Notes under the pieces: generated by a model
What the model was told of the DNA's origin: nothing
Database searches by the model: none
What the model saw: only the letters and a program-made list of their open reading frames with translations
In this document: positions 1 through 64,000 of the stretch, in pieces
Numbering within the stretch: the stretch's first letter is position 1
Layout: each line of letters starts with the position of its first letter
Source of the DNA: Octopus sinensis
Taxonomy: Eukaryota
Length of the DNA: 64,000 nucleotides
Assembly (NCBI RefSeq): GCF_006345805.1
Contig: NC_043001.1
Coordinates: 126,046,001-126,110,000, forward strand
Reading direction: 5' to 3'
Made by a program: the position numbers and the translations under genes

Positions 1-999
1 ATGGATAGGTGTAAGCACGGCTGTTTGGTTTAGAAGTTCCTTTTGAACAATATGGTTTGTGGTTCAGTCCCACCTCATGGCACATCGTCATCATCATCAT
101 CATCATTTAACGTCTGTTTTCCCTGCTGGCATGGGTTGGACGATTTGACTGAGGTCTAGAGAGCCAGCGGCTGCACCAGGCCCCAGACTGATCTACAGCT
201 GGATGCCCTTCCTAATGCCATCCAAATCCAGCCTGTCACACCTTTCCTACAGTGTTATTCTAAACATTAACAATCATGTCATCGAAATCTTAAGGTTATG
301 AGATAATACATGATTAATTTAAAACAATGTGAATAAATAAAAATAAGATTTAACAAAGTAATCTGAATGGTAAAGAGTTTTAAAGCAGTGTTGTTCATTT
401 CTAATCTATGAAAACATGTCTGGACATGGGGAAATATGCTACTTGGAAACAGGTGAGGATTGATGACAGAAAGGGCATCTATCATCATCATCATCATTGT
501 CATTTAACGTCTGTTAGATGGTTTGACTGGAGCTGGTAAGCCAGAGAGCTGTACCAGGTGCCAGTCTGTTTTGTCTTGGTTTTACTAATACCAACTGCTC
601 TACAGAGTGTCCTGGGTGTCTTTTACGTGCCACTAGCATAGGTGTCTTTTATGTGCTACCAGCACTGCTCACAGCCATCATTTCATTTAGTTTAACACAG
701 CAAATCGCCAGACGTTTCTGTCACTTGTTATTGCCTCTGTGGGACTCAACAACTCAGGCTAAACACAGAGGGGACAAACAAGGACAGACAAAGGGCTTAA
801 GTCGGTTACATCGACCCCAGTGCGTAACTGGTACTTAATTTATCGACCCCAAAAGGATGAAAGGCAAAGTCGACCTTGGCAGAATTTGAACTCAGAATGT
901 AACGGCAGCCGAAATACCTATTTCTTTACTACCCACAAGGGACTAAACAGAGGGGACAAACAAGGACAGACAAAGGGCTTAAGTCGGTTACATCGACCT

Positions 1000-1143
1000 C
1001 ACCCCACGTCTTCCTGGGTCTACCTTTTCTACAGGTTCTGTCCACAATTAGAGATCACCACTTCCTTATGCAGCTGTCCTCACCCATATGCATCACATGA
1101 CCATACCAGTGCAGCCTTTTCTCTCTTGCACACTACATCTGAT
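1000..1143 (-). mobile_element. RTE-clade LINE RT C-terminal fragment
   Basis: Minus-strand translation approximates IRCSVQERRLHWYGHVMHM...GRPRKTW; homologous to 3330-3415. Confidence 0.7.
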
Positions 1144-1368
1144 GCATAGAAAATCTGTTTCACCAAATTCCACCGACCATCTAAGCATGGTAAAGTGGAC
1201 AGTAAAATAATGATATGTTCAAACTTTGCCCCACAGATCATCGAACTGGACACCAACCACATTAATATCACCAGTTTGAGGAAGTTGGTAAAGTTTTTGG
1301 GTTTTGTCCCTCCTCTAACTAGCTTATAAAAAAATAACTAAAAAATACATGGCAGCAGCTGCATTATT

Positions 1369-2521
1369 TATTTCTTTACTACCCACAGGGGGCTAAACAC
1401 AGAGGGGACAAACAAGAACAGACAAAGGGCTTAAGTCGGTTACATCGACCCCAGTGTGTAACTGGTACTTAATTTATCAACCCCAAAAGGACGAAAGGCA
1501 AAGTCAACCTTGGCGGAATTTGAACTCAGAACGTAACGACAGACGAAATACCTATTTCTTTACTACCCACAAGGGGCTAAACACAGAGGGGACAAACAAG
1601 AACAGACAAAGGGCTTAAGTCGGTTACATCGACCCCAGTGCATAACTGGTACTTAATTTAACAACCCCAAAAGGACAAAAGGCAAAGTCGACCTTGGCGG
1701 AATTTGAACTCAGAACATAATGACAGACGAAATACCTATTTCTTTACTACCCACAAGGGACTAAACACAGAGGGGACAAACAAGGACAGACAAAGGGCTT
1801 AAGTTGGTTACATCGACCCCAGTGCGTAACGTACTTAATTTATCGACCCCAAAAGGATGAAAGGCAAAGTTGACCTCGGCGGAATTTGAACTCAGAACGT
1901 AATGACAGACGAAATACCTATTTCTTTACTACCCACAAGGGACTAAACACAGAGGGGACAAACAAGAACAGACAAAGGGCTTAAGTCGGTTACATTGACC
2001 CCAGTTAGTAACTGGTACTTAATTTATTGACCCCAAAAGGATGAAAGGCAAAGTTGACCTTGGCAGAATTTGAACTCAGAACGTAACGGCAGCCGAAATA
2101 CCTATTTCTTTACTACTCACAAGGGGCTAAACACAGAGGGGACAAACAAGAGCAGACAAAGGGCCTAAGTCAGTTACATCGACCCCAGTGCGTAACTGGT
2201 ACTTAATTTATCGACCCCAAAAGGATGAAAGGCAAAGTCGACCTCGGCGGAATTTGAACTCAGAACGTAACGGCAGCCGAAATACCTATTTCTTTACTAC
2301 CCACAAGGGGCTAAACACAGAGGGGATAAACAAGAACAGACAAAGGGCTTAAGTCGGTTACATCGACCCCAGTGCGTAACTGGTACTTAATTTATCGACC
2401 CCAAAAGGACAAAAGGCAAAGTCGACCTCGGCGGAATTTGAACTCAGAATGTAACGACAGACGAAATACTGCTAAGCATTTCCCCCGACTTGCTAATGAT
2501 TCTGCCAGCTCACCGCCCTCA
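1369..2521 (-). repeat. Tandem array of about six 183-bp SINE-A body units, one head at the right end, flanked by an 18-bp TSD
   Basis: Units start near 1369, 1553, 1737, 1919, 2103, 2286. Flanks are ggcagcagctgc(a/t)ttatt at 1351 and 2522. Confidence 0.9.
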
Positions 2522-3029
2522 GGCAGCAGCTGCTTTATTATAACAAGGTGGGTTTCACTCTTGTTCAATAAGCCAAGAGACCATCCATACAGCTTGACTG
2601 AACAAAATTTCAGTACTCCAATGTAGATCTCATGTCACCTTTTGCAGAGGATTGGCAAAGGATTTAACCCTTTTGTTACCAACCCGGCTGAAACCGGCTC
2701 TGGTTCTGTAGTACAAATGTCTTGTTTTTAAAAGTTCTGAATTAAAATCTTCCACCAAACCTTAGTCACAATTTATGTTCCTAACACTAGCTTTAATTAT
2801 AACGAAGTTATTTTACTAAATACTTTGTTATACTTAAAAATAATTCAAAGAAACACAGAGCATCTCAAAATAAATATGATAATGAAAGAGTCAAGTTTTG
2901 GAGAGGTAAGTGGGAAGTTAAAAGAGAGAGGAAATTTTTGCAGTGTGAAGTTGAACTCTTTCTTTAGTTATAGTTTGGAGAGGGGTAGCTGAGCTAGACT
3001 GACATGCCTAAAGACAGTTTCAATAACAT

Positions 3030-3420
3030 CCATCATTTAGCATCCGTTTTCCATGCTGGCATGGGTTAAATAATTTGACTGGGACCGATAAGCCAAAGAA
3101 CTGTACCAGGCTCCAGTCTGTTTTGGCTTGTTTTCTATGGCTGGATGCTTTTCCTAATGCCAACCTCTCTAAGAGTGTAGTGGGTACCCTTTATGTGTCA
3201 CTGGCACTGGTCCCAACTATGATTTCACTTGGCTTAAAATGTCTTCTCAAGCGCAGCAATCACCAAGTCTCAATCACTTGTCATTTCATCCAGAAGATTC
3301 AACTTGCAGAGATCATATTTCACCACCTCATCCCATGTCTTTCTGGGCCTACTTCTTCTACAGGTTCCCTCTACAGTTAGAAATAGGCACTCTTTTATGC
3401 AGCTGTCCTCATCCATAATT
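3030..3420 (-). mobile_element. RTE-clade LINE 3' end (RT C-terminus, 3' UTR, (GAT)n tail)
   Basis: MDEDSCIKECLFLTVEGTCRRSRPRKTWDEVV followed by the shared 3' UTR ending ...aacccatgccagcatggaaaacggatgctaaatgatgat. Confidence 0.7.
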
Positions 3421-4239
3421 GATTATGGGACTCACAGATTTTCACTGTAAACCAGATATAATTCCTGATACTTAAGCTACAGTGTGCAATACCAAGTGGT
3501 TGAGCCCCTATGTGATCATTTGCGATGCTAAAAATAGCAGTTCAATTTTCATCAAATCTTGCAAAACAAGAAGGATAATGTAGACATTCATATATACAAA
3601 ACGACTGGATGATTATGGCAGGAATTCTTTTGACCATGTGCCTACATGATGTGGTCGACCTAGTCTAAACAACAGCAATAATGATCTCGGTAGATAAGAG
3701 TGAGAATTAAGTGTCTTGGTTATAGACAGAGCAATTTTGATTGGTTGTATAGCATGCTATCAACTCTGCTATTTACAACTCTCCAATATGTATATCCTGT
3801 TTCATATGTTGATTGTGTCATTCACTGAAAGAATGAAGTTATTGATTACAGAGAATAGTGGTAAATACATTAGGATTTATATCATTCTGGCTTTTCCAGG
3901 CTGCACTAGCTACAACAGGATGTAGACTATGGTTGTAGGTTCAGTATCTTGCACTCACTATTTTGTATCATAGCAGGAAATTGGCAAAGTCTGTAGGATG
4001 TCAGTTGAATGTTATTCAGTACGTTTTCAACTCCTTGTGTTTTGAGTTCAAATTTTGTTGAGATCAGTTTTGCTTTTTATTCTTTCTGAGTCAATAAAAT
4101 ACAAAAATCCAGGACTGTTGAGTGGTGAAACTGCTAGAATGTAGTACGAGATGGCTTGCAGTATTTAATACAGCTCTTTGTGTTCTGATGGCTGTACTTA
4201 TAATGACACTGGTGCCAAGCTGTATCACTGCTTACCTAT

Positions 4240-4468
4240 TTCTTTACTACCCACAAGGGGCTAAACACAGAGGGGACAAACAAGGACAGACAGATGGATT
4301 AAGTCGATTATATCGACCCCAGTGCGTAACTGGTGCTTAATTTATCGACCCCGAAAGGATGAAAGGCAAAGTTGACCTCGGCGGAATTTGAACTCAGAAT
4401 GTAACAGCAGACGAAATACCGCTAAGCATTTCGCCTGGCGTGCTAACGATTCTGCCAGCTCGCCGCCT
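4240..4468 (-). mobile_element. tRNA-derived SINE family A, full length with TSD
   Basis: Head aaggcggcgagctggcag...gttcaaattcc, conserved gcctttcatcctttcggggtcgataaattaag domain, TSD actgcttacct on both sides. Confidence 0.9.
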
Positions 4469-4844
4469 TACTGCTTACCTGTCCATTGGACCTTTCTTCA
4501 TGGTGTCACAAGAGAAGACATGTATGCATGAGCAATGACTGGACTTAGAAAAACACCTTGTTGAATTTGCATCTTTGAGAGGAACTCCCATTTTAAGATA
4601 TTCATTATTTGTCATAGCCAAAGGAGGCCCTAGATTTTGTACCATTGTGTTTTTGAAATAATACCATGCAACCTTTCAGAATGTTGGTAGCTTGCTAACC
4701 AACCACATGGTTCCAGGTTCAGTTTCACTGCGTGGCATCTTGAGCAAGTGTCTTCTGCTATAGCCCCAGGCCGACCAATGCCTTGTGAGTGGATTTGGTA
4801 GACGGAAACTGAAAGAAGCCTGTCGTATATATGTATATATATAT

Positions 4845-5182
4845 GTATGTTTAGGAAGCTGCTAGGGGGAAATATATAGCAGCTATTAATGGTCAAGCAG
4901 CTGAAGAAAAGCCTGTGTCTGTGTGTTCGTCTGTGACCAGTTTATAGAGAGATGGCTTGTCAACAATGGGAGTATACATCCCTGATAGTATTTCTAAATA
5001 AGTAGCAGTTCATACGGTAAAAGGGGAGTAATTTCCCCTTACAAATTTAATTCAAAATTTTTTACAAAATTTTTTTCCTTTTCTTAGGACACACAGACGA
5101 ACACACAGACACAGGCTTTTCTTCAGCTGCTTGACCATTAATAGCTGCTATATATTTCCCCCTAGCAGCTTCCTAAACATAC
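4845..5182. repeat. Perfect about 90-bp inverted duplication
   Basis: 4845-4935 is the reverse complement of 5092-5182. Confidence 0.9.
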
Positions 5183-5658
5183 TGCCACACATACATAGGC
5201 GTACACACACATACATGTAGGCAATTTCTCACACCCAAACATGATAGCCCTCATTCTTAAAACAATTTGAATATTAACACTAGTCATACAGAATATATTC
5301 ACACTCTTTGGTTTTCTGTAATTCTTCCCCTCCCCTATGTTAACCGGATTTTGACCTCGAATTATCTCAACAGACATTTTCGTTGACTTTCACCCAGCCC
5401 GATGTCAACGCATTTTGAGAGACAGTTTTGTGCCATTCATACCATGGGCTCCTAGAGAGCGTTTGTCGAAAAGCTTGCTGTGCATTTTGTTGGAGATTTA
5501 AGTTCCTGGATTTTTCTGAAGAGAAAGCTGCAAAATGGTCTCCTGATTCAATCCGAATTAGAGACTTTGCAGCCTTTGAAACATATGTAGAAAATAATAA
5601 AAAGGAATTTTATAAAATCGTCGTTCAGCTCCATTCTTCCCTCACTAAATATATATAT

Positions 5659-5689
<31 letters not shown>

Positions 5690-5693
5690 ATAT

Positions 5694-5771
<78 letters not shown>

Positions 5772-6330
5772 TAATATTATATATATATGTATGTGTGTGT
5801 GTGTCTGTGTTTGTCCCCCTAGCATTGCTTGACAACCGATGCTGGTTTGTTTACGTCCCCGTCACTTAGCGGTTCGGCAAAAGAGACTGATAGAATAAGT
5901 ACTGGGCTTACAAAGAATAAGTCCCGGGGTCGATTGCTTGACTAAAGGCGGTGCTCCAGCATGGCCGCAGTCAAATGACTGAAACAAGTAAAAGAGTAAA
6001 GAGTATGACTATAATTATTGAAGGATGGATATATTGGCATGAAACTGGCAAAATCATTGCAGTGTCAGACAAAAGTACTTTACAGTGTTTGTACTTATGT
6101 TCTGAGTACAGTGTTTGTATTTATGTTCTATGTTCTAAGGCAGTGTCTGCCAAACTTTTTTACCTTATGACTCACTGGGCAAGGAGAATTTATTTTGAGG
6201 TACACCAAATAAAAATTCCAACAAAATTGAATACACTCTATTAGTATGAATAGAAATGAATAAATTCTTATTATAGTAACAATAAAATAACATTGTTTTA
6301 GGAACATATAATATATATATATATATATAT

Positions 6331-6530
6331 AGTCAAAGTAAGCAACAAGAATATCTTCGGTAATTTGGTATGATCGTTTCACACTACATCATTATATTAA
6401 ACATTTTAAGTATTACATCAGTTTTAGAATGTTGAGCAAAACTGATGTAATACTTACAATGTTTAATAAAATGATGTACCATAAAACGATTGTACCAAAT
6501 TACCGAAGATATTCTTGTTGCTTACTTTGA
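6331..6530. repeat. Fold-back hairpin (about 95-bp arms)
   Basis: caaagtaagcaacaagaatatcttcggtaatttgg / ccaaattaccgaagatattcttgttgcttactttg. Confidence 0.88.
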
Positions 6531-6919
6531 TTATAATCACCTCATGGATTTATATGGATAACACCGTACAAAATTCTGGTGCATCTGTCTTAAGTACCAT
6601 ATTCATTTGAATCTAAATTTTGCTGAACTTATATATATATATATATATAGGTAATATAATACAATAATGTTTTTAGTGAGAGGAGTGCAATTGATTTTGA
6701 GAAAGAATTTTGTCAAAACATGGCTCTAAATTAGATAAACAAATATGTAACTCCTCATCTACCATCTGTAATCGTTTCTGTTTTTTTGACTTCATTACCA
6801 TATGCATAGTGATACCAATTTTGCAAAGATAGGATGATCTAAAGAGCAACAGAGATTTAATGACTGTAATAGCTTATCGAGGATATTAGCTCCAAAGTGA
6901 AATCCAAAATTCTGACCCC

Positions 6920-7151
6920 AGGGCGGCGAGCTGGCAGAAACGTTAGCACGCCGGGCGAAATGCATAACCGTATTTCGTCTGCCGTTACGTTCTGAGTTCA
7001 AATTCAGCCGAGGTCGACTTTGCCTTTCATCCTTTCGGGGTCGATAAATAAAGTACCATCTTCGCACTGGGGTCAATGTAATCGACTTAATCCCTTTGTC
7101 TGTCCTTGTTTGTCCCCTCTATGTTTAGCCCCTTGCGGGCAGTAAAGAAAT
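6920..7151 (+). mobile_element. SINE family A
   Basis: Same consensus as 4240-4468. Further copies near 33746-33976, 35858-36068, 50947-51177, 52258-52483, 57606-57838, 58019-58245 and 62800-63030. Confidence 0.9.
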
Positions 7152-7269
7152 AAATTCTAGCACAGAAAATGATGCTTTGTGCACAGGATCGTTTTTCAAG
7201 ACTATTAGATTTTCTTCTTCTGTTAATGTTAATGTCAGGTGTGTACTGTTGTATCTTGTGAAAGGATTG

Positions 7270-7760
7270 ATGACCCACTAGTACATTTCATAATCAAGTG
7301 ATGAAAAATACTTAGAAAATGATGCAGAGGTTTTCTACTGTTTTCTGCAATTCTGACAACATTTTAAATTTGTTTGGAAAAGCCTCTATGCCTGAGAAGC
7401 AATCAAGCTGTGAGTTTTTAACTTTCCTTATCCACAGTCCTAACTTGGTGAAAGACTTTAATTTGCCTGTAATTGTAATAATAATTTTGTTCGCTCCTTG
7501 CAGGCTCAAATTTAAAACGTTCAACTTCTCAAAAGCATTGTTGAGTAATGCCTCTTCCAGCCACCAATTATCATCATTAAGAAATTCAAATCCAGAATTT
7601 TCAGCTTCGATAAAACATATTATTTCAGTTTGCAAAGAGATAAATTGAGAGGGCACTTTTCCTCTTGAGAGCCATCGCACTTTTGTATGAAGCAGTTAAC
7701 ACTTAAAATCAATAGTGAAGTACCCAAAAGGCTAATACATAAATGCTTACAATTGCAATG
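7270..7760 (-). mobile_element. hAT (Buster/Charlie, ZBED5-like) transposase fragment
   Basis: RWLSRGKV and KLNVLNLSLQG motifs in ORF 7312-7680. Boundaries approximate. Confidence 0.8.
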
Positions 7761-8974
7761 CAATTAGTTCATTTATTGTATTAGATGGGCGAAGGTAAAA
7801 TGTTTTACCTCAAAATCATAATACAAAAGAAAATGGAGGAATAGATTCCTTTCAATCATCAACTTACAGATAATACCAATTCATATAATATTGATGTATA
7901 TTGTTTTATTCTGTTGGATTTGGATGTTCCTATTTAATTAGTTAATAAATTATATGAATTTGTATTATCTGTAAGTTGATGATTGAAAGGAATCTGTTCC
8001 TCCATTTTCTTATTTACATATATATATATATATATATATATCTGTAATATGTGACAATCATTCTGCAGCCATGACAGGACTCTGAGTTTCAGATGTCGGG
8101 GTGGAAATCCACGCCGCCATCTCCTCAGTCATCTGGCCATTAGAAACAATGCTATTCTTCAAGTGGCTGATTATACCATGAGCTTCTATACCTTTATTGT
8201 AAACCTGAGCAACATCAGCATGAGGATGTGTGCGACATGGCCAGACCTTTGCATTAGAAGTAATCCATCAGACAGGCTTCTGCACAGTTTCCAAGGACTC
8301 ATGATTGGTAAGTGGACTTGGTAGACACACATGTTGTCATAGTTTAGTCTCAGAAAAAATCCAAGTAGACCTATGAAATTTAAGGTATTTCAGACACAAT
8401 TATCATTTCTGTAATGGAGTATCTAGAATTACATTATATAGTGTACCCTTGTCCATCCTTTTTTTTTACGACAGTAGGACATAGTTGGAGGGAAATTTGG
8501 CTGCTATTTCTAGCGTCTCGTTACATTTGGATTTGAAACAGTTCCAATATCTCACTCCCTTTCCTCACTGCAGCCATTTAATAATAAATATATTCAATAT
8601 CCACTAATTCAGGGAATTTGAAATTCACACATATATTTATATATGTGTGAATATATGTGTGTGTACGTATATGTATATGTGTGTATGTATGTAAAGAGAG
8701 ACAGAAGAAATTGTTTATTAGAAGCGCATTATTATCCTACGGTTATTGTTATCGAAATTAGTGGGTGGATCCCAATCAAGCTTAGGGTTTGGTTATATCC
8801 TCCACTTCCCGGTGGTGCTTCAGCATGGCCGCAGGCGCATGGCTGAAAGAAATAAAAGAATAATGTTATCAGTCAGTTATTTTTACCTGAAGGACCGTCC
8901 CCAAAATGATCACAATAAGCGGCTTCCACTGTGTGTGTGCGTGTGTGTGTGTGCGTATAGCTAGCTAGCTAAAC

Positions 8975-8986
8975 AGACAGACAGAC

Positions 8987-9064
<78 letters not shown>

Positions 9065-9288
9065 GTTTCTTTATTGGCCACACAGGGCTGCACACAGATG
9101 GGACAAATTACAAAGTAGAGCTTTTCTTTTGGGGGATGAAAAAAAAAGTGGCGTGGGTTTTCGATCAAAAGGGATCGTAAAAGGGAAAAAAGAAAAAAGA
9201 AAAAAAAGGAAAAGAAACAAAAGAAAAGAAAAAAGAAGAAAAAGAGGAAAAAAAGGGAAGAGGAAAAAAACGATCAATACGGATCGTG

Positions 9289-9320
<32 letters not shown>
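8975..9320. repeat. (GATA)n tracts flanking a retroposed 3' fragment
   Basis: (atag)n at about 8986-9062 and 9288-9320. Confidence 0.9.
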
Positions 9321-9323
<3 letters not shown>

Positions 9324-10240
9324 ATAAAGATGAGCAAGTTGTTGACAATTATGAAAGTATGTTTATAAATTATCTCCCTTGTTAACAAGTGCTTTTTATT
9401 TTCCGATCTAATTAGTTTTAATTTGTTTTTGTTTCTCAGAAAAACCAACCACTTCATTGTCAGTATATATATGTTAGCACAGATCTGTCTTTATATCACA
9501 CTCTCTTACTTGTTCCTTACTTCTGGCTATCTACACATCAGTGAATCAATCACCGTAGGTATGTTTAATTCGTGCTAAACGATTTTTTTTTTTCACTATA
9601 TTTTATTTTCCGCTTATCATTTTAGTTTACTACGTTTTCTCTCGGATGTTTGTTGGCAGTTGTTTTAAAGTTTATTTTGCGCTTTGTTACTTTTTTTTCG
9701 TCCTTCCGAGAGCAATAAAATACATATTACAGTTGTTACCAGTGACATATTACTGTTGTTTCTTTTCTTTTTTTTTGCTAATCGGCTTTTTGCCTAACTT
9801 TATGACAATCTGTCGTGACTACAGTTCTAAATTCAAATCTCGCAGAAGTCAACTTTGTTTTCTATCACCCCGAGTGCGATAAAATAAAGTTCTAGTCATA
9901 TTAAGAAAGCGATCCAGTCGATTGTCCAACTCTTCACTTGGCGCCGAGTTTAAAAACCAACAGTAGTTTTATAACTCTTATCTATTAAGGACCTTTCTCC
10001 TCACAGCTCGCAATGTGTTTATATATTTTTCAGTTTTAATTCATGTTTGAACGATGCTAAGTATTTCGACAAAATGTGGATCCCGACTCATACAACACAT
10101 GGAAAAAAAATAACAGATAAAGGGGGTACAATAAAGTACTGGCATTCTTTCGATATATATATATACCTGATGAGTTCCTGGTGAGAAACAGTACTGCAGT
10201 GGACAACGTTTTGAGTTCAAGTCACGTTAGAATCAAATTT

Positions 10241-10913
10241 GGCATAACTACAGATTCTTGCCCTACCCCGAATTAGGATGATCATAACTTTCAGAAAATT
10301 GAATATTTTTTAATGAAATTTTCTACGAATATGTTATGTCGGCGATGTTTGCCTCAAAGGCCTTTGCCTCAAAACTTTTTGGGGAAAGTGTTTTAGAAGG
10401 GGGTGGGGTGGGGAATTTCGGAAAATTCACCGGCGTCCACTTCAATTCGTCTTAACTTTCAAGAAAATAGATATTTTTTAATGAAATTTTCTACAAATAT
10501 ACCTCGGACTATGTAGATTCCGAGAACATAGGAATTTTGGGGGAAAGCAATTGAGGGTTACTTTTCAGGACCGTTCCCCACTCGGGTGTGTTTCGGAACA
10601 AGTTTTCTATATTTGTTTCATTTTCTCAGTTTTCTCCGTTTTCTGGTCCTCACACACATACTCTTTACTCTTTTACTTGTTTCAGTCATTTGACTGCGGC
10701 CATGCTGGAGCACCGCCTTTAGTCGAGCAAATCGACCCCGGGACTTATTCTTTGTAAGCCCAGTACTTATTCTATCGGTCTCTTTTGCCGAACCGCTAAG
10801 TGGTGGGGACGTAAACACACCAGCATCGGTTGTCAAGCAATGCTAGAGGGACAAACACAGACACACAAACACACACACACACATACATGTATGTATATAT
10901 ATATATATATAAT

Positions 10914-10959
<46 letters not shown>

Positions 10960-11683
10960 CATATATATGACAGGCTTCTTTCAGTTTCCGTCTACCAAAT
11001 CCACTCACAAGGCATTGGTCGGCCCGGGGCTATAGCAGAAGACACTTGCCCAAGATGCCACGCAGTGGGACTGAACCCGGAACCATGTGGCTGGTTAGCA
11101 AGCTACTTACCACACAACCACTCCTATATTACATATATATGTAATTAAAAAAGTTCAAACGGGGAATTATTCTATTCAATGTCTTTCTGTTAGAAATGTT
11201 TAGATCTTTAGCTGGTATTTTTAGCATAACGAGTTATCCGGTGACGAGTTTTCTGGTGACAGCTTCATTGCATGCTGCTTCAGTAGAAATCTACGGTACC
11301 ACAAACGCACAAAACTGAGAAAATGAAACAAATATGGACGACTTGTTCCAAAACACACCCGAGTGGGGAACGGTCTTCAAAAGTAACCCTCAATTGCTTT
11401 CCCACAAAATTCCTATGTTCTTGGAATCTACATAGTCCGAGGTATATTTGTAGAAAATTTCATTAAAAATTATCTATTTTCTTGAAAGTTTAGACGAATT
11501 GAATTGGACGCCGGTGAATTCCCCACCCCACCCCTCCTAAAACACTTTTCCTCAAGGGTTTTGTATATTCGGAATCTACACGATATAACACATTTTCGTA
11601 GAAAATTTCATTAAAAAATATCTATGTTTCTGAAAGCTATGATCATCCAAGATCGGGGTGGGGCAAGAATCTGTAGTTATGCC
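10241..11683. mobile_element. Element with about 380-bp terminal inverted repeats (MITE/foldback), SINE-B inside
   Basis: ggcataactacagattcttgccc at 10241 is the reverse complement of gggcaagaatctgtagttatgcc ending at 11683. Arms about 10241-10630 and 11313-11683. Confidence 0.8.
10662..11128 (-). mobile_element. SINE family B, inserted inside a TIR element
   Basis: Family B consensus. Other full copies near 26366-26790, 29052-29471, 33011-33419, 34716-35114, 40449-40846, 49940-50322 and 52909-53298; partial copies at 4683-4845, 5790-6005 and 53320-53486. Confidence 0.9.
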
Positions 11684-13902
11684 TCGAATTTGTTACTTTT
11701 TCTCATTTAGGTCTGGTAGGGAATTTCAATAAGGTAAGGCATACGTATACAATTGTGCCTCGACCCTCGACTTTGTTTCCTCATAACCTCCAGAAAAAAA
11801 ATGGATTTGTTTTGACGCAACTTTTTTTTTACAAATGCTTCAGATGGTGCAGATTCTGATTATACAGGAATTTGTTGTAAAAAAATTTTTCCAAGGTCGA
11901 GAGCGGGACCAGATTCAAACCCTGGGGTGCTTAGGCACTTAAGTTTCGGTGGGCCCTTATACACGAGAATTAAAATCACGGAAAATTACCCAACTTAAAT
12001 CTCAAAATACATCTATTTCATGTAATTGAATTTGATGAAAGTTTAAATAAATGACTGAAAATGTCGCTTTATAGAAACACTTTTCAAAATTCAAATTTTG
12101 CTTTCCACACATCCACTTGTGGTTTTGACTTTTCCTTTCTTGTGAAAAGTATAATGAAGGAGGGAAGAAAGGTTAAGATTTTTTTCTTTTAATGAAAGTT
12201 ACAAATGTTTCAGAATGTGGATTCTGATAAAGTGAAAGAAAATTACGAAAAAGAAAAAAAACCCATTTTAGTGGTTGTTGCTGTTCCAGAGGCATGTGTG
12301 TGTGTGTGTGTATGTGTGTGTGTCTTAGGGGGGAGAGGTGGTGGTGGTATAGATGCTAACATTTAAAAGACATGCATTTAAAAAATTCTTCTTTTAAAAT
12401 GGCTTTTATTTATTGTTTTGCGATACATGTAAAAAAATTTTAAAAATGGGAAAAATCCCAACAAAATCAGGGAAATTCAAACAGCTACTCTGAAAATCTG
12501 CTTTTCCAGTTGGGCACAATGAGTAATATTTACTGCATTTTTGACTTTGAAGAAAATGTATTTTTTACAAATGCTCACTGCATTGCCAAAACTATATCAG
12601 CTAAGCAAAGTCCTTCTCTAAATGCAGTAAAAACTATAACATATTCAGAACACTATTTCAGAAAATTATTACTGTTCTCTTTGAGCATATAAAAGACAGG
12701 GTAAAATAAGTAAGACAAGATAAGGTAAATTTGCCTCTTCAATTCTCCAGAATTAAATTTGAAAAAAAACTCATACATATAAGCATCCGTCTTTAGACAT
12801 CAGAAAGATCAGAAATGCAACAAAAATTAAAGATATCTTAGTCAAATGAAAGGAGATCATGCAAAAATAGCACAAACGAAACTCGACTAAATCTAAAAAC
12901 TCAACACAATATTCTCTATAGCTTTTTCATGAACTCCTGGAGTGGCTCGCTTCCTGATATATTTATGCACCATGCAGTTAAAGAGAAGTAATTATTAAAA
13001 TTAATCATTACTCATTTTGTGCCAATTTAGACATTAGATATTAGTGTGGGAAAAATTGGATGTAGAATCCATCAGAGAAAAGAATATTGATGGTTAAACA
13101 CCAAAATATATCCAGATATTTTATTAGCTATCCCAGTTACAATTGGGTCAAAGTTGATGAAAAATTTCTTGAAAAAAGAAGTACTTGTCACGTCACCTAT
13201 GTTTCAAACTTTCTCAACTTTCACAATGACTACATGAACCATGTGGCTGGGAAGCAAATTTATACATGTGTGTGTGTGTGTGTGTGTGAGTATGTGTATT
13301 GAAAAGTTGCTATTTTGAATGAGATAGTATAACAGTTAACCAAAGCCTAGAGGTCTGTGTAAATTTATGAATATCCAAATTCCAAGTAGGTATTAAACTT
13401 GATTTTTTACCTCTTATTTTCTTTTGATATTTTATACATCTGAATAATTTACAGTGTATATGCGAGAGAAGAATAAAGCAGGAGATTTAGTTTGTCTTTT
13501 TATTATATCATCATAAATTATATAATCTTTACAGCTGTTTTACAAGTGAATACTTGTACATTTTGTGGTAATCATTATGGAGACATTTGCACAATCATAC
13601 TGAAATATTGAAATATCAGATCTTTATGTATATAAATGAGGTTGGCCAAAAGTCCCCTGACAGTAAATCAAAACTATTTAATTCCAAGATTTATCTATGC
13701 TTAACAATTGAATGAATTTAATAAAAGCATCTAAATATGAGTGGTTGGATACTGTCAACTTAACGTGACAGTCCTGTAAGGGAATTACACCACCGCTGTT
13801 TAGCCTTAGGAAGCATCAACGCTTCCTGTCGGCCTTGACACATTTCCTCTGTCCTTATATATTTACGAAGGGGAGACAAACACCCCAACAGCTAGGCCTG
13901 CA

Positions 13903-13948
13903 TCTAGAGACATGCATGTTTCTGGGTCTTGCCCATCATCAGTCTAGA
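13903..13948 (-). ncRNA. Type I minimal hammerhead ribozyme motif (Penelope-type)
   Basis: Minus strand reads UCUAGA-CUGAUGA-UGGG(CAAGA)CCCA-GAAA-C(AUGCAU)G-UC-UCUAGA: full core, GUC triplet, palindromic stem III, 6-bp stem I. Confidence 0.8.
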
Positions 13949-14832
13949 GTAGCAGAAGCCTTCTAGCTGAAGATATCTGTCTAGACTTCATAAATATATC
14001 GCTCCACCACCGTACATATCTTTATGAGATATTTAGAAATTTAATATTTCTGATCTAAATATGAGAAACATCATGAAAATAGTTCAAACTGAAGTCCTTC
14101 TTGAGCGACACATTTTTCCATTTGAGCCAATACTGAATTACAGATAGCATTTATGGAGTTTTGATTTACTGTCGGGTGACTTTTGGCCAACCCTTGATAT
14201 ATATCATCATCATCATCATCATCATCGTTTAATGTCCTCCTTCCATACTAGTATGAGTTGGAAGGTTTAACAGGATCTGGCCAGGCAGGAGCCTGCACCA
14301 TACTTTGGTGTCTGTTTTTGGCATGGTTTTTACGGCTGGATGCCCTTCCTCACACCAACCACCCCGCAGTACATGTTTCAGTAATTTGATTGCGGCCATA
14401 CTGGAGCACCACCTTGAAAGGTTTTAGTGAAACAAATCGATCCCAAGACTTATTTTTTTTAAAGCCCAGTACTTATTCTGTCAGTTTCTTTTGCCCAACC
14501 GCTAAGCTAAGGGAACATAAACACACCAATACCAGTTGTCAAGTGGTGATGGGAGGACAAACACAGGCTCAGAGACATATACACACACATATATATACAT
14601 ATATGTATAAAATAAAATACAGAAGGGTTTTGAAATACCACTTACTATAAACAGAGCTATCACTCTAAACCACAATTTACTCACTATAAAAATAGTTCTG
14701 TTCATAACAAGTGGTATTTCAATACCCTTTTGTATTTTATTTATGTTTTACCTATAAATGTTTAAAATTGCTATTATTAACTCTATTATTAACATTATTA
14801 TTAATAATGTTAGTGATATTTATTTAAATTTA

Positions 14833-14905
<73 letters not shown>

Positions 14906-15299
14906 TGACAGGCTTCTTTCAGTTTCTGTCTACCAAATCCACTCACAAGGCTTTGGTGGGTCTGAGGGTATAGTAAAAGACACTTGCCCAAGGTGCCACA
15001 CAGTGGGACTGAAGCTGACACCATTTAGCTGCGTAACAAGTTTCTTATCACACAGCCGTGTCTGCACCTATATGTGTATGTTTGTGTGTGTGTGTGTGCC
15101 ATTATTCAGTTTTTTTTCAAGATTTCTTTCCAATAGAGAAAGAGCTGGTTTCTCACCTAGATCCAAGGCTCCTTCATTGGAATTTCAACAACATCAACAG
15201 GGTATTTTTGTATGTATGTATATGTGCAGAATTGTATATTTTGTATTATGTATGTATTCTCATGCATATGGTTGCACATCCAGACATGCTCATATATAC

Positions 15300-16200
15300 T
15301 TAAATGATAAACTTCTGGAAAGTTTTACAGATTTTTACAGTTCCAGTGATGGCTTTGATCTGTAGTCTCTGAATCAGCTTTCTCCTTTCTGGTTTTGGGA
15401 AGCTAATTTCTCAAGATTGGTATTTAGGCAGTGTATTACATATACCAGTGCCCCAATAATTACAAATATAAACCTGAACATGTAATCTGGATAGAGTTAC
15501 TGTAGATTTCTCAATAGTTCAGTGTAGGTATTTTCTTTTTCACTGATCTTCAGCTTTATGTTAACATCCACTGGGCAGCTAATTTCCACAACAGTACACA
15601 GTTTCTCTTCTCTATCCCAAATCATTATATCAGGTCTGTTGTGCTTACATTTTATTGAGGTTTCCATAGGACATTCAACCAGTACTCCTTTTTATTATGT
15701 ATGGCTATGGCTTCTACCATACTGTGCGTTCTTATTTCTTTGCCCTTGGAGTTATCCTGATAGATCTCATTATGCAGTATCCGAGCTATAACATCATGTC
15801 TCATTGGTAGATAATACTGTGATGATATTTTTGGACAGCTGCTTAAGATGTGGGTGATAACTTCGGTGTTAACTCTACAAAGTCTGCATCAGTTATCACA
15901 TTTTGTTGCTTTACCTGTGTCTCTATTCCTTTTGTGCATCGGGTATTTAGTTGACATTTCTTGTTCCTGGATTGCAAATGCAATACCCTTCAAAGTGGGA
16001 GTTAGTAATCCGGTTGTTGGTCCATGATAGACTGCTTTGATGATCAATGTTATTATCATCCCAGAACTTTTTACGAACATATCCATGCACAATCTTCTGC
16101 TGATGTATGCTCATCTTTCCATCTGATGATACATTGCAGTAGAGTCATGCAACCCCTTTGAGCAGGTACATACATAAGTAGGTAATTTCTGCAGAAATAA
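15300..16200 (-). mobile_element. Highly decayed R4/Dong-like retrotransposon fragment
   Basis: ORF 15889-16092 contains KGIAFAIQEQEMSTKY, resembling EGFLIAAQDQSLPTRNY of the 46 kb copy. Boundaries approximate. Confidence 0.55.
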
Positions 16201-16361
16201 CCTTATCAAAATAAGTAGGTAATATATTGTGGATAGATATCCCACATTGATTTTATTTGAAATGCATATAAAAATTGTAATTCAAAATTTAAATGGCTGT
16301 TCTGTTTTCTGATCTTTCAGAGGTTAACTTTGCCTTTCCTTTCTCTTGGAGAGAAGTTTAA

Positions 16362-16580
16362 CCCTTTAGTATTTAAACCGGCCATATCCGGCCAAAATAT
16401 TTAATCTGTTTTATACTCAAACTGACCAGATCCAGGCTCTCACACTTACCCTACAATGTTATTCTACATTAAGTAATTACACCATCAACATCTTGAAGAT
16501 ATGAGATAATGCATGATTAATTCAAATCAATGTGTATCAATAAGCATTATGTTTGATAGAATAATCTGAATGCTAAAGGG
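16362..16580. mobile_element. piggyBac-type MITE (TTAA|CCCTTTAG...CTAAAGGG|TTAA)
   Basis: TTAA on both sides and CCC/GGG termini. Relatives at 20016-20233, 21630-21855 and 36750-36935. Confidence 0.85.
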
Positions 16581-17050
16581 TTAAGGTATCAGTCTAGTAC
16601 CATGCTGATGTAATGGACTAACTCTTTTCCATTCCTTGTTGACTTTGTACTTAAATTGGAAACATTATTAGTATTTTGCAAGAGGCAGATAGAGATCGAT
16701 ATATATTGTGTACCGTTGGCGATTTTTTTTCCTCTGTCTTCCCTTCTCTGGATCTTTCCTTCTCCTATGTTTTCGACGAAGAGCTCCGCTCGAAACGTTA
16801 AACCCTCGTTCTTTCCTTCTTTCCTGAGCGTCCAATAATACTATATTTGTTCCACGTCCTCGCGTTGTGTTTTTTTTGTGCTATCTTGTTTGGATTAACT
16901 TTATATATATATATATATATATGTATATACATACAATAAAAGCAATTAAGATTCAAGTCAATTCTAATGAATTTACTTGAATGCGGTACTTAACTTAGAT
17001 GCACCAGAAAACTATATGGTGTTAACCATACAGTAATGTGGGGTGATTAT

Positions 17051-17205
17051 AAACGAGAAAGAAGCAACAAGAATGGATTAGTTTTTAGTACAATTGTTTC
17101 ATACAAAGACAGGCTTTCATACAATGTTTGCAACTTTTAATAAAGCCTGTCTTTGTATGAAACAATTGTACTAAAAACTAATCCATTCTTGTTGCTTCTT
17201 TCTCG

Positions 17206-17207
<2 letters not shown>
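17051..17207. repeat. Fold-back hairpin (about 70-bp arms)
   Basis: acgagaaagaagcaacaagaatggattag...acaggcttt / aaagcctgt...ttcttgttgcttctttctcgt. Confidence 0.9.
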
Positions 17208-17244
<37 letters not shown>

Positions 17245-17680
17245 ATATATATACTTGCAAATGTGGAAATATATATATATAATATGTGCAAATCTTTGGC
17301 TGGGCTCAAGGAGTCATACAAGAGCCTCACATTACATCAACAACGACGCATTTCAGTGATTCTTTCTAGCAGTGACTTTGCACATATATGAGAAAGCAGC
17401 TAAGATATATATATGTATGCGGATCTATATCTAGCGTAAGAGCGTCAACATAGTGGATTCTCTCTCATAGTTGTGTATTAATAATATTTACCTGAATCTC
17501 AGTCTTTTATACGCTAGGCCACTGGTGTTTAAATTGATGTTATTAAATTAATATCCAATTTTTTCACCCTCATTTTGACTATATATATATATATAGGGAG
17601 AGTTTACGAAAAAACAAAAGACGAAGACAGGTGGTGTACAAAACAAACAGATGTATTAGTATAACGCTCAGGAATAGAAA

Positions 17681-17893
17681 AAGTTTTTTACGTTTTGAGC
17701 CTACGCTCTTCTACAGAAAGAGACACAGAAAAAAACAATGAGAGAAAAAAATGTGTGTAGTGGCTAACAATCTATATATATATATATATATATATATAGA
17801 TTGTTAGCCACTACACACATTTTTTCTCTCCTTGTTTCTCTCCTTGTTTTTTTCTGTAGAAGAGCGTAGGCTCAAAACGTAAAAGACTTTCTC
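17681..17893. repeat. Fold-back hairpin around (TA)n with hammerhead-like relics
   Basis: ttacgttttgagcctacgctcttctacagaaa / tttctgtagaagagcgtaggctcaaaacgtaa. Confidence 0.88.
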
Positions 17894-18829
17894 TTTTATA
17901 TATATATATATATAAAGAGAGAAAGAGAGAGAGGCAATTATGTGGATAAATAAATTAGATGCTTCATATATATTAGATATGATAAATTTAAAATATGTAT
18001 ATATGTATAAATGCAAAACGAGAGAAAGCAAAAGGTGGAGACTTTCAGACGATGAATATCTAAGTACAAATATATAGATATTTATATTAATAAGTCCAAC
18101 TTACACAGAGTTCAAATGACAGAGAAAATTAAAGAGAGAGAGAGAGAAGGAAGAGAAAGAGAGAGAGAGAGAGAAAGTAGATTGTTTGTTATATTTGTCG
18201 TGTGTTTTATTTTATTATTGAATTTTCCAATATGTTTCCTTCTTTATTTTTTTATGACATTTTATTCAGTGGCAGGTCTACCCTGAAATGTTACTCTTAT
18301 CTATGAAAGTTATATTCTTTTTTTTTTATCCCTTTTTATTTATTTATATTTTTTTTGGATATTTTGTTGTGATTTGTTTCCCTTAATCCAACTTCTTGAT
18401 AAGAAGTATATTAGAAGGGAGCGATAAGAGTTAAGAACAAGAGGTCATCCTAACAGTTTGTAATTATACAAAATTGATTAGATATGGTATCTACTGTAAA
18501 AGAGTATATAATTTCCTGATGAATCTACTCAACTGTCATATCACCTCCAACTTGTCATATCACCTATATACCATTTAAAAATTTTTTCTGCAGTCATTTA
18601 TATAGCAGAACCAGTGTAGCACCCAACAGAATGCCTTGTAGTGCTTAGTTATGTTTCTTTTCATGTTTTAAGGTAAACCCTTGCACTTTTTTTTTATTTT
18701 TAATTTCTTGAAAATAAAAACAAACATAAGAATTCAGAGCTGACATATCTCTGAATGAACCTTGAATTGGATATACCCCTATTATATGAGCCTACAAGTG
18801 AGCCTCTTTGCAGTCATTTTACATGTTAG

Positions 18830-19162
18830 AAATCTGAGACCCCCTTCGGTTACAACACAGACCATGGGATTGCACCTAGAAAGTTACCCTCCCAGGCACA
18901 AGTCCAAGCAAGGTTGTTTATGGAAGACCAGCAGTCGCCCATGCATACCGGCCTCCCCTCTCCATACCACTGATGTTATCCAAGAGAAAGGCAAAGGCTG
19001 ATACAGCTTGGCACCTGTGATGTCGTAACTCATTTCTACAGCTGAGTGAACTAGAGCAACATGAAATAAAGTGTCTTGCTCAAGAACACAACACACAGCC
19101 TGGTCCGGGATTCGAGCTCACAACCTCACAATTGTAAGCTCGACACTCTAACCACTGAGCGC
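18830..19162 (-). mobile_element. tRNA-derived SINE family E
   Basis: Minus strand gctcagtggttagagtgtcg...gagctcgaatccc head followed by CORE-like gtgttcttgagcaagacactttatttca. Confidence 0.7.
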
Positions 19163-19387
19163 CTTCATGTGTTAGAAATACAAGGACATATATTCCAGAT
19201 GTGCTAGATGTGTGCTGCACACCCATTGAAAATGGCAAATTCATTATAAATATTAACCCTACTCATTAATTTAATCACAAATCTTAATGGAAAACTTTTG
19301 TTATACCCCTGAAATTTGGTGGCATTGGGTGTAGCAGCACATCCAATACAACAACCACCATGTGCCATTGTAGAAATAGTAGTTAAG

Positions 19388-19775
19388 TGTGGAGGCGTAA
19401 TGGCCCAGTGGTTAGGGCAGCGGACTCGCGGTCATAGGATCGCGGTTTCGATTCCCAGACCGGGCGTTCTGAGTGTTTATTGAGCGAAAACACCTAAAGC
19501 TCCACGAGGCTCCGGCAGGGGATGGTGGTGATCCCTGCTGTACTCTTTCACCACAACTTTCTCTCACTCTTTCTTCCTGTTTCTGTTGTACCTGTATTTC
19601 AAGGGGCCGGCCTTGTCACTCTCTGTGTCACGCTGAATATCCCCGAGAACTACGTTAAGGGTGCACGTGTCTGTGGAGTGCTCAGCCACTTACACATTAA
19701 TTTCACGAGCAGGCTGTTCCGTTGATTCGGATCAACCGGAACCCTCATCGTCGTAACCGACGGAGTGCTTCCATC
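19388..19775 (+). mobile_element. tRNA-derived SINE family C, tail type 1
   Basis: A/B-box head gtggaggcgtaatggcccagtggttagggcagcggactc...ggtttcgattccc, then a tail ending ...gtcgtaaccgacggagtgcttcca. Confidence 0.85.
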
Positions 19776-20776
19776 AGTAGTTAAGTCTCACTCAAATCAC
19801 ACACAACCATCTTAAAAATGAAAGGAGACATGATAATGTGCTTCCAAATACACCCTGCTTGAAAATAAGATGGGATGGTCATAGCTGAAGTGCTTTTGAT
19901 CATAGGTCTGCTTGATCTGGACTGGCCTGATGCAAGTAATCAACTCAGTAAAGTACCATTTATTCCTATAGAAAACAGTATTCCAAATCTTTCAGTTGAG
20001 AGTGGTGTCCTTTAACCCTTTAGTGTTCGCATTATTCTACCAAAATTAATGCTTTTTTTTTTTTGTTTTGAACTAATCATGCATTATCTTGTAGCTTTGA
20101 GATTTTGATGAGGTAGCTGTTAATTTTTAACACGATATTGTAGGGTTGGTGTGAGAGACCAGATATGGCCAGTTTGAACATAAAACAGGCAGAATACTTT
20201 TGGCCGGATATGGCCGGTTTAAATGCTAAAGGGTTAAGGCAGATTTTTGGGCCCGGTTCTCTTTCTTATTCATATCAACGAAAGATTTTTGTTTTCAAAT
20301 TAACAATGCTAAAGTTATGTGATAACAATGCCTAATTATTTCTAGACTCCAAAATACTATAAATGATGAATAAAAATTTAGTTCAATGGGTCAATTCACT
20401 TCATGTAAAAATTGGTATGTCCAAATGCAATGTTTTATAATTAGGGCATGGTAATATTCACAAATAATAAGGTGGCAAGCTGGCAGAAATGTTAGCATGC
20501 CAGGTGAAATGCTTAGCGGTATTTCGTCTGTCTTTACATTCTGAGTTCAAATTCCGCTGAGGTCGACTTTGCCTTTCATCATTTCCGGGATCAATAAATT
20601 AGGTACCAGTTGTGTACTGGGGTTGATCTAATCGACTATCTCCCTCCCCCAAAATTTCAGGCCTTGTGCCTAGAGTAGAAAAGAATATTCACAAATGATA
20701 CAAACTGGATTCTACTCATTCCATTGTTTCTAGTATCAAAGATCAAGGTATAACTGTGTCTGGTGATTTAAAATTT

Positions 20777-20818
<42 letters not shown>

Positions 20819-20823
<5 letters not shown>

Positions 20824-21117
20824 AGGCACAATGGCCTAGTGGTTAGGGCAGTGGACTCGCTGTCGCAGGATCGCGGTTTCGATTCCCAGACCGGGTGTTG
20901 TGAGTGTTTATTGAACGAAAACACCTAAAAGCTCCACGAGGCTCCGGCAGGGGGTGGTGATCCCTGCTGTACTCTTTCACCACTCTTTCTCCCACTCTTT
21001 CTTCTGTCGGCCTGCTCGCTTAGCCAGCAGGGTGGCATCATTCAAAGGCTAAAACAATGCGAACGCATTGTGACCAGCGATGTGTAACTACATCTGATGG
21101 TCTGGTCGGTCACGTGA

Positions 21118-21120
<3 letters not shown>
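20819..21120 (+). mobile_element. tRNA-derived SINE family C, tail type 2
   Basis: Same head and body as 19388, then a different tail (cctgctcgcttagccagc...ggtcacgtgatga). Also at 41597-41910 (-) and 44213-44520 (-). Confidence 0.85.
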
Positions 21121-21156
<36 letters not shown>

Positions 21157-21339
21157 TGTCATGTATACATACACATATGTATAATTATTAACAACAGAAG
21201 CAGTATTACTACCAAAAAGCAATCTTTATATTAAACCTAACATTGATGCCAAATACTGCATACTTACCTTGTGAGGACCTTTCATTTAGATGCATGGTGC
21301 ATAGATGTACACAAAACATCCACATTAAGTTGGATGGAC

Positions 21340-21570
21340 GGACATGCATGCATGCATGCATACATGCATACATGCATCCATACATGCATACATACATACA
21401 TACATACATACCTACATACATACCTACCTACCTACCTACCTACGTACGTACGTACGTACGTACATACATACATACATACATACATACATACATACATACA
21501 TACATACCTACCTACCCACCTAAAAAAAACCACCCACCTACCTACCCACCTACATACATACATACATAGC
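21340..21570. repeat. (CATA/CCTA/CGTA)n tetranucleotide tract
   Basis: Direct inspection. Confidence 0.95.
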
Positions 21571-21929
21571 TTCAAGATTTCAATGATGTGATTGTTTTTT
21601 TAAATATAAAAATTGGAACATCTTGTTTTAACACCTTAGCATTTAAACCAGCCATATCCAGACCTAAATGTTCTACATGTTTCATCCTCAAACTGGTGAG
21701 ATCTGGCCTCTCATGGCAACCCTACAATCTCATTCTAAAGATAAACAATCATTTCACTGAAATCTTGAAGCTATAAGACAATGCATAATTAATTCAAAGC
21801 AACATGAATAAATAAACATTACATTTGACTGAATAATCTGAATTCTAAAGGTTAAAAAACAATTATTTTGTCTTGCCCTTCTTTTTTTTTCTTATTATAT
21901 CTATAAAATTATTTTTTCTAACCAATCCT

Positions 21930-22296
21930 ATGACTGGCACCTGGCAGATGCCAGGACCCCTGGACTGGAGATATGTAAAAAGCACTATCCGAATCGTGGC
22001 CGATGCCAGCACTGCCTCGACTGGCTTCCGTGTCGGTGGCACGTAAAAAGCATCATCCGAATCGTGGCCGAAGCCAGTGCCGCCTCGACTGGCTTCCGTG
22101 CAGGTGGCACGTAAAAAGCACCCACTACACTCACGGAGTGGTTGGCGTTAGGAAGGGCATCCAGCTGTAGAAACATTGCCAGATAAGACCGGAGCCTGGT
22201 GCAGTCTTCTGGCTTCCCAGATCCCCGGTCGAACCGTCCAACCCATGCTAGCATGGAGAACGGACGTTAAACGATGATGATGATGATGATGATGTA
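21930..22296 (+). mobile_element. RTE-tail element (family D) ending in (GAT)n
   Basis: Core tggttggcgttaggaagggcatccagctgtagaaac...ccaacccatgctagcatgga...cggacgttaaacgatgatgat. Other copies near 86-215, 490-660, 14212-14370, 23374-23580, 28637-28845, 37300-37550, 41380-41590 and 51850-52190. Confidence 0.75.
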
Positions 22297-22350
22297 TTGA
22301 GCAAGTAAATAAAACACCCAACAAAAACAAAGCACCAGACAGCTTTATTT

Positions 22351-22466
22351 ATAAGTTTCTTTATTGGCCACACAGGGCTGCACACAGATGGGACAAATTA
22401 CAAGGTAGAGCTTTTCTTTTGGGGGATGAAAAAAAAAAAAAAATTGGCGCAGGTTTTCGATCAAAA
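22351..22466 (-). mobile_element. Short retroposed 3' fragment with 13-bp TSD
   Basis: TSD gacagctttattt at 22338-22350 and 22467-22479; same sequence as 9062-9170. Confidence 0.8.
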
Positions 22467-23766
22467 GACAGCTTTATTTATGCTACAGTAAACAGTAGGA
22501 AAATTATGTCATGGTCTAATAACTGATGATATTTGATGAGTCTATACAGTAGGGATTTCAATTGTCAGGATTTAAACCTGCTTACAATTTTTAATTTCAC
22601 TTTAGGTATTGGTGGTGGGGTAGAGGGTAGGAAGGATCCAGTTTGAAATTAAAAAAATCTTCTCTTCATGTGGTATGATGCCAATTTTATTAATTATTGT
22701 CATTATTGTTTAACTCTGCATCAACCTTGACTGAGCAGATTGTATGACAAAAGATGTTACTATTCTGGCTTTAAGTCTTTTTCAAAATGTTAGGTTGTGA
22801 TTAGGGAGAGATTTAGCTGCTATTTCTCGTAGGTTGAACTTCCATATAAGGCTCTATACTCTTTTTTTACTTCATTTTTTAACTAAATCTCTTTCAAATT
22901 GCCTCTTAACATTTTGAAATGGATAAACAAAGCAGAATCAGCATAGTTAGACATAGAGCTAAACCACAACAGTTGATAAAATTTGTGTGTCATGCCACCA
23001 TAAAAAGAGATGAGCTGTGTCAGTTCAGGCGAGGTTCTTCTTTACACCCACCTTCCATTGAAAAATGAAACCTGAAAGAATGTATAATCCCTAACAATTG
23101 AAGTTGCTGCTGTCTAGCACTGATTAAATTTCACAAATTATTGGGTCATAAGATCTCAGATTTTTCTGATGTGGAAACTGATATGACATTTAGGATTTTC
23201 CCAATGTTAATCTATTGCCAACAACACTAACTGGTAGGACTTTTTAATTGTTTCTTGTTGACAAAAACTACCAATAATTTCCTGTAGTCATTTAATTGGA
23301 TATTAATCGAAGTACCAGAAATTATCAGTTATATCTTAACTTAAATGATTACACCGAATTGTAATAAAATATTCATCATCATCATCATCATCGTTTAACG
23401 TCTGTTTTCCATGCTAGCATGGGTTGGATGGTTCGACCGGGGTCTGGGAAGCCAGGAGGCTGCACCAGGCTCCAGTCTGATCTGGCTGTGTTTCTACAGC
23501 TGGATACCCTTCCTAACACCAACCACTCTGTGAGTGTAGTGGGTGCTTTTTACATGCCACCGGCACAGGGGCCAGGGAAGGCTGGCAAACGGCCATGATT
23601 GGTTGGTACTTTATTATAATAACAAAAATGAAAATATATTTGTATTCATGTATTTGTTTTTGCAAAACTCTTGATGTGAAATTGTGTCGAAACATTTATA
23701 TTTTGCTAGAGGTTGGTATAGATAAATTATGCAGCAGAGGTTTAATCAGTGTATTCACATGATGTA

Positions 23767-25036
23767 TTAGGTTGTCAAGTATGAAATTTGTAGAAAAGAA
23801 GAAAAAGTTTGCTAATGTTTTGTAAATACAAGGAATAGTTTTATTCATCAAATTATGCACCCATATTGTCAATACACTTTGGCCATTTCAGTGGTAGCTT
23901 GTCCAGCCCAGAACTGTAAAAGCCTGGCAATCTAGAGTCAATAAAATCTTGGAAGGCCTGTTTTACAGTATCGTTGGAATTAAATTTGTTTCCTTTCAAA
24001 AAGTTATCCAAATTCTGGAAGAAGTGGTAGTCAGTGGGGGCAAAATCAGGTGAGTATAGTGGATGATGGAGAACTTCACACTCCAACTCCTGTAGTTTCA
24101 CCAATGTCATTTTTGCGATGTGTGGTCTGGTGTTATCTTGCAATAAAGTAGGAATGGATATGTTGACTAATCTAAGCTGGTTTTTTATAAGTTCCTGCAT
24201 CATTTGGTCCAGTTGGCTGCAGTATACTTCAGCCGTGATTGATGAGCCAGGTTTAATGAAATCATAATGGATCATACCTGCATCAGACAACCAAACACAC
24301 ACCATCAGCTTCTTTTGATGAATTTTGCTTTTTGGACTCTGTTTTGGTGGCTCATCTTTGTCCAACCATTGTGCTGAACATCTACGGTTGTTGTATTGGG
24401 TCCATTTCTCATCACATTACAACTTGATTCAAAAATGATTCATTTTGTGACGAGAAAGTAACATAATGCAGGCTTCTAAACGTTGCTGTTTCTGATTTTC
24501 ATTGAGTTCATGTGGAACCCACTTATCCAACTTTTTCACTTTACGGATTTGAACTAGGTGAGTCAATATTATTTGCTTGCTAACACCAAACAACAACGAT
24601 AATTCATGGGCACTTTGAGATGAATCTGACTTGATGGTGGCTTTCAGTTCGTCATTATCCACCTTTATTTCTGGTTGACCACATTGCTCATTTATGAGGC
24701 AAAAGTTACCAGAACGAAATTTTGCAAACCAGTTTGATACTGTCTGCTGTAGAATGAAATACTCTATTAATATTCTGAGCTGTCTGTGATACTGTATTTC
24801 TAAGAAAGAACTCATATTTCAAAACTGTACAAATTTCTGACTTATCCATCTCTAAACAAAAATAGCAAAAAATGATTTATAAATACTTTATAAAGTGCAA
24901 AATGAGTTAGAATAAAGAAATAGATGTGTCAGCTTTCTTACAAAAAATAAAGATTGTCAAAATAATGGCACAAAATGAGCAGCTGTCAAAGTTTACCATA
25001 TACCTTACTACAAATATTGTGTTCTTGATAACCTAA
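23767..25036 (-). mobile_element. Full-length decayed mariner (DD34D, Mos1-like) transposon
   Basis: About 1.27 kb, TIRs ttaggttgtcaag.../...cttgataacctaa, TA on both sides. Broken transposase with WVPHEL (ORF 24429-24815) and YSPDFAPTDY (ORF 23853-24365). Confidence 0.93.
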
Positions 25037-25213
25037 TATATTCTTTTATTCTTTTACTTGTTTCAGTCATGACTGTAGCTATGTTGGGGCACTGCCTTGA
25101 GGTGTTTTAGTCAAACAAATTGATCCCAGGATGTATTTTTTTAAAGCCTAGTACTTATCTACTGTGAATTTTGTTTCATTTTGAAAAATAAAAAAAATTC
25201 ATTTTATGGTTTA

Positions 25214-25609
25214 CTAGCAGTATCGCCCGGCATTGCTCGGGTTTGTAAGGGAAATAACTATATAAGCATTTTTAGAGAGTTATAGCCAAAAAATAGCAAA
25301 AAATGCATTAAAAATGGAAAAAAAATGATGGTAAATTTTTTTTAAATCGTTGACTCATCGTAGACATTTTTAGAGAGTTACTTCCCTTATATAATAGCGA
25401 AAAAATGCATTAAAATGGAAAAAAATGATGGTAAATTTTTTTTAAATCGTAGACTCATCGTAGACGTGTGCTAATACCCAGAAGGGCTCGATATGAATCA
25501 CGACTATAAGATACCCAGTTTTGGTTAAACTGCACCGCAAAATGTGGGAGTAGTTAGGAATCTAAATCGCAGGAGACAGACACACAACCTTACTTTTATA
25601 TATAAAGAT
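25214..25609 (+). mobile_element. Helitron/Helentron-like non-autonomous element (ACTAGCAGTATCGCCCGG...TATATAAAGAT)
   Basis: Five near-identical copies without TSD or TIR (also 47881-48184 minus, 49523-49830, 56940-57246, 58563-58868), 5' hairpin cccggcgttgctcggg. Superfamily assignment is inference. Confidence 0.7.
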
Positions 25610-26245
25610 TAGTGTTTACATTTTGAACCATTTTTACATATCTTTGAGAGCACTAAAACCTTTTAAGTGCTTAGGGCATCTATGGGTCTTAATCTGGCCC
25701 TGCATCTGACCCATACCATCATGGAAAATGAATATTGAATGATGATGATGAATGATGGTGACTACCTTGTAATATTTAGTTACAGCTCTCAGCTCCATCA
25801 AGGTTGTCTTTTATCCTTCAGACATCAGTAAAGAACCCTTTCATTACCAACCCGACTGAAACCGGCTCTGGATCTGAGTACAAATGTCTTGTTTTCAAAC
25901 GTTTTGAATTAAAATTTTCCACCAAACATTAGTTACAAACTATGTTCCGAACACTAGCTGAATGATAACTAAGTTATTTTACTAAATTCTTTATTATATT
26001 TAAAGTAATTGAAAGAAACACAGAGCGTCTCAAAATAAATACAGTAACAAAAGGGTTAAGTATTGGAATTCATATAATCAACTTTTTCCATTGCCCACTT
26101 CTAAAAGCTGCCAAAATTTCTTGCCTTGTGTCTGAAGAAGAAATAATATAAGTATTATTTTGATTCCATAATAATTTTTGTTCTTTTATGAACTACTCTA
26201 GTTTTGAATCCTGTGGATGAGTTTGTGGGAAATTAGCCTGGCACC

Positions 26246-26321
26246 ATGATTCTACGGCTAAACAAAGTGATGTCGGAGCAGTTCCCTCAAGTTGCTACGA
26301 AAGTGAATTCTCTACAACCAG
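26246..26321 (+). CDS. ALPK1: ALPK1-like, probable coding exon 1 (MILRLNKVMSEQFPQVATKVNSLQP, phase 1)
   Basis: ATG in strong context (gcaccATG) with an in-frame TAG just upstream. Donor ccag|gtaaaa leaves phase 1, matching the next exon (G+AT = Asp). No recognisable homology in this exon, so it rests on splice logic. Confidence 0.55.
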
Positions 26322-27189
26322 GTAAAACTAAAATGGAAAATTTATTGTGTGTGTGTACATGCATGCATACTCTTTACTCTTTACTCTTTTACATGTTTCA
26401 GTCATTTGACTGCGGCCATGCTAGAGCACCGCCTTTAGTCAAGCAAATCGACCCTGGGATTTATTCTTTGTAAGCCCAGTACTTATTCCATCGGTCTCTT
26501 TTGCTGAACCGCTAAGTGACAGGGACGTAAACATACCAGCATCGGTTGTCAAGCAATGCTAGGGGGACAAACACAGACACACAAACACACACACACATAC
26601 ACACATACATATATATACATATATACGACAGCTTCTTTCAGTTTCCGTCTACCAAATCCACTCACAAGCCATTGGTCGGCCTGGGGCTATGGCAGAAGAC
26701 ACTTGCCCAAGATGCCACGCAGTGGGACTGAACCCGGAACCATGTGGTTGGTTAGCAAGCTACTTACCACACAGCCACTCCTGCGCCTATATATGTATGT
26801 TTCATCCTCTATATATGTATGTTTCATCCTCATCATCATCTTTATCACTTCCACCTCCAACATCATCATTGTCATCTTTGCTATAATCACTATTGCAACT
26901 ACCAAATTTGTCATCATCCTTTCCTTCATTACAAGTACCACAGGCAATCATCATTACCACCGACACCCCCAACCATCCATGAACACCATCACAACCACCC
27001 TACTACCTCCACCACCTCTACCACCGCCTTCACCACTGCCACCACCTCCACCACCACTGCCCACTGCCACATCTCCTCCTCTTCCTTATCATCACCATCC
27101 TTGTTGTTTTTTATCCTTGTCATCATCATCATCAATGTCATAATTGTCATGTTGTTAACAGCAGCATCACTGCTGTCTCTGCTGCTGAT

Positions 27190-27255
27190 GTGGCTATAAT
27201 CACCACCACCACCACCACCACCACAACAACAACAACAATAACAAGAAGCCTGTGC

Positions 27256-27290
<35 letters not shown>

Positions 27291-27341
27291 GCCGCTACAA
27301 CTACTACTACTACTACTACTACTACTGCTGCTGCCGCTACA

Positions 27342-27373
<32 letters not shown>

Positions 27374-27527
27374 TACTGCTGCTGCTGCTGCTGCTACTAC
27401 TACTACTACTACTACTACCACTACCACCACCACTACTACTGCTGCTGCTACTACTACTACTACTACCACTGCTGCTACTACTACTACTATTACCACCGCC
27501 ACTGCTGCTGCTACTACGACTACTACA

Positions 27528-27570
<43 letters not shown>

Positions 27571-27612
27571 TACTACTACTACTAATACTACTATTGCTAC
27601 TACTACTACTAT
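27190..27612. repeat. Long compound (CAC/CAA/CTA/CTG)n trinucleotide tract just upstream of exon 2
   Basis: About 420 bp of trinucleotide repeats; source of spurious poly-T/L/V ORFs. Confidence 0.95.
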
Positions 27613-27697
27613 GAATATTTTCCTTACCATCACCAACACCACTTTATCACAGCCACCATTATTCTTTCTTACCCTTATCACTTCATTTCCTCTTCAG

Positions 27698-27918
27698 ATG
27701 ATCTACCTGACAAGCTGAAATCTGCAGTCACTGAGGACAGAAACCGTGATCTGAATATAATGCAGGTGTCATTAGATCTTCTCTCAGAGAATCTCAAAAA
27801 ATATTTTGAAAATGCCTTACAACAACTTTGGCCCTTTATGCCACCAACCATTGTACCAGACATGATGTTTGAAAAGAACCCTTTCATCCCCAAACTGTGC
27901 CAAGCAGACCTTTTGTTG
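27698..27918 (+). CDS. ALPK1: ALPK1-like exon 2, start of N-terminal ADP-heptose-binding domain (...DLLSENLKKYFENALQQLWPFMPP...LLL)
   Basis: Acceptor cttcatttcctcttcag, donor ttg|gtgagt (phase 0). LSENLKKYFENALQQLWPFMP resembles human [21 protein letters not shown]. Confidence 0.85.
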
Positions 27919-28139
27919 GTGAGTCTGTCAGTGGTTTCTATAAGTTATTCTTCATTATTTACCATTTATTAAGACAATAAAGTAGCAGAATCATTAGCAC
28001 GCGTGGTAAAATGCTTGGCAGCATTTTGGGGTGTCGATAAAATAAGCACACTGGGGTCAATGTAAATGATTTATCCCCTGCCCTGAACTTGCTGGCCTTG
28101 TGCCAAAATTTGAAATCATCATCATCATTATTATTATCG

Positions 28140-28215
<76 letters not shown>

Positions 28216-29784
28216 ATTATTATTGTCCAACCCATGCTAGCATGGAAAGCGGACGCTAAATGATGATGATGATGATTATTATTATTATTATTATTATTAT
28301 GTGAGAGAGCAGTGCATGCCATCAAAGTGACACTGTATCCCTGTGGATTTCAAATCTATCCTTAGTGTTGTGAAACACATCTTGAAGCATTTCAGGGGTT
28401 GTCTCCTCCATTGCTAACTGAATGCGTTCTTTAAGTTCAGCTAAACAATAACTCCATCCTTGGATGAAGGTAGAGAAAATAATTGCAGCCAAATTGAAAA
28501 AAAAGCTGTCGTGGACTGATAAACAGGATCCAACTAGAATGAAAATAAAATTATAAAAAAAAATAAATAAAAATTATAAAATTATAAACAAAATAAGAAA
28601 TTTATGCACTTTTGACATGTATTAAACATCATCACCATCATCATCATCGTTTAAAGTCCGCTTTCCATGCTAGCATGGGTTGGACGATTTGACTGAGGAC
28701 TGGCGAACCAGGCTCCAATCTTGATTTGGCAGAGCTTCTACAGCTGGATGCCCTTCCTAACGCCAACCACTCCGAGAGTGTAGTGGGTGCTTTTATGTGC
28801 CACCGGCACAAGTGCCAGTCAGGAGGTACTGGCAACAGCCACGGAAAAATCGTGTTTTGTTTTTTTATGATAAACATAAATAAAAGTGAGATTTTTTAAA
28901 AAATAGTCCAATTTCACTGAAATAAATAGTTAATTCTGGTACACCCTGTATATTAAGTAGAACATTCTGAGGAAACTAATGGAGACCTATCTAAAACATC
29001 AGACTTTACCTCTTCTCAGGATTATGTTAAGGATAAATAAGTTTGTGGAATACTCTCTTTTACTCTTTTACTTGTTTCAGTCATTTGACTGCAGCCATGC
29101 TGGAGCACCGCCTTTAATCGAGCAACTCGACCCCGGGACTTATTCTTTTGTAAGCCCAGTACTTATTCTATCGGTCTCTTTTGCCGAACCGCTAAGTGAC
29201 GTGGACATAAACACACCAGCATCGGTTGTCAAGCAATGCTAGGGGGACAAACACAGACACACAAACACACACACGCATATATATATATATATATATACAT
29301 ATACACGACGGGCTTCTTTCAGTTTCCGTCTACCAAATCCGCTCACAAGGCTTTGGTCGGCCCGAGGCTCTAGTAGAAGACACTTGCCCAAGATGCCACG
29401 CAGTGGGACTGAACCCGTAACCATGTTGTTGGTAAACAAGCTACTTACCACACAGCCACTCCTGCGCCTACATAGTCACAAATTAATTAATTTGTTACTT
29501 AACTAGCTTGATTGGTTGAACATTTAAATTAATGTATACCTGTATTCACATGCTTGCACACACGTGCATATCTCACAAAAGCAAATATCATACTGTAACG
29601 ATATCTTTAAACGAGGGTTGAAGTCATAAATATTTATTTCTTACCTGGGGCTTTCAGCTATTTTACGCTATTGGATTGTGCAGTATTGGGGGACAAGAAT
29701 TGGGCCTTTTTGTTTTGTCTACAATTAAATGTCATTTTCCTATTTATTTTATTTTTTGTTTTTTCATTCAAACCAATTAACCAG

Positions 29785-30034
29785 ACTGCTTTGAATTATG
29801 CAATTGAATGCGGAGAGTTCCACTATGCTTCAGCCCTTGCATTTGTGGTCGATCGATTCATGTACTGGTATGGTGGTTCTAAGGTGTTGTTGAATATTAT
29901 TGATCACATATTGGTACTGAGTCCCTCAACAGTCATTGCTCCACAGTTAACCATCCGGCGTGCACGTATCATGAAGGATAATGGTAATCTCCATGGTGCC
30001 ATAGAAGTCCTTGATAGCCTTATTGATTCGAAAG
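29785..30034 (+). CDS. ALPK1: ALPK1-like exon 3 (TALNYAIECG...FVVDRFMYW...PSTVIAPQLTIRRARIMKDNG...DSKG)
   Basis: ccag|act acceptor (phase 0), aaag|gtaatg donor (phase 1). Close match to human FLVDRFLYG...[21 protein letters not shown]. Confidence 0.93.
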
Positions 30035-31769
30035 GTAATGTGTAAGCTGTATTATTTTTTTTATTATTTAACTTATTTCAGTGATTAGATTGTGGCCATG
30101 CTGGAGCACTACCTTGAAGAATTTTAGTTTAATTAATTAATTCCAGTGCTTCTATTTTTTTTTAAGCCTGGGACTTATTATATTGTTTTTTTTTTTTTGC
30201 TAAACTGCTAAGTTATAGGGATGTAAACACACCAATACCAGTTGTTAAGTGGTGGTGGTGAAACAAACACACACATGAATGACAGGCTTCTTTCAGTTTC
30301 TGTTTACCAAGTCTGCTCACAAGTCTTTGGTCAGCCCAAGGCTATAGTAGGAGACACTTGCCCAAGGTGCCACACAGTGGGACTGAACCCAGAACCCTGT
30401 GGTTGGGAAGCGAGTTTCTAACCACACAATCACACCTGTGCCTTCTAACCACACAGTCATGTCTTTTTTTTTTTATTAACACAGTAGTGTGATATTTGAG
30501 CAATATTTGGCTGCTATTTTTAACAGGTTGAATGACCACATAGAACCTCTTCCACACTGCACTGACTCATTAAGATTGTTGTTGAAGTTGTTAATAGGTG
30601 ATTTTTTATTATCTATAAATATTGTACCAGTATGTTACTGAGTTTAATCCATGTTTGGATATGGAGTTGCTTTGTAGAGTTTGTGAATGTTAGACAACAG
30701 TCATGAACTGTCATCCCTTGCAATGAACTGTGTTCTTCACAAGGAAGCTTGCTGTTATGTACTCATAAATACTATGCAGCAACCAGGATCTTTCTACCCT
30801 ACTCAAAATTGGAAATGATGTCATGAAAACCTGAATCCTATGATAGTATGTCCAGACAATAGCTATAACAAGTACTTTAAGGCTATTTCCCCTGCTAAAG
30901 CGAAAGTTAACCTTGCTTGTCCTTTGATGGTCTTCTGTTGCCTTATCTTCTGTATCCACGCATCACCTTCACTTTCATCTTTATTTCCTTCTCTATCATT
31001 AGCTTGAAACTTCCATGGTTGTTTCTCCATTTCTGGCCCTACTATCTCACTATCCATCTTGCCTTTTTACACAAAGCCCACAATGTAAACACATTGCAAA
31101 TTTGATATTGTTCTCATTCCTTTTTCTTTTCTTTCTCCTCTTAATCATTTTACTTATATTTGACTAAGGATATGACCTGAAATGTCAAATTCTCTTCTGT
31201 TTCTTTTTATTTGCTATATATATATTTCCAATCAAACATTTTTGATTGTTATTGTTTCATTTAATTTTCAATACTTTTTCCACTTTTTCAACTATGTTTT
31301 ACTTGTATATTTATCTCCACCTTACAATCTAATCTTTGTTTTACTTTTGTATTTTTAATCTATTATATATATTTCTATTTCTATACACGTCTGTATGAGT
31401 GTGTGAAGTGTATCTGTCAGTGTATCTGTGTGTGTTTTTCTCTCTATATATATGTGTATGTCATCAGCATTCATCAGTGTTCCATGTTGCTAAGAGTTGG
31501 ACAGGTTTTCTGAGGCAAAATTTTATGGATGGGTTTCCTTTCCGTTGTCAACCTTTTTAATCACCTCTTAACAATACAGTTATGCACCTTTTCTACCACC
31601 AAGATTCACCTGGAACTATGCTCATCTACCAATGTGAGTATATGTCTGTGTGTGTTTATAAATGTGAGTATATAAACACATGTGTATATGTATATAATAT
31701 TTTATGTATTGCGTGTATGTATGATGTATTTTCATATATATAAAAACAAGTATTTCTTTTCCAACCCAG

Positions 31770-31871
31770 CTCTCAGTGAAGATGGCCAGTGGCACTACAG
31801 AACTGAGTTTCAGTATATGAATGTTTATGCAGTCTGTGTGCAAATCAAAGGACAGATTTATCGCAACTTAG
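31770..31871 (+). CDS. ALPK1: ALPK1-like exon 4 (ALSEDGQWHYRTEFQYMNVYAVCVQIKGQIYRNL)
   Basis: ttttccaacccag acceptor, ttag|gtaatg donor, phase 1/1. Matches human GTWLYRNE...VCIQIRGQILQKLG. Confidence 0.92.
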
Positions 31872-31892
31872 GTAATGAAGCATATATTTATG

Positions 31893-31944
<52 letters not shown>

Positions 31945-32589
31945 CCTCATATATATATATATAAGAGTGTGAGGAACTTGCACAAAGTAGATGTAGGGTT
32001 TTTTAAATCAAAGCTGGACCTCTTCCTGTCATGAGTCCCCGATGAACCTACCTCACGGCAAGAGGTGCAAATGAGGGTAGCTATATCAAACTCCATGCTT
32101 CACCAAGTGCCACATATTAGAGGAGGCTCTTAGTAATAACAGTGTAGCAAAACGGCGGTGCATCAGCATGGCCACAGCTCTGAGCTGAAACTAGAGAAAA
32201 AAAAAATATATATATATATATATATAGTTAATCCAAACATGAAAACACAAAAAAACACAACAACGCGAGGACGTGGAACAAATATAGTATTATTGGACGC
32301 TCAGGAAGGAAAGGAAGGAGGAGGGTTTAACGTTTCGAGCAGAGCTCTTCGACAGAAACATAGGAGAAGGAAAGATCCAGAGAAGGGAAGACAGAGGAAA
32401 AAAAATCGACAACGGTACACACGCGGTCACAAAGATTCTTTGTTCCAAATCCTAACAATTGTTTTGATAAATTCTCGCACCAGTTGTTCATAGGTGAGAT
32501 GTTGTGCAGTGATTATCCTAAATCCCAAGTGTAGAATACACCTCCTCAGTTTACTGTTTAAACAAATTCTTCGCTATATGCTCTTGCCA

Positions 32590-32960
32590 TTTCACTTAGT
32601 TTAATAATGTATACCTAGGTTGGTGTGTCATTCTAGCTGTTCACAGACAGAACCAAAAGCATAGATTCAGTGAGAGACAAGATGCACTGGAGTCTGGCTG
32701 ACTGCTATCAGTTTGCGCCAGTCGCTGTCAAGATGTCAGGTGTTCTAGGACCCTATACTACCGATTTCCTCTGCAAAATAGGAACAGTGGTGGCCGGTCA
32801 GAAAAATGGGGCCCGTGAGATGGAGTGGTTACTGCAGCGAGTGTTGCTGGCCATTCTCTGTGGTAACACCGTCGCAGTCATTACCATAGAGCATGGTTGA
32901 GCATCTCACTTGTTCTGGGATATGTGGCCCATCACTCCTCCCCCTCTATCTTCCACTGCT
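32590..32960 (+). mobile_element. Decayed C-terminus of an RLE-type (R2-superfamily, HERO/NeSL-like) LINE
   Basis: FAPVAVKMSGVLGP...WLLQRVLLAILCGN resembles the FVPxAVETxGxWG...QRISIAIQRGN endonuclease motif. Confidence 0.55.
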
Positions 32961-33594
32961 TTTCTCTCAAATTTTTTTCTCTTTTCTTTTTTTCATCTTT
33001 TAAAAGTGTTTACTCTTTTACTCTTTTACTTGTTTCAGTCATTTGACTGCGACCATGCTGGAGCACCGCCTTTAATCGAGCAAATCGACCTCGGGACTTA
33101 TTCTTTGTAAGCCCAGTACTTATTCTATCGGTCTCTTTTGCCGAACCGCTAAGTGACGGGGACATAAACACACCAGCATTGGTTGTCAAGCAATGCTAGG
33201 GGGACAAATACAGACACACAAACATACACACGCATATATATATATACATATATACGACAGGCTTCTTTCAGTTTCCATCTACCAAATCCACTCACAAGGC
33301 ATTGGTCGGCCCGGGGCTATAGCAGAAGACACTTGCCCTAGATGCCACACAGTGGGACTGAACCCGGAACCATGTGGTTGGTTAGCAAGCTACTTACCAC
33401 ACAGCCACTCCTGCGCCTATTTGGCCTGTTTATTTGTAAATAAAGTGATTCCTTTTCTGTTAGTATAAATACATAGATGAAAAATAGACAAATGAAATTA
33501 ACATAAAGATATAAATGACAATACAAAAAATACTAAAAGGGCTTGTTTGGCTATAAACTTCTAACTAGTGGAAGTCTGGTTTAAGCACTCCATA

Positions 33595-34292
33595 TGACCC
33601 CTCATAACTTATTATTTTTGCATTTTCAGAAAATAATTGCAAACTTGTGTTCTACACATGAGAATTCATATGATTATGAAGAAACCAAAAAAAAATAAAA
33701 AATTGTGATATATGGGCTACTGAGCTGTTAATTTTAGCGCATCTAAGGCGGCGAGCTGGCAGAAACGTTAGCACGCTGGGCGAAATGCTCAGCAGTATTT
33801 CGTCTGTCGTTACGTTTTGGGTTCAAACACCGCCGAGGTCGACTTTGCCTTTCATCCTTTCGGGGTCGATAAATAAAGTACCAGTTACGCACTGGGGTCG
33901 ATGTAGTTGACTTAATCCCTTTGTCTGTCTTTGTTTGTCCCCTCTATGTTTAGCCCCTTGTGGGCAATAAAGAAATATATTTTTAGCGCATCTCTCAACC
34001 ACCTACCTTCCTCGTTGCTTTGTCACTCTGTCATGTATTGATGTTTTCCAGTATTTTTCTCCTCACAAACACATTTAATGGTCCATTGCTGGGATTTAAG
34101 CCAAAATTTTGGAATGTCTGTATTTTAAACTTTGATTAAAAAAAAATTTGTAAAACTGAAAAAAATTTTTAATTCAAGAAAATTTAAAAAAAACTTTTTT
34201 TCATAATCATATGAATTCCTGTGTGTAGAAGACAAATTTGCAAAAATTTTCTGAAAATTCCAAAATATGAAAGAAGTTATGTGGGGTGTTAT
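33595..34292. mobile_element. Decayed TIR element with SINE-A inside
   Basis: cccctcataactt...gaattcatatgattatga matches tcataatcatatgaattc...aagttatgtgggg. Confidence 0.55.
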
Positions 34293-34687
34293 ATGGGGTG
34301 ATTAATCTTTTTGATACTGACCCACCTGAGACTGCTCTAGGTTCTGTGACATAGACTTACTGTTTTAAAGTGGTCTAAGTCATAATCTTCCATCAAAATT
34401 TTATGCTAATATGAATCAGGCCCCCAATTTTATAATGAGAAAGTTATTTTACTAAATTCCTCATTTTGAGAATTAATTGAAACAAAAGCAGTTCATGTTG
34501 ACAGAAATATAGTAACAAAAGAGTTAAACCAGAATTCTGCCTTCTATTCTACATAAATCAGAAGAAATAATTAATAAAAAAGTGGGGTGGGTTAGCATAT
34601 ATTAGTTTATTGTTTCTTATTGTTTCTATGAAATATATTAAAACCAGGCAGTAATAAATTAACTCTAAAGACTCCTCCTTGTCTTAA

Positions 34688-35308
34688 CCCTTTCGTTACC
34701 GTATTTATTTTGGGATACTCTTTACTCCTTTACTTGTTTCAGTCATTTGACAGCGGCTATGCTGGAGCACCGCCTTTAATTGAGCAACTCGACCCTGGGA
34801 CGTATTCTTTTGTAAGCCCAGTACTTATTCTATTGGTCTCTTTTGCTGAACTGCTAAGTAACGGGGGCATAAACACACCAGTATCGGTTGTCAAGCAATG
34901 CTAGGGGGACAAACACACACAAACATATATATATATATATACATATATACGACGGGCTTCTTTCAGTTTCCGTCTACCAGATCCACTCACAAGGCATTGG
35001 TCGGCCCGAGGCTATAGTAGAAGACACTTGCCCAAGGTGCCATGCAGTGGGACTGAACCCAGAACCATGTGGCTGGTAAACAAGCTACTTACCACACAGC
35101 CACTCCTGCGCCTATGTTCAGTGTTTCTTTCAATGAATTTTAAATATAACGAAGAATTTAGTAAGATAACTTGGTTATCATTCAGCCAGTGTTAGGAACA
35201 TAAATTGTAACTAAGGTTTGGTGGAAGATTTGAATTGAATACTTATGAAAACAAAACATTTGTACTACAGAGCCAGAGACGGTTTCGGTTGGGTTGGTAA
35301 TGAAAGGG
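34688..35308. mobile_element. piggyBac-type MITE family 2 (TTAA|CCCTTTCGTTACC...GGTAATGAAAGGG|TTAA) with SINE-B insertion
   Basis: TTAA on both sides. Relatives at 2668-2890, 25836-26055 and about 34320-34527. Confidence 0.85.
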
Positions 35309-35729
35309 TTAAGGTTGAGCAGCCAGTTTGTTGGGTTGGTGGGTAGAAGAATGGGTATTTGGGTCCATAAAGGTGACAAGGAAACAGTTGTGCTGAAATG
35401 GCCAATCACAACCTTCTTATCACTTGATTATCTTTCAAGATTTTTTTTCCATTTGTTTCTTTATTTTCTTATTTTCTTATTTTCTAGTCTGTCCAATTCT
35501 TTCCTCTTTATAATCTGACAGACAGACTTTGTTGAAACAGAATTTTTTCTGGCTAGATGCCTTTCTTGTTACTAACATGAAGACACTAACATATACACAC
35601 TTATGTATACACACGCACACACACACACTCACACTCATATAGAAACACACAGATATGCATACAAACATATATATGTATATATACATACATTCAAAGGCAC
35701 ACATACACAGATATACATACTTATATATG

Positions 35730-35764
<35 letters not shown>

Positions 35765-36177
35765 ATGTGTGTGTGTGTGTGCACAAATTCATACAAACAT
35801 ACGCAACACACTCACATTGAAATACATGCATTCACACACACACACACACACACATATATGGCAGAATCATTAGCACGCTGGGCGAAATGCAAAGCCGTAT
35901 TTCGTCTGCCGTTACGTTCTGAGTTCAAATTCCGCCGAGGTCAACTTTGCCTTTCATCATTTTCGGGGTCGATAAATTAAGTACCAGTTACGATATAATC
36001 GACTTAATCCGTTTGTCTGTCCTTGTTTGTCTCCTCTATGTTTAGCCCCTTGTGGGTAGTAAAGAAATATATACATACATATATGTGACTATATATATGT
36101 GTGTATGTATGTATATATATATGTACACAAATACACACACACACACACATAATCCATGACTTGTATTATAATTTTAG

Positions 36178-36437
36178 GTTTGTGGAAAGAAGCTGTTCCT
36201 CTCTTGTTGAAATCTGTTGAAGAATTTGAGAAACTCCCTGATAAGGACTTGAAAGGCATATCATACTCTTATGGTTTGCTCTCTCATTGTTTGTGTAAGC
36301 TCAGCCATAAGGAGTATTTGGAACTTCAGAACATTTATGTATTTCAGAGAGACCATCCTTGCTATGAGGCATTTGAATATGGCATGAAAGCAGCTGAATT
36401 ATCACCAAAACAGAGTTTGTTTTTTGCAAGACATTGT
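36178..36437 (+). CDS. ALPK1: ALPK1-like exon 5 (GLWKEAVPLLLKS...LPDKDLKGISYSYGLL...QSLFFARHC)
   Basis: attttag|gt acceptor; tgt|gtaaat donor chosen for phase-0 compatibility. Matches human MWYEAAELIWAS...LPQPDKKGLSTSLGIL...TPLF. Confidence 0.9.
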
Positions 36438-36896
36438 GTAAATATATATCTAATCTTCTTTCTCACACATTTTTTGTTGGCTGGCCACATTATTTTATTT
36501 GCTTATTGTTGTATTGTTACATTTTAGCTGAGAAGGATTTTGGAAGTTTGCATTAGACCCTTGTAAGGTGTTAGACTAATTTTCTTTTACAACTCAATGG
36601 TTCAGTTCATTTGAAATTTTGTATGATGTTAATCACAAGGTCCAAGTCCAAATTTACTGCAGATTTTTTATTGGATTATCTGTTAAGATAATCTCTTATC
36701 ATCTCACAACAATCCATTGGATTGTTTCGTAATTCTGGTATCATTTTGAACCCTTTAGTATTCAGTTTACTCTCTCAATTATAATGATTTGAACTTATCA
36801 TGCATTATCTCCTTGCTTTGAGATTTCAATGATATGGTTGTTTATTTTTAGAATGACATTGTAAGTTAAGTGAAAGAACCTGGATCTGGTCAGATA

Positions 36897-36965
36897 GAAT
36901 ATTTAAGCTGGGTAAGGCTGATTTAAATGCTAAAGTATTAAATCAGCCTTACCCAGCTTAAATAT
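36897..36965. repeat. Perfect 29-bp hairpin at a MITE end
   Basis: aatatttaagctgggtaaggctgatttaa-atgctaaagta-ttaaatcagccttacccagcttaaatatt. Confidence 0.9.
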
Positions 36966-37034
36966 TACTGAGATATATATTTGTAGTTGTAGTTGTCCTC
37001 TCATATTCATAGCAATGTCTTTCCTATATTTCAG

Positions 37035-37252
37035 CTCCAGTCAAGTGAAAGTCTGTTGATGTATGCAGTTCAGGTAACTGATTTGACTCAGCGGAAGAAA
37101 ATATTGGCTGATGTTATTCTGTATCTGCAAAAAGTTATTTTTGCAAACAACATTGCAGAAATTTCAAAGAGTAAGGAGCAATTGTTCATCTTTATAAAAG
37201 GAATTTATGTGATGGTTCTTGTCCTTGGCTGCTCCAATACATCTGCAGATCA
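37035..37252 (+). CDS. ALPK1: ALPK1-like exon 6 (LQSSESLLMYAVQ...SKSKEQLFIFIKGIY...SAD)
   Basis: ttcctatatttcag acceptor (phase 0), ca|gtaagt donor (phase 2). SKEQLFIFIKG resembles human GKQELHSFVKA. Confidence 0.85.
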
Positions 37253-38299
37253 GTAAGTAAAATGTATATGTTATTATTTCATTTATTAGGTAGCAGGGAA
37301 TTCCGTGCCAATCCGATCATGCACCAATCCGATCATGGCCGTTGCCAGCCTCGCCTGGCACCTGTGCAGGTGGCACGAAAAAAGCACCCACTACACTCAC
37401 GGAGTGGTTGGCGTTAGGAAGGGCATCCAGTTGTAGAAACACTGCCAGATCAGACTGGAGCCTGGTGCAGCCTTCTGACTTCCCAGATCCCCGGTCAAAC
37501 CGTCCAACCCATGCTAGCATGGAGAACGGACGTTAAACGATGATGATGAGTAGATGGAACTTATGGAAAAGGGAGACCTAAGAAGACATGGGATGAAGTA
37601 CTGACACTGAACCTTTCAGATGAGATGACAAAGGACTGAAATACTTGGCACCTTGATGCACTCAAAAGCACCTGTCCTCCACAGCAGTAATGTTAAGGCC
37701 ACTCCTCCTGGTCAAGAGAATTAGGAATAGTCCTGTGCCAGTGTCACACAAAAAGCACTCATGCCTGAACAGTTTGACCAGAGCTGGCAAGCCAGAAAGT
37801 TGCACCAAGTTCCAGTCTAATTTGGCCTGGTTTCTACAGCCGGATGCCCTTCCTAATGCCAACCACTTTACAGTGTGCACTGGGTGCTTTTAGCATGGCT
37901 CCAATATGAGCACTATCATGTGGTACTGACACAAGTGCATTTTATATGGCACTGGCTCAGGACTTGCAGGCCAATCCTCTTCAACAAGGAATGCAGTCTT
38001 AACACTTCTGCGGTAGGGAATGAGTTTTCTTGAGTACAGCAAGGCACCAGGTATCCCAAATTATAATTCTACTTGTGTGTTTGTTAGTAATTTAGCACAT
38101 GTGTTATGCTCTTCCAATTTGGCACTGCTCTTTCCTGAATCAAGTTATTATGGGATTTAGAGGTAAAAGCATATCAATCCAGAACATATAGAGAACTATT
38201 TAAAGACCTCCTTCGGTCATGAATAACCATAGGATTTTACCTAGAAAGTTCCTCTCTTGGGTACAAATCCGGGCAAGGTTGTTTTGTGAAAGACTAGCA

Positions 38300-39415
38300 G
38301 TTGCCCATGCTTACCAGTACTTTATTTTATCAACCCCAGAGGAATGAAAGACAAAGTTGACTTTAGCAGGAATTGAACTCAGAACATAAAGACTTGGAAA
38401 AAATACCACAAGGCATTTTTTTAATTGTTTAACAACAACAACAACGATAATGATTTCAAATTTTGGCACAAGGCCAGAGATTTTGGGGTAGGGGTTAAGT
38501 CAATTACATTGACCCTGTGTTCAACTGATACCTATTTTATTGACCCCGAAATGATGAAAGGTAAAGTTGACCTTGGTAGAATTTGGATACAGAATGTAAG
38601 AAAGATGAAATGTTGCTAAGCATTTTGCCTGACATGCTAATGATTCTGCCAGCTTGGTGGAATTTGAACTCAGAACATAGTGTGCTAGTGATTCTGCCAG
38701 CTTGCCGCCTTAATAATAATAATAATAATAATAATAACCCTTTCTACTATAGGTACAGGGCCTGAAGCTTGTGGGGATGGGGTTGTTGATTGCATCGACC
38801 CCAGTGCTCAACTGGTACTTGATTCATTGATCCCAAAAGGATGAAACGCAAAGTTGACCTCAGTGGAATTTAAACTCAGAATGTAACAGCAGATGAAATA
38901 CTGCTCAGCATTTTGCCTGGCATGCTAACAATTCTGCCAGCTCTCCACCTCAATAATAATCCTTTCTACTATAGGCACAAGGCCTGGAATTTGAAGGGAA
39001 GGGTGATGGTTGATCATATAGACCCCCAAGTACTTGACTGGCATGTAATTTATCAGCCCCAAAAGGATGAAAGGCAAAGTCAACCTCGGCAGAACTTAGA
39101 ACATAGTGATGGGTGTGATACTGGCTAAGCATTTCATCCAGTATGCTAACAATTCTGCTAGCTTGTTGCCTTAATAATGATAAGGACAATAATAATAATA
39201 ATCTTTTCTACTGGAGGTACAAGGCTTCAGATTTGTGGGGAGGGAACTATCGATTACATCGACCTCAGTGTTCAACTGGTATTTTGACCGTGAAAGGATG
39301 AAAGGCAAAGTCGACCTCAGTGGAATTTGAACTCAGAGCGATGGGTGAAATACTGCTAAGCATTTTGTCCAGTGTGCTAACAATTATGCCAGCTCACCGC
39401 CTTAACAACAACAAC
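38300..39415 (-). mobile_element. Cluster of about five decayed SINE-A variants with an alternative 3' tail, separated by (TAA)n
   Basis: Repeated blocks ccttttctactataggcacaaggcctg...ttgacctc...gaatttgaactcag...tctgccagct...ccgcctt-aataataat. Confidence 0.75.
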
Positions 39416-39440
39416 AACAATAATAATGATAATAATAATA

Positions 39441-39476
<36 letters not shown>

Positions 39477-39489
39477 TAATAATAATAAT

Positions 39490-39950
39490 ACTCTGGGATA
39501 TGTCAATACACACAGATAGGGAAATTAAGGCCAACAGACCAGATATAGTTGTCAGAGACCATGAAGAAAAAAAATGCTTTCTAATTGATGTATCAATACC
39601 AGCGGATGACAACGTGTCTCTAAAAGAAATGGAGAAACTTTCAAAATACAAAGACCTGGAAATACAGGTAACCAGAATGTGGAATCTAAAAGCAGAAACA
39701 ATTCCTATCATAATAGGTGCATTAGGCATGATAAAAAAATATTCAGACAAATACATAACAAAAACACCAGGACTTACAAACACATATAAACATATAGAAA
39801 ATTGCACTACTAGGCACTGCACACATCCTATGCAGAACACTTTCCATACAATAACCATCAAAGCATCACAACAAATCACAGCACATACCCAAGGCACACA
39901 GAGCTCTGCTCGGTAGTGAAGTGAAAGCATGCTATAAAAAATATGCTACT
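39490..39950 (+). mobile_element. R4/Dong-clade 3' fragment, second copy
   Basis: WDMSIHTDREIKANRPDIVVRDHEEKKCFLIDV..., near-identical to the 45457-45910 copy; embedded in (TAA)n. Confidence 0.9.
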
Positions 39951-40375
39951 GTATCATAATAACAATAATAATACTAATAATAATGGTTTCTGATTTAGGC
40001 ACAAGGTTCAAAAACAAGCTTTGATTGACGTAATCACCCCAGATTGGCATTTTATTTTATCATCCACGATTGGATTTGAAGCTAAATAATAATTAAACAT
40101 TCCCAGGTTTGCGATCGATCAAGTTGACAATCTAATACAGGTTAAGCAATAAACATGAATTAAGTATCAATCTCAGACAAACCTATAGCAAAAATTAATG
40201 GCAAATAAAAACAAAAAGTAAAAGGAAAATGTCAAGGGAAATAACTAAAAATTTTAATTGTAGCGTTTTTTCCCTTGAAATTTAGCCGTAAATAAATATG
40301 TGATTATTAGAGTAAGAACAGGATGAAAGAAATTCAGTGGCTGTGCAATGCCACGTAAAAGTGGCTATGGAATTC

Positions 40376-41386
40376 GGACCTTTTCCTTTTGAACAGCAGA
40401 CAATTTCTAGTTAACTAAACACTTTAAAACTTCGTATACTGGTAGAATACTCTTTTACTCTTTTACTTGTTCCAGTCATTTGACTGTGGCCATGCTGAAG
40501 CACCGCCTTTAATCGAGCAACTCGACCCCAGGACTTATTCTTTGTAAGCCCAGTACTTATTCTATCGGTCTCTTTTGCCGAACCGCTAAGTGACGGAGAC
40601 ATAAACACACCAGCATCGGTTGTCAAGCAATGCTAGGGGGACAAACACAGACACACAAACATACACACACACACATATATATATACATATATACGACGGG
40701 CTTCTTTCAGTTTCTGTCTACCAAATCCACTCACAAGGCTTTGGTCAGCCTGAGGCTATAGTAGAAGACACTTGCCCAAGGTGCCACGCAGTGGGACTGA
40801 ACCCGGAACCATGTGGTTGGTAAGCAAGCTACTTACCACACAGCCAAAATAAAACATTTTTTTCTCTTGGTTTTCTTGAGAAAATTGTAATTTGTTTAAC
40901 GTAGTTTAATTTTTCGAATTTTAACCAATCCTATGCTCTCTTTTGAGCTAAAATCATTTGCTGCGTCTAAAACTGAGACAACATCCTGTAACTAACCCTA
41001 ACCCCCCCCCCTAACCCTAACCCTAAATTTTTTTTTTAATTGTTATGTGTGTAAAAATAACTAAAGCAATGGAATTAAATTAATTTAACAATTAAGAAAA
41101 AAAAATTAGGGTTAGGGTTAGGGGGGAGGTTTAGGGTTAGTTACAGGATGTTGTCTCAGTTTTAGACACAGCAAATGATTTTAGTTGAATGGAGGTAATC
41201 GATTGGTTAAAATTGCCGAAATGCTCGGATTTTCAGACGAAATATCTTACTAAGTATAGAATTTTCTCAATAAAACCAAGAGAAAATGATGTTTTATAAA
41301 CACATTCTACCAGTATACAAAGTTTAAAAGTGTTTAGTTAACTAGAAATTGTGTTGACATGTGCCATTCAAAAGGAAAAGATCCTG
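40376..41386. mobile_element. TIR element with central inverted telomere-like (CCCTAA)n/(TTAGGG)n block
   Basis: Termini ggaccttttccttttgaa / ttcaaaaggaaaagatcc, arms complementary over several hundred bp, SINE-B in the left arm. Partial copy at 62300-62520. Confidence 0.75.
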
Positions 41387-41907
41387 TACTTCCACATAAA
41401 AGTGCCAGGGTGGTTCCACATAAAAGCACCCAGCACACTCTGTAAAGTGGTTGGTGTTGGGAAGGGCATCCAGCTGTGGAAGCCAAGCCAAATCAGACTG
41501 GAGGCTTGGTGCAGCTCCCCAGCTTGCCAGCTCTGGTCAAACAATCCAGCCTATGGACAACGGATGTTAAGTGATGATGATGATGATATATATATATATC
41601 ACCGTGATCACCGTGACTGACCAGGCTATCAGATGTTGCTACACATCGCTGGTCACAATGCGCTTCGCATTGTTTTAGCCTTCAAATGACGCCACCCCGC
41701 TGGCTAAGCGAGCAGGCCAACCGAAGAAAGAGTGAGAGAAAGTTGTGGTGAAAGAGTACAGCATGGATCGCCACCATCCCCTGCCGGAGCCTCGTGGAGC
41801 TTTAGGTGTTTCCGCTCAATAAACACTCACAATGCCCGGTCTGGGAATGAAACCGCGATCCTACGACCGCGAGTCCACTGCCCTAACCATTGGGCTATTG
41901 CGCCTCC

Positions 41908-42004
<97 letters not shown>

Positions 42005-42299
42005 TGTGCCTGTTTTTGTATCACCTCTTGACAATTGGTGTTGATGTCTTTACGTCCCTGTAACTTAGCAGTTCGGCAAAGAGAGACCGATAGAATAAGT
42101 ACCAGGCTTTTTTTTTTAAAAAAAAAAGAGGTGCTGGGGGTGATTTGTTCAGCTAAAACCCTTTAAGGTGGTACCCCAGCATGGCCACAGTGAAATGACT
42201 GAAACAAGTAAAAAAATAAAAGAATGGAAGAATAGTTGCACTTTTGAAAAATAATGACTCTTAAATAGATTTCACATATTTACCTTTTATTTATTCCAG

Positions 42300-44171
42300 G
42301 TATTTTGCTGATCATTTGGAGAAGGCTTGCCTCTACTTATACAAGAAATATTCTCTATTAGGAATCGATGGATTGGAAAGTAAAAGAGGTGGAGACATTT
42401 TCAAAGAGATGCTACCGGCAATTAAGTTTCTCTTCGTTACTCTTAAAGAACCAACCATAGAAAGACAAGCATATTTCATTACTAGTTTTAATTCTATGAA
42501 AACTTCTAAACCAGAAGAAATGGAAGACAGTATACGTAATGGTTGTAGTTTGAATAAAGAATATGAGAAGACAATGAAGGAACGAAATGAGAATTACAAA
42601 CAGTCTTCGTATGAAAGCAAGCCTGCTGCCACATTACAAAATAAGGATAGAAATTCAAAAGAGTCTGGGACAGTTTTAAGTGAAGAGAGGGTAAACAAGT
42701 GTATGGTAGACACTAATGTAGTAAGTGAGGTGAGACAGGACAGCTGTAGGATAGACTGCGATACAGTAACTAAAGAAAGGGGTCCTGAATGTATGGCAGA
42801 CCATAACGCAGTAACTAAAGAAAGGGATCCTGAATGTATGGCAGACCCTAATGCAGTAACTAAAGAAAGGGATCCTGAATGTATGGCAGACCCTAACGCA
42901 GTAACTAAAGAAAGGGATCCTGAATGTATGGCAGACCCTAATGCAGTAACTAAAGAAAGGGATCCTGAATGTATGGCAGACCCTAACGCAGTAACTAAAG
43001 AAAGGGATCCTGAATGTATGGCAGACCCTAATGCAGTAACTAAAGAAAGGGATCCTGATGTATGGCAGACCCTAACGCAGTAACTAAAGAAAGGGATCTG
43101 AATGTATGGCAGACCCTAATGCAGTAGTAACTAAAGAAAGGGATCTGAATGTATGGCAGACCCTAATGCAGTAACTAAAGAAAGGGGTCTGAATGTATGG
43201 CAGACCCTCACGCAGTAACTAAAGAAAGGGATCCTGAATGTATGGCAGACCCTAATGCAGTAACTAAAGAAAGGGATCCTGAATGTATGGCAGACCCTAA
43301 TGCAGTAACTAAAGAAAGGGGTCCTGAATGTATGGCAGACCCTAACGCAGTAACTAAAGAAAGGGATCCTGAATGTATGGCAGACCCTAATGCAGTAACT
43401 AAAGAAAGGGGCCCTGAATGTATGGCAGACCCTCATGCAGTAACTAAAGAAAGGGGTCTTGAATGTATGGCAGACCCTAATGCAGTAACTAAAGAAAGGG
43501 ATCCTGAATGTATGGCAGACCCTAATGCAGTAACTAAAGAAAGGGGCCCTGAATGTATGGCAGACCCTAACGCAGTAACTAAAGAAAGGGATCCTGAATG
43601 TTTGGCAGACCCTAATGCAGTAACTAAAGAAAGGGATCCTGAATGTATGGCAGACCGTAATGCAGTAATTCACAAAACAAAAGACAAATGTTCGGGAGAC
43701 AGCAATGTTTCTCATGCAAATGAAAAACAAGAACAAAATTATAAAGAAGAGTCAATAGAATCCAGCATTGAGTCTGGTTATGGCAGTTTAACTAATCCTT
43801 CACAAAATTCATCTGCTTACCTTCAGCCAAATCATTGTTCCTATAAGCAGCATTGCTTAAAACAGCGACCACAGCAAGATACGATACGTGCTTCTGCGTT
43901 GGAGAATTGTAGAAATGTTGGTTTGCATTCAGATCTGTCTATGAAAGATTTATCCAACATGTGTTTAGTTAACGTTAACTATTCGCTAGAGGAAGAAGAT
44001 GATGGAGTAGATGTTGAGGACAACAGTAATGATGGTGGTGATGGGACGGCCGGAGAAGATGTTAATGAAAAATATCAGGGGTCTGTGATTAACAGAAATG
44101 CTGAGAGAACATTACGTCATACTAGACAAGAACAATATAAAGAGAGGAAAACAATGAGACCGAAACTACTG
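42300..44171 (+). CDS. ALPK1: ALPK1-like exon 7, large exon: end of N-terminal domain plus low-complexity linker with 45-bp coding repeat; net -1 frameshift at 43057-43195 as assembled
   Basis: ttttatttattccag|g acceptor completes CA+G (phase 2). ORFs 42316-43083 and 43197-44300 carry the same repeat in different frames. Donor ctg|gtatgt at 44172 (phase 0) precedes a SINE. Confidence 0.8.
42775..43668 (+). repeat. Coding minisatellite, 20 x 45 bp (ERDPECMADPNAVTK)
   Basis: Unit gaaagggatcctgaatgtatggcagaccctaatgcagtaactaaa. Unit starts run from 42775 to 43629 (854 bp = 19x45 - 1). Confidence 0.97.
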
Positions 44172-44789
44172 GTATGTATGGAAATATATTCTTCTGAAAG
44201 AGTATACATTACATGTGATCACCGTGACCGACCAGGTTATCAGATGTTGCTACACATCGCTGGTCACAATGCGCTTTGCATTGTTTTAGCCTTCAAATGA
44301 CGCCACCCTGCTGGCTAAGCGAGCAGGCCAACAGAAGAAAGAGTGAGAGAAAGTTGTGGCGAAAGAGTACAGCAGGGATCGCCACCACTCCCTGCAGGAG
44401 CCTCGTGGAGCTTTAGGTGTTTTCGCTCACTAAGCACTCACAACGCCCGGTCTGGGAATCGAAACTGCGATCCTACGACCGTGAGTCCGCTGCCCTAACC
44501 ACTGGGCCATTGCGCCTCCATACATTACATGTACTAGAATTTATTTATTTATTTAAAGCTGTTCATTCACTCTGTTGGTACTCTGAATTTTTCAATTTAT
44601 GCATTTCACCAGGTAGCAACCCACACCGCCAATGTATGTATGTATAGTAATAATAACAATAATAATAATCCATGAATGTAATTCATAAATATTTTAATGC
44701 ATTGCTACGCACGTTTCCACAAATTATGTAGTGATGCATTAAGATAATTATAAATTCCATCCATGGATTATTGTTATTATTATTATTAA

Positions 44790-45410
44790 GGTGGCAAGCT
44801 GGCAGAATCATTAGTGCACTTAAGGCGGTGAGTTGGCAGAATTGTTAGCACGCCAGGTGAAATGCTTAGTGATATTTCATCTGCCGAGATCGACTTTGCC
44901 TTTCATCCTTTCGGGGTCGATTAAATAAGTACCAGTTACGCACTGGGGTCGATATAATCGTAACCCGTTTGTCTGTCCTTGTTTGTCCCCTCTGTGTGTA
45001 GCCCCTTGTGGGTAGTAAACAAATAGATATTTCATCTGCCTTTATGTTCTGAGTTCAAATTCCGCCAAGGTCGACTTTGCCTTTCACTCTTTCGAGGTCG
45101 ATAAATTAAGTACCAGTTACATACTGAGGTCAATGTAATCGACTTAATCCCTTTGTCTGTCCTTGTTTGTCCCCTCTATATTAAGCTCCTTGTGGGCAAT
45201 AAAGAAATAAGAATCATTAGTGCACTGAACAAAATGCTTAGTGATATTTTGCTCGTCACTATGTTCTGAGTTCAAATTCCACCAAGGTCGACTTTACCTT
45301 TCATCCTTTAGGGGTCGGTAAAATAAGTACCTGTTAAAAACTGGGGTCGATGTAATCAACTCATCCCCCACCCCCAAATTACTGCCCTTGTGGCAAAATT
45401 TGAAACCATT
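44790..45410 (+). mobile_element. Multimeric SINE-A cluster (head plus repeated bodies)
   Basis: Three successive gtcgactttgcctttca...aagtaccag blocks joined at aaagaaata/tatttc-like junctions. Confidence 0.75.
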
Positions 45411-45456
45411 ATTATTATTATTATTATTATATTATTATTATTATTATTATTATTAT

Positions 45457-46374
45457 CAGTAGTTTTATTTTTATAGCGTGCTTTCAATTCACTACCGAGC
45501 GCAGCTCTGTGTGCCTTGGGTGTGTGCTGTGATTTGTTGTGATGCTCTGATGGTTATTGTATGGAAAGTGTTCTGTGTAGGATGTGTGCAGTGCCTAGTA
45601 GTGCAATTTTCTGTATGTTATATGTGTTTGTAAGTCCTGGTGTTTTTGTTATGTATTTGTCTGAATATTTTTTTATCATGCCTAATGCACCTACTATGAT
45701 AGGAATTGTTTCTGTTTTCAGATTCCACATTCTAGTTACCTCTATTTCCAGGTCTTTGTATTTTGAGAGTTTCTCCATTTCTTTTAGAGACACGTTGTCA
45801 TCTGCCGGTATTGATACATCAATTAGAAAGCATTTTTTTTCTTCATGGTCTCTGACAACTATATCTGGTCTGTTGGCCTTAATTTCTCTATCTGTGTGTA
45901 TCGGCATATCCTAGAGTATGGTTGCTTTCTCGTTTTCTGTGACCTTTTCTGGTGTGTGCCTATACCATCTTTTTTCTGTTGTTATTCCATAATGTTGGCA
46001 TAGCTTCCAATGTATGTAGGTTCCAACTCTGTCACGTCTGTGAATATATTCCTTCTTAGCCAGGACTGGGCAGCTAGAGATAATATGATTTATTGTTTCT
46101 TGTCCATCTCCACATATTCTGCAGTTACTTGTAATATTTCTTTTCATTACATGTTTTTGGTAATTTCTGGTGGGGAGGCTTTGGTCTTGTGCTGCAATTA
46201 AAAATCCCTCTGTTTCTGCTTTGAGTCCTGAGCTTCTCAACCATTGCTGGGATTTTTCTTTGTCTATTTCTTTTGCATTTAGTTTAGTCCAGTATTTACC
46301 ATGAAGGGGCTTTTCTTGCCATCGTTTTATCATGGTTCGTTGCTGTTCTATTTTTAGTTTGGATTTCATTTGTT
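45457..46374 (-). mobile_element. R4/Dong-clade non-LTR retrotransposon, 5'-truncated 3' end (CCHC knuckle plus restriction-like endonuclease)
   Basis: CRICG...TINHIISSCP zinc knuckle and RPDIVV...LIDVSIP...KLSKY endonuclease motif. One nonsense codon (TAG where the other copy has TGG). Flanked by (TAA)n. Confidence 0.9.
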
Positions 46375-47149
46375 TATTATTATTATTATTATTACTACTA
46401 CTACTACTTTATATATATCCTACATTGTATTGGCATAGCTCAGTGCAACCCCAAAAACCTGTTATTGACAGTTGGTATCATAAAACTGTAGCTGGCATAA
46501 TATAATAGGAACTTTTATATGCATATTCAACAATGTTTCCTGTAAGCAAACTGAAAGAATATATTTTTTTATGTTTGCTACCCTCACACGTTTTTGCCAG
46601 TATATACACATTGAAGCTTTACTATAGTATCATAAATGTATCTACTGCTATTTCCAGTAAACATAGGTGCTTTGTTGTACCACTACTCTATATTTATATT
46701 TCTATCTTTACAGTGCTTTATTTTACTGGAAATTAAAACATTTGTATTGTAATATTTTATTTTCCATTGAAAATTTTTTCACTGTTCTCAGTCTGTTAAT
46801 GGCTAAGCATTCAGACGAGTATACTGGCATTGATATAGGAACATTTGAAATATTGCCCAGGTAAATTCAGCTGATGAAGACTAATCAAATTTACGATGAC
46901 AAACGTATTTGAAGAGTCAGAAACCCAGGTACTGGATTATCCAATTCTGGGTTGTCCATTTATATAATGTTCTTCCTAGAGGTAAGACAAAATTTTTTTA
47001 TGTTTGCTGCCCTCACGCATCTTTGCCAGTATATACACAATACACATCGAAGCTTTACTATAGTGTCGTAAATGTATTGACTGCTATTTCCAGTAAACAT
47101 TGGTGCTTTGTTGTACCACTACTCTATATTTATACATATATTTATACAT

Positions 47150-47570
47150 ATTCTGAACGCCTTACTTCCCTGGGTATGGACACATTGAAACTCCGATGTC
47201 TGGCAGCTGACTTGGCAGACACTCATAATATTAACAACCATCTTACAAACAATAACTCTGAGCACCTTTTCAAACGCCACCCGTCTAACACCCGTGGACA
47301 TATTTACAAAGTCAGAAAACAGCACAGCTCCCATGACTTTAGGAAACATTTTTTCACACTGAGAGTTGCTGAAGCATGGAACAAACTGCCGGCATCAGTT
47401 GTTAGTTGTCGGAGCACTGCATCCTTCAAAACTTCCATGCTTTCTGAGATTCGCCAACACTACACCTGATTTTCTCTCCTCTATACACACACAAGCATGT
47501 ATCTGACTCATACATTGTTCGCTTTCCAGACATTTGTACATTACTGCATATACTTTATTTGCACTTGAAG
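47150..47570 (+). mobile_element. CR1-clade LINE 3' fragment, second copy
   Basis: YSERLTSLGMDTLKLR...NTRGH...RVAEAWNKLP; near-identical to the 60.8-61.3 kb copy. Confidence 0.9.
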
Positions 47571-47880
47571 AATTTTAGTGAAATGAATTAACCTCCAGTA
47601 CTTTTTAAAAAGTACTGGTACATGTTCTATTGGTCTCTTTTGCTGAACTGCTAGGATATGGGGATGTAAATAAACCAACACTAGTTTCAAGTGGTGGTGG
47701 TGGAAATACAAATACACACATATATGATGGGCTTCTTTCAGATTCTGTATACCAAATCCATTCACGAGGCTTTGGTAGAAGACACCTACCTAAGGGTCCA
47801 TGCAGTGGGATTGAACCTGGAACCATGTCGTTTGGAAGCAAACTTCTTACCACACAGCCATGCCTGCACCTGTACTTATC

Positions 47881-49830
47881 TTTATATATAAAACTAAAGT
47901 TGTGTGTGTGTCTGTCTACTCTGATTTAGATTCCTAACTACTCCCACATTTTGCGGTGCAGTTTAACCAAAAGTGGGTATCTTATAGTCGTGATTCATAT
48001 CGAGCCCTTCTGGGTATTAGCACGCGTCTATGATGAGTCTACGATTAAAAAAAAAAATTTACCATCATTTTTCCGCATTTTTAATGATTTTTGCTCGGGT
48101 TATATAAGGGAAGTAACTCTCTAAAAATGCTTATATAGTTATTTCCCTTACAGACCCGAGCAACGCTGGGCGATACTGCTAGTATATATATATAGTAGAA
48201 ATATGTTACAAAAAGAAAATATAAAATACACGTGGAAATGTAAGGGTAAAATATGAAAAATCAACGAAAATGCACATTGCAAATAAAAAAAGGCTATTTA
48301 TGACAGGTAACTACAAATATATACATTTAGATCGACTGAGGTAGTAATAAGAGTAATAAAATAGCAGGTGCTTTCAAAGCGATGAATAGCTTTTTGCCGA
48401 AACCATGGTTCACTTTCTTCTCTTACTTTATTATTCTCATCTTATAATCATCTCATAATAATGACTTTTATGACTCTTATTACTACCTCAGTCCATCTAA
48501 ATGTATATATTTCTCGTTACCTGTCATAAATAGCCTTTTTTTTTAATTTGCAATGTGCATTTTCGTTGATTTTTCATATTTTACCCCTATATATATATAT
48601 ATCTATACAATAATATGTTACATTACTCGGTAGTCAAGATAAAACTCTGAGTTTCAGATGCCGAAGTGGAAATCCACAACACCATCTCTTCGGTTATCTG
48701 GCTATTTGAAAACGCTATGAAAAAATACCGTTAAATAAAGGGAAATTACTGTGTTATAACTCTGCTTGCCTGCGTACTGTTACGTTTTTGGTCCCCTAAA
48801 GAAAACAGATAGAACATGCTTTCTATGTTATGTCCCAAGAAGAATTTATATATTTTTATATATTTTTATATATTTTTTATGTATTTTTATATAATTTTTA
48901 TGACGAAAAATGCGAGCGATGTATAAGTATGCAGGCAAGCAGAGTTATAACACAGTAATTTCCCTTTATTTAACGGTATTTTTTCATAGCGTTTTCAAAT
49001 AGCCAGATAACCGAAGAGATGGTGTTGTGGATTTCCACTTCGGCATCTGAAACTTAGAGTTTTATCTTGACTACCGAGTAATGTAACATATTATTGTATA
49101 GATATATATATATATATAGGGGTAAAATATGAAAAATCAACGAAAATGCACATTGCAAATAAAAAAAAAAGGCTATTTATGACAGGTAACGAGAAATATA
49201 TACATTTAGATGGACTGAGGTAGTAATAAGAGTCATAAAAGTCATTATTATGAGATGATTATAAGATGATAATAATAAAGTAAGAGAACAAAGTGAACCA
49301 TGGTTTCGGCCAGAAGCTATTCATCGCTTTGAAAACACCTGCTATTTTATTACTCTTATTACTACCTCAGTCGATCTAAATGTATATATTTGTAGTTACC
49401 TGTCATAAATAGCCTTTTTTTATTTGCAATGTACATTTTCGTTGATTTTTCATATTTTACCCTTACATTTCCACGTGTATTTTATATTTTCTTTTTGTAA
49501 CATATTTCTACTATATATATATACTAGCAGTATCGCCCGGCGTTGCTCGGGTCTGTAAGGGAAATAACTATATAAGCATTTTTAGAGAATTACTTCCCTT
49601 ATATAACCTGAGCAAAAATCATTAAAAATGCGGAAAAATGATGGTAAATTTTTTTTTAAATCGTAGACTCATCGTAGACGCGTGCTAATACCCAGAAGGG
49701 CTCGATATGAATCACGACTATAAGATACCCGCTTTTGGTTAAACTGCACCGCAAAATGTGGGAGTAGTTAGGAATCTAAATCAGAGTAGACAGACACACA
49801 CACACACAACTTTAGTTTTATATATAAAGA
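47881..49830. repeat. About 1.95-kb nested inverted repeat (arms about 900 bp, spacer about 150 bp)
   Basis: Arms 47881-48778 and 48927-49830 are reverse complements, each containing an internal hairpin (about 48243-48360 vs 48466-48590). Confidence 0.92.
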
Positions 49831-50105
49831 TAAGTACAGGTGCAGGCATGGCTGTGTGGTAAGAAGTTTGCTTCTATTTACATAATATTGAGGTCTCTTT
49901 CTTTCTTTTGTTATCTTACCGTTTTATCAATATATATATATAGGCGCAGGAGTGGCTGTGTGGTAAGTAGCTTGCTAACCAACCACATGGTTCCGGGTTC
50001 AGTCCCACTGCGTGGCATCTTGGGTAAGTGTCTTCCGTTATAGCCTCAGGCCGACCAATGCCTTGTGAATGGATTTGGTAGACGGAAACTGAAAGAAGCC
50101 TGTCG

Positions 50106-50143
<38 letters not shown>

Positions 50144-50347
50144 ATATATGCCTCTGTGTGTTTGTGTGTCTGTGTTTGTCCCCGTCACTTAGCGGTTCGG
50201 CAAAAGAGGCCGATAGAATAAGTACTGGGCTTACAAAGAATAAGTCCCAGGGTCGATTTGCTCGACTAGAGGCGGTGCTCCAGCATGGCCGCAGTCAAAT
50301 GACTGAAACAAGTAAAAGAGTAAGAAAAAGAAAAAGAAAGTATATAT

Positions 50348-50437
<90 letters not shown>

Positions 50438-50648
50438 GAGAGTAGTGAAATCTCTGTTTTGTATGGAAGTATTCAGTCGATCAAATGTCTGAATTCCTTT
50501 TTGTGACATCAAGAAGCAAGCTTCTTACCACACTATGACTCCTGAGCCTACATTCGTATTTACTTTACAATTATATGAGGAATGTGTCAAAGTGAATGAT
50601 GACGATGGTGATATATGTTCTACTTATTTAATGTTTGTTTACTTACAG

Positions 50649-50844
50649 GTTTACCTGATTCTAGATGAGTCTATACTAACCTTCTTATATAATAATCAAG
50701 ATGACAGTATATTGACACAATTAACTTTGGATAACATTGGGAAGACTGACCTAACTCACGATGTACAAGATGGAGATCCTAATTTCAATTGGTCCGATGA
50801 TCAGTGTGATAATCTGGACAAGCAGATTATCAATCGACTTCAGA
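50649..50844 (+). CDS. ALPK1: ALPK1-like exon 8 (VYLILDESILTFLYNN...DKQIINRLQ)
   Basis: tttacttacag acceptor (phase 0), caga|gtaaat donor (phase 1). Open frame, phases join exons 7 and 9. Confidence 0.8.
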
Positions 50845-51494
50845 GTAAATATCTCTTTTTCTTCGTTTACATATCTTTTTGAAACAACAGAGAAATCCAT
50901 AGTTCCAGTAATTGTCTCTGGTTCTGCATTATGTTGAATGGATAAGGTGGCGAGCTGGCAGAAACGTTAGCACGCCGGGCGAAATGCGTAGCCGTATTTC
51001 GTCTGTCGTTACGTTGTGAGTTCAAATTCCGCCAAGGTCGACTTTGCCTTTCATCCTTTCGGGGTCGATAAATTAAGTACCAGTTACGCACTGGGGTCGA
51101 TGTAATCGACTTAATACCTATGTCTGTCCTTGTTTGTCCCCTCTATGTTTAGCCCCTTGTGGGTAATAAAGAAATAGGTATTAGTTCTCAATTTTACATT
51201 TGAAGTAGAAATCCTGCAGTGGGTAACTTCACCTTTCGGCCCTCTGTGGTCTTTAAATTCAAAATATTAGCTGAGTACTGGTTTAAAAAAAAACCAAAGA
51301 AAAGCATACAGACTGATGTCCTTTGTTAGTAAGAATGGGTTAGTAACACGTGTCATGTTTTTGCTAATTGCTTTAGGTGCCTATGTAGTCATGAGCAAAC
51401 ATAGACTCCCTCTTGGCCTCTTCATTATGGACCCAATATTCAAAATGTAGCATTACTACTGAGTTGACTGGAGCAATGTGAAATGAAACCCTTT

Positions 51495-51790
51495 GCTCAT
51501 GTATCCTGGTTCAGGAATTGAACACACATCCTTATGATCGTGAATCAAACACCCTAATCCTTAGTCTTTGTATCTCCATGTCCTGGCAATAGTTAAATTA
51601 ACTGAGACTAGTTAACAGAGAGCCATTCACAATTCTCAGCTGCAGTCTGTTGTTAGGAGAAACTCAAAAGAAACTAGTCTCAGTTAATTTAACTATTGCC
51701 CGGACATGGAGATACAAAGACTAAGGATTAGGGTGTTTGATTCATGATCATAAGGATGTGTGTTCAATTCCTGGACCAGGATACATGTTT
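51495..51790. repeat. Inverted duplication (about 115-bp arms)
   Basis: catgtatcctgg...aactgagactagtt / aactagtctcagtt...ccaggatacatg. Confidence 0.88.
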
Positions 51791-53631
51791 TGTCCTTGAG
51801 CAAAGTACTTCATTTCACATTGGTTTGGAAATATGCTGTGCTTGAGAAAACCCGGCAAGTTAAGTGAGATTGCATCTATGGTCTATGCCAGTGTCACATA
51901 ACCGGCCCTTTTAAAAGTTCCCTTCAATCGTTGAGCAATGTGCTGTGCTTGAGAAGACCTCTTGAGTCAAGTAAAATCACTATTGTGGCCAATGCCAGTA
52001 CTACCTGACTGCCACCTGTGTTGGTGGCATGTAAAAATCACCATTTGAGTGTATTAGGAAGGACATCAAGCTCTAGAAACCTTGCCAGATCAGATTGGGG
52101 CCTAGTGCAGCCTCTTGGCTTGCCACTCCTCAGTCAAACTGTCCAACCCATGTCAGCATGGAAAGTGGACGTTAAACGACAATGATGATGAGGATGATTA
52201 TTTAATAACAATTAAAGACTTGTAGGAACACAATATTTCGTTATGCAACTATAATATCTATTTCTTTATTACCCACAAGAGGCTAAACACAGAGGGGACA
52301 AACAAGGACAGACATAGGTATTAAGTCGATTACATCGACCCCAGTGCGTAATTGGTACTTAATTTATCGACCCCGAAAGGATGAAAGGCAAAGTCGACCT
52401 CGGCGGAATTTGAACTCAGAATGTAACGGCAGACGACATACCGCTAAGCATTTCACCCGGCGTGCTAACGTTTCTGCCAGCTCGCAACTATTATATACTA
52501 CAGAGTATATTAAACGTTTTTGTATAAGTCAGTACTGTTCTACTGTGTTAGCAGTGCTATTACATCACTTGTTAAGGTCATCTCTACAGATTTTCAATAA
52601 AAATTATAGCCAGCACTAATTTTGTTATAACATTTTATATCTGAAACGCTGCAACAAAGTCAGTGCTAGCTATAATTCCTATAGAAAATTCGTAGAGATG
52701 AACTTAACAAGTATTTGATAACAGTTTGATTTTGCTTGATACAACTTAATGTTTCATAGGCTTGTCATATGTCTGAAAAAAAAACACACTGTAAAAGTTT
52801 GAGCAGTAATGCATTAACATGAAGTTAAATATATGTTGGTCATAGAGTGATGAATGGTCTTGCATTGGCCACTCTACGAACAAACATGTTTTTAACTTCT
52901 TGTAAACATGCGCAGGAGTGGCTGTGTGGTAAGTAGCTTGTCTACCAACCACATGGTTCCGGGTTCAGTCCCACTGCATGGCACCTTGGGCAAGTGTCTT
53001 CTACTATAGCCTCGGGCCGACCAAAGCCTTGTGAGTGGATTTGGTAGACGGAAACTGAAAGAAGCCCGTTGTATATATGTATATATATATATGCGTGTGT
53101 GTGTTTGTGTGTCTGTGTTTGTCCCCTAGCATTGCTTGACAACCGATGCTGGTGTGTTTATGTCCCCGTTACTTAGCGGTTCGGCAAAAGAGACTGATAG
53201 AATAAGTACTGGGCTTACAAAAGAATAAGTCCCGGGGTCGAGTTGCTCGACTAAAGGTGGTGCTCCAGCATGGCCGCAGTCAAATGACTGAAACAAGTAT
53301 ACACACACACATACATATATACAACAGGCTTCTTTCAGTTTCTGTCTACCAAATTCACTCACAAGGCTTTGGTCGGCCCGAGGCTATAGTAGAAGACACT
53401 TGCCCAAGGTGCCACGCAGTGGGACTGAACCCGGAACCATGTGGTTGGTAAACAAGCTACTTACCACACAGCCACTCCTGCGCCTATATATATATATCAA
53501 TAATTTACAAAATAAGGGCAAAAGAAAAATTCTAATGCCAAATATGCCGCAAAAAAGGCAAAAATTGTCAATAACCATTATAATTTATGCGTCTCGAAAC
53601 AAACCGACAGAAATTTCTAAAAAATCCGTTA

Positions 53632-53692
53632 TTACCGTATTGGTCCCAATTTCGGGGTTAATTCATAAGAATTTTCCCCTCTTCAGCGATAA
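53632..53692 (-). ncRNA. Type I hammerhead ribozyme motif, antisense to the ALPK1 intron, intact stems
   Basis: Minus strand reads UUAUCG-CUGAAGA-GGGG...CCCC-GAAA-UUGGGACCAA-UA-CGGUAA: full core, AUA triplet, 6-bp stem I. Confidence 0.82.
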
Positions 53693-53775
53693 ATACGTGA
53701 GATATAAGTGAAATACTTACTCATACTTGCTTTTTCCATGGGTATGAGTAAGTATTTCACTTATATCTCACGTAT

Positions 53776-53836
53776 TTATCACTGAAGAGGGGAAAATTCT
53801 TATGAATTAACCCCGAAATTGGGACCAATACGGTAA
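53776..53836 (+). ncRNA. Type I hammerhead ribozyme motif, sense in the ALPK1 intron, stem I closing pair mutated
   Basis: Inverted copy of 53632-53692. CTGAAGA at 53782, GAAA at 53815. G>A at 53781 gives an A-C mismatch next to the core. Confidence 0.75.
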
Positions 53837-54372
53837 TAATGGATTTTTTAGAAATTTCTATCGGTTTGTTTCGAGACGCATAAATTATAATGGTTATTGA
53901 CAATTTTTGTCTTTTTTTCGACATATTTGGCATTAGAATTTTTCTTTTGCCCTTATTTTGTAAATTATTAATAAATTTAACCTTTAAAGGTATTTTTTGA
54001 TATGCTGGCCATTGATAAAAATTTTTTTCCCGGAAAAAAAAATTTTATATATATATATAACTTTATTCTTTGATTGATTTCAGTTACTGGACTGAAGCTA
54101 TGCAAATGGAGTGCAATAAACATCTTGGAGGTTGTTTATCAATTACTATTTGTTGAACCTGTTAAGTTATAAGACAATAAGGGAGATGATATAAGCAGTA
54201 ACATCATTTTTGTTGTTCTTTTAGACTAATATAGGCATAAACACAAACAAGAACATAGATCTATGCAAGCCATGATTTCTTTAACTCTGTCACCCTTTCA
54301 AATGTAAAATCTGTTTGAATAGATTAACATAGAGTAACTGTTCAAATACAATTCTTCTTTGCACCATTCTAG

Positions 54373-54526
54373 ATGCTGTTTTATACCACTACAATCCAGT
54401 GACATCTATGTGGTATATCCAAGACACGATAGTTTATATAAGTAAAGAGCTCTCTGTTGGCAAAAAAGGTGGCTTCCGAGATGTTTATGAAATGAACTTT
54501 CTGCATCAAGATGAACCACTTGGAAG
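54373..54526 (+). CDS. ALPK1: ALPK1-like exon 9, alpha-kinase N-lobe (NAVLYHYNPVTSMWYIQDTIVYISKELSVGKKGGFRDVYEMNFLHQDEPLG)
   Basis: Hand translation (absent from ORF track). ccattctag acceptor, gaag|gtttgt donor (phase 2). Matches human WTAQETIVYLG...[22 protein letters not shown]. Confidence 0.92.
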
Positions 54527-54576
54527 GTTTGTATTTATTTATTATCTGTTTATTTAATCTGTATTGGAGTATATAT

Positions 54577-54808
54577 TTCTTTACTGCCCAGAAGGGGTTA
54601 AAAACATAGAGGGGACAAACAAGGACAGACGAAGGGATTGAGTCGATTATATCACCCCCAGCGCGAAACTGGTATTTTATTTATTGACCCCGAAAGGATG
54701 AAAAGCAAAGTTGACCTCGGCGGAATTTTAACTCAGAATGTAATGACAGACGAAATACCGCTAAGCATTTTGCCCGGCGTGCTAACGTGTCTGCCAGCTC
54801 GCCGCCTT
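54577..54808 (-). mobile_element. SINE family A, immediately downstream of the tRNA-Leu copy
   Basis: Family A consensus; head starts about 13 nt after the tRNA 3' end on the same strand. Confidence 0.88.
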
Positions 54809-54820
54809 AAAAGCATCAAA

Positions 54821-54902
54821 TGGCAGTGGTGGGATTTGAACCCACGCCTCCGAAGAGACTGGTGCCTTAAACCAGCGCCTTAGACCGCTCGGCCACCCTA
54901 AG
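54821..54902 (-). pseudogene. tRNA-Leu(AAG) copy, probably a pseudogene
   Basis: D arm, anticodon stem CTGGT/ACCAG with loop TTAAGGC, and long variable arm are typical of eukaryotic tRNA-Leu(AAG). The acceptor stem has 3 mismatches (CTTAGGG vs CACTGCC) and the T-loop reads TTCAAAT. No encoded CCA. Confidence 0.8.
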
Positions 54903-55146
54903 TTCACCCCATTAATGGTCACTTGTTGCTTACATCCAGATTAATGAGATAGATGACCAAAGACCAAGCCAACTGAAATGTAATGTAGATATAAATATTA
55001 AAAAAATGTTTGTCTTGGGAAATGATGTTAACAGAATGTTGATAGACTAAAAAATTATAATCATCTGAGCAGGTGCTGAAAAGTTTCTGGTTTTGAGTAA
55101 AAGAAAATACAGGAGGATCAGTTATTTATGATTTTATTCAACATAT

Positions 55147-55562
55147 AGGTGCAGGAGTGGCTGTGTGGTAAGTAGCTTGTTTACCAACCATATGGTTCTG
55201 GGTTCAGTCCCACTGCGTGGCACCTTGGGCAAGTGTCTTCTGCTATAGCCCCGGGCCGACCAATGCCTTGTGAGTGGATTTGGTAGACGGAAACTGAAAG
55301 AAGCCTGTCGTATATATGTATATATATGTATGTGTGTGTATATGTTTGCGTGTCTGTGTTTGTCCCCCTAGCATTGCTTGACAACCGATGCTGGTGTGTT
55401 TACGTCGCTGTCACTTAGCGGTTCGGCAAAAGAGACCGATAGAATAAGTACTGGGCTTACAAAGAATAAGTCCCGGGGTCGATTTGCTCGACTAAAGGCG
55501 GTGCTCCAGCATGGCCGCAGTCAAATGACTGAAACAAGTAAAAGAGTAAAGAGTAAAAGAGT
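55147..55562 (+). mobile_element. tRNA-derived SINE family B, full length (internal TA/TG microsatellite, (AAAAGAGT)n-like tail)
   Basis: Head taggtgcaggagtggctgtgtggtaag...ggttcagtccc, CORE-like ttgggcaagtg block, tail gaaacaagtaaaagagtaaagagt. Confidence 0.9.
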
Positions 55563-55775
55563 ATATTCCCCTCTCAGATTCACATACTTATTGCAGTGGC
55601 CCATCAGTTTTTCTAAGGCCTGCAAAAGAACTGGGACGGTTGGGCCTCCAACCAGGCCTTTCACGACACCCTTAAAGCCATGAACTTCTCAGCATCCCCT
55701 TGTATTTACTAACTGTATTTTACTAATCAAACCTGTTTTTGTTTGCTTATGGGTGTATTTTGCGTTTCATTCTAG

Positions 55776-56304
55776 ATACATTTGCAAACGTTACCGAAAA
55801 GAGAAAGATCCACTTGATTATATTGATGATGTTAAATGCCAGATGGAAGCAGGCCTTTATGTGACATACTTCAATCAAGCTCTCAAATCTTACCAATCTG
55901 ATATTCGCATTCATTACCTCCCTGCTGCTTACATGCATCTATTGGATGCCAATGGAGATGTAGAGTTCTGGGTAAACATTGAACCATTTGTAGAGGGTGA
56001 ATTTCTGAAATTGACCAATAACTATGATTACTGTAATCCTAGAGGACGTGACATGTCAACAGCTTTTACTCACTTCACATATTTTAAGTCTGCTGGCAAA
56101 TTAATGGTTGTTGATCTACAAGGCTGGTTACCATGGGGTGTACAGAATATAATTTATCTCACAGATCCCCAGTTTCACACTGTTACAGGGGATAGCAGCA
56201 CATTTGATTTTGGAATTGATGGTTTCAAAGTTTTCTTTAATAAGGTTCACCCAAAATGCAATCATATTTGTGAAACACTTAAATTGGAGAGACCTGACTT
56301 TTGA
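55776..56304 (+). CDS. ALPK1: ALPK1-like exon 10, alpha-kinase catalytic domain to stop (YICK...EPFVEGEFLKLTNN...HFTY...VVDLQG...YLTDPQFH...DFGIDG...CNHIC)
   Basis: Alpha-kinase motifs intact: catalytic Lys in YICK, VVDLQG, TDPQ, xFGxxG, His/His/Cys/Cys zinc ligands. ttcattctag|a acceptor completes AG+A; TGA at 56302-56304. Confidence 0.96.
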
Positions 56305-56556
56305 TTTTTTTTTTCTCCCTACATGACTTGTATATTTAATGACTCATATTTCTATCAAATCATCGTTTTCAAAAATGGATTGACAGAATTGTTAGCATGT
56401 TGGAGAAAACAGCTCACAATATCTAGTTATAGTCTTTTATGTTCTGAGTTCAAATCTTACCAAGGTTAACTTTGCCTTTCATCATTCTGGGATGATTAAA
56501 ATAAAGTACCATTCTACTATAGGGATCAGTTGAAAAAGGCCTTGTACCTAAATCAG

Positions 56557-56562
56557 AATAAA
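56557..56562 (+). terminator. Candidate polyadenylation signal (AATAAA) for ALPK1-like
   Basis: AATAAA about 250 nt after the stop codon; no transcript evidence. Confidence 0.3.
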
Positions 56563-59500
56563 AAGTACATTACAATTGACAAAAATTGCTGGAGTGATAT
56601 AAGCAATAATAATAATTATTATTGTTATATTTGGAGATGATCATATTTTTGCCGATTAACCACATGCACTATACACTTGGTCTTCACTTCAGCTTTATTA
56701 GTATACTTATTTTAGTGTCTTTTATCTAAACCTTTCATCACACATCCTGTCACCTCTTCAGTGACACTCCATCCCATGTGTCTCCTCCAGTTCTGTTTAG
56801 ACCAATCTCAGGCAATGGGTTGGCAAAATCATTAGATCAATGGGAAACATACCTTTCAGTATTTTTTCTGGTGCTTTACATTCTGAGCTCAAACTTCACT
56901 GAGGTTAACTTTGCTTTTTATCCTACTATATATATATATACTAGCAGTATCGCCCGGCGTTGCTCGGGTCTGTAAGGGAAATAACTATATAAGCATTTTT
57001 AGAGAGTTACTTCCCTTATATAAACCGAGCAAAAAATGCATTAAAAATGTGGAAAAATGATGGTAAATTTTTTTTTAAATCGTAGACTCATTGTAAACGC
57101 GTGCTAATACTCAGAAGGGCTCAATATGAATCACGACTATAAGATACCCGCTTTTGGTTAAACTGCACCGCAAAATGTGGGAGTAGTTAGGAATCTAAAT
57201 CGGAGTAGACAGACACACACACAACTTCAGTTTTATATATAAAGATATTTTATTTTAAGGCAGTGGTTAGCAGAATCGATAGAGTACCAAAACAATGTCT
57301 TGTATGTATCTAATTACGTCCCTTTATGTTCTGAGTTTGAAATTCTACTGTAGTTGGCCTAAACCAAAGGTTCTCAATCATTTTTTACCTACAGACACCT
57401 TTCATTACTATTTTATTCTGGTGGAGCCCCACAGCTATCCGATGTTTAAAATTTCGTTTTTCACACATTCCTTTGTGTCGGTTGAACTCTTTACTCTTAC
57501 TCTTTTACTTCATTTCATGTTGCTCCAGTCCACTCAGCTGGCAAAAATGAGTAATCCTGCGATAGACTGGCATCCCTTCCAGGTGGGAAATATATAGGCC
57601 ATGAAATCAATTCCTTTACTACCCACAAGGGGCTACACACAGAAAGGACAAACAAACAGACAAACAGATTAAGTCGATTATATCGACCCCAGTGCGTAAC
57701 TGGTACTTATTTAATCGACCCCAAAAGGATGAAAGGCAAAGTCGACCTCGGCGGAATTTGAACTCAGAACGTAGCGGCAGACGAAATACTGCTAAGCATT
57801 TCGCCCGACGTGCTAACGTTTCTGCCAGCTCGCCGCCTTATATAGGCCATGAAACCGGGAAAGCAACCATTATGAGTCAGCATGATTTTGGAAGGTAACT
57901 TTATTGTCAATGTTAGCCATATCTCTCTACAGACATGCAAGATATACGTGCAGGTCTGGGCAAGTGTTTTTGAGGAAGGTTAGCAGTTGAAGTTGCATTC
58001 AAGCTTCCCCTCTGTATACCTATTTCTTTATTACCCACAAGGGGCTAAACACAGAGGGGACAAACAAGGACAGACATAGGTATTAAGTCGATTACATCGA
58101 CCCCAGTGCATAACTGGTACTTAATTTATCGACCCCGAAAGGATGAAAGGCAAAGTCGACCTCGGCGGAATTTGAACTCACAACGTAACGCAGACGAAAT
58201 ACCGCTAAGCTTTTCGCCCGGCGCGCTAACGATTCTGCCAGCTTGCCCCTCTGTATACCATTGATTTTTACCCAAGGGGAAGGTTACTGATTTAGGCAGA
58301 TACAGCTTGGCATGATTTTTTTGTGCTGTCATTGCTGTCAGAACACTAAATGCCAGAGTAGATGCCACAAGGCATCATGCTCTATCCTCTCACATTTTCA
58401 CCTGGGTTAGTATTTTCACCAGCCCTGGGTTAGTATTTTTTTTAACCCCTAAAGAAAGTGAAAGGCAAAATTTGAATATTCTGAATTGCAGTACCTCCAC
58501 AGAATTACAGACAATATAATATTTTGACAAACTATTAATGTCAAATAATGTTTTTATTTAGAACTAGCAGTATCGCCTGGCGTTGCTCAGGTTTGTAAGG
58601 GAAATAACTATATAAGCATTTTTAGAGAGTTACTTCCCTTATATAATAGCAAAAAAATGCATTAAAAATGGGAAAAAATGATGGTAAATATTTTTTTAAA
58701 TCGTAGACTCATCGTAGACACGCGCTAATACTCGGAAGGGCTCGATATGAATCACGACTATAAGATACCCGCTTTTGGTTAAACTGCACCGCAAAATGTG
58801 GGAGTAGTTAGGAATCTAAATCGTAGGAGACAGACACTCACACAACTTCACTTTTATATATAAAGATATAAATGTAGAAGCATGAAGAAACATATAAATA
58901 AGTCATTAACAGTGTATCTTGAAGTGAATACAAATATGAATAATTGCTTGTGATATAGCATGAGATTAAAACATCTAATTTGATGGATGAACAATGGAAG
59001 GTTACTTTGGTGCATTTGAAATCATATCGTCATGATTACCAAACATGCATGGTTTGAATTCTCTGAGTAGCTCTCTGCTTTTTTTGGCATACAAGGTTTT
59101 ATTCCAATAAGCAGTTATTTAAAGCTGTGTTTGTATTGAGATACATCATTAAATGACTTTTTTAATATTGTATGTATTTATTGTATGATATTACTAACAA
59201 TTCACTTTCTTTTGATTGCTATCTATTATACAATTCCTACCATATTCTTAAACTTATAATACATTGAAGTACAAACTATTGTATAAAATAATACTCATAG
59301 AAGCTTGACTTATTAAAAAATAGCATATTATTTGAGAGAATCATTAGAGCATTGGATTGAATATTTTACTGTATTTGTTCTAAATCTTTGCTCTTTGAGT
59401 TCAAATCCCGCCAAAGTCAAATTTCCCTTTCATCCTTTTGGGGCCAATAGATGAAGTACATGTGCAGAGAAGTGGATTGGTGTAATTAGAGCAGTGGGTG

Positions 59501-60029
59501 AAATTCTTATAGAATCTGTTCCAATTCTTTGAATTCTGAGTTCAAATCCTGCTTACTCTACCTGGACAAAAATAGCGACATTTTTGTCATACTCAACATA
59601 GAGTATTAGTATTAATAACTGAAAAACCAATGAAAACAATTAAGCAATTTCATTAGTGTGGTTAGAAGATTGGTTCTGACGTGATATAATGAATTTACTT
59701 TCAATGATGAAGACACTCTTTTTTTTAGCTTACTGTAAGCTGCTGATATGTTGAAAATGTGATACTTATACACTTTGATACTATTTTTATATTCTTTTAT
59801 ACTTTTATAATTTTATCCTTTTGTTCTTTTGTCCTTTTATTTGTTTCAGTCATTTAACTGTGGCCATGCTGTAACATCACCCCAAAGGGTTTTAGTCAAC
59901 TTAGTGCTTAATTTTAAGTATGGTACTTATTCTATTGATGTGTACTTATTCTATTGAACCAATAAGTTTTGGGGATGTTAACAAACCAACACAGACAAAC
60001 ACAAAGGTACTCCCTACCACAAACACGCG

Positions 60030-60099
60030 CACACACATGCATGCATACACACACACACAGATACATGCATGCATGAGTAAATATATATGTATGAATGTA

Positions 60100-60141
<42 letters not shown>

Positions 60142-60204
60142 TGTATGTATCTATATATGTGTATGTATATATATATATCTAAACATACATACATACATAC
60201 AAAC

Positions 60205-60252
<48 letters not shown>

Positions 60253-60343
60253 GTACATGTATGTATGTATATATATATTATATAATGTATCTATATGTAT
60301 ATATATATATGTATGTATCTATGTGTGTATGTATGTATGTATG

Positions 60344-60387
<44 letters not shown>

Positions 60388-60394
60388 CTGTGTG

Positions 60395-60432
<38 letters not shown>

Positions 60433-60715
60433 TAGATACATATATATTATATATATTATATGTCTAGACAACACACACATACACACACATAATATATATA
60501 TATATATATTATATATATATATTATATATATATATTTATATTATCTATATATTTATTATATATATTATATATTTATATATATATTAATATATTTTATATA
60601 TATATGTGTATGTGTGTGTGTGTCTAGACATATGATATATATAATATTATATGTATCTATGTGTGTGTGTATAATATATATATATATATCTACACACAGA
60701 TACATACATATATAG
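60030..60715. repeat. Compound (TA)n/(TG)n/(CA)n low-complexity tract
   Basis: Direct inspection. Confidence 0.95.
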
Positions 60716-61318
60716 CTATGGTAAGACCTCTCCTGGAATTTGCATCACCGGTCTGGAACCCCTATCTTGCCCAGGATATCAATCGTGTGGAAGCCGTTCA
60801 GCAGCGTGCAACCAAGAGAATACCCTCCATCAGGCATTTGCCATATTCTGAACGCCTTACTTCCCTGGGCATGGACACGTTGAAACTCCGACGTCTGGCA
60901 GCTGACTTGGCAGACACCCATAAAATTATTAACCATCTTACTAACAATAACTCTGGAACCTTTTCAAACTCCACCCGTCTAAACACCCTGGACATATTTA
61001 CCAAGTTCAGAAAACAGCACAGCTCCCATGACTTTAGGAAACATTTTTTCACGCTGAGAGTTGCTGAAGCATGGCACAAACTGCCGGCATCGGTTGTTAG
61101 TTGCCGAAGCACTGCATCCTTCAAAACTTCCATGCTTCCTGAGATTCGCCAACACTACACCTGATTTTTCTCCCCTCCATACACATGCAAGCATGTATCT
61201 GACTCATACATTGTTCACTTTCCAGACATTTGTACATTACTGCATATGCTTTATACGCACTTTCTGACAAGTTGTGGTGCACCTGAGCACTGTATACAAT
61301 AATTTCATTATTATTATT
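60716..61318 (+). mobile_element. CR1-clade LINE 3' fragment (RT C-terminus, 3' UTR, (ATT)n tail)
   Basis: VRPLLEFASPVWNPY...VQQRATKRI...YSERL...FFTLRVAEAWHKLP; ends tttcattattattattat. Confidence 0.9.
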
Positions 61319-61320
61319 AT

Positions 61321-61500
61321 AAAAGGCTTTTTAGCGCTTTGAAGGACTTACACCCATCATTAGAGCCCGATGCCTTAATGGTTGATTTCGAGAAAGCAAT
61401 TATCAATGCTTTCTGTGATATATTTCCAACAACTAATATAACAGGCTGTTTATTTCATTTGGCTAGGAATATCTATTGTCACATTGTGGATATAGTGGCT
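61321..61500 (+). mobile_element. MULE (Mutator-like) transposase fragment
   Basis: Hand translation gives LEPDALMVDFEKAIINAFCDIFPTTNITGCLFHLARNIY, the typical DFE...GCxFH motif. Confidence 0.8.
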
Positions 61501-62297
61501 TGTTAAATAAAGATCAATAGTATAATTAGTACCAGGTTCAAATAAGTGCTAGACTTGATTCAGTCACCTATAATCCATATGGATTCGTAAAGTTTGCCGT
61601 AAACAATTTTGCTACACAATGGCCAAAAATCCTGAGAGGCAAACTTTCCTAGAACCGCGAGAATTGCCTCCCTTGGAATCTATCTCGTTGTAGTTACCTC
61701 CCTTCATATAACTAACAATGATTTCATATTGAGTATTTAAAAATCTTGCTCTTATATTTCTTACACAAAGCCTCATATTTACAGAAATAAATGGAAACAT
61801 AATTCAAGTCAAATTCACGTCGACAGGACAACAGTCAGTAAGAGTCTCGGCTTGCGGCATCTGCAACCTAGAAATTATTACGAATTGACGTATTTACTCG
61901 GTTCTAGGAAAGTTTGCTGCAAGCATTTTTGCAGCAGGAAAATTTGCCTCAAGATTTGAATTATGTTTATAATTCAATAGGTAAAAGAGTGAACGTCACA
62001 ACTTCCCATTTATTTCTGTAAGTATGAGGCTTTGTGTGAGAAATATAAGATCGGATTTTTAAATACTGAATACGAAATCATTGCTATTTATATGAAGGAA
62101 GGGAACTACAACGAGACAGATTCCAAGGGAGGCAATTCTCGCGGTTCTCGGTTCTCTCAGGATTTTTGGCCATTGTGTAGCAAAATTGTTTACGGCAAAC
62201 TTTACGAACCCATATGGATTATAGGTGACCGAATCAAGTCTATCACTTATTTGAACCTGGTACTAATTTTATTATTGATCTTTATTTAACAAGCCAC
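61496..62297. mobile_element. Fold-back/MITE with about 300-bp inverted arms, interrupting the MULE fragment
   Basis: Arms about 61496-61797 and 62004-62297 (gtggcttgttaaataaagatcaat / attgatctttatttaacaagccac). Confidence 0.75.
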
Positions 62298-63513
62298 TCA
62301 GGGATCTTTTCCTTTTGAACGGCAGATGTCAACACAATTTCTAGTTAACTAAACACTTTTAAACTTCGTATACTGGTAGAATGTGTTTATGAAACATCAT
62401 TTTCTCTTGGTTTTATTGAGAAAATTCTTTAGTTTGTAAGATATTTCGTCTGAAAATCCGAGTATTTCGGCAATTTTAACCAATCGATTACCTCCATTCA
62501 ACTAAAATCATTTGCTGCGTCACCAGGTCAAAATCTGTACTTGTGTGGTATCCTAATACAGGTTGTATCAATGATATTTTAAACTGGTGATAAAAAGGAG
62601 AGTTAACATCAAACTGGAATGTTTGCAACAGAGTAAGCATCCCACTCCAACGGCTTTTCACAGTTCCATCTTTGGTATTTCACTCAGCGCATTGGTTGTC
62701 TCAAAGGCTATGGTAGAAGACGCATTTCAAAGAAGCAAATACTTTGCAATCCGAATATTTTACCCATAGTACTAATGATAACAATATGATTCCCTATGGC
62801 GGCGGCGAGCTGGCAGAGACGTTAGCACGCCGGGCGAAGTGCTTCGCGGTATTTCGCCCGTCGCTACGTTCTGAGTTCAAATCCCGCCGAGGTCGACTTT
62901 GCCTTTCATCCTTTCGGGGTCGATAAATTAAGTACCAGTTACGCAATGGGGTCGATGTAATCGACCTAATCCGTTTGTCTGTCCTTGTTTGTCCCCTCTA
63001 TGTTTAGCCCCTTGTGGGTAATAAAGAAACAAATATGATTCCCTATGGCCATCCATAGGTCCTAGCAAGAGCCATGATCTTTTTCACTCTTTAGAAATAT
63101 TTTTAATTCTAATTTGCTGCAGAAACTTATTAATATTCGTAACATTGTTTCCTTATGTTTAGGATTTAGAGTGTCTTCAATTTGATTCCATTGTTAAGGC
63201 AGTTAAACACCTAATACTCGACCATTCGTCGCGACAATCATAATATTACAGATTTAATAGAATTTAAACTGTTGTTTCATATCTTTGTGTTTACATCTAA
63301 AACTGGAGTTGTCGAGTTCTCAAGCAATTATTTAAATCAGTCTGATTATTAAAGTTAAAGACAAGGTTATTATTAGCACTTCTTAATCTTTCAATGATTC
63401 TGTTACGAAAAATTGGTGTTAAAACTTCCTGTGTTGACCATGCAGAACTAAGCCTAAATGAAGAGTTTACAGTTACAACATATCAAAATAACTTCCGCGT
63501 GCATAAATTGTTT

Positions 63514-63560
<47 letters not shown>

Positions 63561-64000
63561 ATATAAATGTATGTATGTATGTGTATATATGTATTCTTAT
63601 AATATAAGGACCGATTTCTGGATTAATTCAAATGGATTCTTCCTTCGTCAGCGAGAAACACGATAAGAATAAATGGAATACTTACATATACCCACGGAAA
63701 AAGCATATGTAAAGTCATGTGCATATTTAAGTACCCCAAATATATCTAAATAAATTCTGTAGCAAGCCTCAGCACACGTGTAGACGGTCAGGAAACTCAC
63801 GTAAAGTGGTTATGAGTTCGGAAGTGAAAGGTAATAAACTTACTTCTAATATAAGGATGACATTTTTCCCAAAACATTTTATCAGTGGCCAGCATATTAA
63901 AATACCTTTTAAGGTGAAAATTATAAACAAATATAAATAAGGGCAAAAGAAAAAAAATTCTATGCCAATATGCTGATAAATAAACTTTAGATCGTCTAAC

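What the first reader, a model, noticed from the sequence alone, without database searches (positions are those of the whole stretch)
26246..56304. Complete ALPK1 orthologue (ADP-heptose receptor architecture) in an apparent octopus genome
Ten phase-compatible exons encode both the ALPK1-specific N-terminal domain and the alpha-kinase domain. In mammals ALPK1 senses the bacterial LPS precursor ADP-heptose and phosphorylates TIFA to activate TRAF6/NF-kB. Equivalents of ligand-contacting residues as recalled from human are present: F61 (WPF), R116 (29854), R150 (29956), R153 (29965), D231 (36246), K233 (36252), S236 and F295. This points to cytosolic nucleotide-sugar sensing in a lophotrochozoan, where I know of no characterised ligand or downstream partner.
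Basis: partly seen in the sequence, partly recalled or inferred. Interest (0 to 1): 0.8.

Follow-up and report, generated by a model that had tools for sequence, protein, structure and literature searches.

The report
Octopus ALPK1 gene, linker frame broken
This stretch of Octopus sinensis DNA holds a true counterpart of ALPK1, the vertebrate sensor of bacterial ADP-heptose, with sugar pocket and kinase preserved, but as assembled its reading frame breaks in a repeat, and public databases already list the gene in pieces.

Summary
The observation largely holds. Ten GT-AG exons on the + strand (26246-56304) encode an ALPK1-type N-terminal domain (NTD), a repeat-rich linker and an alpha-kinase domain (KD). 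Exons 1-7a reproduce Octopus sinensis RefSeq XP_029636967.1 ("alpha-protein kinase 1-like") exactly.

Orthology to ALPK1 is strong:
- The NTD matches only human ALPK1 in the PDB (E 3.6e-39; model TM about 0.7).
- The KD scores 168 bits against ALPK1 and 82 against eEF2K.
- Five intron positions and phases are shared exactly with fish, abalone and chiton ALPK1.

The gene is not "complete" as assembled. Four 1-bp deletions in the 45-bp repeat array of exon 7 give a net -1 frameshift and a stop at 43081-83, where the RefSeq model ends. I judge these to be probably assembly errors, but could not prove it. Octopus and cuttlefish annotations all keep NTD and KD as separate models.

Two sugar-side positions differ from vertebrates: T237 is Tyr in cephalopods and Q67 is Val.

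Full-length "ALPK1-like" proteins are already listed for gastropods, a chiton, a nemertean, an annelid and amphioxus, although a 2024 paper says ALPK1 is vertebrate-only. Ligand and substrate remain untested.

The parts
26246..26321 (+). Exon 1 (start ATG at 26246; ends in phase 1)
   Evidence: Exact spliced match to XP_029636967.1. The donor GT is conserved in O. bimaculoides.
27698..27918 (+). Exon 2. It holds W70-P71-F72 (27829-27837); F72 corresponds to human F61. The intron after it is phase 0.
   Evidence: The intron position and phase are shared with chiton, abalone and fish ALPK1.
29785..30034 (+). Exon 3. It holds R123 (29854, human R116), R157 (29956, human R150) and R160 (29965, human R153).
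   Evidence: R160 is invariant, and R123 and R157 nearly invariant, in the 31-sequence alignment.
31770..31871 (+). Exon 4 (ALSEDGQWHY...IYRN). The intron after it is phase 1.
   Evidence: The intron position and phase are shared with chiton, abalone and fish.
36178..36437 (+). Exon 5. It holds D240 (36246, human D231), K242 (36252, K233), S245 (36261, S236), Y246 (36264, at the position of human T237), Y263 (human Y254) and F298 (36420, F295). The intron after it is phase 0.
   Evidence: The intron is shared with chiton, abalone and fish.
37035..37252 (+). Exon 6 (C-terminal half of the NTD). The intron after it is phase 2 and is found in octopus and cuttlefish but not in chiton, abalone or fish.
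42300..44171 (+). Exon 7: end of the NTD plus a long linker. The proposed donor is CTG|GTATGT at 44171/44172, phase 0, with an alternative donor at 44201. The exon is entered in frame 1 and left in frame 3.
   Evidence: The donor is conserved in O. bimaculoides. The 167 codons after the repeats are stop-free, against 0 of 20000 shuffles. Indels relative to O. bimaculoides are 39, 174, 3 and 9 nt, all multiples of 3.
42764..43668 (+). 45-bp tandem repeat, about 20 copies, encoding 15-aa units (DPECMADPNAVTKER)
   Evidence: TRF gives 20.1 copies and 94% matches. Unit-by-unit listing.
43051..43229 (+). Frameshift cluster: four consecutive repeat units of 44, 47, 44 and 44 nt (aa->a once, cc->c three times, plus one gta insertion). 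The net change is -1. The resulting in-frame stop is at 43081-43083, where the RefSeq model ends.
44217..44512 (.). 296-bp SINE insertion in intron 7, flanked by the duplication ACATTACATGT and absent from O. bimaculoides. It shows that sequence just after the exon 7 donor is non-coding.
50649..50844 (+). Exon 8 (last part of the linker). Acceptor is ttacag|GTT in phase 0; donor is CAGA|GTAAAT in phase 1.
   Evidence: A 12-nt in-frame indel relative to O. bimaculoides begins right after the acceptor. dN/dS is 0.13. The homologous cuttlefish exon is spliced to the tail of the large exon in model P0012.
54373..54526 (+). Exon 9 (N-terminal part of the kinase domain: AVLYHYNPV...DEPLG)
   Evidence: Both flanking introns (phase 1 and phase 2) sit at the same alignment columns as in chiton, abalone and fish ALPK1.
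55776..56304 (+). Exon 10 (rest of the kinase domain; stop TGA at 56302-56304). It holds the catalytic Lys at 55786 (human K1067), Val at 55861 (V1092), the Asp of VVDLQGW at 56113, TDPQ at 56164-56172, and the Zn ligands His 56071, His 56248, Cys 56257 and Cys 56269.
   Evidence: Pfam Alpha_kinase 5.6e-35. Alignment to human ALPK1 KD 9j4p_A at E 1.7e-48. Coordinates. dN/dS of exons 9-10 is 0.064.

Best explanation
This is the Octopus sinensis orthologue of ALPK1. It is one gene of ten coding exons, about 30 kb long. It would encode roughly 1290 residues: an all-helical N-terminal nucleotide-sugar-binding domain, a disordered linker carrying 15-aa repeats, and a C-terminal alpha-kinase domain.

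The break in the reading frame (four 1-bp deletions in adjacent repeat units of exon 7) is most likely a consensus error of the assembly. That error made RefSeq truncate the model at 636 aa.

By homology, the NTD pocket (F72, R123, R157, R160, D240, K242, S245, F298) binds an ADP-heptose-like nucleotide sugar. Binding releases or activates the kinase domain held against the NTD. The kinase then phosphorylates an adaptor that feeds TRAF/NF-kB-type signalling.

What is shown: orthology, architecture, conserved pocket and catalytic residues, and purifying selection on all parts. What is inferred: the exon 7 to exon 8 splice, the artefact status of the frameshifts, the ligand, the substrate and the immune role.
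For: Identity:
- Exons 1-7a translate exactly to XP_029636967.1.
- An NTD profile hits only human ALPK1 in the PDB (E 3.6e-39).
- The AF2 model has pLDDT 87 and pTM 0.84. Its top 11 Foldseek PDB hits are all ALPK1 NTD, with TM 0.66-0.75; the next hits are generic TPR proteins at E >= 5e-3.
- The KD scores 168 bits against ALPK1, 82 against eEF2K and 52 against MHCK-A; in the last-exon search the TRPM7 kinase scored 29 bits.
- The catalytic Lys, DLQGW, TDPQ, Zn ligands and V1092 are all kept.

Pocket:
- F61, R116, R150, R153, D231, K233, S236 and F295 are conserved.
- R153, D231 and K233 are invariant in 31 sequences.
- Divergent gastropod paralogues lack these residues, so their conservation here is not trivial.
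- R153A and K233A abolish activation of human ALPK1 (PMC10723048).

Gene structure:
- Five intron positions and phases are identical in octopus, chiton, abalone and fish ALPK1, including both KD introns. A sixth lies within a few alignment columns in all four, and a seventh only in the three molluscs.

Selection (O. sinensis against O. bimaculoides):
- dN/dS is 0.23 for the NTD, 0.13 for exon 8 and 0.064 for the KD.

Single gene:
- Strand and order are the same as in full-length mollusc ALPK1. Donor, acceptor and phase 0 of intron 7 are conserved in O. bimaculoides.
- The cuttlefish model P0012 splices the tail of the large exon to the exon 8 homologue, also in phase 0.
- 40 of 44 long NTD-bearing proteins carry Alpha_kinase.

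Artefact reading of the frameshift:
- The deletions are single bases in two-base runs, in four adjacent units, while the other 15 units listed are exactly 45 nt.
- The downstream frame is open (0 of 20000 shuffles).
- All indels relative to O. bimaculoides are multiples of 3, and dN/dS is the same upstream and downstream of the repeats, 0.66 and 0.63.
- The same array has an N-gap in the O. bimaculoides assembly and a small-indel frameshift in the cuttlefish assembly.
Against: - As assembled there is an in-frame stop at 43081-83 and the exon lengths sum to 2 mod 3.
- No reads were available to check the four deletions.
- RefSeq or GenBank models in three cephalopods never join the NTD and the KD. 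O. sinensis has an NTD model only. O. bimaculoides has an 808-aa NTD model reading into intron 7 plus a separate 302-aa 'alpha-protein kinase 1'. The cuttlefish has a KD-side model only.
- No database protein spans exons 7-8 of an octopus.
- Intron 7 lies inside what is a single exon in chiton, abalone and fish, so it has no outgroup support.
- Pocket differences: T237 is Tyr in cephalopods and Q67 is Val.
- No TIFA homologue was found outside tetrapods, although the search was insensitive. A published survey reports TIFA as limited to vertebrates and reports heptose-nucleotide biosynthetic enzymes in Mollusca (PMC11573728). Both complicate a simple non-self ADP-heptose model.
Confidence: 0.6

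Rival explanations
1. The frameshifts are real in O. sinensis. The gene then makes a 636-aa NTD-plus-partial-linker protein that ends inside the repeats. The kinase exons would be untranslated from that mRNA, which would be a recent loss or a truncating allele.
For: The sequence as given has the stop. The RefSeq models X1 and X2 both end there and are not flagged as corrected. Three of the four deletions are the same change (cc->c) in neighbouring units, which gene conversion within an array could spread.
Against: The frame downstream is intact: 167 non-repeat codons, 0 of 20000 shuffles stop-free. Exons 8-10 have no defect, and the KD dN/dS is 0.064. Indels relative to O. bimaculoides are all multiples of 3, and dN/dS is equal on both sides of the repeats. 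The cc->c deletion occurs in two different unit variants (gat-ctg and ggt-ctg), which argues against simple copying. The same array is gapped or frameshifted in two other cephalopod assemblies. A loss would have to be very recent.
Confidence: 0.15
2. Cephalopod ALPK1 works as two polypeptides. An NTD-linker transcript ends in intron 7, and a kinase transcript starts in intron 7 at the ATG just upstream of exon 8. The two products associate non-covalently.
For: All O. bimaculoides NTD models read through the exon 7 donor, and a separate 302-aa kinase model starts MFVYLQ|VY.... Intron 7 is cephalopod-specific and lies inside the ancestral single linker exon. Human ALPK1[1-473] and ALPK1[959-1244] co-expressed as separate proteins form an ADP-heptose-dependent complex (PMC10723048), so a split would be viable.
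Against: The 'start' of the kinase model is the polypyrimidine tract plus CAG of a canonical acceptor. The read-through tail of the O. bimaculoides models is not conserved, because O. sinensis has a SINE there. Donor, acceptor and phase 0 are conserved, and in-frame indels begin exactly at the acceptor. The cuttlefish model does splice the large-exon tail to the exon 8 homologue. The O. bimaculoides locus has N-gaps next to exon 8 and in the array that could have broken the model.
Confidence: 0.15
3. The gene is intact, but the ligand is not ADP-heptose. The cephalopod pocket has drifted to another nucleotide sugar or an endogenous nucleotide (for example ADP-ribose or UDP-mannose), or the protein has a non-immune role.
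For: T237 hydrogen-bonds a sugar hydroxyl, and T237M makes human ALPK1 respond to UDP-mannose, ADP-ribose and cADPR (PMC10723048). Octopus and cuttlefish have Tyr at this position and other molluscs have Ser. Q67 is conserved from annelid to mammals but is V, T, K or L in molluscs. Heptose-nucleotide biosynthetic enzymes are reported in Mollusca (PMC11573728), which would make ADP-heptose a poor non-self signal if octopus has them.
Against: All the phosphate- and adenine-side contacts and D231 are kept. Tyr retains a hydroxyl. Nothing here measures binding. That Q67 is a ligand contact is my recollection, not a tool result.
Confidence: 0.3

Closest known systems
Human/vertebrate ALPK1 (PDB 5Z2C NTD with ADP-heptose; 8ZD3 and 9J4P NTD plus KD)
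   Same: The domain order is the same: helical NTD, long disordered linker in one very large exon, then the alpha-kinase domain. The NTD fold matches (TM about 0.7). Eight pocket residues, Y254, the catalytic Lys, the Zn site and V1092 are conserved. Five intron positions and phases are identical.
   Different: Identity is only about 25% in the NTD. T237 is Tyr and Q67 is Val. The linker carries a 15-aa tandem repeat. There are two extra introns (6 and 7) inside the ancestral large exon, and two vertebrate KD introns are absent. The reading frame is broken in this assembly. Ligand and substrate are untested.
Annotated invertebrate 'alpha-protein kinase 1(-like)' proteins: Haliotis XP_067652821.1, Patella XP_050398493.2, Littorina, Liolophura XP_064598888.1, Lineus XP_064621268.1, Branchiostoma CAH1246664.1, Owenia
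   Same: These are the closest relatives (E 1e-135 to 1e-57 against the NTD profile). The pocket residues are the same, and the exon sizes match (octopus 221/250/102/260 against chiton 224/262/93/263).
   Different: Those models are single NTD-plus-KD proteins of 860-1305 aa. The cephalopod gene has introns 6 and 7, a repeat array and Tyr at position 237, and it is annotated only in pieces.
Other alpha-kinases (eEF2K, MHCK-A, TRPM6/7, ALPK2/3)
   Same: They share the Pfam Alpha_kinase catalytic fold and Zn site.
   Different: Scores are much lower: eEF2K 82 bits, MHCK-A 52 and, in the last-exon search, TRPM7 29, against 168 for ALPK1. None of them has the ALPK1 NTD. ALPK1 intron positions are reported to differ from those of ALPK2/3 and TRPM6/7 (PMC13143021).

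Membership tests
ALPK1 (alpha-protein kinase 1) | C-terminal alpha-kinase domain with the catalytic Lys, catalytic and metal-binding Asp, and the Zn-binding His/Cys residues | tested here: met
   Pfam PF02816 at 5.6e-35. Alignment to human ALPK1 KD shows K1067, VVDLQGW, TDPQ, H...H-x2-C-x3-C and V1092 all kept.
ALPK1 (alpha-protein kinase 1) | Kinase domain closer to ALPK1 than to other alpha-kinases | tested here: met
   PDB phmmer gives ALPK1 at 1.7e-48 (168 bits), eEF2K at 4.2e-22 and MHCK-A at 7e-13; the last-exon search gives TRPM7 at 7.5e-6. ALPK2 and ALPK3 have no sequence in the libraries I could query, so they were not tested directly.
ALPK1 (alpha-protein kinase 1) | N-terminal all-helical domain homologous to the ADP-heptose-binding domain of human ALPK1 (residues 1-446) | tested here: met
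   Single sequence E 3.2e-17 and two-sequence profile E 3.6e-39, with ALPK1 the only significant PDB match. The AF2 model has pLDDT 87, and its top 11 Foldseek hits are all ALPK1 NTD with TM 0.66-0.75.
F72, R123, R157, R160, D240, K242, S245 and F298 align to these positions, and three of them are invariant. Exceptions: T237 is Tyr246 and Q67 is Val78.
ALPK1 (alpha-protein kinase 1) | NTD and kinase domain in one polypeptide | tested here: inconclusive
   Order, strand and splice phases fit, and the cuttlefish model supports the exon 7 to exon 8 splice. Against this, the assembled exon 7 has a net -1 frameshift and a stop, and no octopus model or database protein joins the two domains. The feature is met in other molluscs.
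ALPK1 (alpha-protein kinase 1) | Orthologous gene structure (shared intron positions and phases) | tested here: met
   Exact spliced alignments of Arapaima, Haliotis and Liolophura ALPK1 show five introns at identical alignment columns and phases. A sixth is within a few columns in all four species and a seventh only in the three molluscs. A large linker exon ends at the same KD position.
ALPK1 (alpha-protein kinase 1) | Binds ADP-heptose (or CDP-/UDP-heptose) and is activated by it | not testable with these tools
   This needs a biochemical assay. Only the conservation of pocket residues is available.
ALPK1-TIFA pathway | A TIFA-type FHA adaptor as the substrate in the same organism | tested here: inconclusive
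   Human TIFA (the sequence was checked against 4YM4 and 6L9U) retrieved only tetrapod TIFA in the word-indexed search. No octopus proteome is searchable here. PMC11573728 reports TIFA as limited to vertebrates.

The most novel reading that the evidence does not exclude
ALPK1-type nucleotide-sugar sensing predates vertebrates and was present in the bilaterian ancestor. In cephalopods the receptor has been retuned: Tyr replaces the heptose-contacting Thr237 and Gln67 is lost, so it may sense a different nucleotide sugar, possibly an endogenous one. It may also act as two separately made halves (NTD and kinase) that assemble non-covalently. This would overturn the published view that ALPK1 arose in vertebrates after deuterostomes lost heptose synthesis.
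Probability: 0.2. Interest if true: 0.7.

Novelty: new member of a known kind. Interest (0 to 1): 0.45.

Why it matters
A recent paper on NDP-heptose sensing states that ALPK1 and TIFA homologues occur only in vertebrates and builds an evolutionary scenario on that (PMC11573728). My full-text searches found no paper on invertebrate ALPK1 function.

The octopus locus, together with full-length relatives in gastropods, a chiton, a nemertean, an annelid and amphioxus, shows three things. The NTD-plus-kinase architecture, the phosphate- and adenine-binding residues, and even the intron positions are older than vertebrates.

That makes one question directly testable with recombinant proteins: was cytosolic heptose-nucleotide sensing an ancestral bilaterian immune function? 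It also raises the question of what the kinase phosphorylates where no TIFA is known.

The value of this particular locus is limited. The gene is already labelled ALPK1(-like) in RefSeq, in pieces. The octopus copy is a poor exemplar because of the frame break. Nothing functional is shown.

Tried and rejected
- **Pfam on single N-terminal exons.** This gave nothing, because there is no Pfam model for the ALPK1 NTD. I used PDB sequence and fold searches instead.
- **TIFA in octopus.** The word-indexed search with human TIFA returned only tetrapods.
- **O. vulgaris locus.** Protein P0002 is not on record for contig look-up. It is also a chimeric model (NTD exons 1-5 joined to a membrane protein that is not in the window), so it could not be used to check the repeat array.
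- **A database protein or transcript spanning exons 7-8.** Two searches found none.
- **Zhou et al. 2018.** The primary source for the contact list is not held. Only R153, K233 and T237 are documented, from PMC10723048.
- **A formal tree with ALPK2 and ALPK3.** Not possible, because no such sequences were retrievable. I relied on the NTD, score gaps and intron positions.
- **A cryptic intron inside the repeats as a rescue of the frame.** Each unit contains GTATGG...GCAG. A splice from the GT in a unit before the cluster to the AG in a unit after it would restore the frame. There is no evidence for such a splice, so I do not propose it.
- **tRNA scan of the window.** It found none.

Full report
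**What is in the sequence**

The window is AT-rich, SINE-laden animal DNA. On the + strand between 26246 and 56304 I find ten exons with GT-AG borders. An exact spliced alignment shows that 26246-26321, 27698-27918, 29785-30034, 31770-31871, 36178-36437, 37035-37252 and 42300-43083 translate residue for residue into RefSeq XP_029636967.1. That protein is 'alpha-protein kinase 1-like isoform X1 [Octopus sinensis]', 636 aa. The window is therefore O. sinensis, or DNA identical to it at this locus. Three further exons (50649-50844, 54373-54526, 55776-56304) join in compatible phases (0 in, then 1, then 2). They give a 292-aa open frame ending at TGA 56302-56304.

**The two domains**

The last exon alone hits Pfam Alpha_kinase at 5.6e-35. 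Exons 8-10 align to the human ALPK1 kinase domain (9j4p_A) at 1.7e-48 (168 bits). The comparison values are 4e-22 for eEF2K and 7e-13 for MHCK-A; in the search with the last exon alone the TRPM7 kinase reached only 7.5e-6. Several key residues are present:
- the catalytic Lys (human K1067; codon 55786);
- VVDLQGW and TDPQ;
- the His/His/Cys/Cys zinc site;
- V1092.

The N-terminal exons have no Pfam family. They match human ALPK1 NTD chains (5z2c, 8zd3, also present in 9j4p) at 3.2e-17. A two-sequence profile (octopus plus a gastropod transcript) reaches 3.6e-39, and nothing else in the PDB matches significantly. An AlphaFold2 model built on a 31-sequence alignment is confident (pLDDT 87.1, pTM 0.84) and all-helical. 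Its top eleven Foldseek matches in the PDB are all human ALPK1 NTD chains (TM 0.66-0.75, E about 1e-14). Generic TPR proteins follow only at E >= 5e-3.

**The ligand pocket**

A marmot ALPK1 aligns to the human crystal sequence without gaps over residues 1-456, so it gives human numbering. In a 41-sequence NTD alignment the octopus residues correspond as follows:

| Octopus | Human |
|---|---|
| F72 | F61 |
| R123 | R116 |
| R157 | R150 |
| R160 | R153 |
| D240 | D231 |
| K242 | K233 |
| S245 | S236 |
| F298 | F295 |

R153, D231 and K233 are invariant and F61, R116 and R150 nearly invariant across 31 ALPK1-type sequences. Divergent gastropod paralogues lack them, so the conservation carries information. 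R153A and K233A abolish ADP-heptose activation of human ALPK1 (PMC10723048).

There are two differences. T237 hydrogen-bonds a hydroxyl of the sugar, and its T237M mutation lets human ALPK1 respond to host nucleotide sugars (PMC10723048). It is Tyr in O. sinensis, O. bimaculoides and cuttlefish, and Ser in other molluscs. Q67 is conserved from annelid to mammals but is Val in octopus and T, K or L in other molluscs.

Exon 7 carries a 45-bp tandem repeat of about 20 copies (42764-43668). Of the units listed one by one, fifteen are exactly 45 nt. Four consecutive units (43051-43229) are 44, 47, 44 and 44 nt: one aa->a deletion, three cc->c deletions, and one gta insertion. The net change is -1. 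Frame 1 runs into TGA at 43081-43083, which is exactly where the RefSeq protein stops (...DPDVWQTLTQ*). The rest of the exon reads in frame 3. The ten exons sum to 3878 nt, which is 2 mod 3. 'Ten phase-compatible exons' and 'complete' are therefore not true of the sequence as given.

**Is the frameshift real?**

I could not look at reads. The indirect evidence favours an assembly error.
- The 167 non-repeat codons after the array are stop-free in frame 3, against 0 of 20000 shuffles. The other two frames have 9 and 19 stops.
- Relative to O. bimaculoides, all exon 7 indels are multiples of three (39, 174, 3 and 9 nt). dN/dS is the same upstream (0.66) and downstream (0.63) of the array.
- Exons 8-10 are intact.
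- The cc->c deletion occurs in two different unit variants, which argues against simple copying.
- The same linker array is an N-gap in the O. bimaculoides assembly (28305-28480 of L001). In the cuttlefish assembly it carries a cluster of small indels in base runs with a net shift of -1. That assembly also has a frameshift at an A-run in its exon 5.

I put the artefact reading at roughly two in three.

**Is it one gene?**

No octopus annotation says so. O. bimaculoides has an 808-aa NTD model that reads through the exon 7 donor into the intron. It also has a separate 302-aa 'alpha-protein kinase 1' beginning MFVYLQ|VY.... No protein in the 5.8-billion-sequence collection spans octopus exons 7-8.

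Several points argue for a single gene.
- The 'start' of the kinase model is the polypyrimidine tract and CAG of a textbook acceptor.
- A 12-nt in-frame indel between the two octopuses begins immediately after that acceptor.
- The donor CTG|GTATGT and phase 0 are conserved.
- The read-through tail of the O. bimaculoides models is not conserved. O. sinensis has a 296-bp SINE with a target-site duplication 45 bp past the donor.
- In the cuttlefish Acanthosepion pharaonis the locus has the same order and strand. The deposited model P0012 splices the last 30 nt of the large linker exon (donor CAG|gtaagt, phase 0) to the exon 8 homologue (208 nt), then to a 160-nt exon and the last exon.

All parts are under purifying selection between the two octopuses: dN/dS is 0.23 for the NTD, 0.13 for exon 8 and 0.064 for the kinase exons.

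**Orthology from gene structure**

I derived exact exon maps for ALPK1 of a fish (Arapaima), an abalone (Haliotis asinina) and a chiton (Liolophura sinensis). Five introns sit at identical alignment columns and phases in all four species: three in the NTD and both octopus kinase-domain introns. A sixth lies within a few columns, in the same phase, in all four. A seventh does so only in the three molluscs. In the three comparators a single exon of 1.1-2.0 kb runs from the middle of the NTD to the start of the kinase domain. Octopus and cuttlefish have two extra introns (6 and 7) inside it. Exon 8 is thus the 3' end of the ancestral linker exon, not the first exon of an unrelated gene. It also means intron 7 has no outgroup support.

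**Distribution and prior knowledge**

A profile of the NTD finds only 187 proteins among 1.84 billion cluster representatives. The long hits whose names I looked up are mostly called 'alpha-protein kinase 1(-like)' or ALPK1; a few are labelled hypothetical, uncharacterized or unnamed. They come from Haliotis, Patella, Littorina, Batillaria, Babylonia, Nucella, Liolophura, the nemertean Lineus, the annelid Owenia, Branchiostoma, fishes and mammals. Forty of 44 long hits carry Alpha_kinase. The architecture is therefore bilaterian and is already in public annotation.

The literature I could search has nothing on invertebrate ALPK1 function. One recent paper states that ALPK1 and TIFA homologues occur only in vertebrates, and that heptose-nucleotide biosynthetic enzymes occur in protostomes including Mollusca (PMC11573728). 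[quoted passage not shown]

**Most likely mechanism**

By homology, the NTD binds an ADP-heptose-like nucleotide sugar through the Arg/Lys cluster, the two Phe residues and Asp240. This activates the kinase domain docked on it. The kinase then phosphorylates an adaptor upstream of TRAF/NF-kB-type signalling.

Shown here: orthology, architecture, the pocket, the catalytic residues and selective constraint. Inferred: the exon 7 to exon 8 splice, an intact reading frame, the ligand, the substrate and the immune role.

Rivals:
- a real, recent truncation in O. sinensis (about 0.15);
- a two-polypeptide ALPK1 (about 0.15), which is viable because the human NTD and KD reconstitute when co-expressed separately (PMC10723048);
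- a shifted ligand specificity because of Tyr246 and Val78 (about 0.3). This one concerns the ligand only and is compatible with an intact gene.

**Verdict**

This is a genuine ALPK1 orthologue with a conserved pocket. It is a new, incompletely annotated member of a known family. It is of moderate interest because it contradicts a published 'vertebrate-only' statement and makes the ancestry of heptose sensing testable. It is not functionally characterised, not unique to octopus, and not an intact open reading frame in this assembly.

Noticed in passing
window 42764-43668; L005 (cuttlefish) about 8300-9700; L001 (O. bimaculoides) 28305-28480: The ALPK1 linker carries a coding tandem repeat in cephalopods. 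Octopus has 15-aa units (DPECMADPNAVTKER); cuttlefish has 20-aa units (SKVDCEAETKERLSSPGEKT). In all three assemblies the array is damaged: a frameshift cluster, a small-indel frameshift, and an N-gap respectively. RefSeq isoforms differ in the number of units.
   Followed up: partly
L005 7994-9900 (- strand): The 531-aa 'gene' called on the opposite strand in the cuttlefish record lies over the repeat array of the ALPK1 linker exon. Long antisense reading frames run through the array there, so this is very likely an annotation artefact.
   Followed up: partly
proteins P0196, P0199, P0206 (metagenome/Logan contigs): Three NB-ARC/STAND NTPase plus TPR proteins from metagenomes match the ALPK1 NTD profile over about 210-235 residues at E 2e-19 to 3e-17. 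This hints that the ALPK1 sensor domain is related to the TPR sensor arms of prokaryote-type STAND proteins.
   Followed up: no
proteins P0162 (Batillaria) and P0183 (Pomacea LOC112576796): Gastropods have second, divergent NTD-bearing alpha-kinase paralogues in which nearly all ligand-contact residues are replaced (for example D231 to N or S, and K233 to Q or M). They may be ligand-blind or differently tuned copies.
   Followed up: no
protein P0002 (O. vulgaris, 495 aa): The O. vulgaris model joins ALPK1 NTD exons 1-5 (skipping exon 4) to about 230 residues of a multi-pass membrane protein that is not encoded in this window. This is a chimeric gene model.
   Followed up: partly
window 26375-26777, 29045-29458, 33011-33407, 34715-35102, 40401-40860, 49953-50323, 52919-53299, 55158-55555 and others: A SINE-like element of about 400 bp gives about 18 full or partial matches in both orientations across the 64 kb, many of them in ALPK1 introns. 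It produces the recurring pseudo-ORFs (…GLNPEPCGW).
   Followed up: partly
window 44217-44512, 41606-41900, 20829-21118, 19399-19581: There is a second SINE family of about 296 bp. The copy at 44217-44512 is a lineage-specific insertion with an 11-bp target-site duplication just downstream of the exon 7 donor.
   Followed up: yes
window 23853-24815 (- strand): A mariner/Mos1-type transposase remnant lies 1.4 kb upstream of the ALPK1 start codon. It hits Pfam Transposase_1 at 2e-20 and HTH_48 weakly, and is split over two ORFs.
   Followed up: partly
window 45554-46369 (- strand); also 46909-47469 (+), 60661-61164 (+), 39320-39916 (+): Intron 7 holds an ORF with a reverse-transcriptase zinc-binding motif (zf-RVT, 7.9e-7), probably a non-LTR retrotransposon remnant. 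The neighbouring ORF and the ORFs at the other listed positions, some in other introns and downstream, had no Pfam hit and look like similar repeat remnants. They largely explain why intron 7 is 6.5 kb here and about 2.2 kb in O. bimaculoides.
   Followed up: partly
window 26800-27620: Intron 1 holds a long, strand-asymmetric low-complexity tract (GC skew -0.37 over 26001-28000) that includes a trinucleotide microsatellite of about 400 bp.
   Followed up: no

What the first reader, a model, noticed from the sequence alone, without database searches (positions are those of the whole stretch)
36240..36275. Tyrosine at the position equivalent to human ALPK1 Thr237, the ROSAH hotspot
LPDKDLKGISYSYG aligns without gaps to human LPQPDKKGLSTSLG, placing TAC (36264-36266, Tyr) at T237. 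Human T237M causes ROSAH syndrome and is reported to broaden activation to endogenous nucleotide sugars. The Q67 contact also seems lost (WPFMPPTIVP vs WPFVPEKWQY), while the phosphate-binding Arg/Lys residues and the Y254 and V1092 equivalents are kept. The octopus pocket may therefore recognise a different sugar moiety.
Basis: partly seen in the sequence, partly recalled or inferred. Interest (0 to 1): 0.75.

Follow-up and report, generated by a model that had tools for sequence, protein, structure and literature searches.

The report
Octopus ALPK1 with tyrosine gatekeeper
The octopus version of the bacterial-sugar sensor ALPK1 carries a tyrosine where humans have Thr237 (the residue mutated in ROSAH syndrome); the change is real, shared by cephalopod-like relatives and kept by selection, but this position also varies in other animals, so a change in the sugar sensed is plausible and unproven.

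Summary
TAC at 36264-36266 encodes Tyr246 of an ALPK1 orthologue, identical to Octopus sinensis XP_029636967.1. It aligns without gaps to human Thr237, and the invariant Asp231, Lys233 and Gly234 anchor the register.

The phosphate-clamp residues, Tyr254, Phe295, the catalytic Lys and Val1092 are kept. Gln67 aligns to Val, but that change is found across molluscs and lies next to an indel.

In 58 homologues, column 237 is Ser or Thr in 45. Chiton and gastropods have Ser. Tyr or Phe occurs only in Octopus and a few unnamed contigs, two of which are closest to Octopus. Those sequences also have Leu239 changed to Tyr and Ala281 changed to Tyr or Phe.

The gene is under purifying selection (dN/dS 0.28 for the N-terminal domain, 0.05 for the kinase). 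However, natural Ala (eels, Arapaima, Denticeps, Lineus), Met (a shrew) and Val (coelacanth) also occur at 237. The residue alone therefore predicts ligand choice poorly.

A remodelled sugar sub-site is the best reading, but it is an inference. Whether both domains sit in one protein is unresolved. A cluster of small indels in a 45-nt tandem repeat breaks the frame, probably through assembly error.

The parts
26246..26321 (+). First coding exon (MILRLNKVMSEQFPQVATKVNSLQP, phase 1 donor)
   Evidence: tblastn with O. bimaculoides P0152; the spliced CDS is identical to O. sinensis XP_029636967.1
27698..27918 (+). Exon A. Holds the WPF motif (27829-27837) and Val78 (GTA 27853-27855), which aligns to human Gln67
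   Evidence: AG/GT borders
29785..30034 (+). Exon B. Holds the Arg116, Arg150 and Arg153 equivalents (CGA 29854-29856, CGG 29956-29958, CGT 29965-29967)
31770..31871 (+). Exon C (human residues about 177-208)
36178..36437 (+). Exon D, the ligand-pocket exon. Asp240 (36246-36248) and Lys242 (36252-36254) are the Asp231 and Lys233 equivalents. Tyr263 is the Tyr254 equivalent, Glu280 the Ser277 equivalent and Tyr284 the Ala281 equivalent. Phe298 (36420-36422) is the Phe295 equivalent
   Evidence: this exon has no amino-acid difference from O. bimaculoides
36264..36266 (+). TAC = Tyr246, at the position of human Thr237 (the finding)
36270..36272 (+). TAT = Tyr248, at the position of human Leu239. 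That column is Leu in 50 of 58 homologues
37035..37252 (+). Exon E (helical repeats after the pocket)
42300..44171 (+). Large exon F: the end of the N-terminal domain plus an acidic, low-complexity linker. Donor is CTG|GTATGT, phase 0
42764..43668 (+). Tandem repeat of 45 nt x 20 copies, encoding ECMADPNAVTKERDP units
   Evidence: TRF, 94% matches
43018..43196 (+). Four odd-length repeat units (44, 44, 47, 44 nt) giving a net -1 frameshift. A premature stop follows in frame 0, and the frame reopens from 43179 to the exon's donor
   Evidence: The O. bimaculoides assembly has a run of N in the same array
50649..50844 (+). Inferred linker exon (phase 0 in, phase 1 out) joining exon F to the kinase exons
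   Evidence: The reading frame runs from exon F through this exon into K1 and K2 without a stop. The block is 90% conserved with O. bimaculoides, where the annotated kinase gene starts. There is no transcript evidence
54373..54526 (+). Kinase exon K1
55776..56304 (+). Kinase exon K2, ending in the TGA stop. Catalytic Lys is AAA 55786-55788 and the Val1092 equivalent is GTG 55861-55863
   Evidence: Pfam Alpha_kinase E = 4.3e-39; ALPK1 kinase domain 9j4p_A E = 3e-47

Best explanation
The window holds the Octopus sinensis orthologue of ALPK1. In vertebrates, ALPK1 is a cytosolic receptor kinase: its N-terminal alpha-helical solenoid binds bacterial ADP-heptose and switches on a C-terminal alpha-kinase domain.

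The octopus N-terminal domain keeps the Arg/Arg/Arg/Lys clamp and the Asp that hold the diphosphate in the human protein. It therefore most likely still binds a nucleotide-diphosphate sugar (inferred).

At the start of the pocket helix, the small hydroxyl 'gatekeeper' is Thr in most vertebrates and Ser in other molluscs. In Octopus and its closest relatives it has become an aromatic residue (Tyr or Phe). Leu239 to Tyr and Ala281 to Tyr/Phe, on the neighbouring faces and helix, changed with it.

One relative has Phe, so what is conserved is aromatic bulk rather than the hydroxyl. The hydrogen bond that gives human ALPK1 its specificity is therefore probably not used. The sugar sub-site is most likely repacked, and selectivity among NDP-sugars most likely differs from wild-type human ALPK1 (inferred, not shown).
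For: - **Orthology and fold.** The spliced N-terminal domain matches 5z2c_A at E = 2.7e-31. The AlphaFold2 model has pLDDT 85.7 and pTM 0.83. Its top 11 Foldseek hits are all ALPK1 N-terminal domains (TM 0.68-0.76, E about 1e-14), and the next fold scores 2e-3. The kinase exons match Pfam Alpha_kinase at 4.3e-39 and the ALPK1 kinase domain at 3e-47.
- **Register.** The alignment is gapless, anchored by invariant Asp231, Lys233 and Gly234.
- **Pocket facing.** Lys242 and Tyr246 lie i/i+4 on helix 241-255 of the model. This matches Lys233 and Thr237 both touching the ligand in the human protein (PMC10723048, PMC11614533).
- **Lineage pattern.** Ser237 occurs in Liolophura, Haliotis (both paralogues), Pomacea, Patella and Littorina. 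Tyr occurs in O. sinensis, O. vulgaris and O. bimaculoides.
- **Unnamed relatives.** SYSYS is found in a transcript contig that is 61% identical to octopus. SFSYS is found in a 591-kb contig with the same exon structure, whose nearest named relative is Octopus (49%, against 41% for chiton).
- **Selection.** dN/dS against O. bimaculoides is 0.28 for the N-terminal domain and 0.05 for the kinase. Residues 215-331 show no amino-acid change.
- **Human precedent.** T237M and T237A broaden activation to UDP-mannose and ADP-ribose (PMC10723048, PMC11614533).
Against:
- Column 237 naturally holds Ala (Anguilla, Arapaima, Denticeps, Lineus), Met (Sorex fumeus) and Val (Latimeria). Fish ALPK1s in general are reported to signal normally (PMC11573728). 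Background substitutions can therefore absorb changes at this site.
- The two contigs closest to Octopus are unnamed, so 'cephalopod-wide' is an inference from similarity.
- A third Tyr237 fragment (P0120) carries the gastropod-type two-residue deletion, so the change may have arisen more than once.
- It is not shown that the ligand-binding domain and the kinase domain are translated as one protein.
Confidence: 0.5

Rival explanations
1. The substitution is compensated and functionally neutral. The octopus protein is still an ADP-heptose (NDP-heptose) sensor with vertebrate-like selectivity, and Tyr237 with Tyr239 and Tyr281 is just another way to pack the same pocket.
For: All diphosphate-clamp residues, Asp231 and Phe295 are kept. 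Natural Ala, Met and Val at 237 in vertebrates and a nemertean show the site tolerates change. Co-occurring changes at 239 and 281 look like repacking. Fish, amphibian, bird and mammal ALPK1s are reported to signal comparably (PMC11573728).
Against: In human ALPK1, removing the Thr237 hydroxyl (Met or Ala) is enough to lose selectivity (PMC11614533). A Tyr or Phe side chain is much larger than any other residue seen in this column, and a close relative has Phe with no hydroxyl. Gln67 is also not conserved in molluscs.
Confidence: 0.35
2. The locus is decaying or split. The frameshift in the repeat array is real, so octopus makes an N-terminal-domain-only protein (as in the RefSeq models). Tyr237 then sits in a protein that no longer works as a ligand-gated kinase, for example a decoy or a pseudogene.
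For: The window's spliced CDS stops inside the repeat array exactly as XP_029636967.1 does. O. bimaculoides is annotated as two adjacent genes, an 808-aa N-terminal part and a 302-aa Alpha_kinase part. No transcript joining the two was seen.
Against: Both domains are under purifying selection (dN/dS 0.28 and 0.05). All exons have conserved GT-AG sites in two species. The frame after the indel cluster stays open, and the exon phases connect exon F, a conserved linker exon, K1 and K2.

The frame break is a cluster of four 1-3 nt indels in the middle of a 20-copy tandem repeat. The O. bimaculoides assembly has an N gap at the same place, which is typical of assembly error. The O. bimaculoides model ends by reading into an intron past a consensus donor.
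Confidence: 0.1
3. The equivalence with Thr237 is an alignment artefact or a chance match.
For: Overall identity to the human protein is only about 25-35%. The first search with the single exon gave only E = 0.007.
Against: E = 2.7e-31 with the spliced domain. Three methods give the same register. There are no indels between 231 and 240 in 58 homologues. The fold match is specific to ALPK1.
Confidence: 0.02

Closest known systems
Human/vertebrate ALPK1 (alpha-protein kinase 1; PDB 5Z2C, 8ZD3, 9J4P)
   Same: It has the same two-domain plan: an N-terminal alpha-solenoid ligand domain and a C-terminal alpha-kinase domain separated by a long disordered linker. The Arg116, Arg150, Arg153, Lys233 and Asp231 equivalents, Tyr254, Phe295, the catalytic Lys1067 and Val1092 are the same. 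The fold match has TM about 0.7.
   Different: Thr237 is Tyr, Leu239 is Tyr, Ala281 is Tyr, Ser277 is Glu and Gln67 aligns to Val. The linker carries a 15-residue tandem repeat. Continuity of the two domains is not shown, and neither the ligand nor the substrate (TIFA) has been tested.
Human ROSAH variants ALPK1 T237M, T237A (engineered) and S277F
   Same: The same pocket position (237) or its neighbouring helix (277/281) loses the small hydroxyl side chain or gains bulk. In the human protein this lets endogenous UDP-mannose and ADP-ribose activate the kinase.
   Different: The octopus residue is a wild-type, selectively maintained aromatic residue with co-varying neighbours. It is not a dominant disease allele on a human background, and its effect on selectivity is unknown.
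Other molluscan ALPK1-like proteins (Liolophura XP_064598888.1, Haliotis XP_067652821.1 and XP_046577085.1, Patella, Littorina, Pomacea)
   Same: They share the architecture, clamp residues, Glu at position 277 and a non-Gln residue at position 67. They are 35-52% identical in the pocket exon.
   Different: They keep Ser at 237. Leu at 239 is kept in all but Patella, which has Gln. The S-[YF]-S-[YF] motif appears only in Octopus and three unnamed fragments (P0045, P0048, P0120).

Membership tests
ALPK1 (ADP-heptose receptor kinase) | N-terminal alpha-helical solenoid homologous to the human ALPK1 ligand-binding domain | tested here: met
   phmmer against 5z2c_A gives E = 2.7e-31. The AF2 model (pLDDT 85.7) has ALPK1 N-terminal domains as its top 11 Foldseek hits, TM 0.68-0.76.
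ALPK1 (ADP-heptose receptor kinase) | C-terminal alpha-kinase catalytic domain with the catalytic Lys | tested here: met
   Pfam PF02816 E = 4.3e-39. The best PDB match is the ALPK1 kinase domain 9j4p_A at 3e-47, against eEF2K at 1e-21. The Lys1067 and Val1092 equivalents are present.
ALPK1 (ADP-heptose receptor kinase) | Both domains in one polypeptide | tested here: inconclusive
   Exon phases and an open frame connect exon F, the linker exon, K1 and K2. However, a net -1 frameshift sits in the tandem repeat, and public models either stop there or split the gene.
ALPK1 (ADP-heptose receptor kinase) | Diphosphate clamp Arg116/Arg150/Arg153/Lys233 plus Asp231 | tested here: met
   All five are conserved in the window and in nearly all homologues.
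ALPK1 (ADP-heptose receptor kinase) | Small hydroxyl gatekeeper (Thr/Ser) at position 237 that bonds the heptose | tested here: not met
   Tyr246 (TAC 36264-36266). The column is Ser or Thr in 45 of 58 homologues.
ALPK1 (ADP-heptose receptor kinase) | Gln67 sugar contact | tested here: inconclusive
   It aligns to Val78, but an indel lies next to it. Other molluscs have Lys, Thr or Leu there.
ALPK1 (ADP-heptose receptor kinase) | Activation by ADP-heptose and phosphorylation of TIFA | not testable with these tools
   This needs biochemistry. The presence of a TIFA gene in Octopus was not examined.

The most novel reading that the evidence does not exclude
Cephalopod ALPK1 has been retuned, through an aromatic gatekeeper (Tyr/Phe237 with Tyr239 and Tyr/Phe281), to sense a nucleotide sugar other than ADP-heptose, or to ignore NDP-heptose. 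NDP-heptose biosynthetic genes are reported in Mollusca (PMC11573728), so one reason could be avoiding self-activation. That would make this a natural example of an innate immune receptor re-specified at the exact residue whose mutation causes human ROSAH syndrome. It would also show that the ALPK1 pathway pre-dates vertebrates.
Probability: 0.2. Interest if true: 0.8.

Novelty: new variant of a known kind. Interest (0 to 1): 0.5.

Why it matters
Thr237 is the residue that keeps human ALPK1 from responding to the cell's own nucleotide sugars, and its mutation causes ROSAH syndrome. Natural proteins with other residues there are ready-made experiments on how this receptor tells bacterial heptose from self sugars. 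Examples are Tyr or Phe in Octopus and its relatives, Ala in eels, Arapaima and Denticeps, and Met in a shrew. They could also guide the design of mutant-selective drugs.

The data further show clear two-domain ALPK1 homologues in molluscs, an annelid, a nemertean and amphioxus. A recent published account states that ALPK1 is confined to vertebrates (PMC11573728). The origin and ancestral ligand of this pathway are therefore open and testable.

Tried and rejected
- **The search for homologous proteins.** The 86-aa exon found nothing, and the full N-terminal domain found only two proteins. Its word index is too sparse for these eukaryotic proteins. The exhaustive representative search was used instead.
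- **Single-exon PDB search.** It was dominated by designed TPR proteins, and the WPF exon alone gave no ALPK1 hit. Only the spliced domain gave a decisive match.
- **Recalled human sequence.** It served only as a lead to find exons. The numbering was then checked against 5z2c_A up to residue 261. Positions 277, 281 and 295 rest on the recalled sequence agreeing with real vertebrate orthologues in the same MAFFT columns.
- **Literature on the pocket.** I looked for a residue-by-residue description of the heptose contacts in open papers and found only the Thr237, Arg150, Arg153 and Lys233 statements.
- **Prior work on invertebrates.** I found none on mollusc or cephalopod ALPK1.
- **Pseudogene reading.** Considered and judged unlikely on dN/dS and splice-site conservation.
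- **Geometry.** The structure tool returns no coordinates, so side-chain geometry and docking could not be examined.

Full report
**1. Observation**

Window 36234-36275 on the + strand translates to LPDKDLKGISYSYG, and the TAC at 36264-36266 is the first Tyr. The DNA is AT-rich eukaryotic sequence with microsatellites and interspersed repeats. The peptide sits in an exon with AG and GT borders (36178-36437).

**2. Gene model**

I first used a human ALPK1 sequence recalled from memory, only as a lead, to locate exons by tblastn. I then confirmed every junction against database proteins. The coding exons on the + strand are:

| Exon | Coordinates | Note |
|---|---|---|
| 1 | 26246-26321 | Start codon |
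| A | 27698-27918 | WPF motif |
| B | 29785-30034 | Three clamp arginines |
| C | 31770-31871 | |
| D | 36178-36437 | Pocket exon with the Tyr |
| E | 37035-37252 | |
| F | 42300-44171 | Large exon with tandem repeat |
| Linker | 50649-50844 | Inferred |
| K1 | 54373-54526 | Kinase |
| K2 | 55776-56304 | Kinase, ends in TGA |

All introns are GT-AG. The spliced product of exons 1 to F is identical over all 636 residues to Octopus sinensis XP_029636967.1, 'alpha-protein kinase 1-like'. The window is therefore O. sinensis, or indistinguishable from it. In that numbering the finding is Tyr246.

**3. Is it ALPK1, and is the register right?**

- The spliced N-terminal domain matches the human ALPK1 N-terminal domain (5z2c_A) at E = 2.7e-31. 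No other PDB protein matched at the E-value cut-off used, 0.01.
- The printed alignment uses native human numbering (Trp59, Gln67). It has no gap from residue 179 to 260 and puts Tyr opposite Thr237. Asp231, Lys233, Gly234, Ser236, Ser238 and Gly240 are identical.
- An exhaustive HMMER search of 1.84 billion representative proteins returned 151 homologues. In a MAFFT alignment of those covering the site, none of 58 sequences carrying the Asp-x-Lys-Gly anchor has an indel between 231 and 240.
- An AlphaFold2 model of residues 1-453 is confident (pLDDT 85.7, pTM 0.83). Its top 11 Foldseek hits in the PDB are all ALPK1 N-terminal domains (TM 0.68-0.76, E about 1e-14). The next fold, kinesin light chain TPR, scores E = 2e-3.
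- In the model, Lys242 and Tyr246 sit one helical turn apart at the start of helix 241-255. This fits the human data that Lys233 and Thr237 both touch the ligand.
- The downstream exons K1 and K2 encode an alpha-kinase domain (Pfam PF02816, 4.3e-39). Its best solved relative is the ALPK1 kinase domain (9j4p_A, 3e-47), well ahead of eEF2 kinase (1e-21). The catalytic Lys and the Val1092 equivalent are present.

**4.

- The Arg116, Arg150, Arg153, Asp231, Lys233, Tyr254 and Phe295 equivalents are kept.
- Gln67 aligns to Val78, but a short indel follows immediately.
- Chiton (Lys) and gastropods (Thr, Leu) also lack Gln at this column. Amphioxus, an annelid and a nemertean have Gln. This is a mollusc-wide difference, not an octopus one.
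- Ser277, the third ROSAH site, is Glu in the octopus and Glu or Gln in the invertebrate homologues.

**5. How unusual is Tyr at 237?**

Counts among the 58 anchored homologues:

| Residue at 237 | Count |
|---|---|
| Ser | 26 |
| Thr | 19 |
| Ala | 6 |
| Tyr | 3 |
| Phe | 2 |
| Met | 1 |
| Val | 1 |

Names from the cluster tables give the following pattern:

- Ser in the chiton Liolophura, in Haliotis (both paralogues), Pomacea, Patella and Littorina, in Branchiostoma and in the annelid Owenia.
- Thr in most vertebrates.
- Tyr in O. sinensis, O. vulgaris and O. bimaculoides.

Three unnamed fragments also carry an aromatic residue together with an aromatic residue at 239:

- **P0048** is an RNA-derived contig from run SRR30931882. 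It reads KGTSYSYS and is 61% identical to the octopus protein.
- **P0045 / locus L001** is a 591-kb contig from ENA analysis ERZ21867824. It reads KGTSFSYS and has the same exon C, D and E structure with long introns. Its nearest named relatives are the Octopus proteins (49%), ahead of chiton (41%) and gastropods (37%).
- **P0120** reads SSYSFG but carries the two-residue deletion typical of gastropods, so it may be an independent origin.

A fourth unnamed fragment, P0076 (SFSLG), has Phe at 237 but keeps Leu at 239. Its closest relative in the set is P0039, which has Ser237.

Across Octopus, P0048 and L001, the substitutions that stand out against all other taxa are Leu239 to Tyr (Leu in 91% of the others) and Ala281 to Tyr/Phe. 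Position 281 lies on the helix that carries position 277. The likely ancestral Ser codon (TCN) reaches Tyr (TAC) or Phe (TTC) by one base change.

**6. Is the gene alive?**

I fetched the O. bimaculoides locus (L004) and aligned it exon by exon.

- Exons are 94-98% identical, against roughly 85-91% for introns. All splice sites except the inferred linker acceptor are conserved.
- Nei-Gojobori dN/dS is 0.28 for the N-terminal domain (dS 0.113) and 0.05 for the kinase (dS 0.145). Residues 215-331, the pocket region, do not differ at all.
- Both domains are therefore under purifying selection.

One blemish remains. Exon F contains a 45-nt tandem repeat of 20 copies (42764-43668). Four consecutive units at 43018-43196 are 44, 44, 47 and 44 nt long, which gives a net -1 frameshift and a stop. 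The RefSeq protein ends there.

After this cluster the frame stays open to a consensus donor (CTG|GTATGT). The phases then connect through a conserved 196-nt exon to K1 and K2 without a stop. The O. bimaculoides assembly has a run of N in the same array. Its annotation splits the locus into an 808-aa gene and a 302-aa Alpha_kinase gene, and the first of these ends by reading into the intron.

I read the indel cluster as probable assembly error in a hard repeat. This is not proven, so 'one polypeptide' is left inconclusive.

**7. What the literature says about the site**

- T237M is the main ROSAH allele.
- Thr237 lies in the ADP-heptose site, and its hydroxyl bonds a sugar hydroxyl.
- T237M, and even more so T237A, become responsive to UDP-mannose and ADP-ribose (T237A also to GDP-mannose). 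The authors therefore call the bond a gatekeeper (PMC10723048; PMC11614533).
- Thr237 was described as highly conserved in vertebrates (PMC6752478).
- A commentary on the NDP-heptose work states that ALPK1 and TIFA homologues are limited to vertebrates, and that heptose biosynthetic enzymes occur in animals including Mollusca (PMC11573728).
- I found no paper on mollusc or cephalopod ALPK1.

**8. Interpretation**

*Shown.* This is an ALPK1 orthologue under selection. Its gatekeeper position holds Tyr, in a lineage where the neighbouring core positions 239 and 281 also became aromatic. The diphosphate clamp is intact.

*Inferred.* The protein still binds an NDP-sugar. One close relative has Phe, so aromatic bulk rather than a hydroxyl is what is kept. 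The human-type gatekeeping bond is therefore probably not used, and the sugar sub-site is repacked. Selectivity among NDP-sugars most likely differs from human wild type. I put this at about 0.5.

*Main rival (about 0.35).* The pocket is compensated and still reads NDP-heptose. The strongest argument for the rival is that Ala (Anguilla, Arapaima, Denticeps, Lineus), Met (Sorex fumeus) and Val (Latimeria) occur naturally at 237. Residue 237 alone therefore does not set specificity.

*Other rivals.* A decaying or split gene is unlikely (about 0.1), and misalignment is very unlikely.

**9. Novelty and interest**

The gene is already annotated as ALPK1-like, so the family membership is not new. 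The aromatic gatekeeper signature, its co-varying partners and the evidence of constraint are, as far as the searched literature shows, undescribed. It is a new variant of a known kind.

It would interest people working on ALPK1 ligand discrimination and ROSAH, mainly as one of several natural variants that can be tested directly. Without biochemistry the functional claim is a hypothesis, so I score interest at 0.5.

Noticed in passing
Related protein P0021 (Sorex fumeus XP_055972616.1), column 237: The smoky shrew's reference ALPK1 reads GISMSLG. Its wild-type residue is Met237, the same residue that causes dominant ROSAH syndrome in humans.
   Followed up: partly
Related proteins P0027 (Anguilla), P0023 (Arapaima), P0040 (Denticeps), P0010 (Lineus), P0030 (Latimeria): Ala occurs naturally at position 237 in three early-branching teleost lineages and a nemertean, and Val occurs in the coelacanth. 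Engineered human T237A is even more promiscuous than T237M (PMC11614533), so these species must tolerate or compensate for the change.
   Followed up: partly
Homologue set (P0003, P0004, P0006, P0007, P0010, P0011, P0013, P0014, P0044): Proteins with the ALPK1 N-terminal domain exist in a chiton, gastropods (two paralogues in Haliotis), a freshwater mussel, the annelid Owenia, the nemertean Lineus and amphioxus. The alpha-kinase domain was confirmed directly in chiton and Haliotis. A published commentary states that ALPK1 homologues occur only in vertebrates (PMC11573728).
   Followed up: partly
window 42764-43668: A 45-nt tandem repeat of 20 copies inside the large exon encodes ECMADPNAVTKERDP units in the inter-domain linker. 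Four odd-length units at 43018-43196 break the frame. The O. bimaculoides assembly has an N gap in the same array, and its annotated isoforms differ in length (808-861 aa).
   Followed up: yes
L004 10001-29193 and 31315-34044 (O. bimaculoides CM046605.1): The public annotation splits the locus into an 808-aa N-terminal-domain gene and a separate 302-aa Alpha_kinase gene 2 kb downstream. In the window, the same interval is 10 kb and filled with repeats.
   Followed up: yes
window 36270-36272 and 36378-36380: Besides Tyr at 237, Octopus and its two closest unnamed relatives share Tyr at the Leu239 position and Tyr/Phe at the Ala281 position. The second lies one helical turn after the Ser277 ROSAH site.
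   Followed up: partly
window 23856-24818 (- strand): Two adjacent open frames look like a mariner/Tc1-type transposase (…HPLYSPDFAPTDYHFF…), just upstream of the first ALPK1 exon. This is judged by eye; no family search was run.
   Followed up: no
window 39302-39913 (+), 45557-46408 (-), 46900-47466 (+), 60628-61161 (+): These are fragments of retrotransposon-like open reading frames, in the intron before exon F, in the F-to-linker intron and downstream of the gene. The pairs are near-duplicates of each other. This is judged by eye.
   Followed up: no
window 26382-26773, 29056-29454, 33014-33403, 34723-35098, 40451-40842, 47565-47856, 53290-53470: A short interspersed element of about 400 nt recurs at least seven times on the + strand within the ALPK1 locus, mostly in introns, and also in the O. 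bimaculoides locus (L004 1414-1661, 17284-17659).
   Followed up: no
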